A DNA stretch of 64,000 bases. It comes from Ranitomeya imitator. Lineage: Eukaryota. The translations under genes were made by a program, and so were the position numbers. Positions 1-64,000 of this stretch are shown here, one piece after another; within the stretch, counting starts at the first letter, position 1; each line of letters begins with the position of its first letter. The stretch spans positions 521,420,001 to 521,484,000 of the forward strand of contig NC_091286.1 of the NCBI RefSeq assembly GCF_032444005.1. The letters run 5' to 3'. The notes below the pieces were generated by a model that saw only the letters and a program-made list of their open reading frames with translations, did no database searches and was not told the DNA's origin.

Positions 1-520
1 CCTTTTCAGCTTTGCCCATAAATTTTAAGTAGGACTGAGACCAGGGCTTTGTGAAGGCGACTTCAAAACATTGACTTTGTTATTCTTAAGCCACTTTGTT
101 ACCATTTTTGCAGTATGCTTCGGGTCATTGTTCATTTGGAAAACCCATTTCCGCCCGAGCTTTAACTTCCTGATGTCTTGAGATGTTGCTTCAGTATTGC
201 CACATAATCTTCTTTTCTCATGATGCTATCTAATTTGTGAAGTGCGCCACTCTCGTATTTCACAGTTTGGATGGTGTTCTTTGGCTTCCGAGCTTCTCCT
301 TTTTTCCTCCAAACGTAACGTTGGTCATTATGCACAAAAAGAACGGTAACATTTTAGTTTCATCAAACCACAGGATATCTCTCTAAAAATCAAGGTATTT
401 GATCCTGTGTATTTTTGCAAACATTGATCTGGCTTTATTTCTTTTGGAGTAATAACTTCTTCCTGGCAGAGTGGTCTTTCAGCCCATGTTGATATAGTAC
501 TCATTTCACTGTGGATATTG
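1..520 (-). mobile_element. Tc1-like transposon remnant (degraded transposase, DDE region)
   Basis: Minus-strand translation gives Tc1 motifs across frameshifts: ILWFDETK (WSDETK), [68 protein letters not shown]. Runs off the window's left edge. Confidence 0.9.
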
Positions 521-524
521 ACAC

Positions 525-2505
525 AATCTTTAAACTAGGGATTGGGGGGAATGTATTAATTTCATAGGAGGGGAAGATAGTGCAGATAGTGATCTGGGCA
601 CAAATAAAGAAATTGGGGGTGCATGGGGGGTAGGCTTAGTACAGTTAGTATTATAAGAAAGAATAGAGTTAAAGAGAGACACATAAAGTGCATGTATGCT
701 AATGCCAGAAGCCTCACCAACAAAATTGAGGAATTCAAATTAATTTTGTCGGAACACCATTATGACATAGTGGGGATATCTGAGACTTGGCTGCATGATC
801 GCCATGACTGGGCTGTTAATTTACATGGCTATAGTCTGTTCAGAAATGACTATACAAATAAGCGAGGGGGAGGTGTGTGTCTATATGTAAAATCATCCTT
901 AAAACCCATCCTGCGTGATAATATATGTGAATCTAAAGAAAATGTAGAGTCCCTGTGGGTGGAGATAAGGGGAGGGGGAAAAAACAGCAAATTATTGATA
1001 GGGGTTTGTTATAAGTCTCCAAAAATAATGGAAGCAACGGAGAATATCCTTGCAAAGCAAATACATGAAGCAGTGACTCAAGGAGAAGTTATTATTATGG
1101 GGGACATCAAGTACCCTGAAATACATTGGGGAAGAGAAACCTGCAGTTCCAGCAAAGGTAATCGGTTTTTGACAACTATGATAGACAATTACCTTTCACA
1201 ACTGGTTCTGGACCCAACAAGATGGGGGGCACTGCTAGACCTAATATTATCCAACAGGCCAGACCGCATATCAAATATAAGGGTTGGGGGGCACTTGAGT
1301 AATAGTGATCACAAAATAATACGTTTTCATGTATCCTTTAATAAGATGTGCAGTAGAGGAATTACAAGGACACTAAACTTCAGGAAGGCAAATTGCCAAT
1401 GGTTGAGAGTTGATCTTAGTGCAATAAACTGGGACAATATCCTGAGATATAAAAGTACACAAATAAAATGGGAGACGTTTATTAGCATCCTGAATAGGAC
1501 CTGTGCACAATATGTACCCTCTGGGAATAAACATGCTAGAAATAGGAGGAAACCAATATGGCTAAATAAAGCTGTAAGAGGCGCAATAAGGGACAAAAAT
1601 AAAGCATTTAAAGAATTAAAGTAGATAGTGATGAGGCATTAAATAAATACAGAAAATTAAGTAACTTCTGTAAAAAGCAAATCAAGGCAGCAAAGATTGA
1701 GACAGAGAGACTCATTGACAGAGAGAGAAAAAATGATCTGGGTGAAATGGTGGATGAGGAAAAAGCCAATATGCTAAATTACTTTTTTTCAACAGTATTT
1801 ACACAAGAAAATCCAATGACAGACAACATGATCAGTGATAGCAAAAATTTTCCATTACATGTCACCTGCTTAACCCAGCAGGAAGTACGGCGGCATCTAA
1901 AAATCACTAAAGTTGACAAATCTCCGGGCCCGTACGGGATACAACCCTGGCTACTGCAGGAATTACGTACAGTTATTGATAGACCATTATTTTTTATCTT
2001 TAAAGATTCCACAATAACAGGGTCTGTACCATAGGACTGGCGTATAGCAAATGTGGCGCCAATATTCAAAAAGGGGACAAAAACTGAACTTAGAAATTAT
2101 AGGCCGGTAAGCTTAACCTCCACTGTGGGTAAAAGCCTAGTGGGTTTTCTAAAAGATGCTATGCTGGAGTATTTGAAGAGGAATAACCTCATAACCCAAT
2201 ATCAGCATAGGTTTACTTGGGACCGTTCCTGTCAGACTAATCTGATAAGCTTCTATGAAGAGGTAAGTTCCAGACTGGACCAAGGGAACCCAATAGACAT
2301 AGTGTATATGGACTTTTTCAAAAGCTTTTGATACAGTGCCACACAAAAGGTTGATACATAAAATGAGAATAATGGGGATAGGGGAAAATATGTGTAAGTG
2401 GGTTGAGAGCTGGCTCAGGGATAGGAAACAAAGGGTGGTTATTAATGGAGCACACTCGGACTGGGTCGCGGTTAGCAGTGGGGTACTGCAGGGGTCGGTG
2501 TTGGG
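525..2505 (+). mobile_element. CR1-clade LINE fragment, old and 3'-truncated; ORF2 broken by stops and frameshifts
   Basis: ORF 623-1624 is an APE endonuclease (CMYANARSLTNK, GISETW, GGGVCLYVK, IIMGD, LDLILSN, SDH). RT fragments follow (DKSPGPYGIQPWLL, APIFKKG..NYRPVSLTS, DIVYMDFFK, GVLQGSVLG). Similarity ends before the FADD motif and there is no 3' tail. Confidence 0.93.
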
Positions 2506-5488
2506 CCAACGCCTTATGAGTGCGTATATGAGTTTTCATTATAAGAGATTTCCAATAACATTGCATTCTTATTTTCTCTACATTTTACGCAACTTTTTTT
2601 GAATGAGGGTTGCATAATAACCTGAAAATTTGCGACCAGTCTTGTTCTTTTCATATGATATAACAGTTGGAATTTGGACATACAACTTTTATGAAAGCTT
2701 TTGCAGCTATATTATCAAATGTGGAGCAGTTCATTCAATCTCCACTGAACCAGTTCATCTGTGCCTTGTAATTGTTACATGCCAGAACTAAAAATATCAT
2801 TTGAACTCTTGTAGCGAACTTTATTTGGAGCACACCATCCATATTCATTGACCCTCATAATATGAATCTGACAGTGGCAGAGGAACTCGCAGTAATCACC
2901 CTGCTTTGTCCATTTGTTCAGTAACACTACAGCCATCTAACTGGAAATAATGAATATTGAAGAAGACGGCACGTTATAATGTTAGCAAATGCTTGTGATT
3001 GACTGAGAATGCCCTTGCCTTTTGCTATCCCACAGTGGAAGGAAAAAGGAGGAGAAAAAACATTGCTCAATCATCTGAATTTAAGGTATAAAGTTCAATT
3101 ACTATTTAGCACAAATGACATCATGCGATCTTCAGGCTATTAAATGAGCAGTGGCAAAGTTTAGAGGAGCATGCCTGATGTCCATGCATCGCAATTAGAT
3201 TTTCAATTGTGCAAAGAATTTTATTAAAAAAAAAGTTCTATACTTTAATGCTAATGTGATATCCTGTATGACCTCGTGTGGAGTGTTAACGGATAGTAAT
3301 TGCCTTTGTTTACAATCAACATGAAAATAAGTCGTATCATTAAAGCTACAAGGAGTTTTAAACAAAAAAAAAGATATGAATGTGTTTAAGAATTTTTCTT
3401 TATTTATTGAAATCTTGCCTTTTGACTGGTTAAACTTTAGTTATGCCAAAGAGGACCTGTAACTAGATCAAAACTGCCCGGTTTTCATTTTCATTTTGTA
3501 ATAATGCTGTTCGACTGAAAGTATTCCTTCTATTTATGTATTTGTTTTAATCTTCTCATTTAATGCTAACTTTATGATATTTACCAAGGAAGCATGACAC
3601 ACATGGCAATCCTGCAGAGCTGCCAAAAGACATGCCGTAATATCTTTTGTATATTTTTATATGCACTGCCTAGGTTTTGGATCAAATAAATAAAATTTAA
3701 CAGCTTTGTTACTCTTCCTCTATAAATCACATCCCTGTAGCCTCGTGAAGCCCCATGTTACCAGTACAAGGTGCCCAATCAGCCTTTTATGAATGATTGG
3801 TGGTGGCAGCTACTTTTTCTTGGATTATTGTGGAGCTTAGTGGTGACTGTACCAAAATATACACAAATATTCCATGCATTGGAATCGTATGCAATGTTCA
3901 CTGGATGTATACCATAAGCGGCCTATTAGCAAAAGCAGCCGCAGCCTCTTCCATCAATATCCATAAGCATAATTATCCTGACGATTGGAGACAGCGCAGT
4001 GCTGGTTCACAATATCGGATATTCACACAAGATAGCTATGGTTTGATATTTTGTCAAAATGGGCGAGTTGGTCCATTAGGGGAAGTAACTTTGAAACTGC
4101 TCAACTTTAGATTTAGAGGAAAGAAGCTTTCACATTGGTTAAAATTAAATTAAACCAATTTGTGCTTTCATGTTTTAATTAAATTGCTGGTGCATCAAGT
4201 TAAAATTATGTGATTTTGTTGATAAAATATCTAATCTGTATTACTAGCTAATTCTAGGCTTAGAAATAGCAACAACATCTAATACATACAATGAGTTTTA
4301 TCTTTTTCATAACCGGTAGCACAAAACTAGAAATCTTATTTTTTGAGTGATAAAAGATATAAAAGTACAGTAAAATGATTCCTTAAGCAAAACATAGAGC
4401 TGTTGAAGTTGAAAAACTCAAATCCACAAGAGACTTGATGCTAGCTCCAAACCATCATTTGCTAATGTAGTGTGTTTAAGGATTTAACGTTAACCGTGCT
4501 TGAATTAACAAAATGTACATATCAACTGCTTGATTGGATTTAATTATACATGTTGATCTTTTGTTGGTTTCCTTATGTACAGGCATCTAAAGCATCAAAG
4601 GAAGATTGAAAGTTCATGATATATTTAGGTGCATGTGTTAAACAGGGTTTATGTGAGGCATATTGCTGGGACCCCCACCACCATTAGAAAGCCGACTAGC
4701 TGGTTTAGAGGACTTTCTTGGTCAATGATTCTGGCCACCTCATTTGACAGGTAATTGCAACCAGTTGCGCTACAGAAAGCAGCCAGGTTTGCCAAATGTA
4801 CAGAAAATTCAGGACAGTAAGAAAAAAGGGCAGTTTTTTTTCCTGATCTGTAAAAAAAATTAAGGTGTCTGGGATTTTTTTAAAGCTGAAGAAACTTAAG
4901 CAAATGATTTTGACTCTAATTATCTTTATTTTTCAATTTTCAGTGAATGCATCTAATGTCTTCTTAGAATTTTGGGCTGTAGACATGGATCACTTATAAT
5001 TAGTGATGTGCGGGCCTGAACGGTAAAGTTTGGGGTCCGTAATGAGCACCTAGTGTCCATGCACTGACATCGAACACTGAATTCTCCAGGAAACCCATGC
5101 TACTGTTTTGGTTTTGCAGTCTAAACATCAGGTATGACACACTACAGGAGTGTAATCGCGCTCTTGTCTCAGTGTGTTCTGGCTGGCTTGTTGAGTTTTT
5201 GCATCATGGCAGCTCTCAATAAACCACCAAGATTTAGCAGAGTCAGAGTTTTTCGTGCTACAGATATAGATTATCTTCTCATCGTACAAGTGAGGAATAT
5301 AGTGGTTCATTACTTTGTAATAAATGGGAAAAAGAGGGATGGGAGAGTTTTTATTTAAAATAAAAGAGTCTGTGTCTTCCAATTAAAGGAATTTTTTTCT
5401 GGCAGGGAATTTTTTTACAATCTGACTATGGGGTTAGTAATAAGTCGTCTTATCGATGCCTCTCCATTAATAACCTGTGGGCTTGATA

Positions 5489-6300
5489 TGTTATGAAAGG
5501 TAATTCAGTACCACAATGGACATAGAGGTCAGCGCACATACAGTGACCTGGCAATAACCCAAAAAACAAGAACGAGCTCTGAGACGTGGGAACTCTGTTG
5601 ACCGCAATCCCTAATCCTCTCCAACCACACTAGAGGCAGCCGTGGATTGCGCCTAACGCTCCCTATGCAACTCGGCACGGCCTGAGAAACTAGCTAGCCT
5701 GAAGATAGAAAATAAGCCTACCTTGCCTCAGAGAAATACCCCAAAGGAAAAGGCAGCCCCCACATATAATGACTGTGAGTTAAGATGAAAAGACAAACGT
5801 AGAGATGAAAAAGATTTAGCAAAGTGAGGCCCAACTTTCTGAACAGAGCGAGGATAGGAAAGGTAACTTTGCGGTCAACACAAAACCCTACAAACAACCA
5901 CGCAAAGGGGCAAAAAGACCCTCTGTACCGAACTAACGGCACGGAGGTACACCCTCTGCGTCCCAGAGCTTCCAGCAAGCAGAAAAAAACAAATTGACAA
6001 GCTGGACAGAAAAAAAACAGCAAACAAATAGCAAAGAGTAACTTAGCTATGCAGAGCAGCAGGCCACAGGAACGATCCAGGAGGAAACAGGTCCAATACT
6101 AGAACATTGACTGGAGGTCAGGATCAAAGCACTAGGTGGAGTTAAATAGAGCAGCACCTAACGACTTCAACACATCACCTGAGGAAGGAAACTCAGAAGC
6201 CGCAGTACTACTTTCCTCCACCAACGGAAGCTCACAGAGAGAACCAGCCGAAGTACCACTTGTGACCACAGGAGGGAGCTCTGCCACAGAATTCACAACA
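5489..6300 (-). mobile_element. Solo LTR of the same Gypsy family as 44981-50775
   Basis: 812 bp, TGTTATG...CACAACA, closely similar to both LTRs of the full element. Flanks TTGATA / TTGATG. Confidence 0.95.
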
Positions 6301-6345
6301 TTGATGTCAGCTAACATTACAAAGCAAACATCAACCCCACAACTA

Positions 6346-7384
6346 CAGGTGCTTCTCACAAAATTAAAATATCATCACAAAGATAAATTATTTCCTTTCT
6401 TCAATACAAAAAGTGAAACTCATATATTATATAGTCATTACAAACAAAGTGATCTATTTCAAGTGTTTATTTCTGTTTATGTTGAGGTTGATGACTTTGG
6501 CTTACAGCAGCCAATGAAAACCCATAAGTCATAATCTCAATAAATTAGAATACTTTATAACACCAGCTTGAAAAATGATTTTAAAATCCGGAATGTTGGC
6601 CTTCCGAAATGTATGTTCAGTAAATGCACTAAATACTTGGTTGGGGCTCCTTTTGCATCAATTATTGCATTAATGTGGTGTGGCATGGAGGTCATCAGCA
6701 TGTAGCACTGCTGAGATGTTATGGAAGCCCAGGTTGCTTTGATAGCAGCCTTCAGCTCATCTGCATTATTGGGTCTGGTGTCTCTCATCTTCCTCTTGAC
6801 AATATCTCATATATTCCCTATGGGGTTAAGGTCAGGCACGTTTGCTGGCCAATCAAACACAGTGATACTGTTGTTTTTAAACCAGCTATTGGTACTTTTG
6901 GCTGTATGGACAGGTGCCTAGTCCTGCTAGAGAATGAAATTTCCATCTCCAAAAAGCTTGTCGGCAGAGGAAAGCATGAAGTGCTATAAAATGTCCTAGT
7001 ACATGGCTGTGGTGTCTTTAGCAATGACCTTTTGTGGCTTACCCTCCATGTGGGGTGTGTCAATGACTGCCTTCTGGACATCTGTCAAGTCAGCAGTCTT
7101 CCCCATGATTCTGGAGCCTACTGAAACAGACTAAGGGGCCTTTTTAAATGCTTAGGAAGCCTTTGCAGGTGATTTTTGCTAATTATTCTAATTTTACTGA
7201 GTTAATGACTTCTGTGTTTCCATTGGCTGTAAGCCATAATCCTCAACATAAACAGAAATAAACACTTGAAATAGATCACTCTGTTTGCAATGACCATATA
7301 TAATATGTGAGTTTCACTTTTTGTTTTGAAGAACTGAAACAAATTAATTTTTTGATGATATTATGATTTTGTGAGAAGCACCTG
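6346..7384 (-). mobile_element. Internally deleted Tc1 element with long IR/DR-type TIRs
   Basis: TA-CAGGTGCTTCTCACAAAAT ... ATTTTGTGAGAAGCACCTG-TA with ~210-bp inverted repeats. Minus-strand transposase C-terminus (RPNNADELKAAIKATWASIT..SMPHHINAIIDAKGAPTKY). Confidence 0.92.
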
Positions 7385-9593
7385 TATTATCCAACTTGCT
7401 AGGGCAAGTAGGAAGAGCAGGGCAAAGCTCCAGAATTGGTGTATCTAACAGATGTGCCTTTTCTGGGATGGCTGCGAACTGCTATAGGCTTTTAGGCTGG
7501 GGAGGGCCAATATCCATGGCCCCTTCCAAGTCTGAGAATACCAGCCCCCTTATGTCTGCTTTAGCTTGGCTTGTTGTCAAAAATGGGAGGGACCCAAATC
7601 CGTTTTGTTAAATAATTTATTTAAATAATTGAAAAAAGGCATAGGACCCCTCTATTTTTGATAACCAGCCAATATAAAACTAATAGTTGGGGGTTGCAGC
7701 CTGCAATTCTCAGCTTTACTTGTGTTGGTTATCAAAAATAGAGGGGACTGCAAATGATTTATATTTTAAATTATTTGCATCACAGGCGCCGGCTGATGAA
7801 AACTCTTATCAGCTTCACCTGCTCTCGCTGTTATCAGCAAGATCAAGTGTAGGATGTTGAGAGTAGTACTCTCTCATCTGCCAATGCCAGTGAGCGTCAG
7901 TAAGCTTTTTACTGCCGGTCACAGCTGCTGCGTGGGAACCGCAGTGCTCTAACTGGCGGTAACGAACTTACCGCTTATCAAAGCTGATGCAGATGACAGC
8001 ATGGGAAATACTGAATGTTCGGGCCCACCATTTAATTGAATGTGGTCTGAGTTCAGGTTAAAGTACTGTTCTGGTACCCGACCCAAACTTTTTTTTTAAT
8101 GTTCGGCTGAACTCGCAAGACCCGAGCATCTACGGGTTCACCCATCTCTATAATCAGAGATTTATTATGGTTTTCCAGTCTGTCCATAAAAAGTATTGTC
8201 TGTCCATGTTTTTTTGATAAGCTATCCAGAAAAAATATAAAGTAAAGTTGGCAACTCTTATCGCAGCACATTGACTGATTGGGGAAAACTTTTACAGGGA
8301 AAACAGTTATAGAATTGCATTGCCCATAAATTCTCAAAAATCGGGGAAGGTCTCAGAGATAAAACACGTTGATCATACTAATGATATGACATTGTTTTAT
8401 CAAATAGGAAACCCACTTTAGTCTCTTTGTCAGATAGGATAATTAGTATGATAATTGCAGCTTACCTGTACAAAGAGTGTGGTAGTTTTACATTTGATTG
8501 ACTTTATTTACCTAATAGTTGTTAATTCTTTACAGGTAATTTGCAGAATTTAACTGTCATCTACAAGTTTTATGTGCCCAAAGAAAGGACCCTTTAAAAG
8601 TTGGCAGCAAGTTGAAGAACTTGGTCATTTGCCATCTTTGATTAAACACCTCTATTTTCAACCTAAATGTAGGAATATAATTGAGGGTCTGCTGTATACT
8701 TGCTTCTCTAACATCTGTATAAAAGACCCCAGTGTTTGGCTATACTGTAGAAATATTGTGCGGTGTATGATCTGGGAGGCTGTTCTTGTATTATCTGACT
8801 CTCAGCGTTCTAACTGACTGTTTATTCAAAGACTGTGCAGTCAGCCACCTAATGAGCGTCAAATCTAAATAAACTCTCACTAGTCTCGGTCTTATTTACA
8901 TCTGATTATAGAAACTGACAAGGACTATATTGTTAATCCACACTCTACCCCTGTACAGACATATCCAAGAAAACAGAATTCTGGCACTCATTTTCTTCTG
9001 TTAAAGTTATTTTTCTGTAATAAAATCCTATTCACCAACTATTACAATGTAATTTATGCTTCATTAACAATTATAGTCAAATGAAAATGACAGATATATG
9101 ATATATTTATTTGAGTTTATCTTCCCTAAAATATTCCTTCTGCATTTTTATATTGCTGGGTTAGCAGAAAGTTACAATAATTCATGGATCATATTAATAA
9201 TCAATTAGTTAAAAGTTTACAAAATGGAATGACGGCAATTCATTATTTGAATCTTTTGTCACTTTCCTTTTATATCTTGTAGTATTAGTTGGTAGTTTTT
9301 GGCACATTTATAAAAATGGCGCACGCAATTTAAGAATTTGGTATAAAGTAAAAAACTGGGTTTTCTCCCAGTCCTCTTTTTGCACCATGTTGCCCGCTGA
9401 CTCCAAAATTGATAATTGCTGTAAAATTTTGGTGTGTTCAAAAATACACCAGGGAGTCACTAGGGTGAAGTTGTGCCAACTTTTGCAACTTTTTAATAAG
9501 TTGTAATTGATGAATCAGACAGAAACACCCCACAAAGCAGAAAACCCCAAAAAAAAGACTTCAAAAAGGCATAAACAGAATAATGAATTTGGT

Positions 9594-10239
9594 TGTCATG
9601 TCTTGTGTCCCAGGACTGGGGCCCCTTCCCTGTCCATAACACTAGGATGCACCCTAGCTCCCCTGTTCCTGGTGTTACTTCTGATGGTAAAGATACTGGG
9701 GCCATATACCTTGCCTTAGTGCCTGAATCCGCCCTCAGGAAGATGGAAGTAGTAGTGCACAATAATACACCAACCAGACTAACAAGGTAATACGAACAGG
9801 AGTAATGAAAAATACCAAACATACAAATATACACATATAAGCAACAGAGCTATGCACCGGGGAGTGGCGGATAGGGTTAAACCAAAGTAAGAGAAGAAAG
9901 GGACTTATCACACATTCAAAACCTAGCAACAGTCACAGATAAATCCACCAAACGCATTTCTCCAATAACCATCAGCAACAACCTCCAGCCATGCAGAAAA
10001 AGCCACTCTGACAATGAGTGCTAGCCGGAACCCAGATTATATAGGAGATGGGAGTGGCTAACAGTGCACAGCTAAGCCTTAGCTCCAGGAGTTCTCAACA
10101 GAGCAGATTAACCTCTGCACTGCCCAAAGAAATTTACACTGCTTAATATGAAGGTGAAGTGCTTCTAATCCTCGTAGGAGTAGGAGAAATCAAACTCTGC
10201 GGTCTTATGACTCCTCTTTGTCATTGTAAACCTGTGACA
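9594..10239. mobile_element. Probable solo LTR (~646 bp), family different from the Gypsy LTR above
   Basis: TGTCA...TGACA termini; flanks TTGGT / TTAGT (5-bp TSD with one mismatch); no coding capacity. Confidence 0.7.
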
Positions 10240-10727
10240 TTAGTGCACACAAAAAAGAGGCACAATCACACAAAACTAGAGAAAAAAAAGGTGCAATGGT
10301 AATGAATCCACTTTAGCAAAATAAAGTGAGCATTCCTATTTGAGTGTTTCTATATGACCTACAGACTAGAATGGAGCTTGCTGTCAGCATGCTCTGCTGC
10401 TGCTCTATACTACAGGGTGATTCACTCGCTACTTTACCAAGAAAAATTGCTGTAACGTCTAAGGCTATGTACACATGTTGTGGATTGGGGTGCAGAATTT
10501 TCTGTTCAAAATCTGCATCTCCTGGCAGAAAATGCAGGTGCAGATTTGATGTGTTTTTTATGCGGATTTTGTGCATTTTTGTTGCGGATTTTGTGCAGAT
10601 TTCATGCGGTTTTTTTAACCGCACCATTAGCACAGCATTTTTTTTCCTATTGATTTACATTGTACTGTAAATCACTTTGCGGATCTGCAGCATTTCTGCG
10701 CGGAAAAAAACGTTGCAGATCTACACT

Positions 10728-12679
10728 GATCTACACTGAAGCTCTAAAAAACTATAGGGAGAAAAATACTTTATCTAAAAAACTAATTAAAGCTGCCAAA
10801 AAGGAAACAAAGAAGCACATTGCTAAGGAGAGTAAAACTAATCCCAAACTGTTCTTCAACTATATCAATAGTAAAAGAATAAAAACTGAAAATGTAGGCC
10901 CCTTAAAAAATAGTGAGGAAAGAATGGTTGTAGATGACGAGGAAAAAGCTAACATATTAAACACCTTCTTCTCCACGGTATTCACGGTGGAAAATGAAAT
11001 GCTAGGTGAAATCCCAAGAAACAATGAAAACCCTATATTAAGGGTCACCAATCTAACCCAAGAAGAGGTGCGAAACCGGCTAAATAAGATTAAAATAGAT
11101 AAATCTCCGGGTCCGGATGGCATACACCCACGAGTACTAAGAGAACTAAGTAATGTAATAGATAAACCATTATTTCTACTTTTTAGTGACTCTATAGCGA
11201 CAGGGTCTGTTCCGCAGGACTGGCGCATAGCAAATGTGGTGCCAATATTCAAAAAGGGCTCTAAAAGTGAACCTGGAAATTATAGGCCAGTAAGTCTAAC
11301 CTCTATTGTTGGTAAAATATTTGAAGGGTTTCTGAGGGATGTTATTCTGGATTATCTCAATGAGAATAACTGTTTAACTCCATATCAGCATGGGTTTATG
11401 AGAAATCGCTCCTGTCAAACCAATCTAATCAGTTTTTATGAAGAGGTAAGCTATAGACTGGACCACGGTGAGTCATTGGACGTGGTATATCTCGATCTTT
11501 CCAAAGCGTTTGATACCGTGCCGCACAAGAGGTTGGTACACAAAATGAGAATGCTTGGTCTGGGGGAAAATGTGTGTAAATGGGTTAGTAACTGGCTTAG
11601 TGATAGAAAGCAGAGGGTGGTTATAAATGGTATAGTCTCTAACTGGGTCGCTGTGACCAGTGGGGTACCGCAGGGGTCAGTATTGGGACCTGTTCTCTTC
11701 AACATATTCATTAATGATCTGGTAGAAGGTTTACACAGTAAAATATCGATATTTGCAGATGATACAAAACTATGTAAAGCAGTTAATACAAGAGAAGATA
11801 GTATTCTGCTACAGATGGATCTGGATAAGTTGGAAACTTGGGCTGAAAGGTGGCAGATGAGGTTTAACAATGATAAATGTAAGGTTATACACATGGGAAG
11901 AGGGAATCAATATCACCATTACACACTGAACGGGAAACCACTGGGTAAATCTGACAGGGAGAAGGACTTGGGGATCCTAGTTAATGATAAACTTACCTGG
12001 AGCAGCCAGTGCCAGGCAGCAGCTGCGAAGGCAAACAGGATCATGGGGTGCATTAAAAGAGGTCTGGATACACATGATGAGAGCATTATACTGCCTCTGT
12101 ACAAATCCCTAGTTAGACCGCACATGGAGTACTGTGTCCAGTTTTGGGCACCGGTGCTCAGGAAGGATATAATGGAACTAGAGAGAGTACAAAGGAGGGC
12201 AACAAAATTAATAAAGGGGATGGGAGAACTACAATACCCAGATAGATTAGCGAAATTAGGATTATTTAGTCTAGAAAAAAGACGACTGAGGGGCGATCTA
12301 ATAACCATGTATAAGTATATAAGGGGACAATACAAATATCTCGCTGAGGATCTGTTTATACCAAGGAAGGTGACGGGCACAAGGGGGCATTCTTTGCGTC
12401 TGGAGGAGAGAAGGTTTTTCCACCAACATAGAAGAGGATTCTTTACTGTTAGGGCAGTGAGAATCTGGAATTGCTTGCCTGAGGAGGTGGTGATGGCGAA
12501 CTCAGTCGAGGGGTTCAAGAGAGGCCTGGATGTCTTCCTGGAGCAGAACAATATTGTATCATACAATTATTAGCTTCTGTAGAAGGACGTAGATCTGGGT
12601 ATTTATTATGATGGAATATAGGCTGAACTGGATGGACAAATGTCTTTTTTCGGCCTTACTAACTATGTTACTATGTTAC
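10728..12679 (+). mobile_element. Young 5'-truncated CR1 LINE with 3' UTR and (ACTATGTT)n tail
   Basis: Uninterrupted RT frame, stop at 12573, short 3' UTR containing GGCTGAACTGGATGGAC, then ACTATGTT-ACTATGTT-AC. Confidence 0.95.
10738..12573 (+). CDS. CR1 ORF2 reverse transcriptase, C-terminal part (no native start; the ORF-track start at 10660 lies in the flanking MITE)
   Basis: KSPGPDGIHPRVL, NYRPVSLTS, QHGF, DLSKAFDTVPH, SGVPQGSVLGP, IFADDTKL, LVRPHMEYCVQFWAP. Confidence 0.9.
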   Translation, partial: EALKNYREKNTLSKKLIKAAKKETKKHIAKESKTNPKLFFNYINSKRIKTENVGPLKNSEERMVVDDEEKANILNTFFSTVFTVENEMLGEIPRNNENPILRVTNLTQEEVRNRLNKIKIDKSPGPDGIHPRVLRELSNVIDKPLFLLFSDSIATGSVPQDWRIANVVPIFKKGSKSEPGNYRPVSLTSIVGKIFEGFLRDVILDYLNENNCLTPYQHGFMRNRSCQTNLISFYEEVSYRLDHGESLDVVYLDLSKAFDTVPHKRLVHKMRMLGLGENVCKWVSNWLSDRKQRVVINGIVSNWVAVTSGVPQGSVLGPVLFNIFINDLVEGLHSKISIFADDTKLCKAVNTREDSILLQMDLDKLETWAERWQMRFNNDKCKVIHMGRGNQYHHYTLNGKPLGKSDREKDLGILVNDKLTWSSQCQAAAAKANRIMGCIKRGLDTHDESIILPLYKSLVRPHMEYCVQFWAPVLRKDIMELERVQRRATKLIKGMGELQYPDRLAKLGLFSLEKRRLRGDLITMYKYIRGQYKYLAEDLFIPRKVTGTRGHSLRLEERRFFHQHRRGFFTVRAVRIWNCLPEEVVMANSVEGFKRGLDVFLEQNNIVSYNY

Positions 12680-12849
12680 ACTAAATCCGCATCGTGTGCA
12701 CATAGCCTAAAAGAGAATATTGACCGTACTGAAATTTGGACTGTACATACTTTGGATAATGAGAAGTGAGAGTGCAATGAACCTCAGCGACAACCACAAG
12801 AAACATCCTCGCACCAAGTAGTCTTGACGGTCATCTCCACTATGAGATA

Positions 12850-13470
12850 GACTTGCTGCACGTCTTTCTGCGTGTCAGTTGTTCATTTATGGTGCTCTCA
12901 GTTCACTCCTGCCGAATTCCTTCTTTGTTTGTTAACAATGTGCAGAAACAGTTTGTAGGAGTGTGTTTTCATTGTGAGACAGACATGTCATATTTCACAT
13001 GTCAACGAGCAGTCAGAAAAGGTCCTGTTCACCTGTACAGATTCCTTGTTGTTCAGGAAATAAAAGGACCCAATCAAGAGAAAAGAATTTGTTATTGTCA
13101 GTGGTTCCATACCTTCATTGATGAAATAGGAAACATATTGGACTATACACGGTACACTGATGAAGCCTGGTTTCACCTATGTGGCTACAACAATTCACAA
13201 AACACCCGTATTTGGACAGCTGACAACCTGTACACAGTTCTTGAGAATCCGCTTCATCCAGAAAAATGATAAGTATTCTTCAAGAGACTGTGACCACCAA
13301 GATCATCTGATTTAGCACTGCCAGATTTTCTCCCTTGGGGCCATTTGAAAGGTCAGGTGTACAGTAAAAACGCATTACATTCAACAATATGGAACGGTGC
13401 GTGCAGGCATGCTTGGATGCGAACAGTGTACATTTTCAACACCTGCTGTAGAACATCAGTTTCTCATGAA
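12850..13470 (+). mobile_element. Degraded mariner-like (WPPRSPDL-type) transposase remnant
   Basis: VVQEIKGPNQEKRICYCQWF, YTDEAWFHLCGYNNSQNTRIW, LHPEK, then PPRSSDLALPDFLPWGHLKGQVY and terminal HFQHLL*. TIRs not located. Confidence 0.8.
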
Positions 13471-14089
13471 CCAGGATATTTACAGTACAAATTTCAGGAC
13501 GATAGACCTTCTCTTTAAGAAGTTACAGCAATTTTTCCGAGTAAAGAAGAGAGAGTGCATCTCCCAGTGCTTCTTCCTCACCATGATCTCAGCAATTGGA
13601 TTTCCATCAATTTAACACAGACAAGTGATAAATAGTAAAAGGGGTGTTTCAAAAGAGAAGCCACTTTTAACTTTTTCGCACATATGGGGTTAACTCTATA
13701 TCATTCACTGACATCCTGACTGCATGTGTGGAGGGAGCTCAGGAGCTGAGCTTCATCTACACATGGTTGATCCTGGCTACAGATAAAAAATATACTGTAT
13801 TCAATAGAAATTGATTTTTTTTCTCAAATTTTAGTCTGAATTTTCAAGATTATGGACTTTTGAAATTCACTCTATGTGAAATCAACAAAACGACAGCTAA
13901 CTTGCTGTTTGCAGAGGGACAGCAGAAGGATAAAATAACTCCAACTAATGCTATCCTCACAGCTCACCTGTCTAGCCATCAACCGATGCTCGCTACCTGA
14001 CGTCCAGTCCATCTGAGGACTTGTTGCATCCGGAAGTCCTGACCTAAAGGGAAGAGGTTGTACATTACGTGCAAAGAGGAATAAATAGC

Positions 14090-14479
14090 ACTCAGCCAGC
14101 TGCAGGGCCACCGCAGTGAAGGACTGGCAGAGCATCAAAAAGGAGGAAACACAGCGTCTGGTGATGTCCATGAGTTCAAGACTTCAGGCAGTCATTGCCA
14201 ACAAAGGGTTTTCAACCAAGTACTAAAAATGAATATTTTATTTAAAATTATTTAATCTATCCAATTACTTTTTGTCCCTTTAAAAACAGGGTGGCACATG
14301 TGAAGGAACTGAAACTCCTAAACCCTTCATCCAATTTTAATGTGGATACCCTCAAATGAAAGCTGAAAGTCTTATCTTCAACTGCACTGGAATTGTTTTG
14401 TTTAAAATTCATTTTGGTAATGTCTATAGCCAAAATCAGAAAAATGTTGTCTCTGTCCAAATATATATGGACTTAACTG
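14090..14479 (+). mobile_element. Tc1 3' fragment with terminal repeat
   Basis: WQSIKKEETQRLVMSMSSRLQAVIANKGFSTKY*, then TIR ending TGGACTTAACTG-TA. Confidence 0.82.
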
Positions 14480-15699
14480 TACATAGCAGTACTTTAGTAT
14501 AGCACTATATAGTTTACGCAATCAGATGATTTAGAGGATCAAATCTTCTAAAGGGACTAAAAAATTAAGTAAAAAATAAAAGCAATTTTAGAAAATACAA
14601 AAATATATATAATATAAAAATTACAATCATTTACCTTTCCTCCACTGAAATTAAAACAATTATTCCCACATCTGTAAAAGTCTATATGGTATACACGACA
14701 CCTCATTGAAAAGATACTGTAAAAAGCATACAAAACATTATATATGTCACAAAATAATACTAATGAAAATGTCGGCTCCCCATAAAAAAGAAGACCTCTC
14801 AAAGCAAAAAAAATATAAAAAATAAAAACATTAGAGGTCTCGGAAAATGGTAGCAAAAACTAAAAATGTTTTTTAACAGCTTAAATAATGCTAAAATAGA
14901 AACTATGCAAATATGGTATTACATAATCATACTTGCTACTCAATATGAGTAATTATCAGATTATTTTTCCTACATAATGAGCTCTCCATAAAACAAAATT
15001 CAAAAAAATAATGGCAGAATTGCATTTTTCTACCATTTCAAAAATGGTTATCACAATAACAAATGAAAGGGAAAGTCAGCACTCACCATTCTTTGAAGAA
15101 AATTCAGTCATTTTTAATTTTTATTTAACCCCTTAATGACTGCAGATGTGCCTTTTAGCAGCGGCAATTAAGGGTACTTATGCCTCTGCGCCGCTTTTTA
15201 ACGATGCTGAGAAATAAGTGTATGGCAACCCCAGAGCTGGAAATTCTCCGGGGTCTCTGAGACCCTAGACAAAATGATTTGGGTCAGTTTTTACCAACCC
15301 CAGTGTTGTGGTTGCCGTTATCAATGGAATAATTTCCATAATTTCCCATTTATTTCTCTCTCCTCTGATATGAGCTAGCATACTAGAGGAGAGAGAAATG
15401 GGTTCCCCAGAGCTCCCACCCCGGTACCTATAGGAACCGTTGACCCTCCGGCTCTGTCTCCCAGCTCCGGCATCTTCCTGGAAGAAAATGGTGGGCACAT
15501 GCACAGTGCGCCCGCCAAAATCTGCCTGCCGGCACTCGGCAACAATAGGAGATTTTTCCTATTGGTTCATTTTGATCACTGTGATAGACCCTATCACAGT
15601 GACCAAAATTAAAAGAATAGTAAATCAAACCCCCCTTTATCACCCCCTTGGTTAGATAAAAATAATAAAATAAAAAATGTATTTTTTCCCATTTTTCCA

Positions 15700-16000
15700 T
15701 TAGAGTTAGGGTTGGGGCAAGGGTTAGGGTTGGACTAGGGTTGGGGTTGGGGCTAGGGTTAGGGTTGGGATTAGGGTTGTGTTGGGGTTAGGGTTGTGGT
15801 GTTGGGGTTAAGGTGGTGTTGTGGTTAGGGTTGTGGTTAAGGTTATGGTTGTGGCTGTGTTTGGGATTACAGAGTTGGAATTAAGGATAGGGCTGGGATT
15901 TGGTTAAGGGGTGTGTTAGGGTTAGGGTTGTGGTTCGGGTTATGATTGTAGTTAGGGTTGGGATTAGGGCTAGGGGTGTATTGAGGTTAGGGCTGTTAGA
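15700..16000 (+). repeat. Degenerate telomere-like (TTAGGG)n tract inside element A
   Basis: GTTAGGGTTGGGG, TTAGGGTTAGGGTTGGGATTAGGG and variants. Confidence 0.85.
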
Positions 16001-17129
16001 ATTGGGGGTCTCAAAATGCAACATGCCGCCCGCTATTGCATTCAAAAAGTCAAACTGTGTTCCCTCCCTTCTGAACCCTGCCATGTACCCAAACAGTGGC
16101 TTTCTTCCACATACAGAATATAGGTGGTCTATTGCACAACAAATTTTGTGGTTCATTTTCTCCTGTTACCATTGTGAAAATAAAAAAGTTTGGGTCTACA
16201 GAAAAATTTTTGGCAAACAAGTAAAATGTTCATATTTTCCTTCCATGTTTCCTTTGTTCTCGTGAAGCACCTGAAGGGTTAAAAAACTTCTTGAATGTGG
16301 TTTTGAGCACCTTGAGGGGTGCAGTTTATAGAATGGTGTCACTTTCGGGCATTTTCTGTCATATTGACCCTCCAAACTCACTTCAAATGTGAGGTGGTAC
16401 CTCAAAAAATAGTTTTGCAAATTTTGTTGGAAAAATGAGAAATCGCTGGTCATCTTTTAACCCTCATAAATGATGTTTCCAAAATTATGCTGATGTAAAG
16501 TTGACATGTGGGAAATGTTATTTATTAACCCCTTCATGACCCAGCCTATTTTGACCTTAAAGACCTTGCCGTTTTTTGCAATTCTGACCAGTGTCCCTTT
16601 ATGAGGTAATAACTCAGGAACGCTTCAACGGATCCTAGCGGTTCTGAGATTGTTTTTTCGTGACATATTGGGCTTCATGTTAGTGGTAAATTTAGGTCAA
16701 TAAATTCTGCGTTTATTTGTGATAAAAACGGAAATTTGGCGAAAATTTTGAAAATTTCGCAATTTTCACATTTTGAATTTTTATTCTGTTAAACCAGAGA
16801 GTTATGTGACACAAAATAGTTAATAAATAACATTTCCCACATGTTTACTTTACATCAGCACAATTTTGGAAACAAAATTTTTTTTGCTAGGAAGTTATAA
16901 GGGTTAAAATTTGACCAGCGATTTCTAATTTTTACAACGAAATTTACAAAACCATTTTTTTAGGGACCACCTCACATTTGAAGTCAGTTTGAGGGGTCTA
17001 TATGGCTGAAAATACCCAAAAGTGACACAATTCTAAAAACTGCCCCCCCCCAAGGTACTCAAAACCACATTCAAGAAGTTTATTAACCCTTCAGGTGTTT
17101 CACAGCAGCAGAAGCAACATGGAAGGAAA

Positions 17130-20100
17130 AAATGAACATTTAACTTTTTAGTCACAAAAATTATGTTTTAGCAACAATTTTTTTATTTTCCCAATGGTAA
17201 AAGGAGAAACTGAACCATGAAAGTTGTTTTCCAATTTGTCCTGAGTACGCTGATACCTCATATGTGGGGGTAAACCACTGTTTGTGCGCACGGCAGGGCT
17301 TGGAAGGGAAGGAGCGCCATTTGACTTTTTGAATGAAAAATTGGCTCCACTCTTTAGCGGACACCATGTCACGTTTGGAGAGCCCCCATGTGCCTAAAAA
17401 TTAGAGCTCCCCCACAAGTGACCCCATTTTGGAAACTAGACGCCCCACGGAACTAATCTAGATGCATAGTGAGCACTTTGAACCCCCAGGTGCTTCACAA
17501 ATTGATCCGTAAAAATGAAAAAGTACTTTTTTTTCACAAAAAAATTCTTTTAGCCTCAATTTTTTCATTTTCACATGGGCAACAGGATAAAATGGATCCT
17601 AAAATTTGTTGGGCAATTTCTCCTGAGTACACTGATACCTCATATGTGGGGGTAAACCACTGTTTGGGCACATGGTAAGGCTCGGAAGGGAAGGAGCGCC
17701 ATTTGACTTTTTGAATGAAAAATTATCTCCATCGTTAGCAGACACCATGTCGCGTTTGGAGAGCTCCTGTGTGCCTAAACATTGGCGCTCCCCCACAAGT
17801 GACCCCATTTTGGAAACTAGACCCCCCAAGGAACTTATTTAGATGCCTAGTGAGCACTTTAAACCCTCAGGTGCTTCACAAATTGATCTGTAAAAATGAA
17901 AAAGTACTTTTTTTTCACAAAAAAATTCTTTTTGCCTCAGTTTTTTCATTTTCACATGGGCAATAGGATAAAATGGATCATAAAATTTGTTGGGCAATTT
18001 CTCCCGAGTACACGGATACCTCATATGTGGGGGTAAACCACTGTTTGGGCACTCGGCAGGGCTCGGAAGGGAAGGTGCGCCATTTGACTTTTTGAATGGA
18101 AAATTAGCTCCAATTGTTAGCGGACACCATGTCGCGTTTGGAGAGCCTCTGTGTGCCTAAACATTGGAGCTCCCCCACAAGTGACCCCATTTTGGAAACT
18201 AGACCCCCCAAGGAACTTATATAGATGCATATTGAGCACTTTAAACCCCCAGGTGCTTCACAGAAGTTTATAACGCAGAGCCATGAAAATAAAAAATAAT
18301 TTTTCTTTCCTCAAAAATGATTTTTTTATCCTGGAATTTCCTATTTTGCCAAGGGTAATAGGAGAAATTGGACCCCAAATGTTGTTGTCCAGTTTGTCCT
18401 GAGTACGCTGATACCCCATATGTGGGGGTAAACCACTGTTTGGGCGCACGGCAGGGCTCGGAAGGGAAGGCACGCCATTTGGCTTTTTAAATGGAAAATT
18501 AGCTCCAATCATTAGCGGACACCATGTCACGTTTGGAGAGACCCTGTGTGCCTAAACATTGGAGATCCCCCAGAAATGACCCCATTTTGGAAACTAGTCC
18601 ACAAAAGGAACTAATCCAGATGTGTGGTGAGGACTTTGAACCCCCAAGTGCTTCACAGAAGTTTATAATGCAGAGCCATGAAAAAAAAAAAAATATTTTC
18701 TCAAAAATGATCTTTTAGCCTGCAATTTTTTATTTTCCCAAGGGTATCAGGAGAAATTTGACCCCAAAAGTTGTTGACCAGTTTCTCCTGAGTACGCTGA
18801 TACCCCATATGTGGGGGTAAACCACTGTTTGGGCACATGCCGGGGCTCGGAAGTGAAGTAGTGACGTTTTGAAACGCAGACTTTGATGGAATGCTCTGTG
18901 GGCATCACGTTGCGTTTGCAGAGCCCCTGATGTGGCTTAACAGTAGAAACCCCCCACAAGTGACCCCATTTTGGAAACTAGACCCCGAATGGAACTTATC
19001 GAGATGTGTGGTGAGCACTTTGAACCCCCCAGTGCTTCACAGAAGATTATAATGCAGAGCCGTGAAAATAATAAATACGTTTTCTTTGCTCAAAAATAAT
19101 TATTTAGCCCAGAATTTTTTAATTTTCCCAAGGGTAACAGGAGAAATTTGACCACAACATTTGTTGTCCAGTTTCTCCTGAGTACGGTGATATCCCATAT
19201 GTGGGGGTAAACTACTGTTTGGGCACATGCCGGGGCTCGGAATTGAAGTAGTGACGTTTTGAAATGCAGACTTTGATGGAATGCTCTGCGGGCGTCACGT
19301 TGCGTTTGCAGAGCCCCTGATGTGGCTAAACAGTAGAAACCCCCCACAAGTGACCCCATTTTGGAAACTAGACCCCAAAAGGAACTTATCTAGATGTGTG
19401 GTGAGCACTTTGATCCCCCAAGTGCTTCATAGAAGTTTATAATGCAGAGCCGTGAAAATAATAAATATGTTTTCTTTCCTCAAAAATAATTATTTAGCCC
19501 AGAATTTTTTAATTTTCCCAAGGGTAACAGGAGAAATTTGACCCCAATATTTGTTGTCCAGTTTCTCCTGAGTACGGTGATATCCCATATGTGGGGGTAA
19601 ACTACTGTTTGGGCACATGCCGGGGCTCGGAATTGAAGTAGTGACGTTTTGAAATGCAGACTTTGATGGAAAGCTCTGCGGGCATCACGTTGCGTTTGCA
19701 GAGCCCCTGATGTGGCTAAACAGTAGAAACCCCCCACAAGTGACCCCATTTTGGAAACTAGACCCCGAAAGGAACTTATCTAGATGTGTGGTGAGCACTT
19801 TGAACACCCAAGTGCTTCATAGAAGTTTATAATGCAGAGCCGTGAAAATAATAAATACGTTTTCTTTCCTCAAAAATAATTATTTAGCCCAGAATTTTTT
19901 AATTTTCCCAAGGGTAACAGGAGAAATTTGACCACAACATTTGTTGTCCAGTTTCTCCTGAGTACGGTGATATCCCATATGTGGGGGTAAACTACTGTTT
20001 GGGCACATGCCGGGGCTCGGAATTGAAGTAGTGACGTTTTGAAATGCAGACTTTGATGGAATGCTCTGCGGGCGTCACGTTGCGTTTGCAGAGCCCCTGA

Positions 20101-21290
20101 TGTGGCTAAACAGTAGAAACCCCCCACAAGTGACCCCATTTTGGAAACTAGACCCCAAAAGGAACTTATCTAGATGTGTGGTGAGCACTTTGATCCCCCA
20201 AGTGCTTCATAGAAGTTTATAATGCAGAGCCGTGAAAATAATAAATATGTTTTCTTTCCTCAAAAATAATTATTTAGCCCAGAATTTTTTAATTTTCCCA
20301 AGGGTAACAGGAGAAATTTGACCCCAATATTTGTTGTCCAGTTTCTCCTGAGTACGGTGATATCCCATATGTGGGGGTAAACTACTGTTTGGGCACATGC
20401 CGGGGCTCGGAATTGAAGTAGTGACGTTTTGAAATGCAGACTTTGATGGAAAGCTCTGCGGGCATCACGTTGCGTTTGCAGAGCCCCTGATGTGGCTAAA
20501 CAGTAGAAACCCCCCACAAGTGACCCCATTTTGGAAACTAGACCCCGAAAGGAACTTATCTAGATGTGTGGTGAGCACTTTGAACACCCAAGTGCTTCAT
20601 AGAAGTTTATAATGCAGAGCCGTGAAAATAATAAATACGTTTTCTTTCCTCAAAAATAATTATTTAGCCCAGAATTTTTTATTTTCCCAAGGGTTACAGG
20701 AGAAATTGGACAACAAAAGTTGTTGTCCAGTTTGTCCTGAGTACGCTGATACCCCATGTGTTGGGGTAAACCACTGTTTGGGCACACGTCGGGGCTCAGA
20801 AGGGAAGTAGTGACTTTTGAAATGCAGACTTTGATGGAATGGTCTGCGGGCATCACGTTGCGTTTGCAGAGCCCCTGGTGTGCCTAAACAGTAGAAACCC
20901 CCACAAGTGACCCCATTTTAGAAACTAGACCCTCCAAGGAACTTATCTAGATATGTGGTGAGCACTTTAAACCCCCAAGTGCTTCACAGACGTTTACAAC
21001 GCAGAGCTGTGAAAATAAAAATCATTTTTCTTTCCTCAAAAATTATGTTTTAGCAAGCATTTTTTTATTTTCACAAGGGTAACAGGAGAAATTGGACCCC
21101 AGTAATTGTTGCGCAGTTTGTCCTGAGTATGCGGGTACCCCATATGTGGGGGTAAACCACTGTTTGGGCACACGTCGGGGCTCGGAAGTGAGGGAGCACC
21201 ATTTGACTTTTTGAATACAAGATTGGCTGGAATCAATGGTGGCGCCATGTTGCGTTTGGAGACCCCTGATGTGCCTAAACAGTGGTAACC
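17130..21290 (+). repeat. ~390-bp tandem satellite, ~10-11 units, inside B
   Basis: Recurring CCCCACAAGTGACCCCATTTTGGAAACTAGA. Near-identical 89-aa ORF-track entries start at 19090, 19480, 19870 and 20260 (390-bp spacing). Confidence 0.95.
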
Positions 21291-21304
21291 CCTCAATTCT
21301 ACCT

Positions 21305-21403
21305 CCAACACTAACCCCAACACACCCCTAACTCTAATCCCAACTGTAGCGATAACCCTAATCACAACCCTAACCACAACCCTAATTCCAACCCTAACCC
21401 TAA
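21305..21403 (-). repeat. Degenerate (CCCTAA)n tract in B
   Basis: ACCCTAATCACAACCCTAACCACAACCCTAATTCCAACCCTAACCCTAA. Confidence 0.8.
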
Positions 21404-22090
21404 GGCTATGTGCCCACGTTGCGGATTCGTGTGAGATTTTTCAGCATCATTTTTGAAAAATCCGCGGGTAAAAGGCGCTGCGTTTTACCTGTGGATTTTC
21501 CGCAGATTTCCAGTGTTTTTTGTGCGGATTTCACCTGCGGATTCCTATTGAGAAATAGGTGTAAAACGCTGCGGAATCCGCACAAAGAATTGACATGCTG
21601 CGGAAAATACAATGCAGCGTTTCCGCGTGGGATTTTCCGCACCATGGGCACAGCGGATTTGGTTTCCATATGTTTACATGGTACTGTAAACCTGATGGAA
21701 CACTGCTGCGAATCTGCAGCCAAATCCGCACCATGTGCACATAGCCTAATTCTAAAGGTATGTGCACACGCTGCGGAAAACGCTGCGGATCCGCAGCAGT
21801 TTCCCATGAGTTTACAGTTCAATGTAAACATATGGGAAACAAAAATCGCTGTACACATGCTGCGGAAAAACTGCACGGAAACGCAGCGGTTTAAATTCCG
21901 CAGCATGTCACTTCTTTGTGCGGATTCCGCAGCGGTTTTACAACTGCTCAAATAGAAAATCGCAGTTGTAAAACCGCAGTGAAATGCTCAGAAAAAACGC
22001 GGTAAATCTGCCATAAATCTGCAGCGGTTTAGCACTGCGGATTTATCAAATCCGCAGCGGAAAAATCTGCAGAGGACCAGAATACGTGTG
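21404..22090. mobile_element. Two adjacent Harbinger-type MITEs (21404-21746; 21756 to the N run)
   Basis: TAA-GGCTATGTGCCCACG...TGTGCACATAGCC-TAA. The second starts TAA-AGGTATGTGCACACG and its right TIR (CGTGTG) is cut by Ns. Both are duplicated at 26021-26707. Confidence 0.8.
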
Positions 22091-22264
22091 NNNNNNNNNN
22101 NNNNNNNNNNNNNNNNNNNNNNNNNNNNNNNNNNNNNNNNNNNNNNNNNNNNNNNNNNNNNNNNNNNNNNNNNNNNNNNNNNNNNNNNNNNNNNNNNNNN
22201 NNNNNNNNNNNNNNNNNNNNNNNNNNNNNNNNNNNNNNNNNNNNNNNNNNNNNNNNNNNNNNNN
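22091..22264. other. N run of 174 nt (others: 26708-26893, 186 nt; 31014-31302, 289 nt)
   Basis: Direct count from the sequence. Confidence 0.98.
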
Positions 22265-22309
22265 GGAAAAAAAAAATTCTTTATTTTTTTATTGTCCCTA
22301 CCTATGAGG

Positions 22310-22545
22310 GTGTGGGGGGAGCACGGGGGGGGGGGATCGGAGCATGGGGGGGTGAATCGGAGCGTGGGAGGGGTGGAACGGAGCACGGGGGGGTGGAACG
22401 GAGCACGGGTGGGTGGAACGGAGCACGGGGGGTGGAACGGAGCACGGAGGGGGGTGGATCGGAGTGCAGGGGGGGTGATTGGAGCACAGGGAGGGTGATT
22501 GGAGCACGGGGGGAGCGGACTAGAGCACGGGGGGAGCGGAGCACA
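22310..22545 (+). repeat. G-rich ~20-bp minisatellite (GGGTGGAACGGAGCACGGGG), duplicated at ~26940-27170
   Basis: Visible tandem units with a variable G-run. Confidence 0.9.
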
Positions 22546-23085
22546 GGACGGAGGGGAGCCGGAGCAGTGTACCGGACAGATCAGAGGTCCGGGGGGGCGA
22601 TCGGTGGGGTGAGGGCACATTAGTGTTTCCAGCCATGGCCGATGATATTGCAGCATCGGCCATGGCTGGATTGTAATATTTCACCAGTTATAATAGGTGA
22701 AATATTACAAATCGCTCTGATTGGCAGTTTCACTTTCAACAGCCAATCAGAGCGATCGTAGCCACGGGGGGGGGGGGTGAAGCCACCCCCCCTGGGCTAA
22801 ACTACCACTCCCCCTGTCCCTGCAGATCGGGTGAAATGGGAGTTAACCCTTTTACCCGATCTGCAGGGACGCGATCTTTCCATGACGCCACATAGGCGTC
22901 ATGGGTCGGATTGGCACCGACTTTCATGACGCCTACGTGGCGTTAAAGATCAGGAAGGGGTTAACTATTTTGTGTGACACAACTCTCTGATCTAAAGGCA
23001 CAAAAATTAAATTTTGAAAATTGCTAAATTTTCTAACTTTTTGCAAGCTTCCATTTTTTTCATAAATAAACACAAATCATATTAA

Positions 23086-26000
23086 CCCCTTAGTGACAGA
23101 GCCAATTTGGTACTTAATGACCAGGCCAATTTTTGCAATTCTGACCACTGTCACTTTATGAGGTTATAACTCTGGAACGCTTCAACGGATCGCGCTGATT
23201 CTGAGAATGTTTTTTCGTGACATATTGTACTTCATGTTAGTGGTAACATTTCTTCGATATTACTTGCGATTATTTATGAAAAAAACGGAAATATGGCGAA
23301 AATTTTTAAAATTTTGCAATTTTCAAACTTTGTATTTTTATGCCCTTAAATCAGAGAGATATGTCATAAAAAATAGTTAATAAATAACATTTCCCACATG
23401 TCTACTTTACATCAGCACAATTTTGGAAACAAAATTTTTTTTTGTTAGGGAGTTATAAGGGTTAAAATTGACCAGCAATTTCTCATTTTTACAACACCAT
23501 TTTTTTTTAGGGACCACATCACATTTGAAGTCATTTTGAGGGGTCTATATGATAGAAAATAATGAAGTGTGACACCATTCTAAAAACTACACCCCTCAAG
23601 GTTCTCAAAACCACATTCAAGAAGTTTATTAACCCTTTACGTGCTTCACAGGAACTGAAACAATGTGGAAGGAAAAAATGAACATTTAACTTTTTTTTGC
23701 AAACATCTTAATTCAGAACCATTTTTTTTATTTTCACAAGTGTAAAAACAGAAATGTAACCATAAATTTTGTTATGCAATTTCTCCTGAATACGCCAATA
23801 CCCCATATGTGGGGGTAAACCACTGTTAGGGCGCACCGCAGAACTTAGAAGTGAAGGAGCGCCGTTTGACTTTTTCAATGCAGAATTGGCTGGAATTGAG
23901 ATCGGACACCATGTCACATTTAGAGAGCCCCTGATGTACCTAAACAGTGGAAACTCCCCACAAGTGACACCATTTTGGAAACTAGACCCCTTAAGGAACT
24001 TATCTAGATGTGTGGTGAGCACTTTGAACCCCCAAGTGCTTCACAGAAGTTTATAACGTAGAGCCGTGAAAATAAAAAATCGCTTTTGTTTACACAAAAA
24101 TGATCTTTTTGCCCACAAATTCTTATTTTCACAAGGGTAACAGGAGAAATTAGACCACAAAAGTTGTTGTGCAATTTCTCCTGAGTACGCTGATACCCAA
24201 TATGTGGGGGTAAACAACTGTTAGGGCGCACCGCAGAGCTTGGAAGAGAAGGAGTGCCGTTTTACTTTTTCAATGTAGAATTGGCTGGAATTGAGATTGG
24301 ACGCCATGTCGCGTTTGGAGAGCCCCTGATGTGCCTAAACAGTGGAAACCCCCCACAAGTGACACCATTTTGGAAACTAGACCCCTTAAGGAACTTATCT
24401 AGATGTGTGGCGAGCACTTTGAACCCCCAAGTGCTTCACAGAAGTTTATAACGTAGAGCCGTGAAAATAAAAAATATTTTTTTTTCCACAAAAAAGATAT
24501 TGTAGCCCCCAAGTTTTTATTTTCACAAGGGTAACAGGAGAAATTGGACTGCAATAGTTGTTGTCCAATTTATCCCGAGTACGCTGATGCGCCATATGTG
24601 GCGGTAAACCACTGTTTGGGCGCACGGCAGAGCTCGGAAGGGAAGGAGCGCCTTTTTGGAATGCAGACTTTGATAGAATGGTCTGTGGGCATCACGTTGC
24701 GTTTGCAGAGCCTCTGATGTGGCTTAACAGTAGAAACCCCCCACAAGTGACCCCATTTTGGAAACTAGACCCCGAATGGAACTTATCGAGATGTGTGGTG
24801 AGCACTTTGATCCCCCAAGTGCTTCATAGAAGTTTATAATGCAGAGCCGTGAAAATAATAAATACGTTTTCTTTCCTCAAAAATAATTATTTAGCCCAGA
24901 ATTTTTTAATTTTCCCAAGGGTAACAGGAGAAATTTGACCCCAATATTTGTTGTCCAGTTTCTCCTGAGTACGGTGATATCCCATATGTGGGGGTAAACT
25001 ACTGTTTGGGCACATGCCGGGGCTCGGAATTGAAGTAGTGACGTTTTGAAATGCAGACTTTGATGGAAAGCTCTGCGGGCATCACGTTGCGTTTGCAGAG
25101 CCCCTGATGTGGCTAAACAGTAGAAACCCCCCACAAGTGACCCCATTTTGGAAACTAGACCCCGAAAGGAACTTATCTAGATGTGTGGTGAGCACTTTGA
25201 ACACCCAAGTGCTTCATAGAAGTTTATAATGCAGAGCCGTGAAAATAATAAATACGTTTTCTTTCCTCAAAAATAATTATTTAGCCCAGAATTTTTTATT
25301 TTCCCAAGGGTTACAGGAGAAATTGGACAACAAAAGTTGTTGTCCAGTTTGTCCTGAGTACGCTGATACCCCATGTGTTGGGGTAAACCACTGTTTGGGC
25401 ACACGTCGGGGCTCAGAAGGGAAGTAGTGACTTTTGAAATGCAGACTTTGATGGAATGGTCTGCGGGCATCACGTTGCGTTTGCAGAGCCCCTGGTGTGC
25501 CTAAACAGTAGAAACCCCCACAAGTGACCCCATTTTAGAAACTAGACCCTCCAAGGAACTTATCTAGATATGTGGTGAGCACTTTAAACCCCCAAGTGCT
25601 TCACAGACGTTTACAACGCAGAGCTGTGAAAATAAAAATCATTTTTCTTTCCTCAAAAATTATGTTTTAGCAAGCATTTTTTTATTTTCACAAGGGTAAC
25701 AGGAGAAATTGGACCCCAGTAATTGTTGCGCAGTTTGTCCTGAGTATGCGGGTACCCCATATGTGGGGGTAAACCACTGTTTGGGCACACGTCGGGGCTC
25801 GGAAGTGAGGGAGCACCATTTGACTTTTTGAATACAAGATTGGCTGGAATCAATGGTGGCGCCATGTTGCGTTTGGAGACCCCTGATGTGCCTAAACAGT
25901 GGTAACCCCTCAATTCTACCTCCAACACTAACCCCAACACACCCCTAACTCTAATCCCAACTGTAGCGATAACCCTAATCACAACCCTAACCACAACCCT

Positions 26001-27593
26001 AATTCCAACCCTAACCCTAAGGCTATGTGCCCACGTTGCGGATTCGTGTGAGATTTTTCAGCATCATTTTTGAAAAATCCGCGGGTAAAAGGCGCTGCGT
26101 TTTACCTGTGGATTTTCCGCAGATTTCCAGTGTTTTTTGTGCGGATTTCACCTGCGGATTCCTATTGAGAAATAGGTGTAAAACGCTGCGGAATCCGCAC
26201 AAAGAATTGACATGCTGCGGAAAATACAATGCAGCGTTTCCGCGTGGGATTTTCCGCACCATGGGCACAGCGGATTTGGTTTCCATATGTTTACATGGTA
26301 CTGTAAACCTGATGGAACACTGCTGCGAATCTGCAGCCAAATCCGCACCATGTGCACATAGCCTAATTCTAAAGGTATGTGCACACGCTGCGGAAAACGC
26401 TGCGGATCCGCAGCAGTTTCCCATGAGTTTACAGTTCAATGTAAACATATGGGAAACAAAAATCGCTGTACACATGCTGCGGAAAAACTGCACGGAAACG
26501 CAGCGGTTTAAATTCCGCAGCATGTCACTTCTTTGTGCGGATTCCGCAGCGGTTTTACAACTGCTCAAATAGAAAATCGCAGTTGTAAAACCGCAGTGAA
26601 ATGCTCAGAAAAAACGCGGTAAATCTGCCATAAATCTGCAGCGGTTTAGCACTGCGGATTTATCAAATCCGCAGCGGAAAAATCTGCAGAGGACCAGAAT
26701 ACGTGTGNNNNNNNNNNNNNNNNNNNNNNNNNNNNNNNNNNNNNNNNNNNNNNNNNNNNNNNNNNNNNNNNNNNNNNNNNNNNNNNNNNNNNNNNNNNNN
26801 NNNNNNNNNNNNNNNNNNNNNNNNNNNNNNNNNNNNNNNNNNNNNNNNNNNNNNNNNNNNNNNNNNNNNNNNNNNNNNNNNNNNNNNNNNNNNGGAAAAA
26901 AAAAAATTCTTTATTTTTTTTATTGTCCCTACCTATGAGGGTGTGGGGGGAGCATGGGGGGGGGGATCGGAGCATGGGGGGGTGAATCGGAGCGTGGGAG
27001 GGGTGGAACGGAGCACGGGGGGGTGGAACGGAGCACGGGTGGGTGGAACGGAGCACGGGGGGTGGAACGGAGCACGGAGGGGGGTGGATCGGAGTGCAGG
27101 GGGGTGATTGGAGCACAGGGAGGGTGATTGGAGCACGGGGGGAGCGGACTAGAGCACGGGGGGAGCGGAGCACAGGACGGAGGGGAGCCGGAGCAGTGTA
27201 CCGGACAGATCGGAGGTCCGGGGGGGCGATCGGTGGGGTGAGGGCACATTAGTGTTTCCAGCCATGGCCGATGATATTGCAGCATCGGCCATGGCTGGAT
27301 TGTAATATTTCACCAGTTATAATAGGTGAAATATTACAAATCGCTCTGATTGGCAGTTTCACTTTCAACAGCCAATCAGAGCGATCGTAGCCACGGGGGG
27401 GGGGGGGGGGTGATGCCACCCCCCCTGGGCTAAACTACCACTCCCCCTGTCCCTGCAGATCGGGTGAAATGGGAGTTAACCCTTTCACCCGATCTGCAGG
27501 GACGCGATCTTTCCATGACGCCACATAGGCGTCATGGGTCGGATTGGCACCGACTTTCATGACGCCTACGTGGCGTCAAAGATCAGGAAGGGG
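23086..27593. mobile_element. Chimeric element: left arm of C joined to right arm of B
   Basis: TTAA-CCCCTTAGTGAC (C-type end) ... GATCAGGAAGGGG-TTAA (B-type end). Satellite units switch from C-type to B-type at TGTGGGCAT (~24683-24691). Confidence 0.8.
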
Positions 27594-30144
27594 TTAACTA
27601 TTTTGTGTGACACAACTCTCTGATCTAAAGGCACAAAAATTAAATTTTGAAAATTGCTAAATTTTCTAACTTTTTGCAAGCTTCCATTTTTTTCATAAAT
27701 AAACACAAATCATATTAACCCCTTAGTGACAGAGCCAATTTGGTACTTAATGACCAGGCAAATTTTTGCAATTCTGACCACTGTCACTTTATGAGGTTAT
27801 AACTCTGGAACGCTTCAACGGATCGCGCTGATTCTGAGATTGTTTTTTCGTGACATATTGTACTTCATGTTATTGGTAACATTTCTTCGATATTACTTGC
27901 GATTATTTATGAAAAAAACGGAAATATGGCGAAAATTTTTAAAATTTTGCAATTTTCAAACTTTGTATTTTTATGCCCTTAAATCAGAGAGATATGTCAT
28001 AAAAAATAGTTAATAAATAACATTTCCCACATGTCTACTTTACATCAGCACAATTTTGGAAACAAAATTTTTTTTTGTTAGGGAGTTATAAGGGTTAAAA
28101 TTGACCAGCAATTTCTCATTTTTACAACACCATTTTTTTTTAGGGACCACATCACATTTGAAGTCATTTTGAGGGGTCTATATGATAGAAAATAATGAAG
28201 TGTGACACCATTCTAAAAACTACACCCCTCAAGGTTCTCAAAACCACATTCAAGAAGTTTATTAACCCTTTACGTGCTTCACAGGAACTGAAACAATGTG
28301 GAAGGAAAAAATGAACATTTAACTTTTTTTTGCAAACATCTTAATTCAGAACCATTTTTTTTATTTTCACAAGTGTAAAAACAGAAATGTAACCATAAAT
28401 TTTGTTATGCAATTTCTCCTGAATACGCCAATACCCCATATGTGGGGGTAAACCACTGTTAGGGCGCACCGCAGAACTTAGAAGTGAAGGAGCGCCGTTT
28501 GACTTTTTCAATGCAGAATTGGCTGGAATTGAGATCGGACACCATGTCACATTTAGAGAGCCCCTGATGTACCTAAACAGTGGAAACTCCCCACAAGTGA
28601 CACCATTTTGGAAACTAGACCCCTTAAGGAACTTATCTAGATGTGTGGTGAGCACTTTGAACCCCCAAGTGCTTCACAGAAGTTTATAACGTAGAGCCGT
28701 GAAAATAAAAAATCGCTTTTGTTTACACAAAAATGATCTTTTTGCCCACAAATTCTTATTTTCACAAGGGTAACAGGAGAAATTAGACCACAAAAGTTGT
28801 TGTGCAATTTCTCCTGAGTACGCTGATACCCAATATGTGGGGGTAAACAACTGTTAGGGCGCACCGCAGAGCTTGGAAGAGAAGGAGTGCCGTTTTACTT
28901 TTTCAATGTAGAATTGGCTGGAATTGAGATTGGACGCCATGTCGCGTTTGGAGAGCCCCTGATGTGCCTAAACAGTGGAAACCCCCCACAAGTGACACCA
29001 TTTTGGAAACTAGACCCCTTAAGGAATTTATCTAGATGTGTGGCGAGCACTTTGAACCCCCATGTGCTTCACAGAAGTTTATAACGTAGAGCCGTGAAAA
29101 AAAAAATTGCATTTTTTCTACAAAAATGATCTTTTTGCCCACAAATTTTTATTTTCACAAGGGTAACAGGAGAAATTAGACCACAAAAGTTGTTGTGCAA
29201 TTTCTCCTGAGTACGTCGATACCCAATATGTGGGGGTAAACCACTGTTTGGGCGCACCGCAGAGCTTGGAAGAGAAAGAGTGCCGTTTTACTTTTTCAAT
29301 GTAGAATTGGCTGGAATTGAGATCGGACGCCATGTTGCGTTTGGAGAGCCCCTGATGTGCCTAAACAGTAGAAATCCCCCACAAGCGACCCCATTTTGGA
29401 AACTAGACCCCCCATGGAACTTATCTAGATGTGTGGTGAGAACCTTGAATGCCCAAGTGCTTCACAGAAGTTTAGAATGCAGAGTCGTGAAAATAAAAAA
29501 TATTTTTTTTTCCACAAAAAAGATATTGTAGCCCCCAAGTTTTTATTTTCACAAGGGTAACAGGAGAAATTGGACTGCAATAGTTGTTGTCCAATTTATC
29601 CCGAGTACGCTGATGCACCATATGTGGCGGTAAACCACTGTTTGGGCGCACGGCAGAGCTCGGAAGGGAAGGAGCGCCTTTTTGGAATGCAGACTTTGAT
29701 AGAATGGTCTGTGGGCATTATGTTGCGATTGCAGAGCCCCTGATGTACCTAAACTGTAGTAACCCCCCACAAGTGACCCCATTTTGGAAACTAGACCCCC
29801 CAAGGAACTTATCTAGATGTGTGGTGAGAACTTTTAATGCCCAAGTGCTTCACAGAAGTTTAGAATGCAGAGTCGTGAAAATAAAAAATATTTTTTTTTT
29901 CACAAAAAAGATTTTGTAGCCCCCAAGTTTTTATTTTCACAAGGGTAACAAGAGAAATTGGACCCCAGAAGTTGTTGTCCAATTTATCCCGAGTACGCTG
30001 ATGCCCCATATGTGGGGGTAACCCACTGTTTGGGCGCACGGCAGAGCTCAGAAGGGAGGGAGCACCATTTGACTTTTTGAGCGCAAAATTGGCTGTCGTG
30101 TTTGGAGACCCCCTGATGTACCTAAACAGTGGAAACCCCCCAAT

Positions 30145-31410
30145 TCTAGCTCCAACCCTAACCCCAACACACCCCTAACCCGAATCCCAACCTCATCCAT
30201 AATCCTAATCACTAACCCTAACCATAATCACAACCCTTACCCCAAAACAACCCTAATGTCAACCCTAACCATAACCCTAATCAAAACCCTAAATCCAACA
30301 CACCCCTAATCCTAATCTCAACCCTAACCTCAAACCTAACCCTAATCCCAATACACCCCTAATCACAACCCTAACCTTAACCCTAATCCCAAACCTAACC
30401 CTAATCCCAAGCGTAACCCTAATGCCATCCCTAACCCTAATACGAACCCTAATCCAAACCCTAACCCTAATCCCAGCTCTAACCCTAACTTTAGCCCCAA
30501 CCCTAGCCCTAACTTTAGCCCCAACCCTAACCCTAGCCCTAGGGCTACTTTCACACTTGCGTCGTTTGGCATTCCGTCGCAATCCGTCGTTTTGGACAAG
30601 AAACGGATCCTGCAAATGTGCCCGCAGGATGCGTTTTTTGCCCATAGACTTGTATTGCCGACGTATCGTGACGGTTGGCCACACGTCGCGTCCGTCGTGC
30701 ACTGGATCAGTTGTGTTTTGACGGAGCGTCGGCAAAAAAAAAACGTTCAATGAAACGTTTCTTTGTACGTCGCATCCTCCATTTCTGACCGCGTATGCGT
30801 GGCCGTAACTCCGCCCCCTCCTCCCCAGGACATAGATTGGGCAGCGGATGTGTTGAAAAACTACAGCTGCTGCCCACGTTGTGCACAATTTTCACAACGT
30901 GCGTCGGTATGTCGGGCCGACGCATTGCGACGGCCCCGTACCGACGTAAGTGTGAAAGAAGCCTAACCCTAAGTTTAGCCCCAACCCTAACCCTAAATTT
31001 AGCCCCAACCCTANNNNNNNNNNNNNNNNNNNNNNNNNNNNNNNNNNNNNNNNNNNNNNNNNNNNNNNNNNNNNNNNNNNNNNNNNNNNNNNNNNNNNNN
31101 NNNNNNNNNNNNNNNNNNNNNNNNNNNNNNNNNNNNNNNNNNNNNNNNNNNNNNNNNNNNNNNNNNNNNNNNNNNNNNNNNNNNNNNNNNNNNNNNNNNN
31201 NNNNNNNNNNNNNNNNNNNNNNNNNNNNNNNNNNNNNNNNNNNNNNNNNNNNNNNNNNNNNNNNNNNNNNNNNNNNNNNNNNNNNNNNNNNNNNNNNNNN
31301 NNTAACCCTACCCCTAACCTAACCCTACCCCTACCCCTAACCCTACCCCTAACCTAACCCTAACCCTAACCCTACCCCTGACCCTAACCCTAACCCTAAC
31401 CCTACCCCTA
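30145..31410 (-). repeat. Telomere-like (CCCTAA)n tract in C, interrupted by a MITE and an N run
   Basis: Degenerate to near-perfect CCCTAA/CCCTAG/CCCTAC units. Confidence 0.9.
30543..30963. mobile_element. Harbinger-type MITE inside the telomere-like tract
   Basis: TAG-GGCTACTTTCACACTT ... AAGTGTGAAAGAAGCC-TAA. Confidence 0.8.
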
Positions 31411-33872
31411 ATTTTAGCCCCAACTGCTGTTCTCCTGCCGGCCGGCAGATGGAGACAGATGGCGGGCGCACTGGGCATGCGTCCGCCATGTTCTGCTGCC
31501 GGCGGCCAGGAGGAGCAGCAAGAGGATCCAGGGACCTAGGTGAGTATGCTAGGGTCCCCGAATCCCCCTATTTCTCTGTCCTCTGATGTGCGATCACATC
31601 AGAGGACAGAGAATTACACTTTACTTTTTTTTTTTTTTTTTTTTTTTTTGCGGTCGCCGGTAAACAGTTAATTACCGGCGATCGCAAAACAGGAGTCGGT
31701 AATACCGACCCCGATCGTGCTCTTTGGGGTCTCGGCTACCCCCGGCAGCCGAGACCCCAAAGATTCTCCCGGTGCCAGCCGGCGGGCGCACTGCGCATGC
31801 GCCCGCCATTTTGAAGATGGCGGCGCCCACCGGGAGACACGAGGAGCATCGGGGGAGCTAGGTGAGTATTGGGGGGCCACCTGGGACCCCTTTTCTCTGT
31901 CCTCCGATGTGCGATCACATCGGAGGACAGAGAAATTAAAAAGAGATCGCTTTTTTTTTTTTTTTTTTTTTGCGATCGCCGGTAAACGGTTAATTACCGG
32001 CGATCGCAAATGCGGGGTGGGTTAAAAAACCCCCGAATCATGTTCTCTGGGGTCTCGGCTACCCTCGGCAGCCGAGACCCCGGAGAAAATCGGCCTCTGG
32101 GGGGCGCTATGGACTTTTTCCACAGCGCCGTTAATTAACGGCGCTGTGGTTTAAGTACCCTTAGCGGCCGCCGTTAAAAGGCGTATCGGCGGTCGCTAAG
32201 GGGTTAAATAAGTTTTACCACTAACATAAATCACAATATGTCACGAAAAAACAGTCTCAGAATCAGTGGAATCCATTGAGCTATAACCTCATAAATTGAC
32301 AGTGGTCAGAATTGTAAAAATTGGCTTGGTCATTAAGTACAAAATTTGCTCAGTCACTACGAGGTTAAATTCATTACGAATCGAACATCCTGTGAAAAAA
32401 CACACGAACAAGCAAATTTGATATTTCCCTTATCAACACATCTCTAGTCACCACGTTTTTCCTACCTTATCTGAGAACTGATGTACTGTAGAGGCAGAGA
32501 CCATGATTGCAGTCAGGGCCAGACTGGGACTAAAATTCAGCCCTGGCATTTGAAGGTACATAGGCCCACTTGTCACATGGTGACTGTATAATATCTTTGT
32601 ACACTTGTAGGTTACAAGAAGTGAAGGAAGTGTAACATGATTTCATAACATATAATTACAGCTGTATCCAGCATTACAGCTCAGTCCTATTTATTGCTTT
32701 TAGTTGCAGTACCAAGAAAAGCCGCTACTTTATCTACATAACTGGATCTCGTAGATAATGAAGGGATGAGACAACCAAAGGCTATGGAACCTCATTCTGA
32801 TGCTCCATAAACGTTGCCTACAGCCACTTTTGGTTCCGCTGCGCAGCACGAGACCCGGTGACTCTGATGAGCGGTGACATCAGTAACGTCACCGCTCTTC
32901 CGATATTTCGGGTCTTGCGCTGAGCTCGGCGACTGTGAAGAGCGGTACTGTTACTTCCGTTTCCGCTCTTCAGAGTCGCTGGGTCTCACCATGACAGGAC
33001 TAGTAGTGGGGGTGTCTGATAGACACTTCTTCATTACTTACACCAGGGATTGATAGCAGCTGACATTGCGCAGCTGACATCAACCCTAAAAATCATTACA
33101 CATACCAGAATTAAATGCTTTGGTGGCTGGGAAAAGCAGTAGAGTTAGCGCTATTCCCAGGGTGCTAACTACAACTGTCATCATCCTTGCCTCATCTCCC
33201 TGTGAAGCATTTCTGCTGTATTTACATGCGCTGATCTCAGGCCGCTAAACGAGTGTGATCGACAATACTGAAGTCGTTCGCTTGTTTCCCGGCCTCTTTA
33301 CACCAACTGAGAAAGAATGAAGGGAACAGAACAATCACAATTAGATCAATCTGTCCCCATCCAGTATCATGTTATCAGCTTCACATCTACAGTTTACACA
33401 TGATAGAGACATGGATTATGGCATGGGACAGTATGTCAGACAGGTGAGGGATATAAACAACAAAAAAACTAGGCAACATATTAGCAGGGAATTTAAAGCA
33501 CTAAATAGCGCTGAAAAAACCCAAAGCCAAAAAGGCAAACTAACTCCATATAGATCATTGGAAGAAAGGAGTATAAACGGAGCAAAAGAATGATGCAAAA
33601 GGTAATTTATTAAACATATAGTGCATAAATATATACAAAAAGTACAAACAGGATGGTTAAAATTAGAGTGAGTCTCCACCAGCAAACACACTGCCAAGAG
33701 TCATTATCCCACATATAAGGTAGTAGTAGGGAAGTAGCCTAATGTGAACACCAAGTTACCGCTGTGGGTAACTAGTATACCCCCCACAGTGTAAAATACC
33801 CATAACCAGGCGGCGCTTACCACAAGAATATGCAGAGGCAGTGTGTACCGGGCAGGATTCAGTCCAGGGAAA

Positions 33873-33919
33873 CCCCGACGCGCGTTTCGCTGACGCAGAT
33901 GTTCGGCTTTCTCAAGGGG
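33873..33919 (-). ncRNA. Minimal type I hammerhead ribozyme motif in the 3' terminal repeat of the PLE
   Basis: Minus strand reads CCCC-UUGAGAA-AGC(loop)GC-GAAAC-GCGC-GUC-GGGG: stem I of 4 bp, U3/A8 core, palindromic loop 3, GUC cleavage triplet. Confidence 0.7.
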
Positions 33920-36900
33920 AAGTGCCCCAGAACAGGAAAGGACCCTTCAAATAGCGCGGACTCGGCAGCATGTGACAGATCACATGTAACGCCCCAGCCA
34001 ACTGCAGCCAGAATAGCGGAGCATGCGTGCCTGGGGAACCCCGTCCCACGTCAAAGACGGCGTCAGGTATCGCTCCGCCGCTGTGGGGAGGGGAAACCCC
34101 ACAGCGCCTGCACGAGACCACAGAGACGCCGCTCGGACGGGAACCAAGGGAACCAAAAGCCGCGCATGCGCACCCAAGCATGCCTGATCAAAATAAGTCA
34201 GCGGAGCGGGTGTATGCCTAAGTAAGCCCAAATGTGTGAATATAACCCATACGAACGTGCAGTACCCAGCGTAAAATGTATATTAGATACAGCCATGAGT
34301 ATTATAACAGACAATAATTAGCTAAAGGAGATGCCATAAGAATATAGTCCATGTAGTATCACATAAGCTGGGGAAACAGCACATATAATGCTTCCAACAT
34401 GTGACAGAATCCGTCCATAAGAGGTGTCCTAAGAGTCGGAGCAGGGTGGATGGAGAGAGTAAAACTAGAAATAATAAGACAAGAAATAAGTAAATGGATA
34501 AAAACAACAATAAAAACAGAAAAAATCCACACAGAGAACCCACGCATTGGGAACTCGAAAGTGGGCACGGGTCAGGAGATAATATCACATACACAAATGC
34601 TTAAAGGAGAACAAAGAGAAATTCTCTATACATATTAGGGTTTAGCCTAAAAAGGAAGAGAAGCTGAGGGACTCGTTAAGTCCAGTTGGGGTCATGGTGT
34701 TGAGGCGCACAATCCAAGCAGCTTCTCGTTGCGCTAGCACTTTTTTGTAATTCCCGCCTCTGACCCCAAGATGGACATAATCGATGCCTCTGACCTGAAG
34801 AGTCCCCGCGTCACAATCATGAAAGAGTTTAAAGTGACGGGGGAGTGCCTTCAGGTCAGAGTCATCAGTGGCCGTCCGTGCGGCACGGATGTCTCTAACA
34901 TGTTCCCGGACGCGTAGCCGAAGTTCTCTGGACGTAAGTCCCACATATATAAGAGAACATCCGCAGGTGGCATAATATATGACATTAGATGTACCACATG
35001 TAATGTGGTGTCTGATGTCATATACCCTGGAACCGAAGATTTAAAAGACAAAGTCCGTACCATATTGGTACAAGCCACACAATGACCACACTTGAAAGAG
35101 CCCAACAGTGGGCCCCTAGTACTAAATGGGTTCACAGTAGGAGGGACATAGTGACTCCGGACCAACAAGTTACCCAAGTTGGGGGATCTTCTAGCAGTCA
35201 TTGACGGAAATTCCCCCACAGCAGAAGCTAATGAGGGTTCCGTCAACAGGACCGACCAGTGTTTTCTTAAAATTTCCCGCATATTTGTCCACTCGTGATT
35301 ATACGTGGTAATAAACCGGACTCTATCTCCCTCTGTTTGTGTCTCCCGTTTACTAGTTTTTGGGTACAATAGGTCCCTCCGTGGTGTCCTTCTGGCTCTT
35401 TCAAACCCCCGTTTGATGGTCCTGTGGCTGTACCCACGTGCCTCAAAACGTCCCCTCAGGTCCTCCGCCTGTGCGAGGAATCTGTTGTCAGTAGAGCAAA
35501 TCCGTCTCATCCTCAGGAACTGTCCGACCGGGACAGCCCTGACAGTACTATAATTGTGTGCTGAACCTGCATGCAAGAGAGCGTTGACTGACGTCGACTT
35601 CCTGTAGACGTCCATCTGAATATGACGAGCATCATCAATCTCAAATGTAACATCCAGGAAGTCGATACGTTGGTCGTGAAATTGATATGTCAGTTTAATG
35701 TTAAGCTCATTATCATTAACCCCTTAATCCCATATGACGTACTATCCCGTCCAGGTGACCTGGGACTTAATTCCCAGTGACGGGATAGTACGTCATATGC
35801 GATCGGCCGCGCTCACGGGGGGAGCGCGGCCGATCGTGGCCGGGTGTCAGCTGCCTATCGCAGCTGACATCCGGCACTATGTGCCAGGAGCGGTCACGGA
35901 CCGCTCGCGGCACATTAACCCCCGGCACACCGCGATCAAAGATGATCGCTGTGTGCCGGCGGTGCAGGGAAGCATCGCGCAGGGAGGGGGCTCCCTGCGG
36001 GCTTCCCTGAGACGATCGGTACACGGTGATATACTCACCGTGTACCGAGCGTCTTCTCCCTGCAGTCCCCGGATCCAAAATGGCCGCCGGGCTGCATCCG
36101 GGTCCTGCAGGGAGCACTTCCGGGTCAGGATCAGGCTGCAGCTGCAGCTCTAATCCTGCCCGGCTGTATGTCAGATCACCGATCTAACAGAGTGCTGTGC
36201 ACACTGTCAGATTGGTGATCTGTGATGTCCCCCCCTGGGACAAAGTGAAAAAGAAAAAAAAAACAAATTCCTAAGTAAAGCAGAAAAAAAAATATTATTC
36301 CCATAAATACATTTCTTTATCTAAAAAAAAAACAAAAAAACAATAAAAGTACACATATTTAGTATCGCCGCGTCCGTAACGACCCGACCTATAAAACTGG
36401 CCCACTAGTTAACCCCTTCAGTGAACACCGTAAGAAAAAAAAAAAAAACGAGCCAAAAAAACAACGCTTTATTATCATAACGCTGAACAAAAAGTGGAAT
36501 AACACGCGAACAAAAAGACGGATATAAATAACCATGGTACCTCTGAAAACGTCATCTTGTCCTGCAAAAAACGAGCCGCCATATAGCATCATAACCAAAA
36601 AAATAAAAAAGTTATAGTCCTCAGAATAAAGCGATGCCAAAATAATTATTTTTTCTATAAAATAGCTTTTATCGTATAAAAGTGCCAAAACATAAAAAAA
36701 ATGATATAAATGAGGTATCGCTGTAATCGTACTGACCCGAAGAATAAAACTGCTTCATCAATTTTACCAAACGCGGAACGGTATAAACGCCTCCCCCAAA
36801 AGAATTTCATGATTAGCTGGTTTTTGGTCATTCTGCCTCACAAAAAATCGGAATAAAAAGCGATCAAAAACTGTCATGTGTCCAAAAATGTAACCGATAA

Positions 36901-37109
36901 AAACGTCAACTCGTCCCGCAAAAAACAAGACCTCACGTGACTCTGTGGACCAAAATATCGAAAAATTATAGGTCTCAAAATGTGGAGACGCAAAAATTTT
37001 TTTGCTATAAAAAGCGTCTTTTAGTGTGTGACGGCTGCCAATCATAAAAATCCGATATAAAAAACGCTATAAAAGTAAATCAAACCCCCCCTCATCACCC
37101 CCTTAGTTA

Positions 37110-37465
37110 GGCTAGGTTCACATTGCGTTAATGGGTTAACGCTAACGGACAGCGTGGCACGGCGAAAATGTCACAATTAACGCCGTGCAACGGGTCCGTT
37201 AGCACAACCATTGACAGCAATGTGATTTTCGGGTGTAGCGCATCGCTAGAGCGTGCCATTTTCGGCTCGCGCTAGCAAGGTGCCGTTCCTTTGTGGCGCG
37301 CCTCAGACGCTGCTTGCAGCGTCCGCGGCGCGCCCGAGGTCCGATCCCCGATCTTCCAGAGCGGGGACGTTAACGCGACCACTAAACACGACACCTAAAA
37401 AGACATTGCGTTAGCGCAATCCGCTAGCGCTAAACGGATTTCCCTAACGCAATGTGAACCTAGCC
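37110..37465. mobile_element. Harbinger-type MITE in D
   Basis: TTA-GGCTAGGTTCACATTGCGTT ... AACGCAATGTGAACCTAGCC-TTA. Confidence 0.88.
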
Positions 37466-37516
37466 TTAGGGAAAAATAATAAAATTAAAAAAAATGTATT
37501 TATTTCCATTTTCCCA

Positions 37517-37700
37517 TTAGGGTTAGGGCTAGGGTTAGGGTTAGGGCTAGGGTTAGGGCTAGGGTTAGGGTTAGGGTTTGGATTACATTTACGGTTGGGA
37601 TTAGGGTTGGGATTAGAATTAGGGGTGTGTCATGGTTAGGTGTGTGGTTAGGGTTACAGTTGGGATTAGGGTTAGGGGTGCGTTTGGATTAGGGTTTCAT
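37517..37700 (+). repeat. Telomere-like tract in D; ~10 clean TTAGGG/CTAGGG units, then degenerate
   Basis: TTAGGGTTAGGGCTAGGGTTAGGGTTAGGGCTAGGG... Confidence 0.92.
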
Positions 37701-39870
37701 TTATAATTGGGGGGTTTCCACTGTTTAGGCACATCAGGGGCTCTCCAAACGCGACATGGCGTCCGATCTCAATTCCAGCCAATTCTGCATTGAAAAAGTA
37801 AAACAGTGCTCCTTCACTTCCGAGCTCTCCCGTGCGCCCAAACAGGGGTTTACCCCAACATATGGGGTATCATCGTACTCGAGACAAATTGGACAACAAC
37901 TTTTTGGGTCCAAGTTCTCTTGTTATCCTTGGGAAAATAAAAATTTGGGGGGCTAAAACTCATTTTTGTGGGAAAAAAAAAGGATTTTTTATTTTCACGG
38001 CTCTGCGTTGTAAACTGCGTTGTAATCTAGATAAGTTCCGTGGGAGGTCTAGTTTCCAATATGAGGTCACTTGTGGGGGGTTTGTACTGTTTGGGTACAT
38101 CAGGGGCTCTGCAAATGCAACGTGACGCCTGCAGACCAATCCATCTAAGTCTGCATTCCAAATGGCGCTCCTTCCCTTCCGAGCTCTGCCATGCGCCCAA
38201 ACAGTGGTTCCCCCCCACATATGGGGTATCAGCGTACTCAGGACAAATTGTACAACAACTTTTGGGGTCCAATTTATTCTGTTACCCTTGTAAAAATACA
38301 AAGCTGGGGGCTAAAAAATCATTTTTGTGAAAAAAAAAGAATTTTTATTTTCACGGCTCTGCGTTATAAACTGTAGTGAAACACTTAGGGGTTCAAAGTT
38401 CTCACAACACATCTAGATAAGTTCCTTGGGAGGTCTAGTTTCTAATATGGGGTCACTTGTGGGGGGTTTGTACTATTTGGGTACATCAGGGGCTCTGCAA
38501 ATGCAACGTGACTCCTGCAGACCAATCCATCTAAGTCTGCATTCCAAATGGCGCTCCTTCCCTTCCGAGCTCTGCCATGCGCCCAAACAGTGGTTCCCCC
38601 CCACATATTGGGTATCAGCGTACTCAGGACAAATTGGACAACAACTTTTGGGGTCCAATTTATTCTGTTACCCTGGTGAAAATACAAAACTGGGGGCTAA
38701 AAAATAATTTTTGCGAAAAAAAAAAAAAATAATTTTAACGGCTCTGCGTTATAAACTGTAGTGAAGCACTTGGGGGTTCAAAGCTCTCAAAACACATCTA
38801 GATAAGTTCCTTAGGGGGTCTAGTTTCCAAAATGGTGTCACTTGTGGGGGGTTTTAATGTTTAGGCACATCAGGGGCTCTCCAAACCAACATGGCATCCC
38901 ATCTTAATTCCAGTCAATTTTGCATTGAAAAGTCAAATGGCGCTACTTCCCTTCCGAGCTCTGCTATGCACCCAAAAAGTGGTTTACCCCCACATATGGG
39001 GTATCGTCGCACTCAGGACAAATTGCACAACAACTTTTGTGGTCTAATTTCTTCTCTTACCCTTGGGAAAATAAAAAATTGGTGGCGAAAAGATCATTTT
39101 TGTGAAAAAATATGATTTTTTATTTTTACGGCTCTGCATTATAAACTTCTGTGAAGCACTTGTTGGGTCAAAGTGCTCATCACACCTCTAGATAAGTTCC
39201 TTAAGGGGTCTACTTTCCAAAATGGTGTCACTTGTGGGGATTTCAATGTTTAGGCACATCAGGGGCTCTCCAAACACAACATGGCATCCCATCTCAATTC
39301 CAGTCAATTTTGCATTGAAAAGTAAAATGGCGCTCCTTCCCTTCCGAGCTCTGCCATACGCCCAAACAATGGTTTACACCCATATATGGGGTATCAGCGT
39401 ACTCAGGACAAATTGGCCAACAATTTTTGAGGTTCAATTTCTTCTCTTACTCTTGGGAAAATAAAAATTGGGGGCGAAAAGATCATTTTTGTGAAAAAAT
39501 ATGATTTTTTATTTTTACGGCTCTGCATTATAAACTTCTGTGAAGCAATTGGTGGGTCAAAGTGGTCACCACACATCTAGATAAGTTCCTTAAGGGGTCT
39601 ACTTTCCAAAATGGTGTCACTTGTGGGGGGTTTCAATGTTTAGGCACATGAGGGGCTCTCCAAACGCAACATGGCGTCCCATCTCAATTCCTGTCAAATG
39701 GCGCTCCTTTCCTTCCGAGCTCTGCCATGCGCCCAAACAGTGGTTTACCCCCACATATGGGGTATCAACGTACTCAGTACAGATTGTACAACAATGTTTG
39801 GCATCCATTTTATCCTGTTACCCTTGGTAAAATAATACAAATTGGAGGTGAAATAAATTTTGTGTGAAAA
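37700..39870 (-). repeat. ~390-bp satellite, ~5-6 units, reverse orientation, in D
   Basis: Reverse complement of the B/C unit (TCTAGTTTCCAAAATGGTGTCACTTGTGGGG). Confidence 0.9.
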
Positions 39871-42863
39871 AAAGTTAAATATTCATTTTTATTTAAACAT
39901 TCCAAAAATTCCTGTGAAACCCCTGAAGGGTTAATAAACTTCTTGAATGTGGTTTTGAGCACCTTGAGGGGTGCAGTTTTTAGAATGGTGTCACACTTGG
40001 GTATTTTCTATCATATAGACCCCTCAAAATGACATCAAATGAGATGTGGTCCCTAAAAAAAAATGGTGTTGTAAAAATGAGAAATTGCTGGTCAACTTTT
40101 AACCCTTATAACTCCCTAACAAAAAAAAATTTTGGTTCCAAAATTGTGCTGATGTAAAGTAGACATGTGGGAAATGTTACTTATTAAGTATTTTGCGTGA
40201 CATATCTCTGTGATTTAAGGGCATAAAAATTTAAAGTTGTAAAATTGCGAAATGTTCTAAATTTTCGCCAAATTTCCGTTTTTTTCACAAATAAACGCAA
40301 GTTATATCGAATAAATGTTACCATTAAAATGAAGTACAATATGTCACGAGAAAACAATGTCAGAATCGCCAAGATCCGTTTAAGCGTGAATTCCCCGAGC
40401 TGCTGGGCTGTTCCCCCCCACAAAAACAGGATGTCATCAATATAGCGCATCCAGCACAGCACGTGGTCCGCGGACTGCGCGCCCCCGTCGCCAAAAATGA
40501 GTCTCTCCCATGATCCCAGGAAGAGATTAGCGTACGAAGGCGCACAGGCCGAGCCCATGGCTGTGCGGCGCTTCTGCAGATAATAATTGTCTTTGAAGGC
40601 AAAAAAGTTGTGGGAGAGAACAAAGCGCAGCAGCTCGAGGACAAGTTCGCACATACGGCCGTCCAGGTCGGAAGGCCCTAAGGAAGAGACGGACTGCAGC
40701 CAAACCGCTTTCGTGGTCAATACACGTATAAAGAGTCTGGACGTCAGCGGTGACCAAAAGGACACCAGGATCGACAAGGACGCCGTCAACACGTGAGAGG
40801 ACGTCCGTTGTGTCTCTTACATATGACGGTAACACCTCCACAAGTGGCTTAAGATAAAATTCAATGAATTTGCACACTGGATAACACAAGCCGTCAATGC
40901 CTGACACAATCGGACGCCCCGGTGGGTTGACGGCGTCCTTGTGGACCTTTGGTAACAGATAAAAAGTTGGTGTCCTTGGTGATCTCACCGTGAGTCCCTC
41001 CAACACTTTTTTATCAATAATCCCATCATCTAGCGCCCTACCAAGAATGGTCTGTAGCTGGGAGGAGAAGGAGGCCATCGGGTTATATGCTAATTTTGTA
41101 TAAGTTGAGGTATCCCTCAACTGTCGAAAAGCTTCTTTCTCGTATTTGTCACATGGCCAGACGACGATGTTCCCCCCCTTGTCAGCAGGCTTAAATACAA
41201 CATCTTTATAAGATTTTAACTCATTAATGGCCACTCTCTGCCTATGCGTCAGGTTATCAAACCTGCGTTTAGAGGATAGTTGCTTTAAATCCTCGGTGAC
41301 CAGACGTGTAAATATGTCCATCGCTGGACATAAGGACAAGGGGGGGAACCTCGTCGATCTGGGCATAATATCTGATGGAAACCTACCTTGGGGTACGATG
41401 GTTTGTTCCTCCAGGAGGTCCTCCAAGGCCCGCAAGGCCTCCGTCTCCATCCCAGCCACGGACCCATGAGGTGGATAGTTCTTAGAATGTAACTTTTTAA
41501 GACTAGCTTCCGGGAAAAGAGGTGAAGGTCCTTCATAGCTACAAAGAAATCAAAAGGATTAGTTGGTGAGAAGCTCAAACCCCTACCAAGTACCTCAATC
41601 TGATCCTTAGTGAAAGTTCTTGAAGATAGATTCAGTACCTGAAGGCCACCACTATTGCCAGCCCCTTGTTGTTTCCCAGATGAATTCTTGGTTTTAGAGG
41701 TCTGGTGTGTCACGATCTTGTTGGACTGAGGCTTTGGCCCAGATTGACTTCTAGAGGGTTCGGAATATGACACATTATCTTCTGATGGAACATTAGAAGC
41801 AGTGGACCTGGATCTGGATCGAGAGGTTGAATAATTTCTGAAGTGGGGGCGTGAGCGATAATTAGAGCTACGCCACCTATATACATTGCCAGTCTGTTTG
41901 TCATGAACATCACGTTTAAATTTTCTTGCCTTTGAATTTTGTATTTCATTGACCCATTTTTGTAGATCCACATCCACTTCATCATTGAGTTTTTTGATTG
42001 CCTCTCCCGACATATCTCTTTTCAGAGTTTGCTGTACAGTTTCGATTTCTTTCTCTATTTCACTTAATTTGTGTAAATCCAGGCCCTAAGGTAATAAAAC
42101 CCAGAGCACAGTTTGTAGACAATTCCTCCCACTTATTTTTGAACTTGTCATCCGTAATAGGGAATGATGGAAATACTTGGATTCTCAAACCACGTGGGAT
42201 GAGACCCCCTTCTAGATACTTCTCAAGGAAGGCATGATTCCATCAGACCCTTGTTCTCTTTCTTAAAAGTTCCTTAAATTGCACAATAGTCTCCTGTAGA
42301 TCCCTGCCCAGCCCGTCCGGGCCCCCATTAAAACCATCCTTGAGTGTATCATTAATTTGGGCACGCCAAGTGGAATCTCGTGCCCGAAAGTCCATAATGG
42401 GCCTAAAAGAGACTGTGATAAACACAGAAGCATAAGTAACAACAAAAAAACTAGGCAACATATTAGCAGGGAATTTAAAGCACTAAATAGCGCTGAAAAA
42501 ACCCAAAGCCAAAAAGGCAAACTAACTCCATATAGATCATTGGAAGAAAGGAGTATAAAGGGAGCAAAAGAATGATGCAAAAGGTAATTTATTGATCAGG
42601 CATGCTTGGGTGCGCATGCGCGGCTTTTGGTTCCCTTGGTTCCCGTCCGAGCGGCGTCTCTGTGGTCTCGCGTAGGTGCTGTGGGGTTTCCCCTCCCCAC
42701 AGCGGCGGAGTGATACCTGACGCCGTCTCTGACGTGGGACGGGGTGCCCCAGGCACGCATGCGCCGCTATTCTGGCTGCCGTTGGCTGGGGCGTTACATG
42801 TGATCTGTCACATGCTGCCGAGTCCGCGCTATTTGAAGGGTCCTTTCCTGTTCTGGGGCACTT

Positions 42864-42910
42864 CCCCTTGAGAAAGCCGAACATCCGCGTCAGCGAAACG
42901 CTCGTCGGGG
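42864..42910 (+). ncRNA. Second hammerhead motif, in the inverted 5' terminal repeat of the PLE
   Basis: CCCC-TTGAGAA-AGCCGAACATCCGCGTCAGC-GAAAC-GCTC-GTC-GGGG; loop 3 is GCTC and not palindromic. Confidence 0.6.
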
Positions 42911-43239
42911 TTTCCCTGGACTGAATCCTGCCCGGTACACACTGCCTCTGCATATTCTTGTGGTAAGCGCCGCCTGGTTACGGGTATTTTACACTGTGGG
43001 GGGTATACTAGTTACCCACAGCGGTAACTTGGTGTTCACATTAGGCTACTTCCCTACTACTACCTTATATGTGGGATAATGACTCTTTTGCAGTGTTTTT
43101 GCTGGTGGAGACTCACTCTAATTTTAACCATCCTGTTTGTACTTTTTGTATATATTTATGCACTATATGTTTAATAAATTACCTTTTGCATCATTCTTTT
43201 GCTCCGTTTATACTCCTTTCTTCCAGGTGAGGGATATAG

Positions 43240-44856
43240 TTGTTTTTCATTTTTGCTTTTCTGGTCTCCTGTAAAAAATAAAATAAAATAAAAAACAGTT
43301 CATCAGCCCAGTTCACAATGAGGTGGAATGAGTGTTAGGTGAGTAGTTTCATTGTTTATAATTTTCTGTTTTTTACAGTAGATCAGGGCTCAATGGAATG
43401 GGTGTAAGGTGAGTATAACTGCGATTGCTACTTTTAAATAAATATGTAAAACAGTGCATATTTTCATTTCAAATAAAGGGGACTTTATTTTGGGTGTTTC
43501 TTACTGACAATATGACTATGGGGTCTTATAGACACCTTTCCATTACTAACTGATGGGATTCATGTCACCTGATAATACAATGATGACACCAGTCCCACAA
43601 ATATGAACCCCACTTGCCATCACCACAGGGCAAGTGGGAAAAGCTGGGCAGAAAGCCAGAATTGGCGCATCTAATAGATGCACCTTTTCAGGTGTGGTTG
43701 TGGGCTGCTATTTTTAGGCTTAAGGGGGGCAATATCCATGTCCCCTTACCAGAAGAGAGTACTACCCCCCAGCTGTCTGGTTTAGCTTGGCTGGTTGTAG
43801 AAAATAGGGGACCCCAAGTCATTATTATAAATAATTTATTTAAATAATTTAAAAAAAGTCATAGGAACCCCTCTATGCGTGATAACCAGCCATAATAAAG
43901 TAAATAGTTGAGGGTTGCAGCCAGCAGGTATCAGTTTTGCCATGCTAGTTATCAAAAATAGAGAGGAACCCAGGATTTTTTTTTTTTTTTAGTTATGGCG
44001 CAGGTGCCAGCTGATGAGTACTCCCATCAGCAGAGCCTAATCTTGTTGTTATTGACGGCAGCAGGTGTAGGTTGATGGAAGTAGTATTATCTCATCAGTC
44101 AACACCTTAGTGACCAGAGGCAAACCTTTTACCTCTGCTCACAGCTGTTGGGTGTTGAGTTCCCACCACTGCCCAGGGGGAATCTCAAACCATGTCTGCT
44201 GCGGTCTCCCGTTCTCCTCAAGCCACAGTGCAACCTGCTAAGCGGAGACGTCGGTCCCAGCATCAGGCTCAGCCTGATATTGTGCGAATGGTTACAGCTG
44301 CCTTTCCAGGCTCTGCCTTTGTAGCCAGCACTGGTCAGCGGCGAGCAGGCTTTTCTGGGACGAAGTCCTGCTTTTCACGCACTGAGCATGCCCATGGGAG
44401 GATCTCTCATTGGAGGTCGGGGGTCACACGTCCAGACCCTGTAGCAGCTCTTATATGTCTGTAAGTTAACAGAGATCGCTTCCAGTTCACACGGGGTGAA
44501 GCGTAACCCACGTGTTCGCTCAGAGGTTATCCACCATTACTTTGCAGCAGATATCTCTGCACAGTGGACCCCTGGCTGCGAACGCACCTTATAGCTACCT
44601 ATCTATACTCGGTGCGTTCCGCTAACCCTAACAGTTGGTTCTCTGACCAGCAGTAAGGATCTTACAACTGATCAGAGCCGCCAGTGTTTCTCATGCTGTC
44701 GTTCATATGACAGCATGGGAAACAACCAGTGTTCAGGTTGCCAAATTTAAACAGTAACACGCACTTCCTAGAGAAGTCTGTGTCATGTGTCCTTGCCTGA
44801 GCTGTAAGTATTTGGTACAGACCTCAAACTTTAATGTTCGGGTTCACCCATCATTA
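43240..44856. mobile_element. Fragment of the same hAT-like repeat family as 5001-8150
   Basis: Shares ACTATGGGG..CCATTACTAAC, GGGCAAGTGGGAA..CCAGAATTGG, GATAACCAGCC, and the end GTTCGGGTTCACCCATC. Confidence 0.6.
44146..44633. mobile_element. Probable solo LTR (~488 bp)
   Basis: TGTTGGG...CCCTAACA termini and GC-richer than its host repeat. No matching TSD found. Confidence 0.5.
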
Positions 44857-45782
44857 CTCTCCTCAAACTTCAATGTCTCCTTTGCATGTTCAAGAACTCA
44901 AGTCACACATCTTGCCAAATTTGTTCTACCCCCAACTATGCTAATGGTTGAAGTTAATTTCCAGGTGCAGGAGGGGTTCTTGTTATGTTAAGGTAATTCA
45001 GTACCACAATGGACATAGAGGTCAGAGCACATACAGTGACCTGACAATAACCCATAAACATTGAATGAGCTCTGAGACGTGGGAACTCTGCTGACCGCAA
45101 TCCCTAATCCTCTCCAACCACACTAGAGGCAGCCGTGGATTGCGCCTAACGCTCCCTATGCAACTCAGCACAGCCTGAGAAACTAGCTAGCCTGAAGATA
45201 GAAAATAAGCCTACCTTGCCTCAGAGAAATACCCCAAAGGAAAAGGCAGCCCCCACATATAATGACTGTGAGTAAGATGAAAAGACAAACGTAGAGATGA
45301 AATAGATTTAGCAAAGTGAGGCCCGACTTACTGAACAGAGCGAGGATAGGAAAGGTAACTTTGCGGTCAACACAAAACCCTACAAAAACCACGCACAGGG
45401 GGCAAAAAGACCCTCCGTACCGAACTAACGGCACGGAGGTACACCCTCTGCGTCCCAGAGCTTCCAGCAAGCAGGAAAAAACAAATAGACAAGCTGGACA
45501 GAAAAAAACAGCAAACAAAATAGCAAAGCAGAACTTAGCTATGCAGAGCAGCAGGCCACGGGAACGATCCAGGAGGAAACAGGTCCAATACTAGAACATT
45601 GACTGGAGGCCAGGATCAAAGCACTAGGTGGAGTTAAATAGAGCAGCACCTAACGACTTCACCACATCACCTGAGGAAGGAAACTCAGAAGCCGCAGTAC
45701 CACTTTCCTCCACCAACGGAAGCTCACAGAGAATCAGCCGAAGTACCACTTGTGACCACAGGAGGGAGCTCTGCCACAGAAT

Positions 45783-48700
45783 TCACAACAGTACCCCCCC
45801 TTGAGGAGGGGTCACCGAACCCTCACCAGAGCCCCCAGGACAACCAGGATGAGCCATATGAAAGGCACGAACAAGATCGGGAGCATGGACATCAGAGGCA
45901 AAGACCCAGGAATTATCTTCCTGAGCATAACCCTTCCACTTAACCAAATACTGGAGTTTCCGTCTTGAAACACAAGAATCCAAAATCTTTTCCACAATAT
46001 ACTCCAACTCCCCCTCCACCAAAACCGGGGCAGGAGGATCAACAGAAGGAACCATAGGTGCCACGTATCTCCGCAACAATGACCTATGGAATACGTTATG
46101 TATGGAAAAAGAATCAGGAAGGGTCAGACGAAAAGACACAGGATTAGGAACCTCAGAAATCCTATACGGACCAATGAAACGAGGTTTAAACTTAGGAGAG
46201 GAAACCTTCATAGGAATATGACGAGAAGATAACCAAACCAAATCCCCAACACGAAGTCGGGGACCCACACAGCGTCTGCGATTAGTGAAACGTTGAGCCT
46301 TCTCCTGGGACAAGGTCAAATTGTCCACTACATGAGTCCAAATCTGCTGCAACCTGTCCACCACAGTATCCACACCAGGACAGTCCGAAGACTCAACCTG
46401 CCCTGAAGAGAAACGAGGATGGAACCCAGAGTTGCAGAAAAACGGCGAAACCAAGGTAGCCGAGCTGGCCCGATTATTAAGGGTGAACTCAGCCAAAGGC
46501 AAAAAGGACACCCAGTCATCCTGATCAGCAGAAACAAAGCATCTCAGATATGTTTCCAAGGTCTGATTGGTTCGTTCGGTCTGGCCATTAGTCTGAGGAT
46601 GGAAAGCCGAGGAAAAAGACAAGTCAATGCCCATCCTACCACAAAAGGCTCGCCAAAACCTCGAAACAAACTGGGAACCTCTGTCAGAAACGATATTCTC
46701 TGGAATTCCATGTAAACGAACCACATGCTGGAAGAACAATGGCACCAAATCAGAGGAGGAAGGTAATTTAGACAAGGGTACCAAATGAACCATCTTAGAG
46801 AAGCGATCACAGACCACCCAAATGACTGACATCTTTTGAGAGACGGGAAGATCTGAAATAAAATCCATAGAGATATGTGTCCAAGGCCTCTTCGGGACTG
46901 GCAAGGGCAAAAGCAACCCACTGGCACGAGAACAGCAGGGCTTAGCCCGAGCACAAATCCCACAGGACTGCACAAAATAACGCACATCCCGCGACAGAGA
47001 TGGCCACCAAAAGGATCTAACCACTAACTCTCTGGTACCAAAGATTCCAGGATGACCAGCCAACACCGAACAATGAACCTCAGAGATAACTTTATTCGTC
47101 CACCTATCAGGGACAAACAGTTTCTCCACTGGGCAACGATCAGGTTTATTAGCCTGAAATTTTTGCAGCACCCGCCGCAAATCAGGGGAGATGGCAGACA
47201 CAATTACTCCCTCTTTGAGGATACCCGCCGGCTCAGATAAACCCGGAGAGTCGGGCACAAAACTCCTAGACAGAGCATTCGCCTTCACATTTTTAGAGCC
47301 CGGAAGGCACGAAATCACAAAGTCAAAACGGGCAAAAAACAGCGACCAATGAGCCTGTCTAGGATTCAACCGCTTGGCAGACTCGAGATAAGTCAAGTCA
47401 AGATGCTTAGCTCCTTCAAGCCAATGACGCCACTCCTCGAATGCCCACTTCATGGCCAGAAACTCTCGATTGCCCACATCATAATTTTGCTCAGCAGGCG
47501 AAAACTTCCTGGAAAAGAAGGCGCATGGTTTCATCACCGAGCAATCAGAACTTCTCTGCGACAAAACAGCCCCTGCTCCAATCTCAGAAGCATCAACCTC
47601 GACCTGGAATGGAAGCGAAACATCTGGTTGACACAACACAGGGGCAGAAGAAAAACAACGTTTCAACTCTTGAAAAGCTTCCACAGCAGCAGAAGACCAA
47701 TTGACCACATCAGCACCCTTCTTGGTCAAATCGGTCAATGGTTTAGCAATACTAGAAAAATTGCAGATGAAGCGACGATAAAAATTAGCAAAGCCCAGGA
47801 ACTTTTGCAGACTTTTCAGAGATGTCGGCTGAGTCCAATCATGGATGGCTTGGACCTTAACAGGGTCCATCTTGATAGTAGAAGGGGAAAAGATGAACCC
47901 CAAAAACGAAACCTTCTGAACACCAAAGAGACACTTTGATCCCTTCACAAACAAAGAATTAGCACGCAGGACCTGAAACACCGTTCTGACCTGCTTCACA
48001 TGAGACTCCCAATCATCCGAGAAGATCAAAATGTCATCCAAGTACACAATCAGGAATTTATCCAGGTACTCTCGGAAGATGTCATGCATAAAGGACTGAA
48101 ACACTGATGGAGCATTGGCAAGTCCGAATGGCATTACTAGATACTCAAAATGGCCCTCGGGCGTATTAAATGCAGTTTTCCATTCATCGCCTCGCTTAAT
48201 ACGCACAAGATTATACGCACCACGAAGATCTATCTTGGTGAACCAACTAGCCCCCTTAATCCGAGCAAACAAATCAGATAACAACGGCAAGGGGTACTGA
48301 AATTTAACCGTGATCTTATTTAGAAGGCGGTAATCTATACAAGGTCTCAGCGAACCATCCTTCTTGGCTACAAAAAAGAACCCTGCTCCTAATGGTGACG
48401 ATGACGGGTGAATATGCCCCTTCTCCAAGGACTCCTTCACATAACTCCGCATAGCGGCGTGCTCAGGCACAGATAAATTAAACAGTCGACCTTTTGGTAA
48501 TTTACTACCAGGAATCAAATCGATAGCACAATCACAATCCCTATGCGGAGGTAGGGTATCGGACTTGGGCTCATCAAATACATCCCGGTAATCAGACAAG
48601 AACTCTGGAACCTCAGAAGGGGTGGATGACAAAATAGTCAGAAATGGGACATCACCATGTACCCCCTGACAACCCCAGCTGGACACAGACATGGATTTCC

Positions 48701-49940
48701 AATCTAATACTGGATTATGAACTTGTAGCCATGGCAACCCCAACACGACCACATCATGCAGATTATGCAACACCAGAAAGCGAATAACCTCCTGATGTGC
48801 AGGAGCCATGCACATGGTCAGCTGGGTCCAATACTGAGGCTTATTCTTGGCCAAAGGCGAAGCATCAATTCCTCTCAATGGAATAGGACACTGCAAGGGC
48901 TCCAAGAAAAAGCCACAATGCCTAGCATACTCCAAGTCCATCAAATTCAGGGCAGCGCCTGAATCCACAAATGCCATGACAGAATACGATGACAAAGAGC
49001 AGATCAAGGTAATGGACAGAAGAAATTTTGACTGTACCGTACCAATGGTGGCAGACCTAGCGAACTGCTTAGTGCGCTTAGGACAATCAGAGATAGCATG
49101 AGTGGAATCACCACAGTAGAAACACAGCCCATTCAGACATCTGTGTTCTTGCCGTTCAACTCTGTTCAAAGTCCTATCGCACTGCATAGGCTCAGGTTTA
49201 AGCTCAGGTAATACCGCCAAATGGTGCACAGATTTACGCTCACGCAAGCATCGACCGATCTGAATGGCCAAAGACATAGACTCATTCAGACCAGCAGGCA
49301 TAGGAAATCCCACCATGACATCTTTAATGGCTTCAGAGAGACCCTTTCTGAAAATAGCTGCGAGCGCACCTTCATTCCATTGAGTGAGTACGGACCACTT
49401 TCTAAATTTCTGACAATATACCTCTATCTCATCCTGACCCTGACACAGAGCCAGCAAATTTTTCTCTGCCTGATCCACTGAATTAGGTTCATCGTACAGC
49501 AATCCGAGAGCCAGGAAAAACGCATCGATATGACTTAATGCAGGATCTCCTGACGCAAGAGAAAATGCCCAGTCCTGAGGGTCGCCACGTAAAAAAGAAA
49601 TAATGATCCTAACTTGTTGAACTGGGTCACCAGAGGAGCGAGGTTTCAAAGCTAGAAATAGTTTACAATTATTTTTGAAACTCAGAAATTTAGTTCTATC
49701 TCCAAAAAACAAATCAGGAATAGGAATTCTCGGTTCTAACATAGAATTCTGAACCACAAAGTCTTGAATATTTTGTACTCTTGCCGTGAGCTGATCCACA
49801 CATGAAGACAGACCTTTAATGTCCATCGCTACACCTGTGTCCTGAACCACCCAAATGTCTAGGGGAAAAAAAAGGCAAAACACAGTGCAGAGAAAAAAAA
49901 ATGGTCTCAGAACTTCTTTTTTCCCTCTATTGAGAATCAT
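45783..49940 (-). CDS. Single gag-pol polyprotein, 1385 aa: gag, CCHC knuckle, protease, RT, RNase H (internal deletion), integrase, chromodomain
   Basis: CFYCGDSTHAISDC; AFVDSGA; YLDDILIF; EVDASEIGAGAVL; H..GHPG..C..C; SMDFI..VVCD; QTNGQTERTNQ; KFKPRFIGPY; YIVEKILDS..QYLVKWKGY..DNSW. The stop codon lies 8 nt inside the 3' LTR. Confidence 0.95.
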   Translation of the reverse strand: MILNRGKKEVLRPFFFLCTVFCLFFPLDIWVVQDTGVAMDIKGLSSCVDQLTARVQNIQDFVVQNSMLEPRIPIPDLFFGDRTKFLSFKNNCKLFLALKPRSSGDPVQQVRIIISFLRGDPQDWAFSLASGDPALSHIDAFFLALGLLYDEPNSVDQAEKNLLALCQGQDEIEVYCQKFRKWSVLTQWNEGALAAIFRKGLSEAIKDVMVGFPMPAGLNESMSLAIQIGRCLRERKSVHHLAVLPELKPEPMQCDRTLNRVERQEHRCLNGLCFYCGDSTHAISDCPKRTKQFARSATIGTVQSKFLLSITLICSLSSYSVMAFVDSGAALNLMDLEYARHCGFFLEPLQCPIPLRGIDASPLAKNKPQYWTQLTMCMAPAHQEVIRFLVLHNLHDVVVLGLPWLQVHNPVLDWKSMSVSSWGCQGVHGDVPFLTILSSTPSEVPEFLSDYRDVFDEPKSDTLPPHRDCDCAIDLIPGSKLPKGRLFNLSVPEHAAMRSYVKESLEKGHIHPSSSPLGAGFFFVAKKDGSLRPCIDYRLLNKITVKFQYPLPLLSDLFARIKGASWFTKIDLRGAYNLVRIKRGDEWKTAFNTPEGHFEYLVMPFGLANAPSVFQSFMHDIFREYLDKFLIVYLDDILIFSDDWESHVKQVRTVFQVLRANSLFVKGSKCLFGVQKVSFLGFIFSPSTIKMDPVKVQAIHDWTQPTSLKSLQKFLGFANFYRRFICNFSSIAKPLTDLTKKGADVVNWSSAAVEAFQELKRCFSSAPVLCQPDVSLPFQVEVDASEIGAGAVLSQRSSDCSVMKPCAFFSRKFSPAEQNYDVGNREFLAMKWAFEEWRHWLEGAKHLDLTYLESAKRLNPRQAHWSLFFARFDFVISCLPGSKNVKANALSRSFVPDSPGLSEPAGILKEGVIVSAISPDLRRVLQKFQANKPDRCPVEKLFVPDRWTNKVISEVHCSVLAGHPGIFGTRELVVRSFWWPSLSRDVRYFVQSCGICARAKPCCSRASGLLLPLPVPKRPWTHISMDFISDLPVSQKMSVIWVVCDRFSKMVHLVPLSKLPSSSDLVPLFFQHVVRLHGIPENIVSDRGSQFVSRFWRAFCGRMGIDLSFSSAFHPQTNGQTERTNQTLETYLRCFVSADQDDWVSFLPLAEFTLNNRASSATLVSPFFCNSGFHPRFSSGQVESSDCPGVDTVVDRLQQIWTHVVDNLTLSQEKAQRFTNRRRCVGPRLRVGDLVWLSSRHIPMKVSSPKFKPRFIGPYRISEVPNPVSFRLTLPDSFSIHNVFHRSLLRRYVAPMVPSVDPPAPVLVEGELEYIVEKILDSCVSRRKLQYLVKWKGYAQEDNSWVFASDVHAPDLVRAFHMAHPGCPGGSGEGSVTPPQGGVLL
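45791..45803 (-). promoter_or_regulatory. Polypurine tract
   Basis: Minus strand reads AAGGGGGGGTAC directly before the TGTTG start of the 3' LTR. Confidence 0.85.
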
Positions 49941-49962
49941 TAGTACTTTGGGACTCCAGTAC
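49941..49962 (-). promoter_or_regulatory. Primer-binding region, non-tRNA and complementary to the LTR
   Basis: Minus strand reads GTACTGGAGTCCCAAAGTACTA directly after the 5' LTR; it does not start with TGG. Confidence 0.65.
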
Positions 49963-52742
49963 TGTTATGTTAAGGTAATTCAGTACCACAATGGACATAG
50001 AGGTCAGAGCACATACAGTGACCTGACAATAACCCATAAACATTGAACGAGCTCTGAGACGTGGGAACTCTGCTGACCGCAATCCCTAATCCTCTCCAAC
50101 CACACTAGAGGCAGCCGTGGATTGCGCCTAACACTCCTTATGCAACTCGGCACAGCCTGAGAAACTAGCTAGCCTGAAGATAGAAAATAAGCCTGCCTTG
50201 CCTCAGAGAAATACCCCAAAGGAAAAGGCAGCCCCCACATATAATGACTGTGAGTTAAGATGAAAAGACAAACGTAGAGATGAAATAGATTTAGCAAAGT
50301 GAGGCCCGACTTTCTGAACAGAGCGAGGATAGGAAAGGTAACTTTGCGGTCAACACAAAACCCTACAAAAACCACGCAAAGGGGGCAAAAAAACCCTCCG
50401 TACCGAACTAACGGCACAGAGGTACACCCTCTGCGTCCCAGAGCTTCCGGCAAGCAGGAAAAAACAAATAGACAAGCTGGACAGAAAAAAACAGCAAACA
50501 AAATAGCAAAGCAGAACTTAGCTATGCAGAGCAGCAGGCCACGGGAACGATCCAGGAGGAAACAGGTCCAATACTAGAACATTGACAGGAGGCCAGGATC
50601 AAAGCACTAGGTGGAGTTAAATAGAGCAGCACCTAACGACTTCACCACATCACCTGAGGAAGGAAACTCAGAAGCCGCAGTACCACTTTCCTCCACCAAC
50701 GGAAGCTCACAGAGAGAATCAGCCGAAGTACCACTTGTGACCACAGGAGGGAGCTCTGCCACAGAATTCACAACAGGTTCTGTTTTAAAAATATATCTGA
50801 GTGATTTATTTTGTCCCAACACATTTCAGTCCCTATAATTGCAATGACAATGCATTTTGCTATCACTTTAGGCCACCACTTGCCCTCATTGGCCAAATGA
50901 GGCAACAATAGTGTAGCTAATATATAACTTCATTATTTAAGGTAATAGGCTCTTTTGGAGAGGTGAATTTGCTAAGCTTTACATCAAGATTGATGCAGAG
51001 AAGCTGGTCAAGATGGATTTCAAGTAGAGCTGTGATGACCTGTAGAACTGGACATGCAGGACAGCATATGTGTCAGTAGAACCCAAAGTGCTGTATGATA
51101 TGGGGATAAAAGTAGAATATATGGATAGACACCTTTGAATACCAGAGTTTGATATGTGGACAGCACCTTGAGGCAGTGGAAGTGAGTCAGCAGCCAAGAA
51201 CAATATTATAGCAGAGCTGTTATTTTGGATAGCGCACAGCCAGAAACAAAAAATGTTAGTCAGCAGTAAGGCACCATGTGGCAGCACAGCTAAGGTTGCA
51301 GACATAACCTAAAACCAGCAAAGATGATCCGGCATTCAAGCACTCATATACAGCAGAGAGGTATTTGTCAACTTTGGATAAGTTGCAGCAGTATCAACCA
51401 GTAGCAAAGCGGAGTTGAAATTGGTGATTAGCTCAAGGAATGCACTTTGTAGCATGTATCCCTAATATCATAATCAGGTGGCAAAATACCTGCCTAAGTA
51501 GCCTAAAAAGCCCAAACAAGATTATGTCAGTAATGCGCACAGGTTTATCACAGTATCCCAATGCAATGACGAGCAAAGAGTTGGCCATGGCATTTGGAAG
51601 ATGTACGGACAGGCAGTGGAGCGACGAAAGGTGGGTAACAATGATTTACAGTAATAGCAATCATATTATTCCAAAAAGCAGTCAAGTTTCTTTGGTTCCT
51701 TTTTATTCTGCTGTGGCACAAAACCACCAATTTGGTCTTTTCATGTATATCCGTAAAATATCTGAAAAGCTTTTTTGAAATTTATTTTTTTCCCCTGTCA
51801 CATATATAATTTCTAGCAGGCATACAATTTGAAATATTTTTAATTTTAAGGTGTGAAACTTGCAAAACTGTTGTAACAGTTCTTAAAAAGATAATAATTT
51901 TTTACATAAAAATGTATTGTTCACATTCCCATTAAATCTTGCAGTGAAAAGCTATTATGGTATTTCATCTAAACTCTACCTAATAGTTTAACCTGCCATT
52001 ATGTCAAGGTCAATGGGGTCATAAATACAAAGAGATGAATTACTGTATTATTGATATTCACATAAAATATCAATCCGTGAAATAAATGTGCTGTACATCA
52101 AAAGAAACCTTCCCTATGGAAACCAACCTGCGTGTTCCCGTCTGGAGCTGTATTAATGAAACAGATGTTGCCGGACAGCTGTAATAATGTTCCAAAACAT
52201 GAAACAGGCCTTTTATTTTATTATAATATAAAATAAAATAGAAAAGCGATTACACATGAGGTAGTTCTTACAATAATGTAGACGGCAGCTTTATCTGGCT
52301 ATTTTTATCTCATCATTTTCTCGGAGTTAGATAAACATTTAAGGAGAATGTACTATGGTGTATGTAATTAAAATGAAAAATGTAGCTGTTCTGCACATAG
52401 TAAAATAACTCAAAGTTAAATAATACATGTTGTTAGTGTAAAAATTTAGAGGGGTTTTCCCACTTTTAAAAAATAGACTGAAAATAACAAATCACATGTA
52501 AAAGAACAAAATCAGACAGTAAAATCTCATTTCACGCTTTTTCTTTAACCATGAGCTTATCATTCTCTTTATGTGCCTCCATTCTATTTTCTCTCTCTTT
52601 TTTTACTTTATTGACTATCCCACCTCCTCTGCATCTTCAGTTTTTTCTTTTCTTTCATCCGCCCCTCTTCAGGGGTGTTTCTCTCAATTATTGCCACCCC
52701 TTTACCCTTATACCCTGACACTTGTCTGAAACACGTTACTAC

Positions 52743-53517
52743 TAGTGTTGAGCGATACCGTCCGATACTTGAAAGTATCGGTATCGGATAGTATCGGCCG
52801 ATACCCGAAAAATATCGGATATCGCCGATACCGATATCCGATACCAATACAAGTCAATGGGACATCAAGTATCGGAATGTATCCTCATGGATCCCAGGGT
52901 CTGAAGGAGAGGAAACTCTCCTTCAGGCCCTGGGATCCATATTAAAGTGTAAAATAGAGAATTAAAATAAAAAATATTGTTATATTCACCTCTCCGGCGG
53001 CCCCTGGACATCAGCGGGAGGATCCGGCGTCCGGCACGGCTTCTTTCTTCAAAATGCGCGCCTTCAGGACCTGTGGAATGACGTCCCGGCTTCTGATTGG
53101 TCGCGTGCCGCCCATGTGACCGCCACGCGACCAATCAGAAGCCGCGACGTCATTCCTCAGGTCCTAAAAGGCGCTTATTCTAGGACTTTAGCTGAGGAAT
53201 GACGTCGCGGCTTCTGATTGGTCGCGTGGCGGTCACATGGGCGGCACGCGACCAATCAGAAGCCGGGACGTCATACCACAGGTCCTGAAGGCGCGCATTT
53301 TGAAGAAAGAAGCCGTGCCGGACGCCGGATCCTCCCGCTGATGTCCAGGGGCCGCCGGAGAGGTGAATATAACAATATTTTTTATTTTAATTCTTTATTT
53401 TACACTTCCGATACCGATACCCGATATCACAAAAATATCGGATCTCGGTATCGGAATTCCGATACCGCAAGTATCGGCCGATACCCGATACTTGCGGTAT
53501 CGGAATGCTCAACACTA
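52743..53517. mobile_element. hAT-type foldback MITE (775 bp)
   Basis: TAGTGTTGAGC ... GCTCAACACTA; 8-bp TSD GTTACTAC; long internal inverted repeat. Confidence 0.9.
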
Positions 53518-53525
53518 GTTACTAC

Positions 53526-54999
53526 TAGTGATGAGCGAGCATGCTCGTTACTCAAGTTTCTCCAAGCTTGCTTGGGTGGTCTCTGAGGATTTGGGAGATT
53601 TAGTTTATGTCGACGCAGCTACATGATTTGTGGCTGCTAGACAGCTTGAATACATGTGGGGATTTACTAATGATTCGCCCAGCGGGCTAGGGGTACTCGG
53701 TACCGGGTCCGGTACTTCACAGGGGGATGTCATGGTGGCTGTGACCCGGTCTGTGGCCCTGGGTGCCCATGTAAAAGGGAAAGGTCTTTAAAGGGAATGT
53801 TTTTGACGCCATCTGTGGTATTCGGTCAGGGTGACCGATGCTGCTTTAAGGGGTCCGCTGGGGTGATGTTATGGCAGCTAGATGGTATACCTTCCCACAG
53901 GTGAAGTATGTCCCCAGGGCTTCCCGGTGTGTAGATGGTGGATGGTGAGAGGCGCAGAGAAGAACGAGGACACAAGGTTGCAGTCTCTTTACCTTTACTG
54001 AAGACTTCAGCATCCACAGTCCAGAGCACCAGACCACAGGGCAGGCAGAGTAGAGCTGGTTTGGAGGCAAGTCCAGAGTCCCCTTATCCAGGTGGAAATT
54101 AATAGCCTTCCCTTGCATTGCAGTGTTGTAGTTCCTTACTGCCTAAGGCTTCACATAAGGTCCTCACAACTGTTGTAGATGTTATGTCTCTCTGTTCCCC
54201 GGATAGGATAGGACAAACCCGTATGACTGGTGGCTTGAGGCGGTTTATAGGGACTCTATCATGCCCCAGCCTCTAAGGGGTGCCACCGTGCCTCCTGGGT
54301 GTATGCGAACAGGTAACATGGAAATAGTTGTCCTGCCGGTCTCTGGAGCAAGGCATAAAGGTCGTTACTCCCTCGGTGTTCTGGCTACCGGGCTTCTGCG
54401 TCTCAGAAGGAGGCAGCCTGTGTAGGGCTGGTCCCTTTCTGATATACACTCCTTTGCTACGACTTCTTTGCATGCTCGCTGCAATACACTTCTGCCTTCA
54501 ATGTCTCCTTCTAAGAACTGCAGCTCTGAGGGAATGCACAGCTCTGTATCCTTCTTCTTTGCTCTCTGACAGGATCCCACCCCTGCCAGGGACCAACCAA
54601 CTGAGAGGAGCTCAGCCAGCAACTCAATAACTTTCCCTACAGGCAACCAGTTTTACCTAAGTGTGGGGAGTGACCTAATAAATAGGAGCAAGGCTCCCCC
54701 TGGTGGCCTGGAGTGTGAAATGTGTTGCATGTTTGTGGTACCTGGATGCAGCTATCCTTTATTGCCTCCAAATGTAGCATCACTCTCCCCGAGAGGAAAG
54801 CAATACCACTGCGACAACCAGGACCCTGGGGCGCCGCACTAACAAACAGGCAATCCCCACATGTATTCAATCTGTCTCGTAGCCGCAAATCATGCAGCTC
54901 AGTTGGCATAAACAAAATCTACGAGCACGCCAAAATACTCGGTCACCACCTGAGCATGCTCGGAGAAACTCGAGTAATGAGCATACTCGCTCATCACTA
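53526..54999. mobile_element. Second hAT-type MITE, containing a solo LTR
   Basis: TAGTGATGAGCGAG ... CTCGCTCATCACTA; TSD GTTACTAC at 53518-25 and 55000-07. Confidence 0.88.
53671..54838. mobile_element. Solo LTR (~1.17 kb) with 4-bp TSD CTAA
   Basis: TGATTCGCCC ... GGGGCGCCGCA. The host palindrome (GAATACATGTGGGGATT / AATCCCCACATGTATTC) closes around it. Confidence 0.75.
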
Positions 55000-55649
55000 G
55001 TTACTACTAATAAAAACCTTATCTGAAGCTCCAAGGCTCCTCATTTCCCACAGCGCAGCCTGCCTAACATGGTTCTCTCTATTCTGGTAAAAATTGAGAT
55101 AGTACTCGCTCTCATTGGACCCAGATTCCGTGCTCCTATTTCATTGTTTTAGCTGCAACAGTAGCATCATGTCAACATCGCACATTATCATTGCAGCTAA
55201 TCACTGAGATCAGTGACTCTGCTGATCAGCCCAACTGTTGAGCTCCATGATTGGCTGCATTCATGATGAGCATTGATGCTTCAATGTGATGTCTCCATAG
55301 CAGTCAAAATACAGAGACAGGAATAGCTGCAGAGCGAGCCATTGCTGGATCCAAGTGAATATTATCTGATTTTATTATTTTACATATTTGCTATTGTTTA
55401 GAGATCACTGTTAGAACAGGGGAAAATCCCATTAAAGTGTTATTTTGAGATGGTAGAATTAAAGTAGTTGTTCTCTTTGGACAACCCCTTAGCACAATAC
55501 TAAGTATATAAGTTACATTATAATGATCTAATAGTGGGGGATCTACCTCAATTAACTACTTTAACCCTGGGAATGTTTGAGACAAATCCTTGTGGCAAGG
55601 GAAAAATGTGGTCACAGTGAACTATTTATGTAATAAGCTGGGCCCTTAA

Positions 55650-56017
55650 AGGGATTGTATGGCATTAGGCTACAAGCCTCTTTATGACTGCAGATTTGTA
55701 AATTCTCCCATCGCATGCACTGCGTGCTGTTAGGATTCTCCAGTGCTGGCACCAGGAAGCAGCAGTCATGAGGCCGCAAGTATATGATTTGCAAACTTCT
55801 GGCTACATTCTGACTAGACTGTATTTGGCCTCGCTCAATACACTTGCACTGAGTGAGACTCAGACCATCTAGTCGGCATGTGACCACATGCATGCAAATC
55901 ACAGAGCTGCAGTTACACCAGCACAGGAGAATCTTTACAGCATGCAATGTGAGGATTCACAGGTTTGCCGTCACAAACAGCAACTGCAGACATATAGCCT
56001 AAGGCCGGACAACCGTT
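55650..56017. mobile_element. Kolobok/T2-type MITE
   Basis: TTAA-AGGGATTGT ... ACAACCGTT-TTAA; same family as 58349-60178. Confidence 0.65.
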
Positions 56018-57514
56018 TTAACTAGGAAGGACTTTATAGGTTATACGGTGTTCTGAGTAGGGGATTCTCCTCCTTTACTTCCATATGGCCTAAATAACAA
56101 GAAGAGATACAAAAGATTTGTTTTCATTTTCAGTAAAAAAAAAACCTGGCTGTCTATTGGAGGTGTCTTATACTGGGGATTTTACTAATTTATATGAGCG
56201 TAAAAAAAGTATTTGGAAAAAATAGGGTTTCCTATAGACAGGAGCAGAAATAAGTGCGGAAATGCAAGGCTCTTGAATTCAAACATAATTGACATACAGA
56301 TGAAAGAATAAAATGGCCTTTACGTATATTTCCTCTGAGAGATTCCTGTATTAACATTAAATGTCACTGAAGCTGGCAATCCCGTGCAGCAACGCAATAT
56401 TAGGGCGATAGCTGGAACTACGCACATAGGCAAACACTAATATGCTAATATGCATAATACCCTGACGTAAACAGGACTGAATTACGGCCATCTAACTCTG
56501 CATTATTTTTGTGCAGAGCAATTTTGCTAAGTAGGGCTTGTGATTTTACAAACTAAAGATCTAAAGGCCAAGTGCTTTATTTATGTCAGTAGAAACTCCT
56601 TACAGAATTAAATACTTGAAACCTGGAGCCATAACATTGCTTCAGTGTAACAGGCAAATGACAGGTGCTCTCCGTCGGTCATAGGCACTCTCTGTTGGTC
56701 ATAGGCCACCACAAGATATGGGGAAGATACAAAATAGAAGACGCCTTTTAATAAAGCACAAAGATGTAATAAATACACTCCTCTGACTCAGTGTGACGGC
56801 ACTGCAGTTCATTCTGCCTTTTACATGTTCATGAACATCATTATCAATCACATCCAACATGTGCAGTCATCTACACTAAATTATTCAATTTTCATTGTTC
56901 AGGACATTTTTTAATATCACACGGCAAAATGCATTGTGAAAGATCTTTATACAGTAAATTAGTAGACATTATTAGGCAGTCATTCTCCGTTAGCAAGCTT
57001 CACCAGTTGTTTAATGGTCCATTTGATCTTTTTCATACTAGTGTAATATAAGATACAGTTTAATTATGAGCTGATTGTAAATTATGGTATAGGACATCAT
57101 TGTATTTAATGGGCCTGGGTTTATATCATTATTGTGGTTGTTGGTAGTAAAAACATGGATAAAAATGCCAAAAATTATCACTTTTTTTTAGAAATCTTAC
57201 AAGATTTTATAAAATGAAAAAATATCATTTCTACAACAAAGTTAATGAAGACATTGCATGTACTCATCCCAAATGTTAACCTAAGTCATATAACTCATTT
57301 AGCTTATAAATGTTATACAATTTAGTTTTGAGATCAGTTTTAGATTTGCTTGCTGATATGAGTTTCCCAACCACTGTTCTCTGAAAGCTGGAACTTTATG
57401 AGGAGCAACTGCCATCTCTTAACTCAGTAGTCAAAAGTCTGTTTCCACCCACTACAAATTTACATGTGAATTGATTGAATTGAGAAAGAATGATGAGTCT
57501 TGGATGAGAAAGAT

Positions 57515-57987
57515 GCAGATTTCTCTGATAAGCTTCAGAACAGCTCTGTGACCATTCTTGACTGGCCCAGCCAGATCCCTGACGTAAACCCAATTGAGCA
57601 TCTCTGGAGAGACCTGAAAATGGTTGTACACCAATGTTCATCATCGAACTTGACGGAACAGGAGAGGATCTGCAAGGAAGAATGGCAGAGGATCCCCAAA
57701 TCCAGGTGTTAAAAACTAGTTGCATCATTCCCAAAAAGACACATGGCTGTCCTAGCTCAAAAGGGTGCTTCTTCTTATTACTGAGCAAAGGGTCTGAATA
57801 CTTACGACCATGTGATAGTTCAGTTTTTTTGCAAAACTTTCGACATTCCTGTTATTTTTAGTCAAGATGGGGTGCAGAGTGCACATTAATGAGAAAAAAA
57901 TTCTACTTTTTTTCAATTTGCCAAATGGCTGCAATGAAACAAAGAGTGGAAAAATTAGAGGGGTCTGAATACATTCCATATCCACTG
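57515..57987 (+). mobile_element. Tc1 3' fragment
   Basis: VTILDWPSQIPDVNPIEHLWRDLK..ICKEEWQRIPKSRC; ends TCCACTG-TA. Confidence 0.88.
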
Positions 57988-58356
57988 TATCTGGCTCAAA
58001 CAACTGCAGGTCTCCACCGACAAATTATCCTTGTGTCTACACCTTCCTTGATTGACAATGCTGGCTCCTGTTAAGTGTACCTTTATAAAAAGTAGGTGGA
58101 AAGATTAATTGAATCACTTGCCTTAGCTAAAGGTGCACTAAGCTCCTCATTAGCAGTTTTGAATACAGAAGGATTTCAAACATCTTGTATAAAACAATAA
58201 GGATAGAAATTTGGTTCAGTGTCATGTTCCTTACAATATGCTATGCTTATTTTGGACATTAATTGTGTGATGACAGAGTTCCTCAAATTTAGGAAAGATA
58301 GAAAAGGTTATACAAACATGTAGTAATTGCTAACAAAATCTAAGTTAAAGGCATTG

Positions 58357-59823
58357 TGTAACACCCCAGGATCCTGGTTGTTACAGTGGCATTGCTTTCC
58401 TCACAGGGAGAGTGATGTCATGCTTGGAAGCGAGGAAGGATTCCTTTTATCAGGTATTCACATACATGCAACACTGACTCCAGGCTTCCCTTTATATAAA
58501 TATATATTCTGGTGTGTGGGAGGACAGTCTGTCAGAGGGACAGAAAGGAGAGGAAGCAGACGGTGAGAGTCTGAGAGAGAAAGAGGGGGCCGTGCAGCCA
58601 TGAGAGGTGCTGCAGCTCCTAGAGGGAAAAAGAACAGAACAGTTTGTAGAGACATTAAAGGAGAAAAGAGTCACAGGTAAAGTGAAGAGCTGGTGAGAAG
58701 CTGTGACTAAGCTTCTTCCATGCTGAAGCGTATGAAACCGGTAGCCAGAAGACCGAGGTTGTGGGGGTAACTCTATGCTGGCGGACAGTAGATTGCAAGT
58801 TACCTCTCCATCATTGACACCCGAGGACACAGTAGCAGATAAAGCCCAGGTCGTGATAGAGATCCTGTAAGGGTATGTTTCCACGTGCAGTTAACGCTGC
58901 ATGTCTGACGCTGCATAGAGCCACAGCGTCAGACACGCAGCGTCCAGATGTTACAGCATAGTGGAGGGGATTGAATGAAATCCCGTCTCCACTATGCGTG
59001 GTAACACGCACGCGGCGGCCCTGCGACTCCGGACATGCTGTGCGTCTTTTCAGATCGCAGCATGTCCGTATATCTTGCGGCGACGCTGCGTCGCCGCAAG
59101 ATATAGCACAGGACCCTATGGTGGGGAGCGATGATCCCGGATGTGTGCTATGAACACATCCGGCATCATCGCGTCCCAGAAAGGGGGCGGGGCTTAGCGC
59201 AGAGCGGCAAAGCCGCTCCGGCGATACCGCCGGCCATCCTGAACGTGGACACGCAGCCTAAAGAGGCTCGAGCTGCCTGTTGTACGGGTAGTGTCCTGCC
59301 AACTAGGGCAACAGAGAGAAAATGTGAGGACCTTGTGTGAGGCCTAAGGCAGCAAGGGACTACAACTCAGCGCTAGAAGGAAGTCTTCCAACCCCACCTG
59401 GTAAAAAGGATTTCAGTTTTGCTTCCAAGCCGGCTGGACCATACCTGTACCTGTGATCTGTTACCCTGGACTGTGGCTACCTGAATTCATCAGTAAAGAG
59501 GTAAAGAGATTGCAACCCTGTGTCCTCTGTTTCTTTCCGGCACCATACCATCCTTGCCAAACACACCAGGAGCCGTGAGGACCCAACTTCACCTGTGGGA
59601 AGCCATACCATGCCTATTGCCATAAAATCACCCCAGAGGACCCCTTTAAGCACAGTCAGTCATTACTGACCTAATACCACAGGTGGCGTCACGAGCTTTT
59701 ATTATTTCACAAACCCCTTTAAAGACAGTCCCTTTTACTTGGGCGCCCAGGGCCACGGACTGACACATCCCTTTAAGTACTGGACCCGGTACCGAGTACC
59801 CCATGGCTCTGGCGGCCGTTCCA
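58357..59823. mobile_element. Solo LTR related to 53671-54838, opposite orientation
   Basis: TGTAACACCCCAGG...; shares CACTCTCCC..GGAAAGCAAT..CCACTG..ACAACCAGGA and GGGTACTCGGTACCGGGTCC in reverse complement. Flanks ATTG / ACTG. Confidence 0.75.
58871..59258. mobile_element. Harbinger-type MITE inside the solo LTR
   Basis: TAA-GGGTATGTTTCCACGT ... ACGTGGACACGCAGCC-TAA. Confidence 0.7.
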
Positions 59824-61949
59824 ACTGTCATATCTTAAATTACAAGTCTGCAGTCAATCTATGTAACTGTAGACTTGTGAATCTTCTCATCGAGCGCACT
59901 GACCTGTGAGACTTCTGCCGGTCGGTGTCTGCAAGTATGCGATTTGCATACTTTCTGCCACATTACGAAGAGACTATTTCCGGCTTCGCTCAATATACTT
60001 GCATTGAGTGAGGCCACGCCCATCTAGTCAGCATGTGACCGCATGTATGCAAATCATATCCTTGCAGTCACATGCCTGCAGCGCCCAGCGTTGGCACAGT
60101 GTGCGTGATGTGATGATTCACAAGTTGGCAGTCACATAGAGTGACTGCAGACTTGTAACTTAGGACTGGACAGCCCCTTTAGCAATAGGATGAGGGTGGT
60201 TTATACTGTTCCATATGACTAATAGCAGACCGTAATGATGGTCTCTCAAGAGTAATAATTGGAGAAGACCACCTTGATGGTTCTGCATTTCAGCACCATG
60301 GAAAGTACATTTAACAGCGCCTTTCATCCATGTTAACCCACATTTAGGGGTGAGGATAATTCAGTAAGCTCAGTAAATCAACGGTACTGCACCTGATGCC
60401 TAGTATTTGGTTTCAATGAATCGATAGTGTAGTCATTTTTTTGTCAGAGCAGTGGCACTAGATGATTGATTATTTCGAAGTCATCCTGTTTTATGAGACA
60501 TTAACAAATGACATACTGTAAATGGTTGTTAAATGTTAACGTGATTCTTATGCTTAAAACTATTCACATTATAGCATTTCTTGTCATTAAATTATGACAG
60601 AGAGGTAATCATTTATATGGCTGCCATCTGTTATTGCTGTTATCTGAAATTTAAACTAATTTCTTCTGTTTTGCACTGAAACTGCATCGATCAGTTTCAT
60701 TTTCCCATACTGTATTCCTTGCCTTGCTGTTGTCTTATAATTTTGAATTAAGGTTCGGCTATTCAAAGTCATATGTAAAACCTTTTTTTTTTGTGGCAGG
60801 TGCCAGGCACTACTGTGTAGGGTTCATTACATAATACACAGTGCGTATATCTAGATAGCAGCCGACATCTCATATCGTATATTGGAGTCATAACACAGCT
60901 TATTGTGGACCTACACTGTTAAGATTTATTGGCCTTGAATATTGTTCTATTATCCACTGAGGCACAGACAAATCATTGCAGTTACTGTCAAAATGTTTTA
61001 CGAGGCCAATGAGCTGTATTTACTACTTAAGAGATGAAGATAAAACACAAGTGAGAGATCTGACACAGTCCAGCTGTACATGAAATATTACATGTGCTTA
61101 AAATTGAGCAAGTGATTTTCATACAAGCTGTTAGTTCTAGTATGCTACTATTTTATCTGGTTGTGAGAATACTGAATCATACATGTCAAAAAGAATGCTA
61201 GCCTATCAAGGAGGCAAAAGTTTTAAATTGTCAAGATTGTCAAGCAATACCTGGAGAACCAAGCCAGCGTACTCTCAAAACTGGATACCTCTATGTCTTG
61301 GAGGTGGTGTGCTGCCCTGCCACTATCATTTTCTCTGAGCCGGTTATTAGTGCCTGGGGGGGGGGGGGGGGTCATAACAGATAGGCGCTTTCATCTGTCA
61401 ACAGAGAATACAGACAGGCTCACTCTCATAAAAATGAACAAAGCTTGGATTAGCCCCACACTTTTCCAATTTCCACATGACTAGAAGACAGCAGCACATA
61501 AAGTGTTTTTAATAATCAATATTTTAATGAGGCCTGCCAATTGTTGCCTTGCAGGAAGCTATGGATGACCCTTGTCATGATTTTTGTCTGGCTTTGCACT
61601 TTCTGCAAAACCTTTATGAGTGTATACAGTAAGTATATAACATACACTTTCAAAATATTTGCTTACAAAAAAATTTGATAGATTCAATGACTCATGCATA
61701 CAGTTTAACATAGTTATTGTTGCATTACGGTGGTATGTAAAACTCACAAATAGAATAAAATATATTTCTGGATTAGTTTACTCATTCATAGAGTATTATA
61801 TGCTTTCTGTCACATTTTTGGTGGCACATAACAATACAAAAAGCATTTTAAATGTTTCTGGTTTGTTTACATTTCTTACCTATACACTATTTCATGTTCT
61901 GGAATATATGTTTGTGATATATAACACTCAAAACATTTTTTTTTGCTGG

Positions 61950-62940
61950 GTTACATTTCTTATTCATACAGTATTACCTGTTATTGTCTACATTTCCTTG
62001 GTATATAACCTTTAAAACTATTTAAAAAATTTAGCAGTATGCTATTGCTCATCCATAAGGTATTATGTCTTCTTGGGTGCATTTCGCTGCTATCTAAGAC
62101 TCTAAAAACATCTTACAAAATTGATCGGTATTATGTTGCCCTTTCATACAGTATTACGTGTTTTTGTATACACTTCTTGGTACATAACCCTCCAAAAACT
62201 TGAATAAAACTGTATCGGTAATTTATTGCTCATCCATAGACTTTTACATATTCTTGGGTAAATTTCAGTGGTATATACAGTAATCCTTAAAAAACTTGTT
62301 CAAAATTTATCGATATTATAATGCTCATCTGTAGGGTATTACATATTCTTGAGTAAATTTCATTGCTATATAAGCCTAAAAAAACTTGTTCAAAATTTTA
62401 TTCATATTATATTGCTCGTGCATAGACTATTCCGGGGTCTTTAATATATTTTGTTTGTATATAACCCTCAAAAACTGTGTTTAAAATGTTATCATTATTA
62501 TATTGCTCATTCATAGACTATTCCGTGGACTGGAGTACATTTCATTGGTATATCACCCTGAAAAAACTTCAAAATTTCTTGATATTACATTGCTCATCCA
62601 TAGGATTTTACATCTTCTTGGGTACAGTTCATTGCTATATAAGCCTAAAAAAACCTGTTAAAAAAAAATTCTCAGTATTTTATTGCTCATTTATAGATTT
62701 TTACATTTTCTTGGGTAGTTTTCAGTGGTATATAAGCCTCAAAAAACTTGTTAAAAAAAATTGATCAGTATGATATATTGTTCATCCATAGATGTTTACA
62801 TATTCTTGGGTAGATTTCATTGCTATATACTGTAAGCCTCAAAAAAATTGTTCAAAAAGGTATCGGTATTGTATAGCTCACCCACAGACTATTCCATAGT
62901 CTGGAGTACATTTCATTGGTACATAACCCCCAAAAGTGCA
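61950..62940 (+). repeat. Degenerate AT-rich ~90-bp tandem repeat, ~10-11 units
   Basis: TTGCTCAT-like anchor recurs near 62044, 62135, 62226, 62322, 62412, 62502, 62590, 62682, 62778 and 62875. Confidence 0.85.
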
Positions 62941-62958
62941 TAGACTTTATGAGTCTAA

Positions 62959-63438
62959 GGCCGGGGTCACAATTAACGTTTGGAAAATCGTTCCGAGTCT
63001 CCCTGCAGAGAGTCGCACAAGTGTTCTCCGTATGCTCATCCATCTGTAATGTGTTTGCAATGTGATACTGCGATTTCTCGCATTCATGTATGACATCCGT
63101 ATGACATGCGCATGGATTTACATTTCTCACTGATTTTCCCCATTTAATTAAGTTTCTCAATGGGCTGAAGTGAGGAAAATGTGTGTGTCTTTGTCGCAAG
63201 CTAGACAAATAGTCCATGTGGCGTCCGAGTTTTTCACGCACCCACAGGCTTGCATTGGCGAGTCTCAGACAATATACACATACAATTGCAGCATGCTGCG
63301 ATTTTACATGCACGTCGAATACGCCTGAGTAAAGATACAATGATGTAAACTGCCCCATAGATTAACACTTGGCCAACTGCTATGCAACGTTTTCTCACAC
63401 AGCACTTGCCCATATTCTATGGTAGTGTGACCCCGGCC
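62959..63438. mobile_element. Harbinger-type MITE (480 bp)
   Basis: TAA-GGCCGGGGTCACA ... TGTGACCCCGGCC-TAA. Confidence 0.88.
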
Positions 63439-64000
63439 TAAAAGTACCAATACATGACAATTTGAACAGAATGTGCATCAAGCCCTCCTTTATGTCTATT
63501 ACAGGGTGTATCTGAGTCCCCCTGAGTCCCTCAATTTGGGCAGTTTTTGCTTCCTTCATAAATTAAACTGAAATTTCCTATTTTTTTCTAAAAAAAAATA
63601 AATTTAGTTTATTTAAATTGTAATTTTTTAACTCTATTATCAATTTTGCTTTATATTCAAGTCATTTTACAGGAAAAAAGGTTCCTTTACTTTTTTTCCT
63701 GTAAAATGGAATTTACCTTCGGTTTGGAATTTTTTTTGTCACTCCTTAAAGTGGAGTAAATGTGTGATACCTTTGTTCTCAGCAGCAATCTGATAATCAT
63801 AGATACTTCCAGGGGTTTTCCACAGGGGGTTGTTCTTCCATTCAGCACTTTTCCCATCCACTTGAACATTTTCACTGCCCCCCAAACATCTTTATAGTGT
63901 CTGCCGGTAAAAAGCTTGGCTTTTCCATTGACTCCTGTTATGCTCGTTATGTGAAACGAGCATTTGCGTATTAGGAATTGCTTTGTTCACCCGAGCATTT

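Follow-up and report, generated by a model that had tools for sequence, protein, structure and literature searches.

The window, a 64-kb stretch of frog DNA that supplied all structural results given here, holds five element-like blocks (A to E) from four independent insertions (Table). All copies share a 5' core consisting of an AT-rich arm of ~620 bp, an ordered array of 390-bp satellite units (0.55 to 10.4 units) and a telomere-like tract, the array and the tract together making up 40-65% of a copy. The lengths of the elements are wholly explained by repeats.

Table. Features of the nested elements and their parts; positions are those of the window.
Feature	Positions	Strand	Remarks
Element A, whole, TTAA to TTAA	15125-32365	-	Interrupted by B and C/D; ends TTAACCCCTTAATGAC (15125) and TTAACCTCGTAGTGAC (32353-32368, minus strand)
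A: Y-type terminal domain	15129-15615	-	Homologous to Y of D, 68-75% identity, local-alignment z=30
A: T-rich/G-run block (T1)	15616-15699	-	Adjoins telomere-like tract; common to E; similar to the B sequence that follows the N run
A: telomere-like tract	15700-15995	-	TTAGGG on + strand; 10 perfect hexamers in ~300 bp
A: satellite remnant, ~0.55 unit	16004-16215	-	Contracted array; 16036-16529 matches 17338-16819; junction alignment
A: arm part b	16216-16524	-	82.5% identity to part b of B
TTAA, left target-site duplication of B	16525-16528		Conserved a/TTAA/b site of the arm
Element B	16529-22960	+	Ends CCCCTTCATGAC and reverse complement of CCCCTTCCTGAT
B: arm	16529-17154	+	
B: satellite, 10.4 units	17155-21295	+	
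B: telomere-like tract	21296-21403	+	
B: two Tourist-like MITEs	21404-21746, 21759-22090	+	
B: N run (run 1)	22091-22264		
B: Z domain	22265-22960	+	
TTAA, right target-site duplication of B	22961-22964		
A: arm part a, positions ~291-167	22965-23081	-	Arm alignment
TTAA, left target-site duplication of C/D ancestor	23082-23085		Other arms have TCAA or TCGA at that place
Element C, hybrid	23086-27593	+	
C: arm	23086-23700	+	
C: satellite, 5.3 units	23724-25912	+	
C: crossover zone in third satellite unit	24692-24748	+	
C: telomere-like tract	25913-26020	+	
C: MITEs	26021-26707	+	
C: N run (run 2)	26708-26893		
C: Z domain	26894-27593	+	
Second copy of the 117-bp A-arm piece	27598-27714	-	Identical sequence; duplicated along with the 4.6-kb unit
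Element D	27719-32203	+	Left end CCCCTTAGTGAC; right end, reverse complement of CCCCTTAGCGAC
D: arm	27719-28333	+	
D: satellite, 4.4 units	28358-30142	+	
D: telomere-like tract	30143-30542, 30964-31013, 31303-31425	+	
D: Tourist-like MITE	30543-30963	+	
D: N run (run 3)	31014-31302		
D: Y domain	31426-32203	+	Two ~320-bp repeats inside
TTAA, right target-site duplication of C/D ancestor	32204-32207		
A: arm part a, positions ~162-1, and terminal TTAA of A	32208-32365	-	
Domain W	35716-36408	-	GC-rich, palindrome-rich; own TTAACCCCTT end
Element E	36409-40387	-	Independent inverted copy, truncated at arm position 92; TTAA + CCCCTTCAGTGAAC end at 36409
E: A-rich, CpG-rich tail	36413-37070	-	35% GC
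E: T1 block	37071-37108, 37467-37516	-	
E: Tourist-like MITE	37109-37466	-	
E: telomere-like tract	37517-37707	-	
E: satellite, 4.8 units	37708-39873	-	Inverted
E: arm, truncated	39874-40387	-	

The elements do not lie side by side but are nested, A containing both B and the ancestor of C and D. A is the oldest copy and is inverted, its AT-rich arm being split by B and by the C/D ancestor (23086-32203). When we removed these two insertions and kept one TTAA per site, the reconstructed empty arm of A was gapless at both insertion sites and collinear with the four other arms over ~600 bp at 82-85% identity. Because the arm of A resumes directly outside both ends, the inserted unit extends from the CCCCTT end of the arm to the AAGGGG end of the tail; for the same reason the Z and Y domains cannot be later insertions. 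Arm part a is not a separate MITE either: it has no inverted termini, and in all copies of the arm it runs on into part b. A piece of 117 bp that the sequence-only reading had set down as a spacer (22965-23081) proved on alignment of the arms to be part a of A. The arm copies contain 10-17 TTAA sites per kb against 5 per kb in the whole window, and it was the arm of A that both nested insertions hit. The observed/expected CpG ratio of the Y domain, 0.51 in A and 1.06 in D, fits the greater age of A. E represents a fourth independent copy, 4 kb away in different surroundings.

Judged by sequence identity, C is not an independent copy but a D/B hybrid. On the left it agrees with D and on the right with B, at ~99-100%. 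The agreement with the D side covers 22326-24692 (offsets +4633 and +5026; 7 differences, the comparison being over 22782-24410 and 24460-24692), and that with B covers 25270-26707 (offset -4617; no differences). The pattern suggests that unequal crossing-over took place recently in the satellite, or else that the contig is chimeric. If the latter, the contig 22265-26707 would switch artificially between D and B satellite units and would have been placed between two N runs, so that C and hence the B-C-D tandem would be an assembly artefact and the real locus would comprise A with only B and D. We regard such an artefact as unlikely, albeit a serious contender. The contig starts and stops exactly where the neighboring contigs start and stop; its identity to B is 100% over 25270-26707, and its other side agrees with D at ~99.6%. 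The N runs that bound the stretch with C occupy homologous positions, and the family is extremely repetitive. However, C differs from D at 7 single positions and in the Z-domain minisatellite, has one unit fewer than D, and carries unique 30-mers at its crossover; thus, C does not simply represent one sequence used twice. Moreover, the window is otherwise contiguous over 10 satellite units, suggesting long-read data, and N runs 1 and 2 differ by 12 bases, that is, by two hexamers, and could represent masking instead of gaps. Even if correct, the artefact reading would concern C only and leave the nesting of B and D untouched.

In B and C, the boundaries of N runs 1 and 2 are at homologous places; a Tourist-like MITE precedes each run, and a T-rich block resembling the one in A and E follows it. 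Run 3 is embedded in telomere-like repeats, with the same 24-bp variant on both sides. The flanks of all three runs are consistent with one order of parts, and nothing coding hinges on them.

Every end that we examined starts with CCCC(T)T and finishes with AAGGGG. The terminal repeat measures 12-15 bp (CCCCTTMRTGAC). In the window, TTAACCCCTT occurs 9 times against 0.37 expected, and for the extended terminal motif TTAACCCCTTMRTGAC the count is 12, with 1.9 expected. Short terminal inverted repeats (taken as ~13 bp) together with CCC...GGG termini were found when left and right ends were compared in B (CCCCTTCATGAC and CCCCTTCCTGAT), in C/D (CCCCTTAGTGAC and CCCCTTAGCGAC) and in A (CCTCGTAGTGAC and CCCCTTAATGAC). 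TTAA was duplicated on insertion on both sides of B and on both sides of the C/D ancestor, and reconstruction of the empty sites left a single TTAA at each. CCC...GGG termini are the piggyBac pattern. Judged from these two features, target-site duplication and termini, piggyBac is the most likely assignment. The sequence-only reading had treated TTAA together with CCC as the signature of piggyBac; the termini uphold this view, whereas TTAA targeting alone is not specific, because Kolobok elements also target TTAA (PMC6004289). A family of the Kolobok/T2 type, or of another TTAA-targeting superfamily, is nevertheless improbable. The Kolobok elements and T2 MITEs of Xenopus do duplicate TTAA, and the Xenopus element Xmix even carries an amplified internal repeat, Xstir (PMC6004289), but their termini read AG/AGGRR in every full-length copy listed (PMC6004289), in contrast to CCCC(T)T...AAGGGG here. 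The termini thus favor piggyBac over Kolobok.

The copies are 4.5-6.4 kb long and non-coding. As a MITE in the strict sense is non-coding and under ~800 bp, these copies are too long for that name, and "non-autonomous element" is the better term. The earlier claim that none of them encodes a transposase was borne out: no ORF of at least 100 aa inside the elements had a Pfam match, and searches for protein families in the elements (Pfam on 18 ORFs, NCBIfam on 3) returned nothing. The 64-kb window contains no transposase gene of the piggyBac type (DDE_Tnp_1_7) that could serve as a partner. Rfam recognized neither a family nor a hammerhead, whether in the whole window at gathering scores or at 33500-34300 with E up to 1.

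The satellite arrays are ordered in that their first and last units correspond between elements. Units B5-B9 are mutually 94-100% identical, which indicates expansion in place. The copy numbers first estimated for four elements were about 0.6, 10.5, 5 and 5.5; measured values were 0.55 (A), 10.4 (B), 5.3 (C), 4.4 (D) and 4.8 (E). All four independent copies (A, B, D and E) have retained the junction between satellite and tract as well as the initial ~60 bp of the tract, so the tract was inherited and not added locally. Within the window, satellite and hexamers are found mostly inside the elements: all 28 satellite anchors reside there, as do 70 of the 100 TTAGGG/CCCTAA hexamers, the other 30 matching chance expectation. 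Conserved junctions and TTAA-flanked insertions in the arm of A support the view that the satellite and the telomere-like tract travel together in mobile, non-coding, TTAA-targeting units. That these sequences were instead a pre-existing local heterochromatic block into which unrelated TTAA MITEs landed, ends and cargo being separate, is very improbable: several CCCCTT-ended sequence types are present here, the tails are heterogeneous and other MITEs did land in the tracts, but the arm of A continues directly outside both B and C/D, making arm-to-tail the inserted unit, all four independent copies, the distant E among them, share their arm-to-array and array-to-tract junctions, and the window has no satellite unit outside the elements.

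Perfect hexamers account for 20-44% of the bases of the tracts, with a longest perfect run of 2-3 repeats, both figures being lower bounds as the three N runs sit where distal tract is expected. Given this degeneracy, one copy by itself would not behave like a telomeric site.

The 3' domains are of at least three unrelated kinds, namely Y (in A and D), Z (in B and C), and the AT-rich, CpG-rich tail of E followed by W. Neither BLAST nor local alignment detected homology between Y, Z, W and the tail of E; only the two Y domains are homologous to each other. Y, Z and W are alike in style (T-rich block, G run, palindromes), but the absence of homology rules them out as recognizably one domain. Domain W is either the outer terminal domain of E or part of another element into which E inserted, which places the outer end of E at 35716 or 36409. 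The single conserved GC/CpG-rich terminal domain proposed earlier has thus to be abandoned, the more so as the tail of E is AT-rich, and "one family" holds for the 5' module only, since the 3' domains lack detectable homology. Of the original picture of four distinct elements with one order of parts, the shared core of arm, array and tract stands; their uniformity does not, in view of the nesting, the hybrid or chimeric nature of C and the heterogeneous 3' domains.

We hold with considerable confidence that the family is a high-copy, non-autonomous, TTAA-targeting DNA transposon, most likely of the piggyBac type, and this applies jointly to the following explanation as a whole. Each copy combines a 5' module that is conserved with a 3' module that varies but always ends in AAGGGG. 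The 5' module comprises, in order, the terminal repeat, the arm, the 390-bp array, whose units probably grew out of the inner part of the arm, and the degenerate CCCTAA tract at a fixed junction. A transposase acting in trans would cut both ends and paste the whole unit into TTAA, duplicating it. Copies insert into one another, and once they are inserted their arrays shrink or grow in place. Exchange between the arrays of neighboring copies could then create hybrids such as C, with the arm of one copy and the tail of another, and exchange of this kind is the likely origin of the variation among 3' modules. Satellite and telomere-like tract alike would be passengers fixed in the sequence of the family rather than functional telomere DNA. 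More tentatively, and with doubt, we suggest that the shared array and tract may serve as an inbuilt cassette for recombination: through exchange between adjacent or nested copies, arms and terminal modules would be swapped, yielding elements that still transpose, with C caught just after its formation. In this way the family would be the source, in a very large frog genome and in its relatives, of both a major 390-bp satellite and the majority of interstitial telomere-like sites.

Short Logan contigs matched the 2.6 kb at 22265-24900 at 95% identity or more in numbers of 80,000-167,000 in each of three organisms; at 60-104 bp none of them bridges the junctions of C, and abundance alone can be read from them. 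Words of the arm and satellite are present in sequencing runs of seven organisms. If the family is as abundant as these read data suggest, it illustrates concretely how cut-and-paste transposition could disperse a satellite together with telomere-like DNA in a large amphibian genome. Array length is shown to change after insertion, and C would be an example, caught in the act, of satellite-mediated exchange between transposon copies. These findings have implications for the origin of satellites from transposons, for the interpretation of interstitial signals from telomere probes in frogs, and for annotating and assembling genomes of this type.

Transposons carrying tandem repeats are a known kind, and the element, while real, is not unprecedented in kind and reveals no new kind of mechanism. 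We found no description of the family in the literature, and a paper on transposons of the strawberry poison frog mentions neither piggyBac nor satellites (PMC6278860). Non-autonomous piggyBac elements and MITEs of vertebrates (for example, the TxpB family of Xenopus with Uribo2 and Kobuta; PMC6004289) share the TTAA duplication, CCC...GGG termini, a short terminal inverted repeat, lack of a transposase gene and high copy number. Unlike these MITEs of a few hundred bp, the present copies reach several kb, consist largely of array and tract, and have interchangeable 3' modules. Xmix/Xstir, from the Xenopus T2 MITE of Hikosaka and co-workers (PMC6004289), is likewise a non-autonomous TTAA element of frogs with an internal segment turned into a dispersed tandem-repeat family, but it has T2/Kolobok termini (AGGRR against CCCCTT), a different repeat unit and, in Xmix, no telomere-like tract. 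Interstitial telomeric sequences of anurans (PMC3975639, PMC6803351) also place TTAGGG-like repeats away from chromosome ends and in association with repetitive DNA, whereas our tracts, known from sequence alone, are 100-400 bp long, degenerate and dispersed by transposition. Module order is nearly identical in tandem-repeat MITEs of the DTC84/pearl type in bivalves and insects (PMC3879986; Helentron-borne arrays in oyster, PMC7492417), in which a flank is followed by ordered core repeats (up to ~5), a microsatellite and another flank, and in which repeat number also varies among copies. The likeness is in architecture only: those elements occupy AA/TT sites, are affiliated with Helentrons and have repeats of ~150 bp (PMC3879986), whereas the present family shows not AA/TT insertion without TTAA duplication but TTAA duplication, piggyBac-like ends, 390-bp units and a TTAGGG-like microsatellite.

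The window is made up of repeat-rich animal DNA, in which five element-like copies (A to E) each comprise an AT-rich arm (parts a and b), an array of a 390-bp satellite, a telomere-like tract and a tail domain. When satellite outside such elements was looked for, all 28 phase anchors in the whole window fell within the 390-bp arrays, and the unit length of the four arrays was 389-393 bp (Tandem Repeats Finder). A telomere-like tract follows every array. Of the 100 TTAGGG/CCCTAA hexamers in the window, 70 fall in these tracts, and the other 30 equal the chance expectation. They are degenerate, with 20-44% of bases in perfect hexamers and a longest perfect run of 2-3 repeats; tract length and purity are lower bounds, since all three N runs sit at the expected distal tract. 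The terminal motif TTAACCCCTT occurs nine times against 0.37 expected, no shuffle reaching nine, and several unlike sequences lie inward of it; TTAACCCCTTMRTGAC, with up to three mismatches, occurs 12 times against 1.9 expected. A degenerate arm-type end at 44099-44114, TCAACACCTTAGTGAC, has no detectable arm homology beside it and may be the terminus of another related family.

Two 117-bp spacers, 22965-23081 and 27598-27714, are mutually identical, and each corresponds to arm positions about 167-291, inverted. Likewise, 32208-32365 represents arm positions about 1-162, inverted, with TTAA at its end, and 16216-16524 is the inner arm part b, also inverted. We reconstructed an empty arm by joining 16216-16528, 22965-23085 and 32208-32369, keeping one TTAA per join, and reverse-complementing the product. 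Aligned to the arms of the other four copies, B to E, the reconstructed A arm was collinear for about 600 bp (82-85% identity), and neither join showed a gap. Therefore, A hosts B and the C/D ancestor, a single insertion now comprising C, the second spacer and D, both flanked by duplicated TTAA. The sequence-only reading was right that these are TTAA-ended units, and its interpretation was largely right, but the copies that it had placed side by side are nested.

A's arm picks up again right beyond B's Z end and D's Y end, and the inserted unit therefore extended from arm end to tail end. Arm, array, tract and tail are thereby shown directly to have moved as one piece, as had been proposed for the satellite and telomere-like tract. 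The elements have short terminal inverted repeats (given as left and right: B, CCCCTTCATGAC and CCCCTTCCTGAT; C/D, CCCCTTAGTGAC and CCCCTTAGCGAC; A, CCTCGTAGTGAC and CCCCTTAATGAC). The oldest copy would seem to be A, because its end is mutated and its Y domain has lower GC and CpG observed/expected values (0.48 and 0.51) than that of D (0.56 and 1.06).

Coordinates of the elements, their parts and associated features
Feature	Position	Detail
A	15125-32365	inverted
B	16529-22960	in A, where arm parts a and b meet at a conserved TTAA
C/D ancestor	23086-32203	in A, at TTAA (TCAA or TCGA in other arms)
TTAACCCCTT, arm-type inward	16525, 23082, 27715	
TTAACCCCTT, Y-type inward	15125, 32207	
TTAACCCCTT, Z-type inward	22964, 27597	
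TTAACCCCTT, two more types inward	35716, 36409	
390-bp array, B	17155-21191	10.4 copies (Tandem Repeats Finder); to 21295 by BLAST
390-bp array, C	23724-25813	5.3 copies (Tandem Repeats Finder); to 25912 by BLAST
390-bp array, D	28358-30095	4.4 copies (Tandem Repeats Finder); to 30142 by BLAST
390-bp array, E	38025-39872	inverted; 4.8 copies (Tandem Repeats Finder); 37708-39873 by BLAST
Satellite remnant, A	about 16004-16215	inverted; ~0.55 unit
Telomere-like tract, A	15700-15995	
Telomere-like tract, B	21296-21403	
Telomere-like tract, C	25913-26020	
Telomere-like tract, D	30143-30541, 30964-31013, 31303-31425	
Telomere-like tract, E	37517-37707	
N run 1	22091-22264	length 174
N run 2	26708-26893	length 186
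N run 3	31014-31302	
Tourist-like MITEs	21404-21746, 21759-22090, 30543-30963, 37109-37466	first two copied at 26021-26707
Promoter-like GCGCATGCGC	31793-31802	D's Y domain
Promoter-like GCCATTTT	31805-31812	D's Y domain
Promoter-like AAGATGGC	31814-31821	D's Y domain
Splice-donor-like AGGTGAGTA	31538, 31860	D's Y domain; oriented outward to element end

C had been counted among four distinct elements. An in-register three-way alignment and an exact 30-mer map revealed it instead as a hybrid of D and B. The stretch 22326-24410 has its match at offset +4633, in the second Z domain, the second spacer and the arm and first units of D, and 24460-24692 matches D at offset +5026, so that C is one unit short. 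Seven single differences occur across the compared D-like stretches 22782-24410 and 24460-24692; left of 22782, in the Z domain, there are more differences as well as indels. From 24748 on, C equals B; between 25270 and 26707, just before the N run, the offset is -4617 and there are no differences. C is what unequal crossing-over would be expected to yield if the array of D on one chromatid had exchanged with that of B on the other: it combines the arm of D, a chimeric array and the tail of B, and it has proper termini with a TTAA at either end. We consider it unlikely that C is instead a chimeric contig created by assembly, a reading favored by the N runs that bound 22265-26707 and whose limits fall at homologous positions in B and C; over 22265-24900, Logan contigs from four runs come in pieces of 60-104 bp, too short to tell hybrid from chimeric contig. 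Whether C is real or an artefact does not affect the nested insertions of B and D.

N runs 1 and 2 are each preceded by a Tourist-like MITE ending just before its terminal repeat and followed by a block resembling T1, the T-rich/G-run block adjoining the tract. Run 3 lies within telomere-like repeats, with the same 24-bp variant on either side. Because the expected order of parts holds across all three, sequence continuity through them is plausible. Runs 1 and 2 differ in length by 12 bases, or two hexamers; instead of representing true gaps, the runs may mask purer repeats.

The shared order of parts is conserved for arm, array and tract junction but not for the tails. Arms are 82-90% identical among copies (C versus D, 99.5%). 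First array units correspond across elements (C1/D1 with E2, 85%), as do last units (B10, D4 and E4, 81-85%); therefore, the masters already had several differentiated units. Units B5-B9 are mutually 94-100% identical, with B6 equal to B8, which shows that the array expanded locally once B's lineage had diverged from the rest. The array of A has contracted to 0.55 unit. A, B, D and E can be aligned across the passage from last unit to tract (…CCTAAACAGTGGAAACCCCCCAATTCTA…) and some 60 bp into the tract; judged from this alignment, the telomere-like tract is a fixed, inherited component of the family. At the distal tract edge, T1 is common to A and E, and B is similar just past its N run.

As to the tails, the Y domains of A and D are homologous (z=30), and Z of B and C has no significant similarity to Y by BLAST or local alignment of the tail domains. 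E's tail (36413-37070) is CpG-rich at 35% GC and adjoins a GC-rich domain, W, at 35716-36408; neither has significant similarity to Y or Z past low-complexity matches. With tails so unlike, the GC/CpG-rich terminal domain previously listed as one part is, on these comparisons, a position and not a single sequence. Promoter-like motifs occur in D's Y domain at 31461-31546 and 31780-31868, with weaker counterparts at about 15430-15520 and, in W, near 36040-36085; their source could be a 5' region, either captured or ancestral.

Arm, array, tract, inserted MITEs and tail account for the full element length, and ten scanned element ORFs of at least 100 aa gave no Pfam match, in agreement with the earlier statement that no transposase is encoded. 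The window's Pfam matches (reverse transcriptase, endonuclease, integrase and related domains; 623-1624, 10660-12573 and 45783-49940) all lie outside the elements, and a weak match at 40184-40792 reaches no further into E than the truncated end of its arm. Duplication of TTAA is common to piggyBac and Kolobok. Kolobok/T2 ends are AG/AGGRR in all full-length Xenopus copies listed (PMC6004289), whereas those in the window are CCCC…GGGG; ends and TTAA duplication together fit the proposed placement in piggyBac, not Kolobok.

Of the sampled arm and satellite words, a fraction of 0.55-0.92 is present in runs of seven organisms from seven studies. In three organisms, 80,000-167,000 Logan contigs map at ≥95% identity to 2.6 kb, and summed word depth is highest for arm and satellite, lower for the Z minisatellite and lowest for the old A-arm spacer. 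The copy number is therefore high, although none of these values is a copy count. Literature searches found no description of this satellite-bearing TTAA family. A close parallel in the order flank, ordered core repeats, microsatellite, flank is offered by the DTC84 and pearl elements of bivalves (PMC3879986), and the module order of Xmix/Xstir of Xenopus (PMC6004289) is parallel too. However, all of these belong to other transposon groups and lack the TTAGGG-like microsatellite present here.

In three of the four independent copies, Tourist-like MITEs of 340-420 bp lie within the telomere-like tract or at its edge. Their terminal repeats are related (GGCTATGTGCACACG, GGCTACTTTCACACTTGCG, GGCTAGGTTCACATTGCG), and the 3 bp on either side of them read TAA/TAA, TAG/TAA and TTA/TTA; with one TAA per 6 bp, the CCCTAA tract may be a landing pad for them.

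An inverted repeat pair, 33523-34191 and 42592-43259 (670 bp, 96% identical by BLAST), encloses E and its flanks, and the minus-strand ORFs 34851-35615 and 40184-42013 have at most a weak Pfam reverse-transcriptase match; E and W may be located inside a retroelement. A candidate hammerhead at 33873-33919 matched nothing in Rfam, whether at the gathering score or with E allowed up to 1. An AT-rich tandem array at 61989-62935 (91-93-bp unit, about 10 copies, 71% match; Tandem Repeats Finder) is unrelated to the 390-bp satellite. LINE fragments carry an endonuclease domain at 623-1624 (+) and a reverse transcriptase at 10660-12573 (+). Finally, an open 1385-aa Ty3/gypsy-type polyprotein ORF with gag, RT, RNase H, integrase and chromodomain at 45783-49940 (-) looks to be a young LTR retrotransposon.
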